Shown: one piece after another, positions 1-30,882 of the stretch
How the letters are laid out: every line of letters begins with the position of its first letter
How positions within the stretch are numbered: the stretch's first letter is position 1
Origin: a virus
Lineage: Duplodnaviria > Heunggongvirae > Uroviricota > Caudoviricetes
Length of the DNA: 30,882 bases
IMG/VR virus record: IMGVR_UViG_3300044858_003749
Reading direction: 5' to 3' (one strand)
Made by a program: the position numbers and the translations under genes
Notes under the pieces: model-generated
The model's input: only the letters and a program-made list of their open reading frames with translations
Told to the model about the DNA's origin: nothing
The model's database searches: none

Positions 1-2
1 AT

Positions 3-155
3 TCTTTAGAGGAGGATATTTTAGAAAAGGAATTTCTAGAGTATCTTATTGGATTAGCTGAAGATGTTGAGAGTGGAGTTGTTGAAACTATTCCATGGTC
101 TGAGATGGATTATGATGAGTTAATTAATCCTATTGGAGATGAAAATCTTGATTGA
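3..155 (+). CDS. 3' end of a hypothetical protein truncated by the window edge (..SLEEDILEKEFLEYLIGLAEDVESGVVETIPW..ENLD*)
   Basis: Open frame from position 3 to TGA 153-155; acidic, protein-like; overlaps the next start. Confidence 0.55.
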   Translation, partial: SLEEDILEKEFLEYLIGLAEDVESGVVETIPWSEMDYDELINPIGDENLD

Positions 156-405
156 ATTTCATAATAATAGTAATGTATCAGAGAAGTGTAAAGTTTTAAT
201 TGATGAGTCAATAAATCCCGATTCTGAGCCCCTGGAGGACTTTATTGCTTTTTTAATGGAGAAGATGGTTGAAGGTTGGGAATATATTAATTTGTCTTGG
301 GGTTATGATAGTGCAGAATTAAGTCTTCAAAAATATAGAGACGAGACAGATCAAGAATACGCCATACGATTAAACAAGAATAAAAAGGTAAAAGCCGAGG
401 AATAA
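139..405 (+). CDS. hypothetical protein
   Basis: ORF track 133-405; ATG at 139 preferred; tight packing. Confidence 0.6.
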   Translation: MKILIEFHNNSNVSEKCKVLIDESINPDSEPLEDFIAFLMEKMVEGWEYINLSWGYDSAELSLQKYRDETDQEYAIRLNKNKKVKAEE

Positions 406-410
406 TTATT

Positions 411-1319
411 ATGGAAAACTCTATTAAGATTCAAGTTATTCATTTAACAGAAGAAGAGTGTTATCTAGTAAAATTAGGTAGCACTTTTAACCATTTTGAA
501 GTTTCCGGTCTAAGGCTCCATGGATATCAAGAATCTGTTACAGTAAAATCTCTAGATGAGATTAAGTGTTATCGCACCATTCCTAGTACCATAACCCACT
601 TTGAAAATAATGGGATGATAATGAGTAATAGTGATTACAAAAACTCAGTGGATGAACTTCTCTCTAAAGGAGAAGTTCAATTTGATGATTATGTTTTTGA
701 TAGTCTAGATGATGAGTATAGATACAAGAAATTTATTAGAGACTGGCGACCAGTTTATTCTGCATCTTATGAAGAACGCACACCATTAGAGTTTGTTATT
801 ACTGAGATTAGAACGAATTCTGGAGATCCTGATATTGTCTCATTGTGGAACTCACCAACTCTTAATGATAATAGGTTATATTCTTTTGATAGACGCAACT
901 TTTCCATTAAACATTTTAAGGAATTGTGTGAAGAAAAACAGTTAAATTACGATATTCCAAACCATGGTGGAATTTGTTATGCAAAAATTGAAATGGCTTA
1001 TATTTTTGATGATAGTGTTAATTATGATAGAAGTCCGACTTTTATTGGTACTCTAGAACAATGTAAAGAATGTAAAAATTCTCTTGCAAAATATATTGAG
1101 AATAAAGTTCTCTTATGTACTGCTAAAAACACTGAGCTTTTAAATTCAAAAGAAGTTCTAGGAAAAATCCAAAAGGTAACAGGAAATTTAGTGAAGGTAC
1201 AACCAGTTTCAAAATCAAGAGATTCGCTCAATACGGTTATTAGAGAACTTAATTCTTTAGCTGCTAAGATTGAAGCCGATATTATCAACAATGTAAAGGA
1301 AGAGGAAAACAAATCATGA
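411..1319 (+). CDS. hypothetical protein (302 aa)
   Basis: Long ORF in AT-rich DNA; stop overlaps next start (ATGA); no recognisable motif. Confidence 0.7.
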   Translation: MENSIKIQVIHLTEEECYLVKLGSTFNHFEVSGLRLHGYQESVTVKSLDEIKCYRTIPSTITHFENNGMIMSNSDYKNSVDELLSKGEVQFDDYVFDSLDDEYRYKKFIRDWRPVYSASYEERTPLEFVITEIRTNSGDPDIVSLWNSPTLNDNRLYSFDRRNFSIKHFKELCEEKQLNYDIPNHGGICYAKIEMAYIFDDSVNYDRSPTFIGTLEQCKECKNSLAKYIENKVLLCTAKNTELLNSKEVLGKIQKVTGNLVKVQPVSKSRDSLNTVIRELNSLAAKIEADIINNVKEEENKS

Positions 1320-1717
1320 TTATTGAACCCAAAACAAATATTAAAGTTAAAACCGCATTGGAATCAAATAATGTGGATCAAATAAGATCTCTTTTTGAAG
1401 AATCAAAAAACACGCAAATGAAAGTTTGTTACGAAAAAACAGAAACTATTTTTTCCGGTAAAGTTATTTTTACTGGTAAAGATTTAACTATAGAAGACAG
1501 ACGTAAAACATACGTTTTAAGGAATTTATGTAAAAATCTCCATACCCCGAAAGATATTTTAGAATCTTTGATTAAAATGGGTTATTGGTTAATGTATAAA
1601 GAATCTTTTTGCTCTGATGAGTTGAAAACCCAAATTGCGAGTTTATGGAATGACTCTAATAATATAGTAGGTGAGTATATCATCCCTCCAAATTTTAGAA
1701 CTATTGTTTGTAAGTAA
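1316..1717 (+). CDS. hypothetical protein
   Basis: ORF coupled to the upstream gene by a 4-nt overlap. Confidence 0.65.
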   Translation: MIIEPKTNIKVKTALESNNVDQIRSLFEESKNTQMKVCYEKTETIFSGKVIFTGKDLTIEDRRKTYVLRNLCKNLHTPKDILESLIKMGYWLMYKESFCSDELKTQIASLWNDSNNIVGEYIIPPNFRTIVCK

Positions 1718-1722
1718 TTATT

Positions 1723-2007
1723 ATGAACCAAGATAATAAAGATTGGGAAACTTCGCCAATAGGTAAAAATTGGTGGGTTAGAAAGTTTAGACGACATGCT
1801 AATTTAAGACTTGTCGCTCTTGAGTCCCAAATAAGTGGAATTATAAGGTCATTGGGTTTAGAAGAACCTGATGAAGATGAAATTGAAGTATCAATTTTAG
1901 AAAGGATTGATGCGTTGGAGGAAAGAATTAAAGAACTAGAAGACAACCCACAAACTGGCACAGGGCTTTTGACAAATCTTGATTTTTGTGCTATGATACT
2001 ATCATAA
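1723..2007 (+). CDS. hypothetical protein with C-terminal coiled-coil
   Basis: ILERIDALEERIKELED heptad pattern; 3' end runs through a promoter. Confidence 0.55.
   Translation: MNQDNKDWETSPIGKNWWVRKFRRHANLRLVALESQISGIIRSLGLEEPDEDEIEVSILERIDALEERIKELEDNPQTGTGLLTNLDFCAMILS
1942..1997 (+). promoter_or_regulatory. early (sigma70-like) promoter with upstream box
   Basis: GACA-N10-TGGCAC (1942-1961), TTGACA 1969-1974, 17-nt spacer, TGc-TATGAT 1989-1997. Confidence 0.7.
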
Positions 2008-2019
2008 CCAAATGAAATC

Positions 2020-2439
2020 ATGACAGACACTATTAAGCTATTTGAAACTTTAAGAGAACTTGTTGACGCTGTTGAGAGTTATAACAAAGACCCTTGGTAT
2101 GAAGATCGCATTACCGATGCCTTAGACCACGCTCACCACATCTTGGATAATAAAGAAGTCCAAGAATTACGAGAATTATGTGCTACGGCTTATCAGGTAG
2201 TTGGTGCCGCTTCCGGCCCGGTTGAATTATTGGATAATTTATCTGCCGCCAGTAATGGAGAATGCCTTCCACACAACACTTCTGCTGGATTACCATGGAC
2301 TGTAGAAGACTCAGAAAAAGAATGGAAAGTCTTAGAAGTTACATTAGAGAATCCCAATTTTGATTATTATTTGTACACGGCATATAATATTAAGCCCAGG
2401 AGAAAAAGATTGACGATAGTAAAAGAAACTTATTTATAA
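2020..2439 (+). CDS. hypothetical phage protein
   Basis: ORF directly downstream of the promoter. Confidence 0.65.
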   Translation: MTDTIKLFETLRELVDAVESYNKDPWYEDRITDALDHAHHILDNKEVQELRELCATAYQVVGAASGPVELLDNLSAASNGECLPHNTSAGLPWTVEDSEKEWKVLEVTLENPNFDYYLYTAYNIKPRRKRLTIVKETYL

Positions 2440-2447
2440 TATATCAC

Positions 2448-2591
2448 ATGAAAAAACATTATTTATTAATAGCAGGAGATCATTATTATCCTGATTCAGG
2501 AACATGAGATTGGATTGAGGGAAGAATCTATACAGCTACATTAAAAAATAACTTGAAAAATTATGCTAAAAATTTCAGGCGGAATTACTAA
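2448..2591 (+). pseudogene. possible interrupted small gene remnant (MKKHYLLIAGDHYYPDSGT*DWIE..)
   Basis: ATG 2448, in-frame TGA 2505-2507, frame stays open to TAA 2589-2591; resemblance to small phage proteins with a YYP.GT.DWI motif is from memory only. Confidence 0.3.
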
Positions 2592-2778
2592 ACATCTTTG
2601 TGATGGACATTCCCCATATTATGTTATTGAAGAATCTGACTTGTCTAACGAGGAATGGACTACCTTTAAATCGGAAGGTATCAAAAATCAATATAGCGAA
2701 AATATTTGTCCAGTATGCGGAGGATTACATCTCATGCAAGGTGATGGGGAAATTCTCTATGGACATTGCGATAAATAA
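2563..2778 (+). CDS. small Cys/His-containing hypothetical protein
   Basis: CPVCGGLH motif; ORF track. Confidence 0.55.
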   Translation: MLKISGGITKHLCDGHSPYYVIEESDLSNEEWTTFKSEGIKNQYSENICPVCGGLHLMQGDGEILYGHCDK

Positions 2779-2792
2779 AACACAAAAACATT

Positions 2793-3002
2793 ATGAAAAC
2801 ATTTTTAACTTGCTTGTTTCAAGGTCACGATTATGAGTTACTTTCTCATAAGTCTTTTGGTCCGAGGATGACAGAAATTAAAGCCGATAACGCGAATAGC
2901 TTGCCTTTTGCATTTCACGCAGGAGTCATAGGATATACTAAAACAGTTCAGATTTGTAAACGGTGTGGAAAAGTTAATATAACCCAAAGTTTAGGGGAAT
3001 AA
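2793..3002 (+). CDS. small hypothetical protein (CLFQGH..CKRCGK)
   Basis: ORF track; Cys/His pattern common in small phage proteins. Confidence 0.55.
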   Translation: MKTFLTCLFQGHDYELLSHKSFGPRMTEIKADNANSLPFAFHAGVIGYTKTVQICKRCGKVNITQSLGE

Positions 3003-3012
3003 CAAAAACATT

Positions 3013-3396
3013 ATGTCATTATTTTCAAATTTTACAATAGACGAAGATCTAGTTGAGATTTTCAAAGAACGAGGAATAGAACTACCAAGTTATAATATTC
3101 TTGAAGATGAAAGTGCAATAACTTTTGAAGAGAAAGATTCTATCAATAAAGATCTAGTTCCTATAAAAGAATATAAAATAACCATCAATAAAGAATCCGC
3201 AACAAATCACTATAGTCAGTGGCTTCCGATTTTTAGAGAGCACTACATGAAGCATCTTTCTCTATCAGAAGATTATTGTAAAACTCTTTTAGATGGATGT
3301 CTACTTCAGGGTATTGAAAGAAAATTTAAGGAAAACCTTCTTCGTGAGGTCATTCAAAAACAAGAAGATTATCGGAGAGAGGTACATGGCAATTAA
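3013..3396 (+). CDS. hypothetical protein
   Basis: ORF track; GGA SD-like motif upstream. Confidence 0.6.
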   Translation: MSLFSNFTIDEDLVEIFKERGIELPSYNILEDESAITFEEKDSINKDLVPIKEYKITINKESATNHYSQWLPIFREHYMKHLSLSEDYCKTLLDGCLLQGIERKFKENLLREVIQKQEDYRREVHGN

Positions 3397-3679
3397 TTTA
3401 CGCGATTATTATGAAAATAGATTTCAAGCCCAGTGTATTTTCTCCAATTATGAGACTGAAAGATATGAAAATTTTGGTGAAATCCTATACCATAAAACAG
3501 AAGATTTATCCCGAAATATGACTAGAAAAATCTTTGACACACACAAGATTGTTACAGAAGGATATGGTATTACTGTTTCTATGGATGTTTATGTTTTGAC
3601 GCCAGATCAGTTGTGTAATATTATCCAGGCCGCGATGGAAGAGGGTTCAAAATTTTACTTACCAAGAAATTTTTTATGA
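3386..3679 (+). CDS. hypothetical protein
   Basis: Start at ATG 3386 (MAINLRDY), overlapping the previous stop, preferred over 3293. Confidence 0.6.
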   Translation: MAINLRDYYENRFQAQCIFSNYETERYENFGEILYHKTEDLSRNMTRKIFDTHKIVTEGYGITVSMDVYVLTPDQLCNIIQAAMEEGSKFYLPRNFL

Positions 3680-3750
3680 TTGCAATAGTGTTGTTCTTTT
3701 TGATTTTTCCTATTGTTCTTTTTATATTATCACTGATTCACGAGAAGTAA
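3676..3750 (+). CDS. possible 24-aa single-TM peptide (MIAIVLFFLIFPIVLFILSLIHEK)
   Basis: Fills the gap between neighbours exactly, with an ATGA overlap; hydrophobic. Confidence 0.35.
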   Translation: MIAIVLFFLIFPIVLFILSLIHEK

Positions 3751-3753
3751 GTT

Positions 3754-4059
3754 ATGGTTTATCAACGTTTACAAACAGATCAAATTGCACTATTTTTTGC
3801 TGAGGATTCGGAAGGTAGAATTCATAAGTATGAATATCTTAAATATAAAAACTCTGTTGATGATGGGTTTGTTTATCAGGGATTTCTTCTAGATGAAGAC
3901 GCAGTTTATTCTAATATTAATTCATTTTTAACCGAATTCAATATTATTGAATTGACTGAAAATGCCCAGATTATTAAAAATATTAACACTCTAGGTAAGC
4001 TTTGTATTTTGTCTAAGAAAAAACCAGAAAAGCCCGTTTACACACCACAAGCAGTATAA
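3754..4059 (+). CDS. hypothetical protein
   Basis: ORF track. Confidence 0.55.
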   Translation: MVYQRLQTDQIALFFAEDSEGRIHKYEYLKYKNSVDDGFVYQGFLLDEDAVYSNINSFLTEFNIIELTENAQIIKNINTLGKLCILSKKKPEKPVYTPQAV

Positions 4060-4071
4060 CATCAATTAATT

Positions 4072-4206
4072 ATGGATGACGACATGTGCCCAAATTGTAT
4101 AACACCCTGGAAATGTAATGGCCCACATATACCCTACGGTAGTGTTTGGCGAAAATTTCCAAGACTTTATAGCATCCTTTATCGTTTAGGTGTTTTCAAT
4201 GGCTAA
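4072..4206 (+). CDS. small hypothetical protein, 44 aa (CPNCITPWKCNGPH)
   Basis: Read by eye; below the ORF-track cutoff; CxxC..C..H metal-binding-like motif; overlaps the next start. Confidence 0.5.
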   Translation: MDDDMCPNCITPWKCNGPHIPYGSVWRKFPRLYSILYRLGVFNG

Positions 4207-4459
4207 ATTTATTGTTGATCTTCAATACTTTAAGCCAACGGGAAAATTTTATACTGAGGGTAAGATTGAAGTTCCTGAAACGTGGCAGATGTATCAAATT
4301 GCTGATCATGTTGAGAATTTGAGAAATTCTGGAGAACTTCCAGGGTTAATAAAAGGAACAAATCATAATTTCTATAGTGTTTACATCAATGCTGAAAATC
4401 ATCCAAATGGGTATCCGGTTTTAATTAATTCAACACAAGATAAAAACTATGGGAAATGA
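4199..4459 (+). CDS. hypothetical protein
   Basis: ATG 4199 (MAKFIVDLQYFKPTGKFY). Confidence 0.6.
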   Translation: MAKFIVDLQYFKPTGKFYTEGKIEVPETWQMYQIADHVENLRNSGELPGLIKGTNHNFYSVYINAENHPNGYPVLINSTQDKNYGK

Positions 4460-4462
4460 AAC

Positions 4463-4687
4463 ATGAAAGTACAAATTAACAAAGACTACAAAGATGAATT
4501 AACATCCGTTGATTTTATTGCATCTGATGGTAAAATATCCTTTAGTGTTGATATCATTGATGACGTTGAGATTGAGGTTAGATCTACGGACTATGTAAGA
4601 TACAAAGATACTCTCTATGATAAGAAACTAAATATCCAACCGATGTCGGCAAACTCTGTTGTTATTAATAAACCGCAGTATGAATAG
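4463..4687 (+). CDS. hypothetical protein
   Basis: ORF track. Confidence 0.6.
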   Translation: MKVQINKDYKDELTSVDFIASDGKISFSVDIIDDVEIEVRSTDYVRYKDTLYDKKLNIQPMSANSVVINKPQYE

Positions 4688-4711
4688 AGTTGTTATCAAT
4701 AATCTTTCATT

Positions 4712-4945
4712 GTGTCAATCCAAAATAAGAAAAAATTAATGAACATAAAAAACGCTGGAATGTATAAGAGACCAATGAATTTCTTTGAGAAAATTATTGT
4801 TGGGTGGCAACAGGTTCGTGATAATCGTTGGGAGTGGTATTATCACCTAACCGAGGCCGATGAGAAAATGTATCACGAATTTTGGTGGTATTTAAATATG
4901 GATTTTGTTCAATACGTTGAAGAATTTTATTATAATGGAAACTAA
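4712..4945 (+). CDS. hypothetical protein (start uncertain: GTG 4712 or ATG 4739)
   Basis: ORF track; aromatic-rich. Confidence 0.5.
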   Translation: MSIQNKKKLMNIKNAGMYKRPMNFFEKIIVGWQQVRDNRWEWYYHLTEADEKMYHEFWWYLNMDFVQYVEEFYYNGN

Positions 4946-4957
4946 CCGAATTAAACA

Positions 4958-5013
4958 GACAATCTAAAAACTGTCCACTTCAACCCACCCACAATCTAAC
5001 TTCATGTTATGCT
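4958..5013 (+). promoter_or_regulatory. early promoter with upstream box, extended -10, no clear -35
   Basis: GACA-N10-TGTCCAC (4958-4978); TGt-TATGCT 5005-5013. Confidence 0.6.
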
Positions 5014-5037
5014 TATCAAGCAATCAGGAAATCAACT

Positions 5038-5169
5038 ATGAACGCAATCAAAGATAAACTACCAATCGTATTTCTTCTCGCAGCACTTTTTACTGGATCT
5101 TTTATCGTCCATACTTCTCTTTATTGTCACAATACTCCAGAGAAGTGTAACGTGGAGAATCTGCTATGA
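5038..5169 (+). CDS. 43-aa membrane-anchored hypothetical protein
   Basis: AGGA SD upstream; hydrophobic LPIVFLLAALFTGSFIV; ATGA overlap with the next gene. Confidence 0.5.
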   Translation: MNAIKDKLPIVFLLAALFTGSFIVHTSLYCHNTPEKCNVENLL

Positions 5170-5621
5170 GTCGCTGTGAATATTATGATTGTGGGTGGTG
5201 TTACGCCCCTGATAATGTCATGAGTAATAACACCAATGGAGCCTGTTATCGGCCACAGGAATGCCCTCAGATGACTAAAGAACATCAAAAACCAGATTGT
5301 CCCAAACCACAGATAATCAAAGAGGACGTATTACCTGAAAAAACTCCTGATCTTTTTTTGGAAGATTATAGAATCAAAAAGGTTGTTAAGAACGGTGAAA
5401 CTAAATTCTATCCCCAGAGAATGGGATTCTTTAGATGGCGAAATTTTCTGCCTTTGGGCTATTCTTTTTTTCGCACTTATCATGAGGCTAACAAATACCT
5501 TTGTTATCATATCATGCAAGAGTCTGAACGTTCTGTGGAATACTTTAATCCCGATTTTAGCTTTATTAAAAAAGAACCCAATCCTCAACCAAAAATCCCT
5601 GATGGAAGAGCTAAATTCTAA
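5166..5621 (+). CDS. hypothetical protein with Cys-rich N-terminus
   Basis: CEYYDCGWCY..CYRPQEC; ORF track. Confidence 0.6.
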   Translation: MSRCEYYDCGWCYAPDNVMSNNTNGACYRPQECPQMTKEHQKPDCPKPQIIKEDVLPEKTPDLFLEDYRIKKVVKNGETKFYPQRMGFFRWRNFLPLGYSFFRTYHEANKYLCYHIMQESERSVEYFNPDFSFIKKEPNPQPKIPDGRAKF

Positions 5622-6189
5622 CACCCCACTGGAAACCTTAGAACGTCTGGCTAATGATGAGGATTGGTATGTTCGCAGTCGGGTTGCACAAAATCCCAAC
5701 ATACCACCAGAAACCTTAGATCGTCTGGCTAATGATGATTATATTGATGTTCGTCGTCGGGTTGCAGAAAATCCCAACACACTACCAGAAACCTTAGATC
5801 GTCTGGCTAACGATGTTTATCGGTGGGTTCGTGAGAATGTTGCAGAAAATCCCAACACATCTCCAGAAACATTAAAACGTCTGGCTAATGATAAGAGTTA
5901 TTATGTTCGTTCTGGGGTTGCAAGAAATCCCAACACACCAACAGAAACCTTAGAAAGTCTGGCGTATGATGAGTCTTGGGTTGTTCGTGTGAATGTTGCA
6001 AATAATCCCAACACATCAACAGAAACATTAGAACGTCTGGCTAATGATGAGGATTATTGGGTTCGTGTGAATGTTGCATGTAATCCTATCATCCCACAAT
6101 ACATCAAAGATTATCTTAAAATTAAGGAGTTTCTGAAATCATATAATATAAAGCTTAAAACAATTTTAGTAAAAAGTATTAAATATTAA
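5602..6189 (+). CDS. LRV/HEAT-like repeat protein A (6 x 26-aa repeats plus C-cap)
   Basis: NPNTPPETLERLANDxxxxVRxxVAx units at 78-bp period (e.g. 5692 and 5770); C-cap PQYIKDYLKIKEFL; ATG 5602 preferred over 5383. Confidence 0.85.
   Translation: MEELNSNTPLETLERLANDEDWYVRSRVAQNPNIPPETLDRLANDDYIDVRRRVAENPNTLPETLDRLANDVYRWVRENVAENPNTSPETLKRLANDKSYYVRSGVARNPNTPTETLESLAYDESWVVRVNVANNPNTSTETLERLANDEDYWVRVNVACNPIIPQYIKDYLKIKEFLKSYNIKLKTILVKSIKY
6179..6185 (+). promoter_or_regulatory. putative T4-type late promoter (TTAAATA)
   Basis: TAAATA core about 20 nt upstream of ORF 6207. Confidence 0.45.
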
Positions 6190-6206
6190 TAATAACAATT
6201 TTCAAG

Positions 6207-6419
6207 ATGAAATCATTCATTCAATTTTTAGCAGAAGCAAAAAAGCGACAAGAAATTCTTAAAAAAGTTAAGAAGAGCGTTAAGAAGGATAGAACTCCAG
6301 ATATCGTTAGCATTGATATTGGTTCAAAACCTAATTCACCAGAACGGCAAGCTGAGATTGAATATATGATGAAGCATCACGGAGTTAGAGCACTCAAGCA
6401 ACAGTTAAAACAACGATAA
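6207..6419 (+). CDS. small basic protein, candidate capsid internal protein
   Basis: N-terminus MKSFIQFLAE-A resembles the T4 internal-protein capsid targeting sequence (MKTYQEFIAE) and the gp21 cleavage motif L/I-x-E. Confidence 0.6.
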   Translation: MKSFIQFLAEAKKRQEILKKVKKSVKKDRTPDIVSIDIGSKPNSPERQAEIEYMMKHHGVRALKQQLKQR

Positions 6420-6434
6420 TTTAAATTTTTTATT

Positions 6435-7028
6435 ATGAGAGAACAACACTACCTTGCACTGGATCTTGAATATAACAGTGATGGTAACTCAACGAGTGAT
6501 ATTATTCAAGTTGGATTAGCTGTTGGTTCACCACAACATGGTGTACAGTTTAAACAATCTTTTCTGGTTAAACCCACAATTAAAAATGTAATTCTTCACC
6601 CATTCATAACAGAGCTAACTGGAATAACCCAAGAAGAATACGATGAAAAAGCTGTTTGTTGGAATGTCGTTGTAGATTACATCAGTAAACTACACGAGTC
6701 TTATAATCTTTTTGTTAATCCCGTAGTTTGGGGTTTAACAGACTCTATAGATCTTATAGAAACCGTCAAAGAAGAAGAACTTGATTTTCCGTTCTTTGGT
6801 AGAAGAATTATTGATGTAAAACATCTTTTCCTCTTTATTGAGGCAGCCAAAGGTAGATCTATGTCTGGTGGTCTAAGAACCGCTATGGGTAAGCATAAAA
6901 TGCAATTCACCGGAACACCACACAGAGCAGATGATGACGCATTTAACACTCTTAGATTCTTTTTCTTTCTACTAAAAAGACAGAATATTCTAGAAGACAG
7001 TGTAAATCGGTTAAAAACGTTAACGTAA
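6435..7028 (+). CDS. DEDDh (DnaQ-like) 3'-5' exonuclease
   Basis: ExoI LALDLEYN, FITELTGIT, IIDVK, ExoIII HRADDDAFNT. Confidence 0.85.
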   Translation: MREQHYLALDLEYNSDGNSTSDIIQVGLAVGSPQHGVQFKQSFLVKPTIKNVILHPFITELTGITQEEYDEKAVCWNVVVDYISKLHESYNLFVNPVVWGLTDSIDLIETVKEEELDFPFFGRRIIDVKHLFLFIEAAKGRSMSGGLRTAMGKHKMQFTGTPHRADDDAFNTLRFFFFLLKRQNILEDSVNRLKTLT

Positions 7029-7032
7029 TATT

Positions 7033-7713
7033 ATGAGAAAATTTATTCAAATTAACGATAACAATTTGGTTATCATATCACTCTACCAAAATAAAGATAA
7101 TTTTGGTGTAAGCTTAAACATTGAATCTGATTGTGAGAAAACGATAAGCCTAGGCTTAAGGGTTCCATTCTTATTTTGCTTTTATTTCACGCTTAATTCA
7201 GCATTTTTAGCTAAACAAAAATTCTGGAAAAGTTTTATCAATACTGATTATGGACCTAGACTCAACTACTTAGATATTTTTAGAGATAATGACAGCGTTG
7301 ATGGTGGATACAATATCTCTGTAGGATTGTGGTCCACATATGAGTCTTCTAATACATTCTTTAGTTGGTTTGCTAATACCAATAGTATTATTTTCGGTGA
7401 CTATAATCTTATTATAGAAACTAAAAATATTTGGAATGAACGTGTTTTTATTCCTGGTGTTGGTAAATATGATGGAGATTATTATGATCTTATCGTAAAG
7501 GACGAACTTTATTCGTATAAATGGAAACGGTTTAATCGTTTTATGGTCTACAACCGCTTCAGTGTTGATTGTGAAAAAGGTGTTCCAAATAGAGTCAAAT
7601 GGGGAAGACAAGATCGCTCTTTTGGTCTTACTTTAGCTGGTAATTCTTGCTCATCAAAAGATGTGGCTATTCAAAAGTTTATTGAAGATATTCAAGAAAC
7701 AAGACTTAAATAA
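7033..7713 (+). CDS. hypothetical protein (226 aa)
   Basis: ORF track. Confidence 0.65.
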   Translation: MRKFIQINDNNLVIISLYQNKDNFGVSLNIESDCEKTISLGLRVPFLFCFYFTLNSAFLAKQKFWKSFINTDYGPRLNYLDIFRDNDSVDGGYNISVGLWSTYESSNTFFSWFANTNSIIFGDYNLIIETKNIWNERVFIPGVGKYDGDYYDLIVKDELYSYKWKRFNRFMVYNRFSVDCEKGVPNRVKWGRQDRSFGLTLAGNSCSSKDVAIQKFIEDIQETRLK

Positions 7714-7724
7714 AAACATCAATA

Positions 7725-7779
7725 GACACCTATCAACTGTCCACTGACAACCCGCTGATCACCGTCTCCGTGTTATCGT
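7725..7779 (+). promoter_or_regulatory. early promoter with upstream box
   Basis: GACA-N9-TGTCCAC (7725-7744); TGt-TATCGT 7771-7779. Confidence 0.55.
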
Positions 7780-7800
7780 AATTATAGTTTCGTAAAAAAC

Positions 7801-9255
7801 ATGATTCTTAAAACTTCTGAAAAAGCCAACCGCAACTATCTCGCAAAGATTATTCGCATTGATAATCTTCGTAAACATCCTAATGCAGATCGGATGCAAA
7901 TTACAACCATTGATGGTAATAATGTAATCACGGGTCTAGATGCCAGCGAAGGTATGCTATATGTGTATTTTCCGCTTGAGTGTGCTATTAACAAAGAATA
8001 TCTTTCCTTTAGCAATTCTTTTGAGGATAAGACTCTTAACTTAGATACCGAAGTAAAAGGTTATTTCCATTCAACCGGCCGGGTAAGAGCAACAAGGCTT
8101 CGTTCGGAAAAATCTGAAGGTTACATTGTTCCTGTTCACAATATTACAGAATGGATTCTGTCTTGTTCGGGAGAATCCGTTGAGATTACAGAAGCTGATA
8201 TCAATAAGGAATTTGATTTGATCTGTGATCTTGAGATCTGCCGTAAGTATATTGTTAAGTACGTCCGTGAGCAATCACAACAAAAGAATCAAACGAAAAA
8301 ATCAAAAGTTAGTCGTCTTGTGGATGAACAATTCCACTTCCACATTGACACTCCCCAACTGAAGAAGTTTATTGGAGATGTTAATCCCGAAGCTTATATC
8401 TCTATTACAAGAAAGCTTCATGGTACTTCTGCTGTTATCAGTAAGATTCTATGTGTCAAGACGCTAAATTGGTTTGAGCGACTACTGAAGACTCTTGGTG
8501 TCAACATTGTTGATACTCATTATGATCTAGTTTATAGCAGCCGAAAGGTTGTTAAGAACGGTTTTATGGATGTCGAACTATTTTTACGAATTCTTTCTTT
8601 ACCAGGGAATAATATTCCTGAAACATATGAAAATGTTGTTAATTTAATTGAAGATTTTAAGAAATACGGCATCAAATTGCAGCCAGAAGTGGTTCAAAAC
8701 CATTTTTACATTACCGAGGTGTGGGGTGATTGTGCCAAGAAGATTGAACCTTATCTTAAGAACGGTATCTCTCTTTATGGTGAGATTGTAGGTTATCAAA
8801 AAGATGGTGCCGAAATTCAGAAAGGTTATGATTACAAGTGTAAACCGAACACCTTTGAATTCTACGCATATCGTGCCACCTACACTTCTGTTGACGGTGA
8901 TGTTTATGAAATGTCTCCAAGAGAGCTAAAGACCTATTGTGACCGTTATGGGATCAAGACTGTTCCTGAGGTTTATTATGGTAAGGCCAAGGATCTTTAT
9001 GATCTTCCAACCGATAATCATTGGCACGAAAATTTCCTACAGAAACTTTGCGATGAACATCTAGAGAAAGATTGTGATCTATGCGATAACAAGGTTCCTG
9101 ACGAGGGCATTTGTCTCCGTGTTGATAAGCCCTTGGATATTGAAATTTACAAACTCAAGAGCTTCGCTTTTCTACAAATGGAAACCAAGGCTAATGATAA
9201 GGGTATTGTGGATATAGAAACCATGGAATCCGAGGAGGTATCGGAAAATGAATGA
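7801..9255 (+). CDS. ATP-dependent RNA ligase, Rnl2/DRB0094-like family
   Basis: N-terminal RKHPNADRMQ segment; nucleotidyltransferase motifs I (RKLHGTS), III (LYGEIVG), IIIa (FEFYAY), IV (DEGICLR), V (YKLKS). Confidence 0.85.
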   Translation: MILKTSEKANRNYLAKIIRIDNLRKHPNADRMQITTIDGNNVITGLDASEGMLYVYFPLECAINKEYLSFSNSFEDKTLNLDTEVKGYFHSTGRVRATRLRSEKSEGYIVPVHNITEWILSCSGESVEITEADINKEFDLICDLEICRKYIVKYVREQSQQKNQTKKSKVSRLVDEQFHFHIDTPQLKKFIGDVNPEAYISITRKLHGTSAVISKILCVKTLNWFERLLKTLGVNIVDTHYDLVYSSRKVVKNGFMDVELFLRILSLPGNNIPETYENVVNLIEDFKKYGIKLQPEVVQNHFYITEVWGDCAKKIEPYLKNGISLYGEIVGYQKDGAEIQKGYDYKCKPNTFEFYAYRATYTSVDGDVYEMSPRELKTYCDRYGIKTVPEVYYGKAKDLYDLPTDNHWHENFLQKLCDEHLEKDCDLCDNKVPDEGICLRVDKPLDIEIYKLKSFAFLQMETKANDKGIVDIETMESEEVSENE

Positions 9256-9487
9256 AGTAACTTGGGCTTTAATCCAACTTATGGATGGTGTAAAAGAACA
9301 CGACCTACAAAACAATACAGGATTATCACAAGAAGATTGTGACCGAATTTGGAATGCTTATCAACTGGCTCTTAAAGAGTTGAAAGTCCATGGGGTTATT
9401 GATAATTTTGTTGATTCTCAAGTGCCAATGGATTCAGATTCAGCAGGCGCCATTTATTCAAATCTTTGGGAGTTATACGACCGATGA
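9248..9487 (+). CDS. hypothetical protein
   Basis: 8-nt overlap with the ligase; GGAGG SD at 9232-9236. Confidence 0.6.
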   Translation: MNEVTWALIQLMDGVKEHDLQNNTGLSQEDCDRIWNAYQLALKELKVHGVIDNFVDSQVPMDSDSAGAIYSNLWELYDR

Positions 9488-9864
9488 ACACAGAGGAAAC
9501 GTTGCAGATGCTGAGAAGGGCCGCATCACAGTTGGAGTCGGCAGGCAAGAAGACCGACTTGGCTCTGTCGCGGATGCAGTCGGCAGTATCGCGGATGAAA
9601 TCTGCCTCCTCCGCGAGGAGCCATGAGAATGCACCAGATCAAGGGTTCGCAGCTCCCCAGCCAGTACAAATAGATCAGAAACCATGGAAAGTTGGTTATT
9701 GGTTAAACTCGCACAATAAATTATGGGTTTATAATCACCAAGGTAATTGCTCTTGGAAATTATTGGATGTTGAACTATGTGAGAAAATTCTTGAAGCGTT
9801 TCATCATCCTGACATTTGGTGCCTACCGTATTGGGCAATAAAAATTCCACCCACCCTTTATTAA
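9484..9864 (+). CDS. mosaic hypothetical protein with a GC-rich 5' half
   Basis: ATG 9484 overlaps the previous TGA; 9481-9660 counted at about 58% GC. Confidence 0.55.
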   Translation: MNTEETLQMLRRAASQLESAGKKTDLALSRMQSAVSRMKSASSARSHENAPDQGFAAPQPVQIDQKPWKVGYWLNSHNKLWVYNHQGNCSWKLLDVELCEKILEAFHHPDIWCLPYWAIKIPPTLY

Positions 9865-9865
9865 A

Positions 9866-10126
9866 ATGGAGTCTTCAATGAATTTAGATGAAATGAGTTA
9901 TAGAGAACTTCGCTCTTTACAAAATAACGTTGCTAGGGCGATAATGAAAAAGAGTAGAACTCTAGAATTAGTGTTACACTTTACTGTTGAAGGTGTGGGA
10001 GATGTTGATTTGGCACCTTATCGTGATATTGATGAGTTAAGACGAGCATTAATGGAATTTTACAATGTTTATTATCCTAGTACACTAAAAATCGTAAGTC
10101 AAACTGAAATTACTGAAAAATTATGA
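9866..10126 (+). CDS. hypothetical protein
   Basis: ORF track. Confidence 0.55.
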   Translation: MESSMNLDEMSYRELRSLQNNVARAIMKKSRTLELVLHFTVEGVGDVDLAPYRDIDELRRALMEFYNVYYPSTLKIVSQTEITEKL

Positions 10127-10359
10127 AACTTTACGTTTACGAACGCACAGTTAAAGCTTATGTTCTCGCTGAGACAAAAGAAGAAGCAATGGATTGTTCT
10201 TGTGAGATTAATCTCTATGAGACCCCAGATGAATCCTGTTATGAGACATATTCTAATGGACTAGGGTGGGACTTGGATTGTTTTGTTTATCATAATGGTA
10301 CTGGCGACATCACCGTAAGAGAAGCCCTTGAAATCGTTAAGAACCAATCTCAGAACTGA
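10123..10359 (+). CDS. hypothetical protein
   Basis: ORF track; ATGA overlap. Confidence 0.6.
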   Translation: MKLYVYERTVKAYVLAETKEEAMDCSCEINLYETPDESCYETYSNGLGWDLDCFVYHNGTGDITVREALEIVKNQSQN

Positions 10360-10398
10360 CACATCTCACTTGACAGATTTGGTTTATTGTGGTATTCT
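10343..10398 (+). promoter_or_regulatory. early (sigma70-like) promoter with upstream box
   Basis: ACCA-N10-TGACAC (10343-10362), TTGACA 10370-10375, 17 nt, TGg-TATTCT 10390-10398. Confidence 0.7.
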
Positions 10399-10437
10399 AT
10401 GACGGTGGTTGAGAAATCAATCCAACAAATAATCGTC

Positions 10438-10465
10438 ATAAATAATCCATCATTATTGGATTATT
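10438..10465 (+). promoter_or_regulatory. late promoter ATAAATA overlapping a 9-bp RBS-sequestering hairpin
   Basis: ATAAATA 10438-10444; AATAATCCA (10441-10449) / TGGATTATT (10457-10465) perfect stem containing the GGA SD; ATG at 10466. Confidence 0.6.
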
Positions 10466-10711
10466 ATGGAAGATTTAAGAATTCTATGTAAATCATGTAA
10501 CACTGAAATTGTAAAGCAAGGAACCTGTGGTTGTCCTAATATGGCAACTATAAGAAACGACAGAATCTCTGCCGTTGATATGTCTCAAATCTTATTGCTA
10601 ACACCTTTAAAATCAAAAACATATAATAGTGTTTTCACTCCAACCGAATTGGCTGAACAAGAAGCCAGACGTAAGAGGAAGGTTAGAAAGTTAGAATTTG
10701 AAGTGAGATAA
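10466..10711 (+). CDS. conserved cyanophage-type Zn-binding small protein
   Basis: CKSC..CGCPN motif and RKVRKLEFEVR tail; family recognition from memory. Confidence 0.7.
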   Translation: MEDLRILCKSCNTEIVKQGTCGCPNMATIRNDRISAVDMSQILLLTPLKSKTYNSVFTPTELAEQEARRKRKVRKLEFEVR

Positions 10712-10732
10712 CAAACATTACACCAAATTCTA

Positions 10733-10894
10733 ATGGACGAAAAAACTAAACAAAATTGGCAAAAGGTAAAAGAAGCCCTAGAGGCCGCCGGTAAGACTGA
10801 TAGCATTTTTTATCGGCGAGCTGTCTCAATTATACACACTGGTCATGATCCATTTGAAAGTTTTTTGAATAACAATGAAACCCGAAGAAATTGA
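10733..10894 (+). CDS. 53-aa hypothetical protein (MDEKTKQNWQKVKEALEAAGKTDSIFYRRA)
   Basis: Read by eye; not in the ORF track; resembles small cyanophage proteins (memory). Confidence 0.6.
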   Translation: MDEKTKQNWQKVKEALEAAGKTDSIFYRRAVSIIHTGHDPFESFLNNNETRRN

Positions 10895-11012
10895 AAGTTT
10901 AATTAATCAAAAAATTAAAGAACACGAAGTCCGCGTAGGTTGGATTAGTGGTGTTATAGGCTCATTGTTTACATTTGGAATTGTTCACTCTATTTGGTTA
11001 CTACAACAATAA
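10875..11012 (+). CDS. 45-aa membrane protein (MKPEEIESLINQKIKEHEVRVGWISGVIG..)
   Basis: Read by eye; C-terminal hydrophobic helix. Confidence 0.55.
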   Translation: MKPEEIESLINQKIKEHEVRVGWISGVIGSLFTFGIVHSIWLLQQ

Positions 11013-11016
11013 TTCA

Positions 11017-11148
11017 ATGTCTGCTACTTTTAACGATCCTGAAAAACAAGAGCTTGATTTTAGTAAGCTTTACCAACGAATACAAAAACAGAAGATGGAA
11101 GAATTATTTTCTGAACCTTATGACGGAGACATGGAAGATGAAGAATAG
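11017..11148 (+). CDS. 43-aa acidic hypothetical protein
   Basis: Read by eye (..QKQKMEELFSEPYDGDMEDEE*); tiles between neighbours. Confidence 0.5.
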   Translation: MSATFNDPEKQELDFSKLYQRIQKQKMEELFSEPYDGDMEDEE

Positions 11149-11332
11149 TGAATTTCATGAAGTTCCTTATTTGTTGGGAGAAATGATTACTGAAATTATT
11201 GCGTTAAAGTCCGAAAAAACCAAGCTCGTTGATGAAATTATTGCGTTAGAGGCCGAAGAATCTAGGCTCATTGAAGAAGAAGCCAGGCTCATTGAAGAAG
11301 AAGCCAGGCTCATTGAAGAAACTGAATCTTAA
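11138..11332 (+). CDS. short coiled-coil protein built from heptad-length DNA duplications
   Basis: ATG 11138 (MKNSEF) preferred over 10994; EEEARLI repeats. Confidence 0.5.
   Translation: MKNSEFHEVPYLLGEMITEIIALKSEKTKLVDEIIALEAEESRLIEEEARLIEEEARLIEETES
11264..11320 (+). repeat. 21-bp tandem repeat, about 2.7 copies (AGGCTCATTGAAGAAGAAGCC)
   Basis: Exact copies at 11264 and 11285, partial copy at 11306. Confidence 0.9.
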
Positions 11333-11339
11333 AACACAA

Positions 11340-11427
11340 GCCAGTCAGAACAGGTGTTCAGAGGGATTTTATAAATCCTTTGCCCTAGATGGGGGCCTTT
11401 GGGAGGGATCATTACCCTCGGCTGGTA
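11340..11427 (+). ncRNA. tRNA-like cloverleaf with non-canonical D and T loops (unconfirmed)
   Basis: 7-bp closing stem GCCAGTC/GGCTGGT plus four internal hairpins; no TTCRA and no CCA. Confidence 0.25.
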
Positions 11428-11428
11428 T

Positions 11429-11483
11429 GACACCAAACAATCTGTCCACTCAAAGACCATATGATCGTCTTTTGTGCTATAGT
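11429..11483 (+). promoter_or_regulatory. early promoter with upstream box
   Basis: GACA-N10-TGTCCAC (11429-11449); TGc-TATAGT 11475-11483. Confidence 0.65.
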
Positions 11484-11540
11484 TCTCATGGTTGAAAGAC
11501 CAAACGTCCTTTATCATTATTTTTAATTTCAACACTCAAA

Positions 11541-11765
11541 ATGACCCAAAAAGCATTCAATCGTAAATTCGCCAAAGATATGTCTATTATCATCCAAGCC
11601 ACAAAGGGTGAGGTTTATCTTGGTAGTTATAATAAACTTGTTAAAAAACTGAAAAAATATTTCATCCAAGAACAAGGAGCACAATTTTACGACGAAGCAG
11701 AATCTGATAATCTTTATTTGTTAGAGTTGATTAGAACCGAACTAGACATTAATGTAGCTGCATAA
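11541..11765 (+). CDS. conserved cyanophage-type hypothetical protein
   Basis: ORF downstream of the promoter; family resemblance from memory. Confidence 0.65.
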   Translation: MTQKAFNRKFAKDMSIIIQATKGEVYLGSYNKLVKKLKKYFIQEQGAQFYDEAESDNLYLLELIRTELDINVAA

Positions 11766-11766
11766 A

Positions 11767-12519
11767 ATGGATACTAACATTTATTGGACTCTTCGTGGAA
11801 ATTACGAAGAGAAAAAACAAAAGCTAGGTAAATGGCCTAGAGATCATATTGAGGCTATTATTCTAGATGTGACTTATAACAATTTCATTCGTGATTGTTG
11901 TGATAATAATTTATTAGCTCTTGAGTTTGGTGTTGAGACACCTATTCCAATTATTGGTTCACATTGGCGTCATATTGAATTTTCTTGCATCGGTAAAATC
12001 CCCATCGGTAAATCTCCTCGCATGGTTGGTTTCATGGTCAAAAACAAATGGGATTATCCCCAACGATATTTGTCTATTAATGAATCTCAAAATGTTATTG
12101 ATTTATTAGACGAGGCTATTCAGCATAATCAGGGTGAGAATTTTAAAGAAGTTGTGACTACTCTTTGGCGATTACGAGATTATATGCAAACACTAAGTTT
12201 TCAGCGAGTTGTTCAAGATTCTTATGGTGAGGGTAATTTCACCCGAGAAGAAGCTAAAAAAGCTATTCAAACCGTAAGAGGTCCAGATTTTTCACACCTT
12301 GTTGATTTTGAGCGAATCAATGGTGATACTATCGCTAGTTGTTTTAAAACCCAGGACGACGAAAGTGTTCTAGTGAGGCAACCGTTTAGGTGGTTACGGG
12401 ACGGAAAAGTTGTTAGTAACGCTTATGAGTCTTATGATCTTGAATGTCTCTGCAATGAAAGGGGTTGGGAGATAGTTCATCGTTATGGTAATTCTTTGGC
12501 TATCGTAAGGACAAAATAA
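11767..12519 (+). CDS. hypothetical protein (250 aa)
   Basis: Long ORF; no motif recognised. Confidence 0.65.
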   Translation: MDTNIYWTLRGNYEEKKQKLGKWPRDHIEAIILDVTYNNFIRDCCDNNLLALEFGVETPIPIIGSHWRHIEFSCIGKIPIGKSPRMVGFMVKNKWDYPQRYLSINESQNVIDLLDEAIQHNQGENFKEVVTTLWRLRDYMQTLSFQRVVQDSYGEGNFTREEAKKAIQTVRGPDFSHLVDFERINGDTIASCFKTQDDESVLVRQPFRWLRDGKVVSNAYESYDLECLCNERGWEIVHRYGNSLAIVRTK

Positions 12520-12522
12520 GCA

Positions 12523-12672
12523 ATGGAAATTCTTATTTTCTTAATTATCTTCTTATTACTTGGTCCTTCTCTTACTATTACTTTCGGAGAACCAATTTCT
12601 CATGAGAATAAGAACAAACCTAAAGGGGCGCCACCACTAAAACTTAAACGTAGGGAGGATACACATGAATAA
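12523..12672 (+). CDS. 49-aa membrane-anchored peptide (MEILIFLIIFLLLG..PKGAPPLKLKRR)
   Basis: Read by eye; 8-nt ATGAATAA overlap with the next gene. Confidence 0.5.
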   Translation: MEILIFLIIFLLLGPSLTITFGEPISHENKNKPKGAPPLKLKRREDTHE

Positions 12673-12952
12673 CATTCTCCAAATTTATGCCCAAAGTGGT
12701 CCTCATGACAGGGCTTTCATTTGCGGAACCGTAGACGATTTAAAGCAGCTACGAGACCTTCTAGATTTAATGCTTCTGGAAAATTGGGATGGGGCTTATT
12801 TGGATACTTTCACTTCTGATGGTGAAGGTTACAGTCTAAAGATCATGAGACTAAAAGAAGAGGATTTTGATAAAATTATCAATCCTTATACTGAGAAAAT
12901 CTTCTCAGAACAACCATCCAAAAACAGAAAACACCCTTGGTTTCTAACATGA
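12665..12952 (+). CDS. hypothetical protein
   Basis: GGAGG SD upstream; ORF track. Confidence 0.65.
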   Translation: MNNILQIYAQSGPHDRAFICGTVDDLKQLRDLLDLMLLENWDGAYLDTFTSDGEGYSLKIMRLKEEDFDKIINPYTEKIFSEQPSKNRKHPWFLT

Positions 12953-13302
12953 ATAAACTTACCGACGATCAGATTTTCGCCTTGACAGTCTTATCAGATC
13001 TATTGCGAGAGAGAACCAGTCTATTGCAGGAGAGAACAAAGCTCTCCAGGAGGTTATCAGTGATACGCCAAGCGTCTCCAGTCTTGGGGCGACGGATACT
13101 GCGGTCAAGATCAAGACAGGTGGTGCCAACCCCACCGCACCAGGCACCAGAGCCTGCAATGGTATCTGTTGGGGTCCTACACGTCTCAGATTTTAGGGGT
13201 TTTGAAAATTGCGAGTTTCAACAAACAGAAGATCTGCCTCCTGGAAGATATGAACTATTTTGCGATCCCCACAATCACAGCATTAATGGAGAATCTAACT
13301 AA
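12949..13302 (+). CDS. mosaic hypothetical protein with a GC-rich centre
   Basis: ATG 12949 overlaps the previous stop; 13021-13200 counted at about 55% GC. Confidence 0.5.
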   Translation: MNKLTDDQIFALTVLSDLLRERTSLLQERTKLSRRLSVIRQASPVLGRRILRSRSRQVVPTPPHQAPEPAMVSVGVLHVSDFRGFENCEFQQTEDLPPGRYELFCDPHNHSINGESN

Positions 13303-13499
13303 TGAATTGTCCTAAATGTTGTGCCTCTTGCGAATGTGATGAGGTAGATGTTGGAGCCAAAATCATTTATGGGCCGTGGAGTTGTCTTGAATGTGGGTGG
13401 TCTGAAGAAGAATATTATGACAGTTCAAATGGTATTCCAAAAGCACAAAAATATTCTAACACGCCACACCCTTATGGTGGTGGAGATTGCGACCATTGA
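13302..13499 (+). CDS. small Zn-ribbon-like protein
   Basis: CPKC..WSCLECGW motif. Confidence 0.55.
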   Translation: MNCPKCCASCECDEVDVGAKIIYGPWSCLECGWSEEEYYDSSNGIPKAQKYSNTPHPYGGGDCDH

Positions 13500-13521
13500 T
13501 TTATTGTCAATGATAACATGG

Positions 13522-13527
13522 TAAATA
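13522..13527 (+). promoter_or_regulatory. putative late promoter (TAAATA) heading the membrane-protein/glycan operon
   Basis: TAAATA about 20 nt upstream of ORF 13547; short motif in AT-rich DNA. Confidence 0.4.
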
Positions 13528-13546
13528 GTTAAAACAATTCTCATCA

Positions 13547-13771
13547 ATGCAACGAACAACAATTCTGCGCTACATCGGTAATATATTTCTGATAGTTGGT
13601 TACTTCATTCTTCTTAATTCTGATATGTTGACCGGGTTAATCATAAAATGTATTGGTGGTCTCTTTGCCTTTCCTTTCGCTATTAAATACAAGTTGTGGG
13701 ATGTGGTTTTTATATCCGCATTCTTCGGTGTTATTGACATTTCTAAAATTATTGAAATCTTAACAAAATAA
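13547..13771 (+). CDS. small multi-pass membrane protein
   Basis: About three hydrophobic segments in 74 aa. Confidence 0.65.
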   Translation: MQRTTILRYIGNIFLIVGYFILLNSDMLTGLIIKCIGGLFAFPFAIKYKLWDVVFISAFFGVIDISKIIEILTK

Positions 13772-13773
13772 TT

Positions 13774-14565
13774 ATGCTTGCTAATAATCTATTATGTAAT
13801 CTCGGTCGTCTGGGTAATCAGATGTTTCAATATGCCTCGCTCAGAGGATTAGCAGCTAAGCATGATTATGAATACTGCTTACCACCAAAACAATTTCTTG
13901 GAACATTGGACCCTAATTGTGCAGTCAGTGATTGCACAATTTTTGACTGTTTTGAGCTACCAGAAGCACCAAGAATGATTCTTCAGGCTCAGACTTTAGA
14001 GGAATCTTGTTTTGAGTTAGACAAATATCTTTGGAATTCTTGCCCGAACAATGTAACCCTTTTGGGTTATTTTCAAACAGAAAAATATTTTAAACACATA
14101 GAACAGGACATTAGAGATGCTTTTACTTTTAAGCCTTATATTACTACTCCTTGTCGTAATTATTACCTGAATAATTTTTCAACGGATACAATATCCTTAC
14201 ACATAAGAAGAGGTGATTATTTAAAATACACTCACCATCCAGTATTAGATTTGGATTATTATTATAGGGCTCTTAAAGAATTTCCAGATCTTCCTGTTTT
14301 AGTCTTTTCTGATGATCCTGAGTGGTGTAAAACCCAAGAACTATTCGCCTCTGATAGATTTAATATTTCACAATCAAACAATACAGCAGTAGATCTTTAT
14401 CTTCAGTCTGTATGTAATTATCACATTATCGCTAATAGTTCCTTCAGTTGGTGGGGTGCGTGGTTAGCGAAGAGTAAAAAAGTTATTGCACCTAAAAATT
14501 GGTTTGGTCCACCATTGACTCATAATACCAAAGACCTATATCTTGAAGATTGGATTTTACTTTAA
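13774..14565 (+). CDS. alpha-1,2-fucosyltransferase-like glycosyltransferase (GT11)
   Basis: GRLGNQMFQYA, HIRRGDY and IIANSSFSWWGAWL motifs. Confidence 0.9.
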   Translation: MLANNLLCNLGRLGNQMFQYASLRGLAAKHDYEYCLPPKQFLGTLDPNCAVSDCTIFDCFELPEAPRMILQAQTLEESCFELDKYLWNSCPNNVTLLGYFQTEKYFKHIEQDIRDAFTFKPYITTPCRNYYLNNFSTDTISLHIRRGDYLKYTHHPVLDLDYYYRALKEFPDLPVLVFSDDPEWCKTQELFASDRFNISQSNNTAVDLYLQSVCNYHIIANSSFSWWGAWLAKSKKVIAPKNWFGPPLTHNTKDLYLEDWILL

Positions 14566-14583
14566 CCGTTACCGAGGAAGCTT

Positions 14584-14931
14584 ATGAATAATTTTGGAGA
14601 ACTATTAGAGAATTGTCTTAAAGAAACCGTAGATTCGGTTCTTTCTAAAAGAGAGGTTCCAGACATTGAATATGTTGAAACCGATAATCTAGGAGAAGTT
14701 GTAGAAAAGCTAGCTATTCTACACGTCCGAATGTGGATGCTGGAGGATCTAATCAACGTATCAACAACCGACGAAGAATTAGCAGATCTAAAACGTAAAA
14801 TTGATATTTGTTTTAAACAAAAACGACCTAAACTGGTTCAGGCAATCAACTTACTGGTGGATAACTCTATCACCAAAAATAAATCATTAAGAGAAGATTC
14901 TGTTAAAATTTATAAAGGTGTTCAAGAATGA
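14584..14931 (+). CDS. helical hypothetical protein (possibly DUF4254-like)
   Basis: DNLGEVVEKLAILHVRMWMLED pattern; family guess from memory. Confidence 0.6.
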   Translation: MNNFGELLENCLKETVDSVLSKREVPDIEYVETDNLGEVVEKLAILHVRMWMLEDLINVSTTDEELADLKRKIDICFKQKRPKLVQAINLLVDNSITKNKSLREDSVKIYKGVQE

Positions 14932-15758
14932 GATATATTGTAGCTGGTCAATCTGACGCCAAAGGTGTTATTGGTGATGATTCCGCTGATTTGAATGTTT
15001 ATTATGAGCTAGGTTGGGAAGTAACTCTCACAACTGTTATTGCAAAGACTCTTTTAAAAGAGGGCTCTCTATTTAAAACTGATACGATTGTAACGGCAAA
15101 GGACAGGGCCTTTTTCTACAGTAGTTTGTTTGACAATGTTATTGATTGGCATGAATTCAAACAAATAGAAAAAAGTCCAGAAGATGAAATCCATTTTCTC
15201 CCAAAGGACATAGATAACTGGTCTAGTTGGGAGAATAGAATAGATCCAGAGTTAGTCTGTAACTTTGATCTTATTACCGATGTGGAAAAAAGATTCAATG
15301 TTATCAAACCTTTCGGAATCTATTGTATCCGGCTAAGAGATCATTGTTCTTGGAGAAACAGTAATATTGATGTTGCAAGAAGTGTAATTTCAAGATTTAT
15401 CAATGAGTGTGGTATTGATATGTTTGTGATGGGTCAGAATTCTTCATTCTTATCCGAGGAGCTTGGTATTCCTAATATCTCATTACGAGAATATGCTTCT
15501 CTAATGGGTAGTAAACATTGTAAGTTTTGTGTTTCTCCAATGTCCGGTATTATTCAGATTGCTAACTTCTGTGGACACGAGAATCTATACAATTTCATTT
15601 TTGATCATAACAGCGAACGTGGACCCACATTAGAAAACCATCCACTCTTTATGGGTAATAATATCAATCTTAAGAATGTAAAAAACATTATAATTCCTGG
15701 TCAAGAAACAGAGGAACAAATCTTTGAATTATATGAAGAAAACGTTGTACATTCATGA
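14928..15758 (+). CDS. uncharacterised protein in the glycan operon (possible GT-B fold)
   Basis: 276-aa ORF coupled on both sides; no diagnostic motif recognised. Confidence 0.65.
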   Translation: MRYIVAGQSDAKGVIGDDSADLNVYYELGWEVTLTTVIAKTLLKEGSLFKTDTIVTAKDRAFFYSSLFDNVIDWHEFKQIEKSPEDEIHFLPKDIDNWSSWENRIDPELVCNFDLITDVEKRFNVIKPFGIYCIRLRDHCSWRNSNIDVARSVISRFINECGIDMFVMGQNSSFLSEELGIPNISLREYASLMGSKHCKFCVSPMSGIIQIANFCGHENLYNFIFDHNSERGPTLENHPLFMGNNINLKNVKNIIIPGQETEEQIFELYEENVVHS

Positions 15759-16539
15759 TGAGTTATTTGCTCATGCAAGTACAAGCAGTTGGTATAATGA
15801 ATCAGAATTATTTGAATGGTTAAGAGAGTACGATAAAGACTTTCTTGTTTTTACCGATAACTCAATTATGTTATCAGATTCTTATGATAATAAAAGAAAA
15901 TATGCCTGGCTTGTTGAATCACCTGAGATAAATCCAAACATATACGACTACATAAAAGTCAATTCGGATAAGTTCAATCTAGTATTTACTTTTGATAAAG
16001 AGCTACTAGAATTATCATCAAAATTTAAAGTAGCTCCTTTTGGTGGTTGTTGGATTAACGAAGAAGATAGAAAAATTCACAACAAGACCAAGTTGTTATC
16101 GGCTATTTTCTCATCAAAAAGATCAACTTCTGGTCATTCTCTTAGAGCCGAAATAGAAGCTAATATTCCTAATTTAGATTACTTTGGTAATAAAAATAGA
16201 ATTGAAAATAAGATAGAAGGACTAAGAGATTATCACTTCTCTGTTGTAGTAGAAAACACTAAAAGAGATTATTACTTCACTGAGAAGCTAATTGATTGTT
16301 TTGTAACTGGAACCATCCCAATTTATTGGGGTTGCCCTTCAATTGGAAATTTCTTTGATTCCGAAGGTATAATAACTTTTGATACAGTAGACGAGCTTAG
16401 GAATATTATTGGCACCCTAACCGTTGAACAATATGAAGCCAAACTAGAAGCAGTTAAAAACAACTTTGTTATCGCAAAAAATTACTTAATCTGTGACGAT
16501 ATAATTTACAAAATACTAAAAAGACAGGAGAACCTATAA
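15724..16539 (+). CDS. alpha-1,3-fucosyltransferase-like glycosyltransferase (GT10)
   Basis: YHFSVVVENTKRDYYFTEKLIDCFVTGTIPIYWG motif. Confidence 0.85.
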   Translation: MNYMKKTLYIHDELFAHASTSSWYNESELFEWLREYDKDFLVFTDNSIMLSDSYDNKRKYAWLVESPEINPNIYDYIKVNSDKFNLVFTFDKELLELSSKFKVAPFGGCWINEEDRKIHNKTKLLSAIFSSKRSTSGHSLRAEIEANIPNLDYFGNKNRIENKIEGLRDYHFSVVVENTKRDYYFTEKLIDCFVTGTIPIYWGCPSIGNFFDSEGIITFDTVDELRNIIGTLTVEQYEAKLEAVKNNFVIAKNYLICDDIIYKILKRQENL

Positions 16540-16540
16540 A

Positions 16541-17152
16541 ATGTTATTAAATTTTAGAGACTTAAAAACCAAGTATAATATGAATATTACTGGTATTATT
16601 CATATTGGTGGTCATTATGGAGAGGAGATACCAGAATACATTTCCAATGGTATTAATGATATTCTTGTGTTTGAACCACTATCGGAGAACTTCAGAGTCC
16701 TCTCTGAGAATGTAAAAAATCTGAGTGGTAACATTCATCTGTTTAATGTTGCTCTTGGGAATAGTGCCGGCCGGGCTACAATGTATGTTAGTGATAATGA
16801 GATGCAGAGTAGTTCAATTCTTCTTCCAAAGGTCCATTTAACACACCACCCAAATGTTGGATTCCCTACAACGGAAGAAGTGCAAGTTTGTGTTCTGGAT
16901 TCTTATGATACTAAAGGATACAATTTTATTAACATGGATGTTCAGGGTTATGAGCTAGAGGTTCTAAAGGGTGCAAGAGGAACATTGGCTCACGTTGACT
17001 ATGTTTATTGTGAAGTCAATAGAGCCGAGGTTTATGAGAATAACGCCTACGTTGAAGATCTGGATGACTTTTTATCTCAGTACAATATGGTGAGAGTTGA
17101 AACCGATTGGGCTGGCGAAATTTGGGGCGATGCTCTTTATGTTAGAAACTGA
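16541..17152 (+). CDS. FkbM-family SAM methyltransferase
   Basis: IIHIGGHYGEE, VFEPL, FNVALG, INMDVQGYELEVLKG, YVYCEV. Confidence 0.9.
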   Translation: MLLNFRDLKTKYNMNITGIIHIGGHYGEEIPEYISNGINDILVFEPLSENFRVLSENVKNLSGNIHLFNVALGNSAGRATMYVSDNEMQSSSILLPKVHLTHHPNVGFPTTEEVQVCVLDSYDTKGYNFINMDVQGYELEVLKGARGTLAHVDYVYCEVNRAEVYENNAYVEDLDDFLSQYNMVRVETDWAGEIWGDALYVRN

Positions 17153-17153
17153 A

Positions 17154-17792
17154 ATGAAAACATTAAACGATTATTTTGAAGGTGTCTTTTGTGTTAATTT
17201 GGAGAAAAGATCTGACCGATGGGCAACTTGTAAAAAAGAATTTACCAAGCATAATATAGTAGCTCATAGATATTCTGCTGTTGATGGTAAAAGCCTAAAT
17301 GAAGAGGTTTTTCCGAATTTAAGGAAGTTTGAGACGCCTGGTCAATTGGGTTGTCTTCTTTCTCAATATAATGTTATCAAGATCGCAAAAATGTGTAAAT
17401 ACTCTTCCGTTCTTATAATGGAAGATGACGTTGAATTTTGTGATGATTTCAATGAACAGTTAGAAATCAAAATGCAAGATGTTCCAAAAGATTGGGATAT
17501 GTTATTCTTCGGTGCCAATCACATCTTACACCCTATAAAAATTACTGATAATGTTTATAGAATGACAAGGGCTTATTCCGCTCATTGTTATGCAATAAAA
17601 GATAATATTTACGATACTCTTTTAGAATCATTATCACAATTCAGAGAACCCTTAGATGTAATTTATGCGAATCTTCAGCCAACGATTAACTCTTATGTTA
17701 TCAATCCACATCTAGTCTGGCAGCGCCCAGGATATTCTGATATTTGTGAGTTGAATGTAGATTATAGGCACGTCCACAAAGTTTCGTTCTAA
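17154..17792 (+). CDS. GT25-family glycosyltransferase
   Basis: CVNLEKRSDRW, SAVDG, LGCLLSQ, IMEDDV, WDMLFFG; ATG 17154. Confidence 0.85.
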   Translation: MKTLNDYFEGVFCVNLEKRSDRWATCKKEFTKHNIVAHRYSAVDGKSLNEEVFPNLRKFETPGQLGCLLSQYNVIKIAKMCKYSSVLIMEDDVEFCDDFNEQLEIKMQDVPKDWDMLFFGANHILHPIKITDNVYRMTRAYSAHCYAIKDNIYDTLLESLSQFREPLDVIYANLQPTINSYVINPHLVWQRPGYSDICELNVDYRHVHKVSF

Positions 17793-17794
17793 CT

Positions 17795-18445
17795 ATGTAC
17801 AATAATGTAACAATGGTTTTGACAAGTTGTAATAGACTTGATCTGTTAGAAATCACAATTAATTCTATACCAAAAGAGACATTAGATAAAATTCCAAAGA
17901 AGATTCTTATTGATGATTCTGCCGATGTACAATGTTTCTCAGAGCTAGAAAAACAAAAAGAATCAGGATATCTGCAAAACTGGACACTACTTTTCAATCA
18001 AGAAAAACTGGGCCAGGCCGGAAGTATAGATAGAGCCTATGCCGAAGTTGAAACAGAATACGTTTTTCATTGTGAAGATGATTGGTATTTTACCAATGGA
18101 GACTTTATTGATAGATCTTTAAAAATCTTAGACAAATACGATAACGTTCTTCAGGTAACTTTTAGAGAAGGTGAACCTCATAAATCTGCCGATGAGATAT
18201 ATGAATCAGACCAAGACCATGCTTTTAAGGTATGGATTCCTGGATGGCAAGGTTATCCAGGATTCACTTATAATCCAAATATCTTTCGGATCAGTGCTTA
18301 TCAAGAAGTAAAACCCATTTGTGGTGTTAGCGAAAGAGATGTTGGGTTTAAATACGTTTCCATGGGCTGGCACACTGTCGTTTTAGAAAATAGATCTGTT
18401 CGCCACATTGGAGACGGAAGGCATGTTCAAAATTATGTTGTTTAA
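17795..18445 (+). CDS. GT-A (GT2-like) glycosyltransferase
   Basis: LTSCNR, ILIDDS, VFHCEDDW, RHIG. Confidence 0.75.
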   Translation: MYNNVTMVLTSCNRLDLLEITINSIPKETLDKIPKKILIDDSADVQCFSELEKQKESGYLQNWTLLFNQEKLGQAGSIDRAYAEVETEYVFHCEDDWYFTNGDFIDRSLKILDKYDNVLQVTFREGEPHKSADEIYESDQDHAFKVWIPGWQGYPGFTYNPNIFRISAYQEVKPICGVSERDVGFKYVSMGWHTVVLENRSVRHIGDGRHVQNYVV

Positions 18446-18456
18446 TCAAGAATAAG

Positions 18457-19098
18457 ATGGTAAATTGTCAAGAATATTCTAATAATGGACACACTGTTAT
18501 TATGGAAAATCATCTAGGGGGATTTGAAACTTCCACCGAAAGTTTTCCTAACGGTGATATGAATACTTTCAGCCCTAAACTTTGGGCGTATATTATTAAA
18601 AAATATAAAATTAAATCTGTTATTGATGTTGGGTGTGGAATGGGATTCTCTCTTGTAGAATTCCTTAAACATTGTGAAGATGTTGTCGGTATTGATGGCT
18701 CTCCATATGCTCTTCAAAATTCACCAGTAAAAGATCATATTTTTGCTCATGATTATAGCAAGGGTGAGCTAGAGACCGAGGATCGTTATGATCTTTGTTG
18801 GTCTTGTGAATTCGTAGAGCATGTTAATGAAGAGTACCGAGATAACTTTCTTTCAACATTTGCTTTTTCTAAGTATGTTGCAATGACATTCGCAGAACCA
18901 GGACAACCAGGACATCATCATGTGAATTGTCAACCACAAGAATATTGGGTTGAACATTTAGCTCGCTTCGGGTTCAAATATGACGAAAAAGCAACCACAT
19001 ACATGAGAAGTGTTGCTAAGAAAGAAGGCGAAGAAGATGGTTATTTTAAGTATTTTGAAAAAACTGGACTATTTTTTGTAAAAGAGGATTTAACATGA
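18457..19098 (+). CDS. class I SAM-dependent methyltransferase
   Basis: VIDVGCGMG, GIDGS, YDLCWSCEFVEHV, GHHHVNCQP. Confidence 0.85.
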   Translation: MVNCQEYSNNGHTVIMENHLGGFETSTESFPNGDMNTFSPKLWAYIIKKYKIKSVIDVGCGMGFSLVEFLKHCEDVVGIDGSPYALQNSPVKDHIFAHDYSKGELETEDRYDLCWSCEFVEHVNEEYRDNFLSTFAFSKYVAMTFAEPGQPGHHHVNCQPQEYWVEHLARFGFKYDEKATTYMRSVAKKEGEEDGYFKYFEKTGLFFVKEDLT

Positions 19099-19868
19099 AG
19101 AATGAAACCGTTGGTGCGCTCATGATGGTCAAAGATGAAATTGACATTATTGAGCATAATATCAATTATCTTTCAACCCAAGAATTAGATTTAATCTGTG
19201 TGTATGATAATAATTCTACAGACGGAACCGGAGAAAAATTAAGTTGGTTATCTGATATTCATGACGAACTTCTCGTTCTGAATGATTCGGTTGTCGGTTA
19301 TTACCAGGCCGATAAGATGAACAAATGGGCTAATGAAATATTTCAAGACGATATTGATGTTGTCATTCCTATTGATGCTGATGAGATATGGTATTCTAAA
19401 AATCCAAATTGTACTCTAGGTGGTGCTATTAGAGCAACCGATGCTGATATTTTTGTGGCTAGATCTATGGATTATATCCCCACTCTTCTGGATAATTTTG
19501 GTGAACCTAATTTTATTAAAAGGATGAAGTATAGAAAGAAGGATTCTAATTCCTTTAACGCTGTTGCATTTAATTACAGCCCAGAGTTTTGGTTGGAAAT
19601 GGGAAATCATAATGTTCTTAATCATCCAGGAGACAGAGTTTCCGACGTTATTGGCATCCGACATTATCAATACCGAAGTTTTGATCAATTTAGAAAAAAA
19701 GTTAGTAACGGTAAAAAAGCCTACGATGCGACAAATCTTCCAGAATATATGGGAAGCCATTGGCGTAAATTAGGGGCTATGACTAATGATGAGTTGCGTG
19801 AATATTGGTTTGATTATTGCGTTGACTCGGTTGTAAATGATCCCTTTGTCGCTAAGAATTATGCCTAG
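19095..19868 (+). CDS. GT2-family glycosyltransferase
   Basis: MMVKDEIDII, YDNNSTDGT, PIDADE, RHYQYRS. Confidence 0.85.
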   Translation: MKNETVGALMMVKDEIDIIEHNINYLSTQELDLICVYDNNSTDGTGEKLSWLSDIHDELLVLNDSVVGYYQADKMNKWANEIFQDDIDVVIPIDADEIWYSKNPNCTLGGAIRATDADIFVARSMDYIPTLLDNFGEPNFIKRMKYRKKDSNSFNAVAFNYSPEFWLEMGNHNVLNHPGDRVSDVIGIRHYQYRSFDQFRKKVSNGKKAYDATNLPEYMGSHWRKLGAMTNDELREYWFDYCVDSVVNDPFVAKNYA

Positions 19869-20562
19869 ATTATCTCTAGCTATTCCTACGTGTGGCTATC
19901 ACGGTAAAGGTGATGCTCTATTGGATGATTTATTAAGAACTGTTCAGATACAATCTTTTAAAGATTTTGAGATCGTTATTTCTGATCACAGTGAAGATGA
20001 TAAGATTGAAACAAAAGTGCAAGAGTTTTCAGAACTCTTTGATGTAAAATATCATAGAAATTCTGATAAAAGAGGGAATAGTCCCGCGAATCTTAATAAA
20101 GCAATCTCTTTGTGTACTGGTGAAATCATCAAGATTATGTTTCAAGACGACTTCTTTTATGACGATGAAGCCTTTGAGAAGATTTATTATAATCTAGCTG
20201 GTGACGATTCAAAGTCTTGGTTATTATGTGGAACAAATCACACTCAAGACAATGGGCATAATTTCTGTTGGGATATTTTTCCACGATTTAATGATAATTT
20301 ATTAGACGGTGTGAATACAATTAGTTCGCCTTCCGTTGTCGCATTTAAAAAAGATGTGCTAGTAAGATTTGACGAGGATCTGATCTATCTTATGGATATT
20401 GATTTTTATTATAACATGAGAAGGACTCATGGTGAACCGATTTATTATGACGATATATTAGTCACCAATAGAATCCACCAAGATAGTATCTCTAGCAATA
20501 TTACAAATAGAGAAGAACTTCTTGAAAATGAGTCCATTTATTGTAAGAAAAAATATGATTGA
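19861..20562 (+). CDS. GT2-family glycosyltransferase
   Basis: LSLAIPT, EIVISDHS, NLNKAI, MFQDD; ATG 19861 overlaps the previous stop. Confidence 0.85.
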   Translation: MPRLSLAIPTCGYHGKGDALLDDLLRTVQIQSFKDFEIVISDHSEDDKIETKVQEFSELFDVKYHRNSDKRGNSPANLNKAISLCTGEIIKIMFQDDFFYDDEAFEKIYYNLAGDDSKSWLLCGTNHTQDNGHNFCWDIFPRFNDNLLDGVNTISSPSVVAFKKDVLVRFDEDLIYLMDIDFYYNMRRTHGEPIYYDDILVTNRIHQDSISSNITNREELLENESIYCKKKYD

Positions 20563-21139
20563 TTTTATCGTACCAAGTCTTGGTCGGGAAACTCTTCCAA
20601 ATTCCACCAACTCTTTACTTAATCAAACAAATCCAAATTGGCGATGTTATGTTGGTTTTGATGGTCTGGATGAAAACCAAATTTCTTCTGATCTTCTTGT
20701 TGAAGATTCCAGAATTCAATACTTATATCTAAAAGAAAAATTGGGAACTTCTGAGTTTCATGGTAATGCTGGTAGAGTTCGCAACAGAATAATGGAATCT
20801 ATTGAGAATCCTTCCGAATGGACTGGTTTTCTGGATGATGACGATGCTCTTTCCCAGTATTACGTTGAGATTCTAAATAACGAATTAGAAAAAGAAGCCT
20901 GTGATTGTTATGTTTTTAGAATGAATCATGGTGGAAATATCATTCCGCCTTTTGATATGAATGTTCTCCAACAGAATTTTGTTGGTATTTCTTTTTGTGT
21001 TAGAACTAAATTCTTAAAAAGCCACAATATCGGTTTCGTAAATAACAATGCAGAAGATTTTCTTTTTCTACAAGAGATTCATAAAAATGGTGGCAAAATA
21101 AAAATTCTTCCTGTTGTTGGTTATTTTGTTAGAGTATAA
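20555..21139 (+). CDS. GT2-like glycosyltransferase
   Basis: FIVPSLGR, VGFDG, AGRVRN, GFLDDDD; ATG 20555. Confidence 0.75.
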   Translation: MIDFIVPSLGRETLPNSTNSLLNQTNPNWRCYVGFDGLDENQISSDLLVEDSRIQYLYLKEKLGTSEFHGNAGRVRNRIMESIENPSEWTGFLDDDDALSQYYVEILNNELEKEACDCYVFRMNHGGNIIPPFDMNVLQQNFVGISFCVRTKFLKSHNIGFVNNNAEDFLFLQEIHKNGGKIKILPVVGYFVRV

Positions 21140-21927
21140 TGGATAGAAATAAAGCATCTTATAAATTACAAGGATTCGGTCCTGTATATTATATCAATTT
21201 GGACGATAAAGAAGACCGAAAGGTTTTCATGGAGCAACAATTTGAACATTGGGATATTAAAAATTATGAACGAATTTCTGCTTTTGATGGAAGAAATAGT
21301 GATCTAAGTGAACACATTATCGGTAAGTATCCTGAAGGAATAACGACTCCCGAGCTAGGATGTACTTTATCACATTTGAAGGCTATAAAGCATTGGTATG
21401 ACACGTCTGATACTCCTTATGCGATCATTTGTGAGGATGATTGTCTGATTGATAATGCAAAGCATTGGAGCTTTACCTGGCAGGAATTCATGTCTAGAGT
21501 TCCTTATTGCTGGGATTGTCTACAATTAGCGATCATATCAACGGGGAATATCTCAGTCAATATCCACACGAGATTTGTTAACAATTTCTCCACTGCGATA
21601 TACTGTATTAATCGTAGATACGCAGAGAAGTTATTGTCATTTCATTGTAAAGGTAATAAATTTAAATTGGATCAAAATATCAAGCCAAGAGCGGTTGCCG
21701 ACGATTTGATCTATAATGGTGGCCTGACCTTCTCATCACCAATATTTTTGTATGAGTTACGATTAGGAAGTTCAATACATGGTGAGCATTTGGATTTATT
21801 TCATAAGAAATCTTATGAAGGTCTGAGCAATTTTTGGTTTAATCAAGGAAAAGATATGTCTTTGGAACAAATAACTTTCTTTGATCCTTATTTCAGTAGA
21901 ATTACAAACCCTGAACCCGTAGAGTGA
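21139..21927 (+). CDS. GT25-family glycosyltransferase
   Basis: YYINLDDKEDRK, ISAFDGR, ELGCTLSHLKAI, ICEDD. Confidence 0.85.
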   Translation: MDRNKASYKLQGFGPVYYINLDDKEDRKVFMEQQFEHWDIKNYERISAFDGRNSDLSEHIIGKYPEGITTPELGCTLSHLKAIKHWYDTSDTPYAIICEDDCLIDNAKHWSFTWQEFMSRVPYCWDCLQLAIISTGNISVNIHTRFVNNFSTAIYCINRRYAEKLLSFHCKGNKFKLDQNIKPRAVADDLIYNGGLTFSSPIFLYELRLGSSIHGEHLDLFHKKSYEGLSNFWFNQGKDMSLEQITFFDPYFSRITNPEPVE

Positions 21928-22005
21928 CAGTCTAAAAATCGTCCACTTGACAAGCATCGCGTTTCGTGGTAAAGTGTCAGCGAACTCAAAAGGTTCACAT
22001 AAATA
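21926..22005 (+). promoter_or_regulatory. tandem early (sigma70-like) and late promoters
   Basis: GACA-N10-CGTCCAC, TTGACA 21947-21952, 17 nt, TGg-TAAAGT 21967-21975; ATAAATA 21999-22005. Confidence 0.65.
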
Positions 22006-22034
22006 CTATTTCGTAATGAATTAGTATGAAACCA

Positions 22035-22102
22035 AGAGCCGTGGATGAAGATCAACTGGGAAGTTGATAGTGACACTTCGTCAATGCGCGGATGCCGAAT
22101 TC
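22035..22102 (+). ncRNA. structured 5' leader (candidate cis-regulatory RNA)
   Basis: Nested stems CCGTG/CGCGG, GATGAAG/CTTCGTC and ATCAACT-GGGA-AGTTGAT (GNRA loop). Confidence 0.55.
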
Positions 22103-22113
22103 AGTAAAAATTA

Positions 22114-22587
22114 ATGCTTTTTAACGACAAAATTTTAACACTTTTTGCTTGTGGTGCTGTTGGAGCCGCAACAATGACTCCAATGACTTCACAGGCAATT
22201 TCTGTATCTACTTACAATCCTGACTCGTTTAATTATCAAACAAAATGGGACAGAGAGTTTGAACAAAAAACTCCAACATATAAAACTCCTCTAGCGAGTG
22301 TGTATTACGGTCAGGCAAGTTGGTACGGTCCAGGTTTTTATGGAAACACCACAGCTAATGGTGAAGTTTATCGTCCAGGCACAATGACTGCCGCTCACCG
22401 TTCACTTCCTTTTGGCACCAAAGTTCGGGTTACCAACCTCAATAATGGCCGCTCAAGAATCGTAAGAATCAACGATCGCGGTCCTTATGTTGGTGGCCGA
22501 ATTCTGGATCTCTCGGAATCAGCAGCACAATCTTTAGGTGTTATTAATTCCGGTGTGGCTTCCGTAAAAGTTGAAGTGTTAAATTGA
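22114..22587 (+). CDS. rlpA: RlpA-like lytic transglycosylase (DPBB domain) with N-terminal signal/anchor
   Basis: GQASWYG, TANGE, TAAHRSLPFGTKVRVTNLNNG, VRINDRGPY, RILDLS. Confidence 0.92.
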   Translation: MLFNDKILTLFACGAVGAATMTPMTSQAISVSTYNPDSFNYQTKWDREFEQKTPTYKTPLASVYYGQASWYGPGFYGNTTANGEVYRPGTMTAAHRSLPFGTKVRVTNLNNGRSRIVRINDRGPYVGGRILDLSESAAQSLGVINSGVASVKVEVLN

Positions 22588-22597
22588 GCCGGAACTA

Positions 22598-23053
22598 ATG
22601 TTTTATCAAATAGAAGAAGTACGCTTTATACAACCTGATTATTATCAGGTTTTTTCTAACAATAGAGAAAAATTCAATAGGTTTAACGGATACCGCAATA
22701 ATTGCGCAAATACAGTAAGAACCTTTCTTACTCTTTTAGGTTACGATTCCTCAGACGTAACAGCCTGGGCGGATACGATTAGAAACGTGGGTCATATATC
22801 TTATGATCCAAATAAACTAAAAGAAGGTGATATTGTGGCCATGGGCCGCCCCGGTGATACCTGGCATGTTGGTGTTTATCTCGGAGATGGAAAGGTTTTA
22901 CATCAATCTGCAATGAGAGGCTACAATGTCGGGGTCTATAATGATCTCAATGCCTTTATCAATGACCGAAGAGGATTTTACTTTGTAAGACCGACAAGTT
23001 CTTATAAAAAGATTCTAGAAAATCAATTCTATGCCTTTCCGACCGTCTCATAA
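22598..23053 (+). CDS. NlpC/P60-superfamily cysteine hydrolase
   Basis: NNCANTV (Cys), KEGDIV, WHVGVYLGDGKVLHQS (His). Confidence 0.8.
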   Translation: MFYQIEEVRFIQPDYYQVFSNNREKFNRFNGYRNNCANTVRTFLTLLGYDSSDVTAWADTIRNVGHISYDPNKLKEGDIVAMGRPGDTWHVGVYLGDGKVLHQSAMRGYNVGVYNDLNAFINDRRGFYFVRPTSSYKKILENQFYAFPTVS

Positions 23054-23056
23054 ATA
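23050..23056 (+). promoter_or_regulatory. late promoter ATAAATA
   Basis: Consensus match about 20 nt upstream of ORF 23076. Confidence 0.55.
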
Positions 23057-23075
23057 GAACAAAACGTTCTACTTT

Positions 23076-23285
23076 ATGATTGGTTTTATTACAGAAGATG
23101 GTTATGCGGCGGTTCCTTTCGGTAAAGAACTTATGATAATTTACGACGGAAAACAATTGGACGTTGTAAAAACAGTCAAAAAAGCGAGAGACTATATCGC
23201 TAACCATAAAACCAATTCCGAAACTGTCCAACCCACACCCAAAAAGTCAGCTAGTTCTGCTAGAGTGAGAAAAACTAAAACATGA
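23076..23285 (+). CDS. conserved cyanophage-type small protein
   Basis: GYAAVPFG..LMIIYDGKQL; ORF track. Confidence 0.7.
   Translation: MIGFITEDGYAAVPFGKELMIIYDGKQLDVVKTVKKARDYIANHKTNSETVQPTPKKSASSARVRKTKT
23211..23266 (+). promoter_or_regulatory. early promoter with upstream box (inside a CDS)
   Basis: ACCA-N10-TGTCCAA (23211-23231); TGc-TAGAGT 23258-23266, same spacing as the other copies. Confidence 0.55.
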
Positions 23286-23488
23286 ACATATTACTCGCCG
23301 AATACATTGCTATTTGCAACACTTTAAACTTTCTTTATGAGTTAGTGGATGAGACAAAAACACCAAAGATTTCTAATAATATTAGAGAAAAAGCAAGAAT
23401 GTGTTTGAAGAATTATCCAAACCCAACGACATTAAAAGAATTATACGATAAGACTGATTCTTATCACAAAATTCCTAAAAGGTATTAA
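23282..23488 (+). CDS. hypothetical protein
   Basis: ATGA overlap; ORF track. Confidence 0.6.
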   Translation: MNILLAEYIAICNTLNFLYELVDETKTPKISNNIREKARMCLKNYPNPTTLKELYDKTDSYHKIPKRY

Positions 23489-23492
23489 GAAT

Positions 23493-23654
23493 ATGGAATT
23501 TCTACTAGCCACTGTAATTACTTGTTCCCAATTAAATGTTATTTTGTTAAGACTTAATAATAGTCTTGACTTAACACCGAAACAAAAAATAGAAGTGGTT
23601 AGGGAATTGTCTGCATTTGTTAAAACGTGTCCTATAGTAATTAAAAAAGGCTAA
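23493..23654 (+). CDS. 53-aa hypothetical protein (MEFLLATVITCSQ..KTCPIVIKKG)
   Basis: Read by eye; TAATG overlap with the next gene. Confidence 0.6.
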   Translation: MEFLLATVITCSQLNVILLRLNNSLDLTPKQKIEVVRELSAFVKTCPIVIKKG

Positions 23655-23902
23655 TGAATTCAATCTACTATTATTCGCTCTTTACTGTATTCGGTATTGT
23701 CGCATTTATGATTGTTGTGGATAAGAATGTGGGAGAATACCTACTCCTTTCTATTAAGATGTTGAAGATTAATATTGAGCGTTTAAAGTGGATGACCATT
23801 TATCACCCAAATAATCCTATTACTACTTGGTGGATGAATCGCAAGTTGAAAAAATTTATTAAGGAAATGCAGGCCAGATCAGAAACTGTCCAGTCTGAAT
23901 GA
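23654..23902 (+). CDS. small membrane protein, cyanophage-type
   Basis: N-terminal TM; HPNNPITTWWM motif. Confidence 0.65.
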   Translation: MNSIYYYSLFTVFGIVAFMIVVDKNVGEYLLLSIKMLKINIERLKWMTIYHPNNPITTWWMNRKLKKFIKEMQARSETVQSE

Positions 23903-23928
23903 GAGGCAGACCGAACATGTGCTATACT
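23873..23928 (+). promoter_or_regulatory. early promoter with upstream box
   Basis: GCCA-N10-TGTCCAG (23873-23893); TGc-TATACT 23920-23928. Confidence 0.65.
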
Positions 23929-23948
23929 GATTTCAGTTGCGAAAGACC

Positions 23949-24503
23949 ATGCCTGAAATCTTTGATAGTGAGAATCTAACAGAACGCATTAACAAGATCC
24001 GAAAAGAAGGAGAAGATTCAACAGAATTTACACTAGAATTTCTCCAGTGTTTAATGGAGAGGCATAATCTAGGGTTTTCAATTCCTACCGACTTTTCAGA
24101 TCCAGATGTTCCTCAAATTATTTTTGAAACTCTTACTTCTGGTGAATTGCCAACAAAGGAACAAATTCTTTTGATGGATAGTGATACACAAAATCATCTT
24201 ATTATTGAGTTGATTTGGTTGTGTGGTATGTACGCAATCCATAATTACTCTGTTGAATGGGGTGAAGACTACCTAGAATCTATTTTGGCGATGTTAGATG
24301 TTGATGCCGGACATTTCATCGGTTGTTATCTAATTTCCGTTTTTACTCTTTTAATGGGGACAGTTCCTTCTATAAGTCTCGTAGAATCACTGACTAATAA
24401 TTTTGACTGTTCACCAGAAATCTTGAATAAGACTCAGGATATTTTTCTTGAGACTGCTTATTCTATTCTTCTTCGTTGGAAAGAAGACCAACAACATTAC
24501 TAA
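23949..24503 (+). CDS. acidic helical hypothetical protein
   Basis: ATG 23949 (MPEIF) just downstream of the promoter. Confidence 0.65.
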   Translation: MPEIFDSENLTERINKIRKEGEDSTEFTLEFLQCLMERHNLGFSIPTDFSDPDVPQIIFETLTSGELPTKEQILLMDSDTQNHLIIELIWLCGMYAIHNYSVEWGEDYLESILAMLDVDAGHFIGCYLISVFTLLMGTVPSISLVESLTNNFDCSPEILNKTQDIFLETAYSILLRWKEDQQHY

Positions 24504-24535
24504 TCTATTATCAATTTATCCAAGGAGATTTAATT

Positions 24536-24757
24536 ATGGCTTTATCTGAAAGTGTGGAGCAAAGTCTTGACGAGGCTTCTTCGGCTCTTAAAAATGCTCT
24601 CGCTTATTCCGCAAGACAAGAAGCACCCTTTGTGTCCGTTGGGATCGCAAATATGATTCAAACAATTGAAAGTATTAAACAGGCCGATAAGTTTCAGGAC
24701 AAGGTGCAGGACTTTATTAACAAAAATAATAATATTGACGGATTTTTTAATTCATAA
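24536..24757 (+). CDS. conserved cyanophage-type small protein (MALSESVEQSLDEA..)
   Basis: AGGAG SD, then ATG 24536. Confidence 0.7.
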   Translation: MALSESVEQSLDEASSALKNALAYSARQEAPFVSVGIANMIQTIESIKQADKFQDKVQDFINKNNNIDGFFNS

Positions 24758-24807
24758 TTTCAGCTCTTAATATTGGGAATCTATTGTTTTGGAATTGAAT
24801 AATTATT

Positions 24808-25368
24808 ATGATTAATTACGATCTAGCAACAAGTCCCAACACATCGCCAGAATCCTTAGAACGTCTGGCTAACGATAAGGATTATATGGTTCGTCGTGGT
24901 GTTGTATTAAATCCCAATATACCACCAGAAACCTTAGAAAGTTTGGCGAATGATAATAGTTATTATGTTCGTGGCTGGGTTGCAAGAAATCCCAATACAC
25001 CACCAGAAACCTTAGAGCGTTTGGCTAATGATGAGGATTGGCGTGTTCGTCGTAGGGTTGCAAATAATCCAAACACCCCACCAGAAACGTTAGAACGTCT
25101 GGCTCATGATGAGGATTGGCGTGTTCGTTATGGGGTTGTAGGGAATCCTAATACAACAACAGAAATCTTAGAACGTCTGGCTGATGATGAGGATTTAAAT
25201 GTTCGTTATTATGTTGCAAGAAATCCCAACACACCACCAGAAACCTTAGCTCGTCTGGCTAATGATGAGGATTGGTATGTTCGTGAATGTGTAGTAAGAA
25301 ATCCTAATACACCACAATACATTAAAGATTATCTTAAAATCAAAAAGTTTCTGAATTGTTATGAGTAA
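24808..25368 (+). CDS. LRV/HEAT-like repeat protein B (6 repeats plus caps)
   Basis: MINYDLA N-cap, 26-aa units, NPNTPQYIKDYLKIKKFLNCYE C-cap. Confidence 0.9.
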   Translation: MINYDLATSPNTSPESLERLANDKDYMVRRGVVLNPNIPPETLESLANDNSYYVRGWVARNPNTPPETLERLANDEDWRVRRRVANNPNTPPETLERLAHDEDWRVRYGVVGNPNTTTEILERLADDEDLNVRYYVARNPNTPPETLARLANDEDWYVRECVVRNPNTPQYIKDYLKIKKFLNCYE

Positions 25369-25624
25369 TTTTGATCTTGCAAAAAATCCCAACACACCAC
25401 CAGAAACCTTAGAACATCTGGCTAATGATAAGGATTGGCTTGTTCGTTGTAGGGTTGCGCGAAATCTTAACACAACAACAGAAACCTTAGAACGTCTGGC
25501 TAATGATGAGGATTGGTATGTTCGTTATGAGGTTGCAAAAAATCCCAACACCCCACAATACATTCTAACTTATTTTAAAATCAAAAAGTTTTTAACACAC
25601 TATAACTGTTTTAATCATGAATGA
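25361..25624 (+). CDS. LRV/HEAT-like repeat protein C (2 repeats plus caps)
   Basis: MSNFDLA N-cap; 8-nt ATGAGTAA overlap with B. Confidence 0.85.
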   Translation: MSNFDLAKNPNTPPETLEHLANDKDWLVRCRVARNLNTTTETLERLANDEDWYVRYEVAKNPNTPQYILTYFKIKKFLTHYNCFNHE

Positions 25625-25856
25625 ATTCACAATTTACTCTAAACCTGATTGCCCATACTGTGTAAAAATTAAGCATATTATGGAGTTAAAGAAGTTTCCT
25701 CATAAAATTTATACCTTAGGTGTTGATTTTTCAAAAGAAGAATTTTACGATAAATTTGGAGAAGGGTCCACGTTTCCACAGGTTATTCATGAGAACATTA
25801 CTCTTGGTGGATGTGTGGATACGGTAAAATATCTAAAACAAAAAGAATTAATTTGA
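25617..25856 (+). CDS. nrdC: glutaredoxin
   Basis: CPYC active site, TFPQV, LGGC. Confidence 0.92.
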   Translation: MNEFTIYSKPDCPYCVKIKHIMELKKFPHKIYTLGVDFSKEEFYDKFGEGSTFPQVIHENITLGGCVDTVKYLKQKELI

Positions 25857-25857
25857 C

Positions 25858-26214
25858 ATGGATGAGATCTATAATGATATACAACAGGCTATTGATTATG
25901 CTTTTATTGACAAAAAATATTTGTTAGATTCCTTCAAATATCTCAAATGTAAAAACGTCAAAAGGCTTCATGCTCAGACGATTTTAAGGTCTGCATTAAC
26001 AAGAGAATTACAATCCTATGTTATTGAATTAAACCGATACGTTAAAGGATCCAAAGATCCAGAAACTGAATATGCTACAGAAGCCTATGGTTTTCTGAGT
26101 AAACCAGAAGCCAGAAAGTTAGCTACCTATTTTGATAACATCGTAGAGGGAATCAAGAAGTATATAAATGACAAAAAAGGAGCACTCAAAAAATCAAAAC
26201 GACCAACTAAATAA
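25858..26214 (+). CDS. conserved cyanophage-type hypothetical protein
   Basis: EAYGFLSKPEARK motif; follows grx. Confidence 0.7.
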   Translation: MDEIYNDIQQAIDYAFIDKKYLLDSFKYLKCKNVKRLHAQTILRSALTRELQSYVIELNRYVKGSKDPETEYATEAYGFLSKPEARKLATYFDNIVEGIKKYINDKKGALKKSKRPTK

Positions 26215-26392
26215 AGTTGACAGGGGCCTACAATTTATGCTCCATTCAAAATTAAAGGAGGAACACATCTTTAGTTTAATATGGGGAAAGATGGTTACTT
26301 TTTTTGATAAGGAATACCATCTTCGTTTTGAGTTTTACATCAAACCAAAAAGGAGATTAACTAATGATCGCAGCCACAATATTAACGCTTAG
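26168..26392 (+). CDS. conserved cyanophage-type small protein
   Basis: ORF track; contains a CTAAATA late-promoter-like motif at 26207-26213. Confidence 0.6.
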   Translation: MTKKEHSKNQNDQLNKVDRGLQFMLHSKLKEEHIFSLIWGKMVTFFDKEYHLRFEFYIKPKRRLTNDRSHNINA

Positions 26393-26609
26393 TGTTCTTG
26401 TTTTAGTTTCATTTATGGCCATCGGGGTTATCGTAGGATACCTAGTCCGACAGTATTTTGAAGAAAATAAGCCAATTTATACCTCACACCCTGAGCTTTG
26501 GGACCCAGAAACCGGAAGACTTATTGTTGATTCTGACATTTTAGCTATAAGAGTTGAAAATGAAAGTGGCCTACCCCTGGGAATGGAGGACGAAGACTCC
26601 GAAGAATAA
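26364..26609 (+). CDS. single-TM small protein, cyanophage-type
   Basis: N-terminal TM, HPELWD motif, acidic tail. Confidence 0.7.
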   Translation: MIAATILTLSVLVLVSFMAIGVIVGYLVRQYFEENKPIYTSHPELWDPETGRLIVDSDILAIRVENESGLPLGMEDEDSEE

Positions 26610-26631
26610 ACTACACATTGAAGAATAAGAT

Positions 26632-27168
26632 ATGACAACAAAAACAAAAGAGGTGAAATTATCACCCAATCCATTCATGTTTGAAGTTCTAGATTTAGTT
26701 CTGAAGCAGAGAACAAAAGCAAACAAAATTAAGGTATTAAGAGAGTACAGAGACGATAGTATTATTGCCGTTTTTCTCTGGAACTATGTTCCAGCTTTAG
26801 TGTCAGCTCTTCCACCCGGAGAAGTCCCGTATGCGGCTCTTAAAGATCTTGAAGTGGGAAATGATACACTTTCAGATACGGTGAAAAAACAGATTGAATC
26901 TTCAACAGCAATGGACTCCATGGGTTCAAACCAAAGAACCAGCATTCGTAGAGAGTTTCAGATTTTTTATAATTTCTTAAAAGGTGGTAATGATAGTCTC
27001 TCTAGTGTTAGAAGAGAAACAATTTTTATTAACTTAATAGAAGGTCTTCATCCAAGAGAAGCAGAGATTCTTATGTTAACAAAAGATAAGAGACTAACCG
27101 ATCGTTATAATCTGCCTTTTGATCTGATTCGTGAAGCATATCCTGACGTTACCTGGGACAGATCATGA
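26632..27168 (+). CDS. conserved T4-like cyanophage hypothetical protein
   Basis: LPPGEVPY, RRETIFINLIEGLHPREAEIL motifs. Confidence 0.8.
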   Translation: MTTKTKEVKLSPNPFMFEVLDLVLKQRTKANKIKVLREYRDDSIIAVFLWNYVPALVSALPPGEVPYAALKDLEVGNDTLSDTVKKQIESSTAMDSMGSNQRTSIRREFQIFYNFLKGGNDSLSSVRRETIFINLIEGLHPREAEILMLTKDKRLTDRYNLPFDLIREAYPDVTWDRS

Positions 27169-27470
27169 TTTGGAGTGAAGACGAGAAAAAGACATTACCC
27201 ATACAATATAATTGCGAACTTCTTTTCCATAACGCAGAAGAAGCACAGATTAAAAGCCTAAGTCTTCCTAGTGATGCTTACATTGTAGAATATACAACGG
27301 AAAAAGGAGAACATGTAGACTTATGCCGGTCCAGTAAGATGTCAAATATATTTGATTTATATTATGATAAGATTGGTAATAACATTCGTAAGATTGACTT
27401 TGGTTATGGAAGAGTTAATCCTAAACTATGGGGATATTCTGCACCGGAAAAAAAGAGGAGAAAACAATAA
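27165..27470 (+). CDS. conserved cyanophage-type hypothetical protein
   Basis: LPSDAYIVEY..FDLYYDK..GRVNPKLWG. Confidence 0.75.
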   Translation: MIWSEDEKKTLPIQYNCELLFHNAEEAQIKSLSLPSDAYIVEYTTEKGEHVDLCRSSKMSNIFDLYYDKIGNNIRKIDFGYGRVNPKLWGYSAPEKKRRKQ

Positions 27471-27661
27471 TGCAAGGGTTTGAATCTGCAAAAGTACAAG
27501 GAAAAATAAACAGAGACGAACTGAATAATATTATCCGTAAGTATAAAAAGGCTAAAAAATACATGAGATCCGGCGTCTTTGCTATTAAGACAATGGACGG
27601 AACCGAGGAATATATTTCCTCTCTTATGAATGAATCAAATGATCCCTCGCTTGTGAACTAA
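27470..27661 (+). CDS. small hypothetical protein
   Basis: ATG 27470 with TAATG overlaps on both sides. Confidence 0.65.
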   Translation: MQGFESAKVQGKINRDELNNIIRKYKKAKKYMRSGVFAIKTMDGTEEYISSLMNESNDPSLVN

Positions 27662-27987
27662 TGGGTAAGCATTATCTACTGAATCTCTATGGTTGCCAAT
27701 TTCATTCCTTGAATGATTTGAATTTTATTACTCAACTATTAAAGGATGCCGCCATCTTATGCGAGGCGACTATTCTTAATGTTGCCACACATCAATTTGA
27801 TCCATATGGGGTTACGGTAGTTTTAATGCTCGCAGAATCACACATAAGCATTCATACATGGCCCGATAAAGGAACCGCCGCATGTGATGTTTATACTTGT
27901 TCACAAACAGATCCTAAGATTGGTTGTGATTTTATTATAGAGAAGTTAAAACCTTCTAATTACGAACTGACTTTCATTCAGAGGTGA
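27661..27987 (+). CDS. speD: S-adenosylmethionine decarboxylase proenzyme
   Basis: GKHYLLNLYGC, HQFDPYGVT, LAESHISIHTWP (E-S self-cleavage site), DVYTC. Confidence 0.95.
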   Translation: MGKHYLLNLYGCQFHSLNDLNFITQLLKDAAILCEATILNVATHQFDPYGVTVVLMLAESHISIHTWPDKGTAACDVYTCSQTDPKIGCDFIIEKLKPSNYELTFIQR

Positions 27988-28043
27988 GTCAGTTCGTAAA
28001 CTGTCCACACATTACGACAACTCTCGGCTGTATGTGATATACT
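27988..28043 (+). promoter_or_regulatory. early promoter with upstream box driving the riboswitch leader
   Basis: GTCA-N10-TGTCCAC (27988-28008); TGa-TATACT 28035-28043. Confidence 0.7.
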
Positions 28044-28069
28044 GGTAGAAAGCTAAGAGATTAGCTTCA

Positions 28070-28120
28070 TCCGTTGACTGGAATTCTCCAGTGGAAGTAG
28101 TCTTATGACGAAGCAACGCG
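28070..28120 (+). ncRNA. glutamine-I riboswitch (glnA RNA motif)
   Basis: P1 CGTTG/CAACG, P2 CTGGA-ATTC-TCCAG, junction TGGAAGTA, P3 GTC-TTAT-GAC, GAAG, 3' CAACGCG; matches the glnA aptamer architecture. Confidence 0.85.
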
Positions 28121-28148
28121 AAATTCCACTTTCAATTAGGAGAAAACC

Positions 28149-28250
28149 ATGAAACCAACTTTCGTTCATATTATCAAAAATAAAATTCGTAAGGAAGCTC
28201 TTATTAAAAATAGTCAATACGAAATGGCCAAGAAATCACAAATTTGTTGA
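28149..28250 (+). CDS. 33-aa basic peptide downstream of the glutamine riboswitch (MKPTFVHIIKNKIRKEALIKNSQYEMAKKSQIC)
   Basis: AGGAGA SD 28138-28143, ATG 28149, TGA 28248-28250; absent from the ORF track. Confidence 0.7.
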   Translation: MKPTFVHIIKNKIRKEALIKNSQYEMAKKSQIC

Positions 28251-28324
28251 TTATATTAGTGGTTTATTTTTTGATTTGCATGAGAATTTCTCAATCAGCC
28301 CTAAATTAAAGTTTTTGAATCGTT

Positions 28325-28579
28325 ATGAGTAATTATGATCTAGCAGAAAATCACAACACACCACCAGAAACCTTAGAACGGCTGGCTAATGGTGGTAATG
28401 CTAATCTTCGTTGGCTTGTTGCATTTAATCCCAACACACCACCAGAAGCCTTAGAACGTCTGGCGAATGATGAGGATTCAGAAATTCGTTATGAGGTTGC
28501 AAATAATATTAACACACCACAATACATCAAAGATTATCTAAAAATCAAGGAGTTTCTGAATCGTTATGAGCAATTATGA
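28325..28579 (+). CDS. LRV/HEAT-like repeat protein D (2 repeats plus caps)
   Basis: MSNYDLA N-cap; PQYIKDYLKIKEFLNRYE C-cap. Confidence 0.85.
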   Translation: MSNYDLAENHNTPPETLERLANGGNANLRWLVAFNPNTPPEALERLANDEDSEIRYEVANNINTPQYIKDYLKIKEFLNRYEQL

Positions 28580-28892
28580 TCTAGCAAGAAATCCCAACAC
28601 ACCACCAGAAACATTAGCGCGGCTAGCTACTGATAAGGATTATAACGTTCGTCGTGAGGTTGCAAGAAATCCCAACACACCAATAGAAATCTTAGAACGT
28701 CTGGCTAATGATGAGCATCTGCATGTTCGTTGTTGGGTTGCATTGAATCCCAACACATCGACAGAAATCTTAGAACGTCTTGCTAATGATAACGATTTTT
28801 GGGTTCGTAGCAGTGTTGAATTAAATCCCAACACACCACAATACATTAAAACTTATTTCAAAATTAAAAGAATATTACGTTGTTATGAATAA
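28566..28892 (+). CDS. LRV/HEAT-like repeat protein E (3 repeats plus caps)
   Basis: MSNYDLA N-cap; PQYIKTYFKIKRILRCYE C-cap. Confidence 0.85.
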   Translation: MSNYDLARNPNTPPETLARLATDKDYNVRREVARNPNTPIEILERLANDEHLHVRCWVALNPNTSTEILERLANDNDFWVRSSVELNPNTPQYIKTYFKIKRILRCYE

Positions 28893-29127
28893 GAAAAAAA
28901 CATTATTACTTATAGATAGCTTACAGAATTTATTAGATGTATTAAGAGAAGAGCTAACAGAAAATGATATTACTCCAGCAGATAATAAGATATCCATAAA
29001 TGATCTTTTATCACGAGATATTTCTAAAGAAATAGAATATGCTGAAGAAGGAGTTGATGGCCCGGATATATTATTGAATAGTGAAGAAGAAAGAAAATTT
29101 TACGAAAGATTTAACTTAGGAGAGTAA
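28885..29127 (+). CDS. small acidic hypothetical protein upstream of thyX
   Basis: 8-nt ATGAATAA overlap with E. Confidence 0.65.
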   Translation: MNKKKTLLLIDSLQNLLDVLREELTENDITPADNKISINDLLSRDISKEIEYAEEGVDGPDILLNSEEERKFYERFNLGE

Positions 29128-29130
29128 CTT

Positions 29131-29814
29131 ATGAGACCCGATGTAAAACTTATAGCCATAACTCAGGGGGCAGGAGATCTTGTCAATAAAAATGCACAAG
29201 AGGTTATTTCTTATGTCGCTAGAGTTAGTAATCCAAATAATCAGCTAAATTTTGATACAGCTAGCGGACTCATTAGATACTGTATTAAAAATAAACATGT
29301 AAGCATTTTTGAACATTCTTATATGACGCTGGAGATCAATACAACCAGAGCGATTGCGGCTCAAATTTTGCGCCATAGATCCTTTTGTTATCAAGAATGG
29401 TCCCAAAGATATTCTGATGTAAATTCTTTAACAGAAACGATAGTGGTTCCAGAACTTCGTAGGCAAGACACTAAGAACCGACAAAATTCTATTGACGATC
29501 TTGATAAGGAAGTTAAGCAGTCTTTTGAAGATGAAATTAAAGATTATTTCAAACAAGGACAAGAACTTTATAATTCGCTTCTTGATAATGAAGTCGCAAA
29601 GGAATCAGCACGTTTTATTTTGCCGTTAGCAACACCAACAAGAATTTATATGACGGGCAATGTTCGTTCTTGGATGACATATATCGCTCTTAGAGAGAAA
29701 AATGGTACACAGAAAGAGCACCAAGACATTGCAAAAGAATGTAAGCTCATCTTTAAAGAGCAGTTTCCAGATTGTTATGAGGCTTTAGGTGGGGGCGAAG
29801 AATGGACTATCTAG
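29131..29814 (+). CDS. thyX: FAD-dependent thymidylate synthase
   Basis: ARVSN, SIFEH, QILRHRSFCYQEWSQRY (RHRx7S motif), ESARFILP, GNVRSW, QKEH. Confidence 0.95.
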   Translation: MRPDVKLIAITQGAGDLVNKNAQEVISYVARVSNPNNQLNFDTASGLIRYCIKNKHVSIFEHSYMTLEINTTRAIAAQILRHRSFCYQEWSQRYSDVNSLTETIVVPELRRQDTKNRQNSIDDLDKEVKQSFEDEIKDYFKQGQELYNSLLDNEVAKESARFILPLATPTRIYMTGNVRSWMTYIALREKNGTQKEHQDIAKECKLIFKEQFPDCYEALGGGEEWTI

Positions 29815-30882
29815 ATTACTTACAACAATACCGCGAAAAATATCATTTAGATGATATCTTCAATCACAATAATAATGCTGATGTAGAACAAGTAGAGAAG
29901 TATATTGGGGAATTATGCGGTGTTTCTTATGTTTTACTTGAGTTGTTTTGTGGCGCGCGTTCGGAAGAACATTACAAAGGTGGACGGACGTTCCCAAGCA
30001 ATATTCATAGATTTGTTATGAAAAATAGTGTATTAGAAAATACTGGTAAAGAACCGAAAAACATTGATTATCTTACCAGAATGCTGGTGACAACTCTAGG
30101 TAATCCCGATTCTGAGATTTTAGATTCTATAGCAAGAGAAAATAATCCAGTAATAAACAAAATTATTTCACGCCACCAAAACACATCAAGCGACACTTTG
30201 ATGTATCTTGCGTCTTCCAACATTTATGCTTCAAGTATTATTTGTCATAGTAATATAACCTCTGATGTTTTATTGGAGATAACAAAAGTCTTATTATCTG
30301 ATCTAAGTAAAAAAATTTTTTGGGTTCAATATCCAGAATGTGATGATTGGGACTTTGTTCAGAAACTTCCTTATGTAAGTGGAAAGCCGAGTGGAAGGAT
30401 ATTAGATTTTTTGGAATATATTGTGGGCTCTTCTAATTTTAATGAGGATACGATGAAGTTGTTTTTATCGGTAGACGATGAAACAATGAAAACGTTAGTG
30501 TGGGATCAAATCTTTTATAGTATGGGTAGAAATCCTTATATTTCACCTCAAATAATGGATATATTGTGTGGGGATCAATTCGTTACTTTAAAGTATAATG
30601 GCGTTCTTGAAAATCCTAATGCGCCTAAACATATTTTAGAAAAGTATTCAACACATAACAAAATGTTTTATCGTGAGCGTGTTGCATATAATACTAACAC
30701 ACTAACAAAAACATTAGAACGTCTGGCTAACGATAATCATCCTGATGTTCGTTGTGGAGTTGCATGTAATCTCAACACATCACCAGAAACATTAGAACTT
30801 CTGGCGAATGATGATAATCGTTGGGTTCGTCTTAGGGTTGCAAAAAATCCAAACACACCCACAGAAATACTAGATCGTTTAG
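29802..30882 (+). CDS. LRV/HEAT-like repeat protein F, over 360 aa, truncated at the window end
   Basis: Translated by hand: ATG 29802 with no stop to the end; degenerate repeats, then canonical units (..TLERLANDNHPDVRCGVAC-NLNTSPETLELLANDDNRWVRLRVAK-NPNTPTEILDRL); missing from the ORF track. Confidence 0.85.
   Translation, partial: MDYLDYLQQYREKYHLDDIFNHNNNADVEQVEKYIGELCGVSYVLLELFCGARSEEHYKGGRTFPSNIHRFVMKNSVLENTGKEPKNIDYLTRMLVTTLGNPDSEILDSIARENNPVINKIISRHQNTSSDTLMYLASSNIYASSIICHSNITSDVLLEITKVLLSDLSKKIFWVQYPECDDWDFVQKLPYVSGKPSGRILDFLEYIVGSSNFNEDTMKLFLSVDDETMKTLVWDQIFYSMGRNPYISPQIMDILCGDQFVTLKYNGVLENPNAPKHILEKYSTHNKMFYRERVAYNTNTLTKTLERLANDNHPDVRCGVACNLNTSPETLELLANDDNRWVRLRVAKNPNTPTEILDRL

What the first reader, a model, noticed from the sequence alone, without database searches (positions are those of the whole stretch)
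5602..30882. Dispersed, recently expanded family of six LRV/HEAT-like repeat genes inserted among conserved phage genes
Seen: six paralogs (A 5602, B 24808, C 25361, D 28325, E 28566, F 29802) at four loci. All use one 78-bp/26-aa unit. A-E share a PQYIKxYxKIKxFL-like C-cap, and B-E share an M(S/I)N(Y/F)DLA N-cap. Repeat number varies (6, 6, 2, 2, 3, 3 or more). Scaffold DNA is near-identical between loci 20 kb apart, including many synonymous positions (aatcccaacacaccaccagaaaccttagaacgtctggctaatgat). They sit beside grx, the glutamine-riboswitch peptide and thyX. Known: LRV/HEAT-like alpha-solenoids are protein-binding scaffolds. Inference: this is a phage-encoded, recombination-shuffled binder repertoire, for example anti-defence or host-takeover effectors. 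I do not know of a description of such a system in cyanophages.
Basis: partly seen in the sequence, partly recalled or inferred. Interest (0 to 1): 0.82.

Follow-up and report, generated by a model that had tools for sequence, protein, structure and literature searches.

The report
Hypervariable LRV repeat genes in cyanophage
An uncultured freshwater cyanophage carries dozens of small genes built from one 26-residue helical repeat whose framework is kept uniform within each phage genome while seven surface positions vary strongly, which looks like a natural library of binding proteins whose targets are unknown.

Summary
The six genes exist at the stated coordinates, and all pass Pfam LRV (PF01816). 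The window is part of a 100-kb viral contig with at least 23 such genes and 74 in-register 26-residue units.

Framework codons are almost monomorphic, even at synonymous sites and on rare codons. Positions 16-19, 22, 23 and 26 are near saturation and enriched in Trp, Cys and Tyr.

A collinear relative, G001, has 24 genes with the same variable positions. Its fixed framework codons, framework residues and caps differ from those here. Six of ten loci are shared, with different gene and repeat numbers. This indicates homogenisation or turnover within each genome.

In a strain whose thyX is 99.1% identical, the neighbouring LRV genes are only 59% identical at variable codons. The change is mosaic, so recombination is still reshaping them.

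The AlphaFold model (pLDDT 95.7) is an alpha-solenoid. It resembles 1LRV and the engineered alphaRep binders, whose randomised positions are 18, 19, 22, 23, 26 and 30.

A diversity-generating retroelement (DGR) lies upstream on the contig but targets a different gene.

Gene F is an older conserved gene with grafted LRV units.

A binding role is inferred. Targets and expression are untested.

This scan had already reported the same family from another window of this genome (e1-1844905).

The parts
5602..6189 (+). 195 aa, six 26-residue units, a C-cap run on by 13 residues, no canonical N-cap. Its start overlaps the end of the upstream 151-aa ORF.
   Evidence: ORF and translation. Pfam LRV E 9.4e-44, 6 stretches. 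Units in register. This locus holds no LRV gene in relative G001.
24808..25368 (+). LRV02 (B). 186 aa, N-cap MINYDLA, six units, C-cap ending CYE.
   Evidence: (E 1.3e-50). phmmer hit to PDB 1LRV, E 7.3e-17. The syntenic locus in G001 holds two LRV genes of 4 and 5 units.
25361..25624 (+). LRV03 (C). 87 aa, two units. Its start ATGAGTAA overlaps the stop of LRV02 by 8 nt, and its stop overlaps the glutaredoxin start (25617) by 8 nt.
   Evidence: E 4.3e-14; junction sequences; glutaredoxin PF00462.
28325..28579 (+). LRV04 (D). 84 aa, two units, the first divergent. The C-cap reads through to YEQL because the usual TAA is CAA, giving a 14-nt overlap with LRV05.
   Evidence: (E 5e-11). The leader upstream of the ATG resembles the 3' end of a C-cap although no LRV gene precedes it.
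28566..28892 (+). LRV05 (E). 108 aa, three units. Its stop overlaps the start of the next 80-aa gene by 8 nt.
   Evidence: (E 5.8e-26). AlphaFold model pLDDT 95.7, eight helices. Positional orthologs in two other strains keep the cap but differ at most variable residues.
29802..30882 (+). LRV06 (F), cut by the window end (422 aa in full). It has a conserved ~290-residue helical N-domain, three canonical LRV units and a conserved ~55-residue tail with no QYI-type cap. Its start overlaps the end of thyX.
   Evidence: E 1e-11. Homologs: 3 of 10 carry the LRV units, and 7 are 289-310 aa without them. All-helical model, pLDDT 83.5.
28070..28122 (+). Glutamine riboswitch aptamer, a neighbour and not part of the family. 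It marks the conserved context upstream of LRV04.
   Evidence: Rfam RF01739, 43.8 bits against a gathering score of 35.

Best explanation
The six genes belong to a family of at least 23 genes on this contig. They encode small cytoplasmic alpha-solenoid proteins of the LRV type.

Each protein has an N-cap helix, 1-6 copies of a rigid 26-residue two-helix unit, and a C-cap helix. Seven positions per unit are hypervariable: 16-17 in the loop before helix B, and 18, 19, 22, 23 and 26 on one face of helix B. In the stacked solenoid these positions form one continuous variegated surface. I read that surface as a binding surface, so each gene would give a binder of different specificity.

The framework is kept uniform at the DNA level within a genome. 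The cause is ectopic recombination or gene conversion and gene turnover between the near-identical framework stretches of about 45 nt. T4-like phages have very active homologous recombination (established knowledge). The same process moves whole units and gene segments between loci, while selection keeps the contact positions diverse.

The genes are spliced into translationally coupled strings by overlapping stop and start codons, next to nucleotide-metabolism genes (grx, thyX). They are therefore probably made with the non-structural genes during infection.

Shown: the gene family, the fold class, the hypervariable pattern, the genome-specific homogenisation and the strain-level mosaic change. 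Inferred: that the surface binds proteins, that the targets are host or defence proteins, and when the genes are expressed.
For: **Family and fold**
- Pfam LRV hits for all six genes.
- 61 LRV matches and 23 genes on the contig.
- 74 units with no indels.
- AlphaFold model with pLDDT 95.7 and alternating 7- and 9-residue helices.
- 1LRV match by sequence, E 7e-17, and by fold, rmsd 1.7 A over 73 residues.

**Hypervariable surface**
- Entropy is 2.0-3.6 bits at positions 16-19, 22, 23 and 26. It is below 0.9 bits at N1, N3, T4, E7, L9, L12-D15, V20, R21, V24 and A25, and 1.3-1.9 bits at P2 and at positions 5, 6, 8, 10 and 11.
- The same columns vary in relative G001 and in more than 50 other viral contigs.
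- Variable positions are enriched in W (7.7x), C (5.2x), Y (3.1x) and R (1.9x), and depleted in A, T, M, I, P and V, in both phages.
- The closest folds include alphaRep binders. Their randomised positions are 18, 19, 22, 23, 26 and 30, and they form the crystallographic interfaces (PMC3754942).

**Diversifying pattern**
- Within the genome, variable-site pN is 0.56, against framework pS 0.20 and pN 0.07.

**Homogenisation**
- Framework codons are fixed on rare codons. L12 is CTG in 55 of 71 units against 7% genome-wide. R21 is CGT in 71 of 72 against 15%. P2 is CCC in 47 of 57 against 11%.
- G001 has other fixed states (K7, Q11, T14; CCA, CTA, CTA, GCG, GTA) and other caps.
- Framework pS is 0.20 and 0.25 within the two genomes and 0.56 between them. 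Core genes between them show 0.61-0.80.
- Six of ten loci are syntenic.

**Ongoing recombination**
- Strain contig L045 is 99.1% identical in thyX and orf80. In LRV04/05 it is 59% identical at variable codons and 88% at framework codons, with a boundary inside repeat 3 of LRV05.
- A third strain carries yet another set of variable residues under the same cap.
- Nine unit pairs from different genes share at least 5 of 7 variable residues, against 2.8 (sd 1.6) in shuffles.

**Coupling**
- Junction sequences show overlapping stops and starts.
Against: - No binding partner is known or predicted, and no expression data could be obtained.
- PADLOC has no match, and PHROGs gives only a family of unknown function.
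- High diversity at surface positions could partly be relaxed constraint. The dN/dS figures pool paralogous units, are near saturation, and are not a site-model test on orthologs.
- In the unit-sharing test the largest shuffle (12 pairs) exceeds the observed 9, so that result is moderate evidence only.
- Independent insertion into the same hyperplastic hot spots in both lineages could mimic concerted evolution.
- I could not compute solvent exposure from the model. The 'one face' claim rests on secondary structure and helical periodicity.
Confidence: 0.6

Rival explanations
1. Recombination-driven selfish or near-neutral gene family. The repeats spread and homogenise because their 45-nt framework is a good substrate for the phage's own recombination system. 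The variable columns are simply unconstrained surface positions, and the proteins have no specific binding function.
For: Gene and repeat numbers differ freely between relatives and some loci are empty. The cultured relative B3 has no LRV gene at all. The leader upstream of cluster-first genes looks like a cap remnant, as expected for cassette-like insertion.
Against: All 23 frames are intact, with 74 units and no indel or stop. The framework pN/pS is about 0.38. The variable columns have a strongly non-random composition, 3-8x enriched in W, C and Y and using GC-rich codons in a 36% GC genome. That composition is reproduced in a second lineage. The same columns vary in many unrelated viral lineages.
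Confidence: 0.12
2. The variable columns are written by a diversity-generating retroelement (DGR), that is, targeted mutagenesis by a reverse transcriptase.
For: The contig does carry a DGR about 2 kb upstream of the window. It has a reverse transcriptase with the IGNLTSQ and YMDD motifs and a template/variable repeat pair in which 14 of 18 mismatches fall on template adenines.
Against: That DGR's variable repeat is the 3' end of a different 161-aa gene (contig 2434-2561). BLAST of that repeat finds no LRV-like copy. LRV variable codons show no adenine-specific pattern, and their consensus codons are GAG, GAT, TGG, TAT, TAT, GGG and AGA. 74 dispersed targets would be unlike any known DGR. Only 41% of the genome is in hand, so a second template cannot be fully excluded.
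Confidence: 0.03
3. Modular nucleic-acid readers or DNA mimics. Each unit would read a base or mimic a DNA phosphate pattern, as in TALE, PUF or HEAT-like DNA glycosylases, or as in acidic anti-restriction mimics.
For: The layout of one hypervariable patch per near-identical repeat resembles TALE repeats. Some metagenomic homologs are auto-annotated as AlkC, a HEAT-like-repeat glycosylase. Many members are acidic.
Against: Charge is not uniform: pI runs from 4.2 to 9.4 and net charge from -13 to +3. The variable residues are dominated by W, Y, C, D and E, not K, R, N or Q. Proteins of 1-3 units are too short to read a useful sequence. The AlkC label is an automatic name given to a repeat match.
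Confidence: 0.08
4. Virion-associated or injected proteins, such as decoration, adaptor or internal head proteins. The variable face would serve attachment or early host attack from inside the particle.
For: Other phage solenoid families noted in this scan were read that way (unchecked notes). The proteins are small and numerous.
Against: None of the genes lies in the large-protein (presumed structural) block at about contig 42-66 kb. They are coupled to glutaredoxin, thyX and similar genes. Only two TATAAATA late-type motifs occur on the contig, and neither lies within 150 nt upstream of an LRV gene. No leader or signal sequence is apparent in the N-caps.
Confidence: 0.08

Closest known systems
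Leucine-rich repeat variant (LRV) proteins: Pfam PF01816 and PF25591, with the Azotobacter vinelandii protein (PDB 1LRV) as prototype
   Same: The units match the whole 26-position Pfam model without indels, and all six genes are over the cut-off. The match to 1LRV has phmmer E 7e-17 and Foldseek rmsd 1.7 A with 41% identity over 73 residues. The fold is the same solenoid of alternating short helices.
   Different: These are phage-encoded, very small (59-205 aa), capped stand-alone arrays present in dozens of copies per genome. The QYI-type C-cap and the exact framework are absent from one genome of each of 185,579 cellular species. 1LRV has an N-terminal Fe-S domain (recalled from memory), which is absent here. 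No function is known for the prototype either.
alphaRep artificial binders and the natural thermostable HEAT-like repeats they were modelled on (PMC3754942; PDB 3LTJ, 4JW2)
   Same: They are top structural neighbours, with TM by query 0.63-0.68. Both are two-helix repeats with caps. The variable positions 18, 19, 22, 23 and 26 lie in the same register on the second helix, and in alphaRep complexes these positions form the target interface. Both are rich in aromatics at those positions.
   Different: alphaRep units are longer, with a sixth variable position at 30, whereas these units are 26 residues. Sequence identity is only about 22-25%. alphaRep is an engineered library, whereas this is a natural phage gene family whose binding has not been shown.
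Repeat families under concerted evolution with hypervariable contact residues, such as TALE repeats and expanded ankyrin-repeat families of large DNA viruses (from general knowledge)
   Same: The repeats are near-identical at the DNA level apart from a few hypervariable codons. Repeat number varies and recombination acts between repeats and paralogs.
   Different: The fold and the host system differ. These genes are many separate small genes at more than ten loci, not one long array. The ligand class is unknown.
DGR variable proteins of phages (Bordetella phage BPP-1 Mtd type)
   Same: Both are phage-encoded proteins with targeted hypervariability on a fixed scaffold. A true DGR sits on the same contig.
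   Different: The LRV genes have no template repeat, no adenine bias and no C-type lectin fold. Their diversity is germline and arises by recombination and mutation.

Membership tests
Pfam LRV (PF01816) | Whole-protein score above the curated gathering cut-off (21.6 bits) | tested here: met
   Scores are 42.7-166.7 bits for the six window genes. There are 61 matches on the contig, 58 of them over the cut-off.
Pfam LRV (PF01816) | Repeat unit aligned end to end with the 26-position model, in tandem without spacers | tested here: met
   Best stretches cover model positions 1-26. 74 units lie in a strict 26-residue register with no indels.
Pfam LRV (PF01816) | Right-handed solenoid of alternating short helices, as in PDB 1LRV | tested here: met
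   The AlphaFold model has pLDDT 95.7 with alternating helices of 7 and 9 residues. 1LRV matches at rmsd 1.7 A and 41% identity. Handedness and the alpha versus 3-10 character of the helices were not measured.
alphaRep / Mth187-type HEAT-like repeats | Repeat length and consensus of the alphaRep family (longer unit, variable positions 18, 19, 22, 23, 26 and 30) | tested here: not met
   The unit here is 26 residues with no position 30. Identity is 22-25%. This is a functional and structural analogy only, not membership.
DGR target (variable protein) | A template repeat elsewhere that differs from the variable region almost only at adenines, with a nearby reverse transcriptase | tested here: not met
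   The RT and template/variable repeat pair on the contig belong to another gene. There is no LRV-like template, and the LRV variable codons have no adenine pattern. Only 41% of the genome could be searched.
Known anti-phage defence or counter-defence protein families | Profile match to a described family | tested here: not met
   PADLOC gave no match. PHROGs gave only phrog_20647 (unknown function), with E 3e-13 at best. No dedicated anti-defence library was available.
Kyanoviridae (T4-like cyanophage) genome context | Closest cultured relatives and typical cyanophage accessory genes | tested here: met
   The RNA ligase is 49% identical to Synechococcus phages B3 and B23 (Kyanoviridae, 245 kb). 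thyX, speD, grx and a glutamine riboswitch are present. The stretch is held in lake-water metagenomes.

The most novel reading that the evidence does not exclude
The conserved ~45-nt framework is not only a protein scaffold. It is also a built-in recombination handle that lets T4-like phages shuffle 26-residue binding cassettes between dozens of loci. On this reading a phage population carries a combinatorial, fast-renewing repertoire of intracellular binders, a germline analogue of variable lymphocyte receptors or antigenic-variation systems, aimed at host defence or takeover targets. This would be a widespread, undescribed counter-defence strategy of large aquatic phages, because the same variable columns with lineage-specific frameworks occur on more than 50 viral contigs.
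Probability: 0.25. Interest if true: 0.88.

Novelty: new variant of a known kind. Interest (0 to 1): 0.72.

Why it matters
If these proteins are binders, one phage devotes about 9% of the sequenced 100 kb to a diversifying recognition repertoire (23 genes, about 9 kb). That is unusual for a virus of bacteria. It would open a route to unknown host targets and defence systems in freshwater picocyanobacteria.

The family is also a clean natural case of concerted evolution of a scaffold with diversification of its contact residues. It mirrors the design logic of engineered repeat binders, so it is a ready source of stable natural scaffolds.

Full-text searches of the held library found no description of LRV multigene families in phages. 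Metagenomic data show they are common in viruses.

Tried and rejected
- **DGR as the source of LRV variation.** A real DGR was found, but it serves another gene.
- **Nucleotide search of the phage collection.** Megablast with 25 kb gave no match. A tblastn search with LRV02 hit only Moorella phage MTATph1, at 33% identity.
- **Promoter and terminator scan around the loci.** The result was not above shuffles (32 sites against 26.5, sd 5.1), so it says nothing on timing. Only two TATAAATA late-type motifs occur on the contig, and neither is near an LRV gene.
- **Sequencing runs.** 20 DNA holders from 14 studies were listed, mostly lake or freshwater metagenomes, and no RNA holder.
- **Laying contigs of four runs.** Short-read contigs break or collapse inside every LRV array. 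Summed depth rises several-fold to more than ten-fold there and many chimeric joints appear. No copy-number or haplotype conclusion is possible. The unique DNA between arrays showed no differences in the listed pieces from three runs and about 1.6% differences in the fourth.
- **Cellular origin.** The cap motif and the exact framework pattern were not found in one genome per species of GTDB. This does not exclude more distant cellular LRV relatives, which do exist.
- **Complex prediction.** Not run, because no candidate partner exists.
- **Literature.** Five full-text searches found no prior description. Subscription journals are not covered.


Full report
**1. What is in the window**

- A: 5602-6189
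- B: 24808-25368
- C: 25361-25624
- D: 28325-28579
- E: 28566-28892
- F: from 29802, running off the window end. Its stop is at window coordinate 31070.

Tandem Repeats Finder reports 78-bp arrays at all four loci. All six proteins pass the curated cut-off of Pfam LRV (PF01816), with E-values from 1e-11 to 1e-50. LRV_2 and HEAT give weaker, overlapping hits.

Nine copies with at most three mismatches occur at loci A, B/C and D/E, none in F, where none is expected by chance.

The neighbours are as stated:
- glutaredoxin, 25617-25856 (PF00462)
- a glutamine riboswitch aptamer, 28070-28122 (RF01739)
- thyX, 29131-29814
- speD, 27661-27987

The genes are joined to each other and to their neighbours by overlapping stop and start codons:
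- TATGAGTAAT encodes both ...YE-stop and MSN... at the B/C junction.
- At D/E the TAA has become CAA, so D reads on to YEQL-stop.
- C overlaps the grx start.
- E overlaps the next gene's start.
- thyX overlaps F.

**2. The family is much larger than six**

The window is bases 4574-35455 of a 99,981-bp IMG/VR viral contig, estimated 41% complete. A Pfam LRV scan of the contig gives 61 repeat matches, all on the + strand.

Reading the frames gives at least 23 LRV genes in ten clusters. The last gene runs off the contig end. A unit profile recovers 74 complete units in strict 26-residue register with no insertion or deletion.

Most genes share the plan of N-cap (MSNYDLA-like), 1-6 units, and C-cap (NPNTPQYIKxYLKIKxFLNxYE).

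The nearest cultured phages are Synechococcus phages B3 and B23 (Kyanoviridae, about 245 kb), with 49% identity in the RNA ligase. B3 has no LRV match at all. Among 50,697 phage records, only Moorella phage MTATph1 gives a weak tblastn hit.

The stretch is held by 20 listed sequencing runs from 14 studies, mostly labelled lake-water or freshwater metagenomes.

**3. Anatomy of the unit**

Column statistics over the 74 units show a fixed framework, NPNT-PE-L-RLAND----VR--VA-. Entropy is below 0.9 bits at N1, N3, T4, E7, L9, L12-D15, V20, R21, V24 and A25. It is 1.3-1.9 bits at P2 and at positions 5, 6, 8, 10 and 11. Seven columns are hypervariable, with 2.0-3.6 bits and up to 16 different residues: 16, 17, 18, 19, 22, 23 and 26.

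The framework is uniform at the DNA level too, and it sits on codons the genome rarely uses:

| Position | Codon | Units with that codon | Genome-wide use of that codon |
|---|---|---|---|
| L12 | CTG | 55 of 71 Leu | 7% of Leu codons |
| R21 | CGT | 71 of 72 | 15% |
| P2 | CCC | 47 of 57 | 11% |
| L9 | TTA | 71 of 73 | 28% |

So codon bias does not explain the uniformity. Common descent or homogenisation does.

Pooled Nei-Gojobori counts give framework pS 0.20 and pN 0.07. Variable columns have pN 0.56, close to saturation.

The variable columns have a marked composition. Trp is 7.7-fold enriched, Cys 5.2-fold, Tyr 3.1-fold, Arg 1.9-fold and Asp/Glu 1.7-1.8-fold over the phage's proteome. Ala, Thr, Met, Ile, Pro and Val are depleted 4-11-fold. 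The figures are almost the same in a second phage. This is not what neutral drift in a 36% GC genome would give.

**4. Fold**

I modelled LRV05 with an alignment of 16 three-unit members. The model is a very confident solenoid, pLDDT 95.7 and pTM 0.86, of alternating 7- and 9-residue helices plus a long C-cap helix.

In unit numbering, helix A spans positions 6-12 and helix B spans 18-26. Positions 18, 19, 22, 23 and 26 follow the i, i+1, i+4, i+5, i+8 pattern of one helix face. Positions 16-17 lie in the loop leading into helix B. This exposure argument rests on periodicity. I could not compute it from coordinates.

1LRV is the only solved structure found by sequence (E 7.3e-17). It matches the model at rmsd 1.7 A with 41% identity.

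The other top structural neighbours are the engineered alphaRep binders. Their randomised positions are 18, 19, 22, 23, 26 and 30. These were copied from the natural variability of HEAT-like repeats and form the interface in crystal complexes (PMC3754942). The agreement in register is the best available argument that the variable face here is a binding face.

**5. Comparison with a relative: homogenisation within genomes**

A cap-plus-unit search of IMG/VR found contig IMGVR_UViG_3300042561_002100 (G001, 179.5 kb, 83% complete). It is collinear with this contig, and its core proteins are mostly 40-85% identical. It carries 24 LRV genes with 98 units.

The hypervariable columns are the same. 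The framework has different fixed states:

| Feature | This phage | G001 |
|---|---|---|
| Position 7 | E | K |
| Position 11 | R | Q |
| Position 14 | N | T |
| P2 codon | CCC | CCA |
| L9 codon | TTA | CTA |
| L12 codon | CTG | CTA |
| A13 codon | GCT | GCG |
| V24 codon | GTT | GTA |

The caps also differ. G001 has MNKLEQA... at the N-terminus and ...HYIKKYLKIQEHLAKL at the C-terminus.

Framework pS is 0.20 within this phage, 0.25 within G001 and 0.56 between them. Core genes between the two phages show pS 0.61-0.80.

Six of the ten loci that can be anchored by flanking orthologs hold LRV genes in both phages, but with different gene and unit numbers. For example, B plus C (6 and 2 units) corresponds to two genes of 4 and 5 units, and D plus E (2 and 3 units) corresponds to one gene of 6 units. 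G001 has several loci of its own.

The most economical reading is a family that was already dispersed in the common ancestor. It has since been homogenised and turned over separately in each lineage. Repeated independent insertion into the same hyperplastic hot spots is the alternative, and I cannot exclude it.

**6. Change at strain level**

A 3.5-kb metagenome contig (L045) is syntenic with D, E, orf80, thyX and F. Its thyX and orf80 are each 99.1% identical in DNA to this phage. Within D and E, however, variable codons are 59% identical, framework codons 88% and caps 86%.

The difference is mosaic. From the third unit of E onward the two sequences are again nearly identical. That is a recombination tract, not scattered point mutation.

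A third contig (L046) keeps E's private cap (YFKIKRILRCYE). Only the two residues at positions 22-23 of its third unit match E; every other variable residue in its three units differs.

Within the contig, nine pairs of units from different genes share at least 5 of the 7 variable residues, against 2.8 (sd 1.6, maximum 12) in column shuffles. For example, LRV02 unit 5 matches LRV17 unit 2, and LRV02 unit 2 matches LRV14 unit 2, which lie 40-50 kb apart. This supports occasional transfer of whole units.

**7. Gene F**

F has a conserved ~290-residue helical N-domain. Seven of its ten database homologs, including those of G001 and L045, are 289-310 aa and end just after an ENPNTP motif. Three homologs, including this one, continue with three canonical LRV units and a conserved 55-residue tail without the QYI cap. 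The variable columns of those units differ between the three. The model is all-helical with pLDDT 83.5.

F is thus an older gene onto which LRV units were grafted, not a sixth copy of the small-gene plan.

**8. A DGR nearby, and why it is not the cause**

A scan for reverse transcriptases found one at contig 125-1156, about 3.4 kb upstream of the window. It has the IGNLTSQ and YMDD motifs.

A template repeat, cut by the contig start, lies at contig 1-128. It pairs with a variable repeat at 2434-2561, the 3' end of a 161-aa gene. 14 of 18 mismatches fall on template adenines. This is a canonical DGR with its own target.

No LRV-like template exists on the contig. The LRV variable codons show no adenine signature.

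**9. Distribution**

The protein database holds at least 138 close relatives from metagenomes. Many have the same caps, and they sit on contigs of up to 244 kb.

IMG/VR holds 165 confirmed stretches, and the best 78 loci come from more than 50 contigs. Each lineage has its own framework consensus but the same variable columns. The QYI/HYI-type cap is confined to the clade of this phage and G001.

The nearest ESM Atlas clusters are small LRV proteins whose labelled members are mostly viral. The cap motif and the exact framework are absent from one genome of each of 185,579 prokaryotic species.

**10. Function**

Nothing links the family to a described system. PADLOC gives no match, and PHROGs gives only a family of unknown function. 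Charge is heterogeneous, with pI from 4.2 to 9.4. This argues against a uniform DNA-mimic or nucleic-acid-binding role.

The genes lie outside the block of large, presumably structural genes (about contig 42-66 kb) and are coupled to nucleotide-metabolism genes.

My best explanation is a repertoire of small intracellular binders whose specificity is set by the variable face and renewed by recombination. My confidence is about 0.6 overall. It is much higher for the structural and evolutionary description, and about even for protein binding aimed at host or defence targets.

**11. Novelty**

LRV repeats, hypervariable repeat binders and concerted evolution are each known. A phage multigene family that combines them was not found in five full-text literature searches.

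This scan had already reported the same family from another window of the same genome (note e1-1844905). The present work adds:
- the full count on the contig
- the comparison with G001 showing genome-specific homogenisation
- the locus-by-locus synteny
- the strain-level mosaic
- the composition test
- the exclusion of the neighbouring DGR
- the separate nature of F

Noticed in passing
Outside the window: G000:C1:1-2561 (the window starts at contig base 4574); locus L032: A canonical diversity-generating retroelement. The template repeat is at contig 1-128 (cut by the contig start). The reverse transcriptase is at 125-1156 and has the IGNLTSQ and YMDD motifs. The 161-aa target gene is at 2079-2561, with its variable repeat at 2434-2561. 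14 of 18 mismatches fall on template adenines.
   Followed up: yes
The small ORF behind it was not examined.
   Followed up: partly
window 24795-24810 and 28310-28327; contig 77250-77266: The first gene of an LRV cluster still has an 11-16-nt leader resembling the 3' end of a C-cap (…TTTTTGAATCGTT-ATGAGTAAT), although no LRV gene lies upstream. This is either a remnant of cassette insertion or a conserved translation-initiation context.
   Followed up: partly
variable columns 22 and 23 of the units (for example window 24808-25368): Cysteine is 5-fold enriched at the hypervariable positions in both phages. TGT is among the commonest codons at positions 22-23. This could reflect metal or redox chemistry, or only mutational proximity to TAT, TGG and CGT. 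It is unexplained.
   Followed up: no
window 7801-9255: A 484-aa RNA ligase (phrog_968, E 4e-58). Its nearest relatives outside cyanophages B3 and B23 include Lak megaphages, Desulfovibrio-type phages and, more distantly, many actinobacteriophages.
   Followed up: no
window 13774-21927: A run of glycosyltransferase-like and methyltransferase-like genes (phrog_2644, phrog_2835 twice, phrog_8156). It is conserved at 57-81% identity in relative G001 and is possibly a DNA or surface modification module.
   Followed up: no
contig 67416-67760 (LRV07), outside the window: This LRV gene has no ATG and starts mid-unit at a GTG directly after the upstream gene. It may be a 5'-truncated copy. Its locus is empty in G001.
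   Followed up: no
G001 = IMGVR_UViG_3300042561_002100: IMG/VR labels this 179.5-kb record a provirus. However, it is collinear with a T4-like cyanophage contig over about 90 kb, so the label may be wrong.
   Followed up: no

Follow-up and report, generated by a model that had tools for sequence, protein, structure and literature searches.

LRV solenoid genes with hypervariable, recombining repeat units in a putative T4-like cyanophage: a candidate repertoire of intracellular binders

Phages diversify receptor-binding proteins. In gp38, an adhesin of T4-type phages, conserved motifs on either side of the variable segments serve as sites of exchange, by which the segments are shuffled (Trojet et al. 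2011, PMC3157838). The repeats of fungal NLR proteins (WD40, ANK, TPR and HEAT, as in het-d and het-e) undergo concerted evolution and reshuffling, with selection acting on a handful of residues at the surface (Paoletti et al. 2007, PMC1805685; Dyrka et al. 2014, PMC4986451). In alphaRep libraries, the positions chosen for randomisation were taken over from natural HEAT-like repeats, and in solved complexes they make up the interface (Guellouz et al. 2013, PMC3754942), so variability at these positions is a known property of the superfamily. Here we describe phage genes of the LRV family, which also includes the Azotobacter vinelandii protein 1LRV. Precedents are known for the fold, for the variable positions and for the mode of evolution of these genes; new here are a series of alleles at one locus (B/C), an 18-bp swap, and the exclusion of a retroelement and of a recognition code. 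A description of LRV families in phages was not found in the literature.

The stretch of DNA analysed (30,882 nucleotides, hereafter the window) comes from a 99,981-bp virus record, IMGVR_UViG_3300044858_003749, estimated to be 41% complete. The ThyX of the record matched Synechococcus phages at 60-67%, and a related contig that carries LRV genes encodes T4-type gp23, UvsW and UvsY, its gp23 being 75% identical to that of Synechococcus phages B3 and B23. These sequence matches suggest that the source virus is a T4-like freshwater cyanophage, one relative of which is known as a 244-kb contig. The window also contains a long run of genes (13774-21927) that, judged from their translations only, resemble glycosyltransferases and methyltransferases, and clusters of this type have been reported for cyanophages (PMC7824862). 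A 21-bp tandem repeat within a short ORF (11191-11320) encodes a heptad-like acidic repeat, and on a 242-kb contig a Cas9 gene lies near an LRV gene (L006 14627-18685).

Genes A-F of the window all matched the Pfam LRV family (PF01816, HEAT-like), gene B with 167 bits against a cut-off of 21.6. Across the whole record, a 100-kb fragment, there were 76 LRV matches and about 70 units, in at least 21 ATG-started genes. The LRV genes of the window are built from a unit of 78 bp, or 26 residues, and the 19 canonical units that the original prediction had located in genes A-E were found where it had placed them, with the residue combinations it had quoted. Gene B (24808-25368, plus strand; 186 aa) encodes an N-cap, six LRV units starting at 24832, 24910, 24988, 25066, 25144 and 25222, and a C-cap, and matched PF01816 in six stretches with an E value of 1e-50. 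The N-cap (24808-24831, plus strand) is common to genes B-E and to the allelic genes of related phages, and the C-cap (25300-25368, plus strand) is a conserved helix that is retained while the internal units turn over. Gene C (25361-25624, plus strand; 87 aa), also a PF01816 match, encodes an N-cap, two units (25385 and 25463) and a C-cap; it overlaps both the stop of gene B and the start of a glutaredoxin gene, and its exact protein is on record on five contigs. The paralogues, all on the plus strand, are gene A (5602-6189, probable start ATG at 5602) with six units, gene D (28325-28579) with two and gene E (28566-28892) with three, and gene F (29802-30882, continuing beyond the window end), in which a long N-terminal region precedes the LRV units. 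The canonical LRV genes overlap neighbouring genes, hold 1-6 units each and encode mostly acidic proteins. They lack a catalytic domain, genes B-E consisting of caps and units only, and a search of the canonical genes for hydrophobic or membrane-like segments or an effector domain found none.

A promoter-like box, made up of a shared upstream decamer and an extended -10 and recognised by consensus match only, lies at 23883-23928 (plus strand), about 900 bp upstream of gene B. Further copies precede gene A (4968-5013) and genes D/E (27998-28043), so that at all three window loci the decamer stands about 30 bp before the extended -10 and the box 350-950 bp ahead of the LRV genes. One more copy was found on this strand (G000 78334), with 0-2 expected by shuffling, and general promoter counts were at chance (21 vs 22). 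The LRV genes would be candidates for early expression in the cytoplasm. Packaging into the virion by way of a T4-type capsid-targeting tag was considered and rejected, since the LRV N-termini, compared by eye, are unlike such a tag. Directly after gene A lies an ORF of 70 aa (6207-6419) with no Pfam match, the N-terminus of which resembles a T4 capsid-targeting sequence.

A single-sequence AlphaFold model of the gene B protein (pLDDT 91.7, pTM 0.84) placed helices at unit positions 6-12 and 18-26. The phage proteins share family and fold with 1LRV (phmmer E 7e-17; top Foldseek hit; Z 14.2, rmsd 3.1 over 169 residues), and their two-helix units of about 26 residues are predicted to stack as a solenoid in the same manner. 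1LRV differs in being a single cellular protein with diverged units, whereas the phage has more than 20 genes whose units are nearly identical at the DNA level, carry their own caps and turn over between strains. Structural matches to alphaRep complexes reached Z 15-16, and in the sequence alignment the variable columns of the phage unit fall on alphaRep randomised positions 18, 19, 22, 23 and 26. The resemblance to an alphaRep library that had been proposed therefore goes beyond analogy to homology in register, with the same Val-Arg register, the same variable positions, and an N-cap, a variable number of units and a C-cap. The alphaRep unit is 31 residues long. The phage unit, at 26 residues, is without position 30 and allows Cys, its library was made by evolution, and for the phage proteins binding is presumed. 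In the AlphaFold model the variable columns occupy positions i, i+1, i+4, i+5 and i+8 of helix 2, which bears out, at the level of a model, the proposal that they line one face of the solenoid; on a helical wheel these five positions span 0-140 degrees, and the conserved positions 20, 21, 24 and 25 span 200-340.

Column entropy over the 19 window units was 2.5-3.0 bits at positions 18, 19, 22, 23 and 26, compared with 0 bits at positions 3, 7, 9, 12, 13, 21 and 24, 0.6 at position 20 and 0.9 at position 25. The hypervariable set first listed (16-19, 22-23 and 26) was thus narrowed to five columns, as positions 16 and 17 proved only semi-variable (2.0 and 1.6 bits; consensus E-D). Positions 1-15 had been described as largely constant, which held at positions 3, 7, 9, 12 and 13 but not at positions 5, 6, 8, 10 and 14, with 1.2-1.5 bits. 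The ranking of columns was the same in 250 distinct units from this phage group, which contained 227 different five-residue sets. Every combination was different among the 19 window units, as predicted, but genome-wide 64 of 66 five-residue combinations were distinct. Some units of the B/C and D/E alleles in related phages (L025, L027, L028 and L026) carry one-residue indels, giving 25 or 27 residues, mostly near positions 16-19.

Relative to the phage proteome, the five columns 18, 19, 22, 23 and 26 were enriched in W (11-fold), C (6-fold), Y (3.6-fold) and R (3.1-fold), and K, D, I and T were depleted. The fifth residue originally named, E, was not enriched (0.9-fold); it is supplied by the consensus at position 16. 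W and Y exceeded the prediction from base composition, whereas the frequency of Cys was at or below the expectation from the base composition of each column, because TGT is a one-step hub between TGG, TAT and CGT. The codon neighbourhood accounts for Cys, and it need not be regarded as a selected residue.

Alleles of the B/C locus were retrieved from metagenome assemblies by way of a neighbouring core gene. Over 2.4 kb of core genes, six phages were 0.7-1.4% divergent from the window and five more 3.5-3.9%; all had the same flanks and the same caps as the window but different B/C arrays. Repeat number differed as well, and the gene in slot C, of 87 residues in the window, reached 193 residues in related phages. 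The phages of 0.7-1.4% divergence shared no B/C unit with the window, the nearest units differing at 9-20 of 78 nucleotides. In ten orthologous segments, sequence outside the units had diverged by 3.6% and the scaffold by 10-17%, and the figure for bases one and two of the variable codons was 56%. Orthologous units were about as distant as paralogues, which indicated that units had been replaced and not merely mutated.

The turnover also reaches below the level of the unit. Two phage contigs, L012 and L013, differed at 8 of 8,550 columns, all inside one 18-bp tract that alters codons 18, 19, 22 and 23 of a single unit; an exact donor for the L013 tract was not found in the sequences compared. 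The layout of the units is exemplified by unit 1 of gene B, where the hypervariable cassette (24883-24909, plus strand) comprises codons 18-19 (24883-24888), an invariant Val-Arg hexamer (24889-24894), codons 22-23 (24895-24900) and codon 26 (24907-24909), with the same offsets in every unit. Within the genome, four pairs of units had identical codons 16-23 on different scaffolds (0.01 expected), two of them linking gene B with genes 42 and 48 kb away, and three window cassettes have exact nucleotide copies in genes 42-61 kb away. Mosaic structure is plain to see in the D/E alleles; between gene E and a longer allele (L027), the middle unit is identical and the last differs by one base. The identical cassettes, the swapped tract and the mosaic alleles all point to exchange, and much of the change between strains is recombinational reshuffling of existing cassettes, which the original prediction had missed.

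Positions 18 and 19 were strongly linked, as were 22 and 23, but linkage across the Val-Arg hexamer was weak. Arg21 is encoded by CGT in 64 of 66 units, compared with 15% genome-wide, and codons 20-21 may serve as microhomology for crossover. The silent sites of these two codons rank with the least variable of the unit, and the Arg codon is one that is rare in the genome. The likely route of exchange is gene conversion over short tracts together with unequal crossover, both carried out by the recombination system of the phage itself. An assembly artefact is unlikely as a general cause, given that independent assemblies contained identical arrays (L002/L003 over 11 kb, L004/L005 and L032/L035). 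One contig (L033 1-3444) connects two LRV loci that the 244-kb relative carries some 70 kb from each other, owing either to ectopic crossover via the repeats or to an assembly error.

A diversity-generating retroelement is present 4.5 kb upstream of the window (L001 1-2473; G000 1-2561). It consists of a template repeat (1-128, cut by the contig start), a reverse transcriptase (125-1156) and a variable repeat at the 3' end of a gene for a 160-aa protein (G000 2434-2561), and all 13 mismatches between template and variable repeat in the first 114 bases fall at template adenines. A real element so close by raised the idea that adenine-directed mutagenesis from a template repeat writes the LRV columns, and in a genome only 41% complete a second template could be missing. 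The known template, however, matches only its own target, which is another gene, and LRV variation is not confined to template adenines: silent adenines of the LRV scaffold are nearly invariant (Pro6 in 247 and Ala25 in 237 of 250 units), the variable codons are T/G-rich with many TGG, and most differences between the closest pairs of units lie in the scaffold. An adenine-rich LRV template unit was not found in the sequence examined, an absence that at this completeness is indecisive by itself. A retroelement origin is therefore largely refuted, and we give it almost no credence.

The original prediction of diversifying selection was upheld as likely, though not proven, by dN/dS, codon-model and pairwise comparisons, each of which showed an excess of replacement. 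In a nearest-neighbour count, which needs no global tree and was run over three thresholds, single-base changes at the variable codons were 3 silent and 49 replacing (p = 6e-4). In this count dN/dS was 0.5-0.6 in the scaffold, and the five columns, which were picked after their variability had been seen, had a dN/dS of 3.3-5.1 compared with 1.1-1.6 at exposed helix-1 positions, a difference that reached significance only when the threshold was loosened (p = 0.25, 0.049 and 0.0025). The values thus did not fall into the range that the original prediction had named as its refutation, with the variable columns no higher than exposed positions. Pairwise pN reached 0.67 at the five columns and 0.05 at the codons between them; the scaffold pS was 0.20. 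A fixed-site codon model gave an omega of 3.7 (all-site tree) or 10.9 (scaffold tree) compared with about 0.45, tree-based values being inflated by recombination, and with the silent rate left free at variable codons omega dropped to a weak value of about 2-3. General hypermutation of the cassette was rejected, as silent sites inside it are nearly invariant (the third base of Val20 is T in 249 of 250 units) and Tyr and Cys codons almost all end in T.

We consider it probable (about 0.68) that the LRV genes form a repertoire of intracellular protein binders that arose from selected point changes and recombination, in conflict with host proteins. The family, the column pattern, the allele turnover, the cassette sharing and the excess of amino-acid changes are established here, together with the fold as predicted; the recombination route, binding, early expression in the cytoplasm and the kind of target are proposed on that basis. 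Much of the same pattern could arise by near-neutral expansion, in which crossover and conversion multiply the units, folding holds the scaffold and the helix-2 face drifts with no selected binding. Unrelated phages and cells have LRV proteins that vary at these very columns, which makes the tolerance structural; the frequent codons are mutational neighbours, with Cys requiring no selection; and omega is modest once the silent rate is free. Replacing changes nevertheless exceed silent ones at the variable codons, while exposed helix-1 positions stay near 1, the silent sites between variable codons hardly vary, and W and Y are enriched and K, D, I and T depleted, so we judge near-neutral expansion rather unlikely. 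A further reading keeps the binding and changes its targets: the proteins would recognise each other, or those of co-infecting relatives, in self/non-self discrimination or superinfection exclusion. Tandem overlapping genes and strain-specific arrays would suit this role, and the fungal analogue functions in allorecognition (PMC1805685), but the canonical genes are without effector or membrane domains and no partner gene varying in step was seen, which makes it improbable.

The TALE-like code of one repeat for one target, which had been thought conceivable, was not supported by the data. A TALE-, PPR- or PUF-like protein would use two or three of the variable residues in each unit to read one base of nucleic acid. 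In favour, aromatic and Arg side chains are able to stack on bases, RNA repair genes occur in the phage lineage, the variable face is weakly basic at +0.36 per unit, and the 22/23/26 spacing equals the 12/13/16 spacing of PUF repeats. Against these stand 81 and 74 different dipeptides in the 250 units, the top four of which cover only 22-27%, and the 227 five-residue sets; pairs of the PUF type at positions 22/26 numbered 33 with 31.1 expected, the proteins are mostly acidic, and 1-6 units per gene are too few to specify a site, for which 8 or more would be needed. A nucleic-acid reader is accordingly a very improbable explanation.

The binder repertoire that we favour could work as follows. 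Small soluble alpha-solenoids would act inside the infected cyanobacterium, each 26-residue unit presenting five side chains along a single face of its second helix, and 1-6 stacked units between fixed caps would form one continuous binding surface. Selection would favour amino-acid-changing point mutations at the five codons, and recombination between near-identical scaffolds would then move units and short cassettes, both inside single genes and from one to another of the 20 or more, keeping the scaffold uniform and altering repeat number. The driver would most likely be an arms race with variable host proteins, either defence proteins or takeover targets, or with co-infecting phages.

This arrangement resembles het-d/het-e in being a multigene family with concerted evolution within and between loci, a variable repeat number and few positively selected interaction-surface residues per repeat. 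The features by which het-e is recognised recur in the phage: high DNA identity among internal repeats (scaffold pS 0.20), units traded from locus to locus, a repeat number that varies among alleles, and a small number of surface codons per repeat under likely positive selection (omega about 2-3 when the silent rate is free). The phage repeats, however, stand alone, with 1-6 units and without NACHT/NB-ARC or effector domains, so they are not NLRs, and recognition is their presumed role. With gp38 they share a T4-superfamily phage setting and the exchange of hypervariable segments at conserved motifs. That adhesin is a single virion gene exchanged between phages, whereas the LRV genes are a dispersed multigene family, probably cytoplasmic, with exchange within the genome.

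Among 50,697 phage records, only one Moorella phage matched, at E 0.001, and searches of Synechococcus phages B3 and B23, two isolated relatives, yielded no LRV match, which indicates that such phages can do without LRV genes. In viral contigs, a search with a single protein found nothing and a search with an alignment found 67 loci, and atlas clusters contained hundreds of mostly viral LRV members. GNAT-LRV fusions, mostly viral, also occur in the atlas. Arrays of homogenised LRV units that vary at the same columns, each with a scaffold consensus of its own, were seen in other phage lineages (viral contigs L119-L174) and in the cellular genomes of Micrarchaeota, Betaproteobacteria and Paceibacterota (L042, L045, L047 and L049).

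The alleles described here provide direct test material, the same scaffold bearing different faces, and are a natural source of a compact 26-residue binder scaffold. If the preferred reading is true, a large family of small intracellular binders with rapid turnover would offer a phage a different means of keeping pace with host defences. More speculatively, and as a possibility we hold only tentatively, the genes may form an adaptive counter-immune repertoire, with tens of modular binders of which each allele neutralises a different host defence or regulatory protein. It is equally conjectural that short-tract conversion deals out new faces at a pace above that of core-genome divergence, in a system used by many uncultured phages. 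Such a repertoire, if real, would be a viral counterpart of the fungal HET-E and jawless-vertebrate VLR repertoires.

Follow-up and report, generated by a model that had tools for sequence, protein, structure and literature searches.

A phage-borne glutamine riboswitch lies on the + strand of the window, by which we mean the whole stretch of 30,882 nucleotides analysed here, part of a virus record of 99,981 bases (~100 kb). In our reading it is probably a working riboswitch, which turns translation on by means of a mutually exclusive fold and drives the expression of a 33-aa peptide. Neither the riboswitch class nor its ON logic is new, and T4-like cyanophages were known to carry it, so the gain is incremental, and the window provides a solid, fairly ordinary example. 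What is new here is that the riboswitch-associated 33-aa peptide is defined as a conserved family. Cyanophages attach a host-type glutamine sensor to conserved micro-proteins of their own, and in many lineages the 33-aa one has stayed next to speD. With its promoter, sensor and 33-codon gene in about 200 nt, the unit makes a compact test case for the viral reading of host nitrogen state, and its mutually exclusive OFF fold, as predicted, would lend itself better to mutational tests than the tertiary linchpin mechanism that the class is assumed to use.

The glutamine-I (glnA-type) aptamer occupies positions 28070-28122 (+). The preliminary description had recognised a phage-borne glutamine riboswitch here and suggested the Rfam covariance model as a check; that search upholds it, RF01739 covering 28070-28122 over all 53 model positions with 43.8 bits, against a gathering score (GA) of 35 (E = 1.4e-6). 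The match is far beyond chance. It is the sole Rfam match in the window and, according to a second scan of the whole record, the sole copy in the 100 kb. Stems P1 (28072-28076/28114-28118, +), P2 (28078-28082/28087-28091, +) and P3 (28100-28102/28107-28109, +) are accompanied by both conserved junction strings, GGAAGUAG at 28093-28100 and GAAG.AACGC at 28110-28119, and the linchpin C is position 28119 (+). When the 53-mer is folded alone, the three-stem junction is its minimum free energy structure (-14.7 kcal/mol). Among seven related leaders, aligned and judged by eye, P1 covaries, its closing pair changing from G-C to C-G in L147, and P3 occurs as GUC/GAC, GCC/GGC, UCC/GGA and UCCA/UGGA, variants that were counted by eye in this small set. 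As far as sequence and predicted structure go, the aptamer is confirmed as a type-1 glutamine riboswitch, and is a predicted sensor of L-glutamine.

Downstream of the aptamer is a gene for a lysine-rich peptide of 33 aa (28149-28250, +, with its ATG at 28149). The product contains 8 Lys/Arg and 2 Glu, giving a net charge of about +6, and carries the signature of its family, an N-terminal MK..F together with a C-terminal MAKKxQI. Homologues were sought by aptamer patterns in IMG/VR and the JGI metagenomes, together with a degenerate pattern for the C-terminal motif, and homologues of the same length were found in L002, L135-137, L139/148, L141/144, L143/145/146 and L147. A profile of eight members, run against 1.84 billion representative proteins, retrieved 24 clusters at E<=1e-3, of which 21 are 30-42 aa long. 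The three longer ones (58-85 aa) are, judging by N-terminal back-reading, ORF calls extended backwards across the riboswitch, as the DNA of L199 confirms for P0010. Contigs encoding several of the 24 clusters supplied further lineages, for a total of 13 diverged phage lineages with DNA. The nearest relatives of the window peptide are P0005 and P0015, with 73% and 61% amino acid identity, respectively.

Within the family pairwise dN/dS ranges from 0.04 to 0.7, with synonymous sites near or at saturation; it is below 1 in all pairs whose synonymous change is unsaturated, and length is nearly fixed at about 33 aa. By these measures the ORF is a real gene under purifying selection. The 33-aa basic peptide that had been proposed to start at 28149 thus holds up in 13 lineages, and the reading of 28149-28250 as a non-coding sRNA is rejected on the strength of dN/dS and length conservation. 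M1, F5, K10, K15 and the C-terminal M-A-K-K-x-Q-I are invariant in the first eight members; in the alignment of 26 members M26 is the sole invariant column, followed by K15, A27, K28 and Q31 with a conservation of 90% or more. From the latter alignment AlphaFold2 predicts a single alpha-helix over residues 3-30 (pLDDT 88.7). Sequence searches of Pfam, NCBIfam, PHROGs and the PDB found no relative of the peptide, and tblastn against 50,697 phage records returned nothing at E up to 10, meaning that no isolated phage there has a detectable copy. The DNA pattern for the C-terminal motif had 49 hits in 185,579 prokaryote genomes, all of them by chance and none in a matching 33-aa ORF. The family has so far been found on phage-like contigs only, cellular genomes being covered by this narrow motif test.

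Sensor and peptide occur together. An RF01739 match lies upstream of the peptide in 12 of the 13 lineages with DNA; it exceeds the gathering score in eight (the window, L135, L199, L002, L147, L141, L143 and L237) and reaches 31-34 bits in four (L139, L233, L239 and L241); none was detected upstream of the peptide in L235. L235 (1291-1602) and L236 represent a lineage in which a pair of YRG and 33-aa ORFs lies between speD and thyX with no detectable glutamine aptamer, and in which the switch appears to have been lost. Synteny in the relatives is also conserved, running DUF6433, speD, riboswitch/peptide unit, (DUF7219) and thyX. The corresponding order in the window, all on the + strand, is DUF6433 (26632), two small ORFs, speD (AdoMet decarboxylase, 27661-27987), the riboswitch unit, the LRV-repeat genes D and E (28325-28892), an 80-aa ORF (28885-29127) and thyX (29131-29814). 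ThyX is nearest to those of Synechococcus phages (66.8% aa identity to DSL-LC03), and the only matches to speD DNA are Synechococcus myoviruses. PhotoRC-II RNA (RF01717; 65 and 56 bits) is found at L136:54-149 (-) and L199:1219-1314 (+), about 1-2 kb from the riboswitch unit, which identifies both relatives as cyanophage fragments. The riboswitch would thus reside in the genome of a T4-like freshwater cyanomyovirus, within a leader of early type.

The peptide gene has a partner in part of the family. In six lineages (L139, L141, L143, L233, L235 and L239) the 33-aa ORF is the second cistron after a YRG peptide ORF, and its start overlaps the YRG stop by ATGA or TGATG, which points to translational coupling. 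The upstream YRG peptide gives sub-threshold matches to DUF4278, with E from 1e-4 to 4e-3. Loci with coupled pairs are L141:4745-4977, L143:568-824, L139:935-1197, L233:1346-1608 and L237:1501-1751. At L237 the 33-aa ORF has an ATGA overlap at its 3' end with a different YRG-containing ORF of 50 aa, which has no Pfam hit; a similar overlapping ORF of 51 aa lies just past the 33-aa stop in L002, and a YRG-type reading frame can be seen downstream of the 33-aa ORF in the printed sequence of L147. In the window clade (the window, L135 and L199, with P0005 and P0015 added from gene maps) the peptide stands alone without a YRG partner, and no DUF4278 was found anywhere in the 100-kb window record. 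Tandem variant glutamine aptamers scoring below the Rfam cut-off (26-34 bits) are found at L233:1089-1345, L239:1101-1345 and L139:807-906. In L233 and L239 an insert of some 150 nt, which includes a 50-codon ORF, occupies the P2 position of the second aptamer, and the 3' half lacks GGAAGUAG.

Upstream of the aptamer, a consensus scan places a candidate sigma-70-like promoter at 28014-28043 (+; ACGACA-18-TATACT, 9/12 matches with TG). Its TG-extended -10 agrees with the promoter of the preliminary description, but the -35, ACGACA, is weak, and promoter-like matches are no commoner than in shuffled sequence (7 found vs 4.6 expected). Transcription would start near 28050. The promoters of relatives, read from the sequence by eye, are stronger and lie just 5' of the aptamer (TTGACA-17-TAAAAT in L002 and L141, and the sigma-70-like TTGAAA-17-CATAAT in L135, which sits within the final speD codons). 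At L135:1060-1150 and L199:50-137 the speD stop TGA is inside the 5' strand of aptamer stem P1.

The leader of the window phage carries a further element, the 5' hairpin at 28050-28067 (+), with a perfect 7-bp stem and a GAGA (GNRA) loop, present exactly as first described. Its folding energy is -6.5 kcal/mol (z -2.47), and 4 of 200 shuffles fold equally well, which makes it mildly unusual when taken alone. It is kept in both predicted folds of the leader. Compared by sequence, L002, L135, L141, L143, L147 and L199 have no such hairpin, their aptamers beginning a few nt past the promoter or overlapping the speD stop codon. The 82-nt spacer that contains promoter and hairpin (27988-28069) has no second copy in the phage record, and most of it is missing, like the hairpin, from all relatives with DNA. 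The hairpin is an add-on leader element private to the window phage, possibly acting as a stabiliser of the 5' terminus of the mRNA.

A translational ON switch is likely the best reading of this leader. No intrinsic terminator was found between aptamer and ORF, nor anything terminator-like in 27600-28900, so control should be translational; a transcription-terminator platform was considered and rejected for want of a terminator-like site. The translational platform has two predicted parts. The switching segment lies within the aptamer at 28084-28096 (+) and consists of UUCUCC, from the P2 loop and 3' strand, which is the anti-SD, and AGUGGAA (28090-28096), which spans the last two nucleotides of P2 (28090-28091) as well as junction/core nucleotides. 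In the alternative pairing, 28084-28089 form 6 bp with 28139-28144 of the Shine-Dalgarno sequence AGGAGAA (28138-28144, +), which lies 4 nt 5' of ATG 28149, and 28090-28096 form 7 bp with the anti-aptamer element UUCCACU in the linker (28124-28130, +). This pairing had been proposed in the preliminary description, and the ViennaRNA minimum free energy fold of the leader reproduces it exactly, at -20.3 kcal/mol vs -16.0 kcal/mol with P1 enforced, so that the SD-sequestering fold lies 4.3 kcal/mol below the P1-enforced one. The SD has a pairing probability of at least 0.99 in the free ensemble. With the aptamer locked, i.e. barred from outside pairing, the predicted opening energy of the SD falls from 5.09 to 1.52 kcal/mol and the probability that it is unpaired goes from 0.0003 up to 0.084. 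Even then the SD is partly covered by a weak local hairpin: UUC..CU/AG..GAA (28124-30 with 28138-44) survives P1 enforcement, with an SD pairing probability of 0.34-0.77. Ligand binding would have to contribute 4.3 to 5.8 kcal/mol, near the top of the range expected of a glutamine aptamer of low affinity.

Control sequences temper the case for the long fold. When the 18-nt linker is shuffled, 27% of the shuffles match or exceed the energy gap, and in 72% the SD remains paired to the aptamer; only 8% of 87 foreign linkers yield an equally large gap, and the folding z-score of the whole leader is -1.41. Support for the proposed OFF fold is therefore moderate, given that 27% of linker shuffles match it. 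L135 is predicted to form the same two-part helix (-16.1 vs -11.5 kcal/mol). Between the window and L135 the pair 28092:28128 changes from U-A to C-G and the pair 28091:28129 from G-C to G-U; since the linker CCGU of L135 and L199 is opposite GCGG, the change at 28092:28128 is compensatory. Locking the aptamer of L135 brought no predicted gain in SD accessibility. The SD of L199, the third member of the window clade, pairs with a different aptamer segment, P3. L002 folds into the aptamer and a local hairpin beside the SD, not into the long anti-SD fold, and the linkers of L141, L143 and L147, read by eye, are homologous to that of L002 and complementary in the same way. The long anti-SD fold occurs only within the window clade; the other branch of the peptide family (L002, L141 and L147) lacks it. 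The alternative fold of the preliminary description thus stands as the minimum free energy structure, retained in L135, but it is neither exceptional among linker shuffles nor shared by the other family branch. Its ON platform is favoured by the missing terminator and by an SD predicted to be hidden in the free leader and largely freed in the locked one, but it carries the same reservation about the shuffles. The elements it had listed for 28048-28250, namely hairpin, alternative pairing, SD and 33-codon ORF, are all in place.

The model that we consider probable builds on the observed identity of the aptamer, coding selection, synteny and association; from these we infer a ligand response, a direction of switching, a start site and a peptide function. 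The sigma-70-like promoter (28014-43) would start the mRNA, whose first nucleotides would form the GNRA hairpin and be followed by the aptamer. With glutamine absent, 28084-28096 would pair with the linker at 28124-30 and the SD at 28139-44, destroying P2 and the binding core and hiding the ribosome site. With host glutamine high, the ligand would hold P1, P2 and P3 and pull the anti-SD into P2, and the 33-aa peptide would be translated.

How the SD is hidden was compared across 89 non-redundant phage glutamine-riboswitch units drawn from IMG/VR loci L001-L118. In 75 of the 89 it pairs with the linker starting at the linchpin C, and the helix, read by eye, covaries (CACCU/AGGGUG, CACUU/AAGUG, CAUCU/AGAUG and CACUC/GAGUG). 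Pairing with aptamer-internal nucleotides is found in 4/89 units, including the window and L135. As so few units hide the SD inside the aptamer, the platform of the window is atypical, and it may plausibly be a more classical, mutually exclusive variant. The same comparison gives rise to a different account, with the same riboswitch and the same ON logic, in which the OFF element would be a short helix 3' of P1 with the SD, melted via the linchpin, and the long pairing would be incidental. Such masking of the RBS by a short helix, as seen in the 75 units, is what Klahn et al. propose for gifB (PMC6212724); in the window, moreover, the local hairpin 28124-30/28138-44 persists when P1 is enforced, and the long fold is not significant against shuffles. 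The local helix of the window has, however, only five interrupted pairs and begins 5 nt past the linchpin C28119, so that melting via the linchpin is not obviously transmitted to it. The 13-bp alternative, the minimum free energy fold, is also much the stronger of the two, and L135 retains the long fold with a compensatory change. We regard this account as unlikely and retain the mutually exclusive fold as our reading of the window.

Two further explanations do away with the switch or with the peptide as its main output. If the aptamer were a decayed relic that does not bind glutamine, the peptide would be expressed constitutively. A U at 28092, where C is usual, adjoins the conserved core, and the aptamers of L139, L233, L239 and L241 are sub-threshold at 31-34 bits, with none detected in L235; yet the window aptamer scores above the curated cut-off with its three stems and both junction strings intact, and U at 28092 is a minority variant that is seen in 11 of the 89 phage aptamers. 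Decay of this kind is very improbable. It is somewhat easier to imagine, though still improbable, that the main regulated output is LRV D/E (28325-28892) or mRNA stability, with the short ORF mainly a leader. Neither a terminator nor a + strand promoter was predicted between the peptide stop (28250) and 28325, a stretch with no significant structure, and LRV D (ATG 28325) has no visible SD; read-through from the peptide unit into LRV D/E may occur. Against LRV D/E as the principal output stand the purifying selection and fixed length of the peptide in 13 lineages, and the relatives, whose unit, read by eye, ends in an intrinsic terminator (L135, L139, L141, L143, L199 and L237). In these the terminator is followed by a conserved small gene, the homologue of 28885-29127 in the window, and LRV genes are missing from this position; on the P0015 contig the peptide is followed by an 83-aa gene and then thyX. 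The absence of LRV genes and the presence of a terminator in the relatives indicate that D and E are a recent insertion into an older stand-alone unit. A riboswitch that responds to glutamine, with the 33-aa peptide as its product, remains our preferred reading.

What the peptide does is a question for which its resemblance to IF7, the small protein known from glutamine synthetase control, had been invoked on account of the segment HIIKNK. The IF7-like domain (R..LM....IK[NK]RQQ..L.R.A.E.GL) does contain a string, I-K-N-R-Q-Q, of the kind invoked, but homology is rejected. Aligned by hhalign, 32 family members and six IF7-like domains (five IF17 proteins from a DUF4278 search of 61 cyanobacterial genomes, and P0025 from a sequence search) gave a probability of 0.13% over one aligned column, and HIIKNK has a histidine that varies within the family. 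GS binding by IF7 depends on three conserved arginines (PMC6316151); among 26 members of the peptide family no column that is at least 90% conserved is Arg, and where the window has R14 other members have K or L. Searches of the 33-aa peptides for DUF4278 and other Pfam domains had no hit at E up to 10 for the window and up to 1 for four relatives. A complex prediction with Synechocystis GlnA and the peptide alignment scored 0.00, which amounts to no verdict.

A peptide family that nearly always follows a glutamine riboswitch between speD and thyX, and that in other lineages is coupled to a YRG ORF, would most likely be a glutamine-induced effector whose action is on the nitrogen or polyamine physiology of the host. 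A role related to nitrogen is hinted at by context alone, namely the predicted induction by glutamine, the basic charge and the DUF4278-like neighbours. A bolder proposal, which we think doubtful, is that the peptide is a phage-specific regulator of host nitrogen assimilation, induced by glutamine, that stands in for the IF7-like half of IF17 and in many phages acts alongside a DUF4278 half encoded separately (a "split IF17"), and that the micro-proteins of the 89 units form an unrecognised class of viral effectors. If true, the fixed place of the cassette beside speD would mean that the glutamine pool of the host is what the phage ties its polyamine and nitrogen flux to.

Among known systems, the closest is the glutamine riboswitch of gifB (IF17) in Synechocystis sp. 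PCC 6803, for which experiments showed ON switching and masking of the RBS was proposed as the model (PMC6212724). The window shares with that leader the aptamer family, a position in the 5' UTR, some 30 nt ahead of the start codon for a small basic protein, the absence of a terminator and, as predicted here, a translational ON logic in which glutamine relieves RBS masking. Unlike gifB, the window unit is phage-borne and its product is not a DUF4278/IF17 protein, its predicted anti-SD lies within P2 and is joined by a second anti-aptamer helix in place of a short helix attached to P1, and the leader has the extra 5' GNRA hairpin. Both the glnA motif and a short-ORF cousin of it were described in 2010 (Weinberg et al., PMC2864571), and glutamine riboswitches have been reported in T4-like cyanophages and pelagimyophages (PMC9964418, PMC9602691, PMC9004378). 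Those cases resemble ours in that a T4-like genome carries RF01739, close to thyX in the case of Melnitz, and in that a link to host nitrogen is presumed. In these papers the RNA is listed or tied to ssrA, thyX or lysis, and the downstream micro-ORFs are not described, whereas here the regulated gene is defined as a conserved peptide family. The literature searched yielded no paper on phage DUF4278 peptides or on riboswitch-controlled micro-proteins.

The Glutamine-II / Downstream-peptide riboswitch of marine picocyanobacteria (RF01704) likewise places a glutamine aptamer before very short, basic, conserved peptides. It is found with DUF4278 IF17-like peptides, and relatives of the window carry DUF4278-like YRG peptides in the same operon; RF01704 is, however, a pseudoknot, whereas the window aptamer is a three-stem junction, and the window peptide has neither a YRG motif nor a DUF4278 match. 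With IF7 (gifA), which is made when nitrogen is plentiful, the peptide has in common that it is small and strongly basic, and in the relatives the order of the DUF4278-like ORF and then the 33-aa ORF mirrors the domain order of IF17, DUF4278 and then IF7-like. It differs from IF7/IF17 in lacking a sequence relationship and a conserved arginine, and is predicted to form one stable helix.

The ORF downstream of the riboswitch in the 89 phage units is always short (median 45 aa, 99% at or below 70 aa) and always has a net positive charge (median +7). At least six unrelated peptide families can be distinguished among these ORFs: GTSGY..STNNW of 64 aa (18 units), YRG/DUF4278-like (17 units), WC[FY]K of 32 aa (16 units), KNITS..RLQ of 50 aa (11 units), YITDNP of 49 aa (3 units) and the 33-aa family of the window (3 units).
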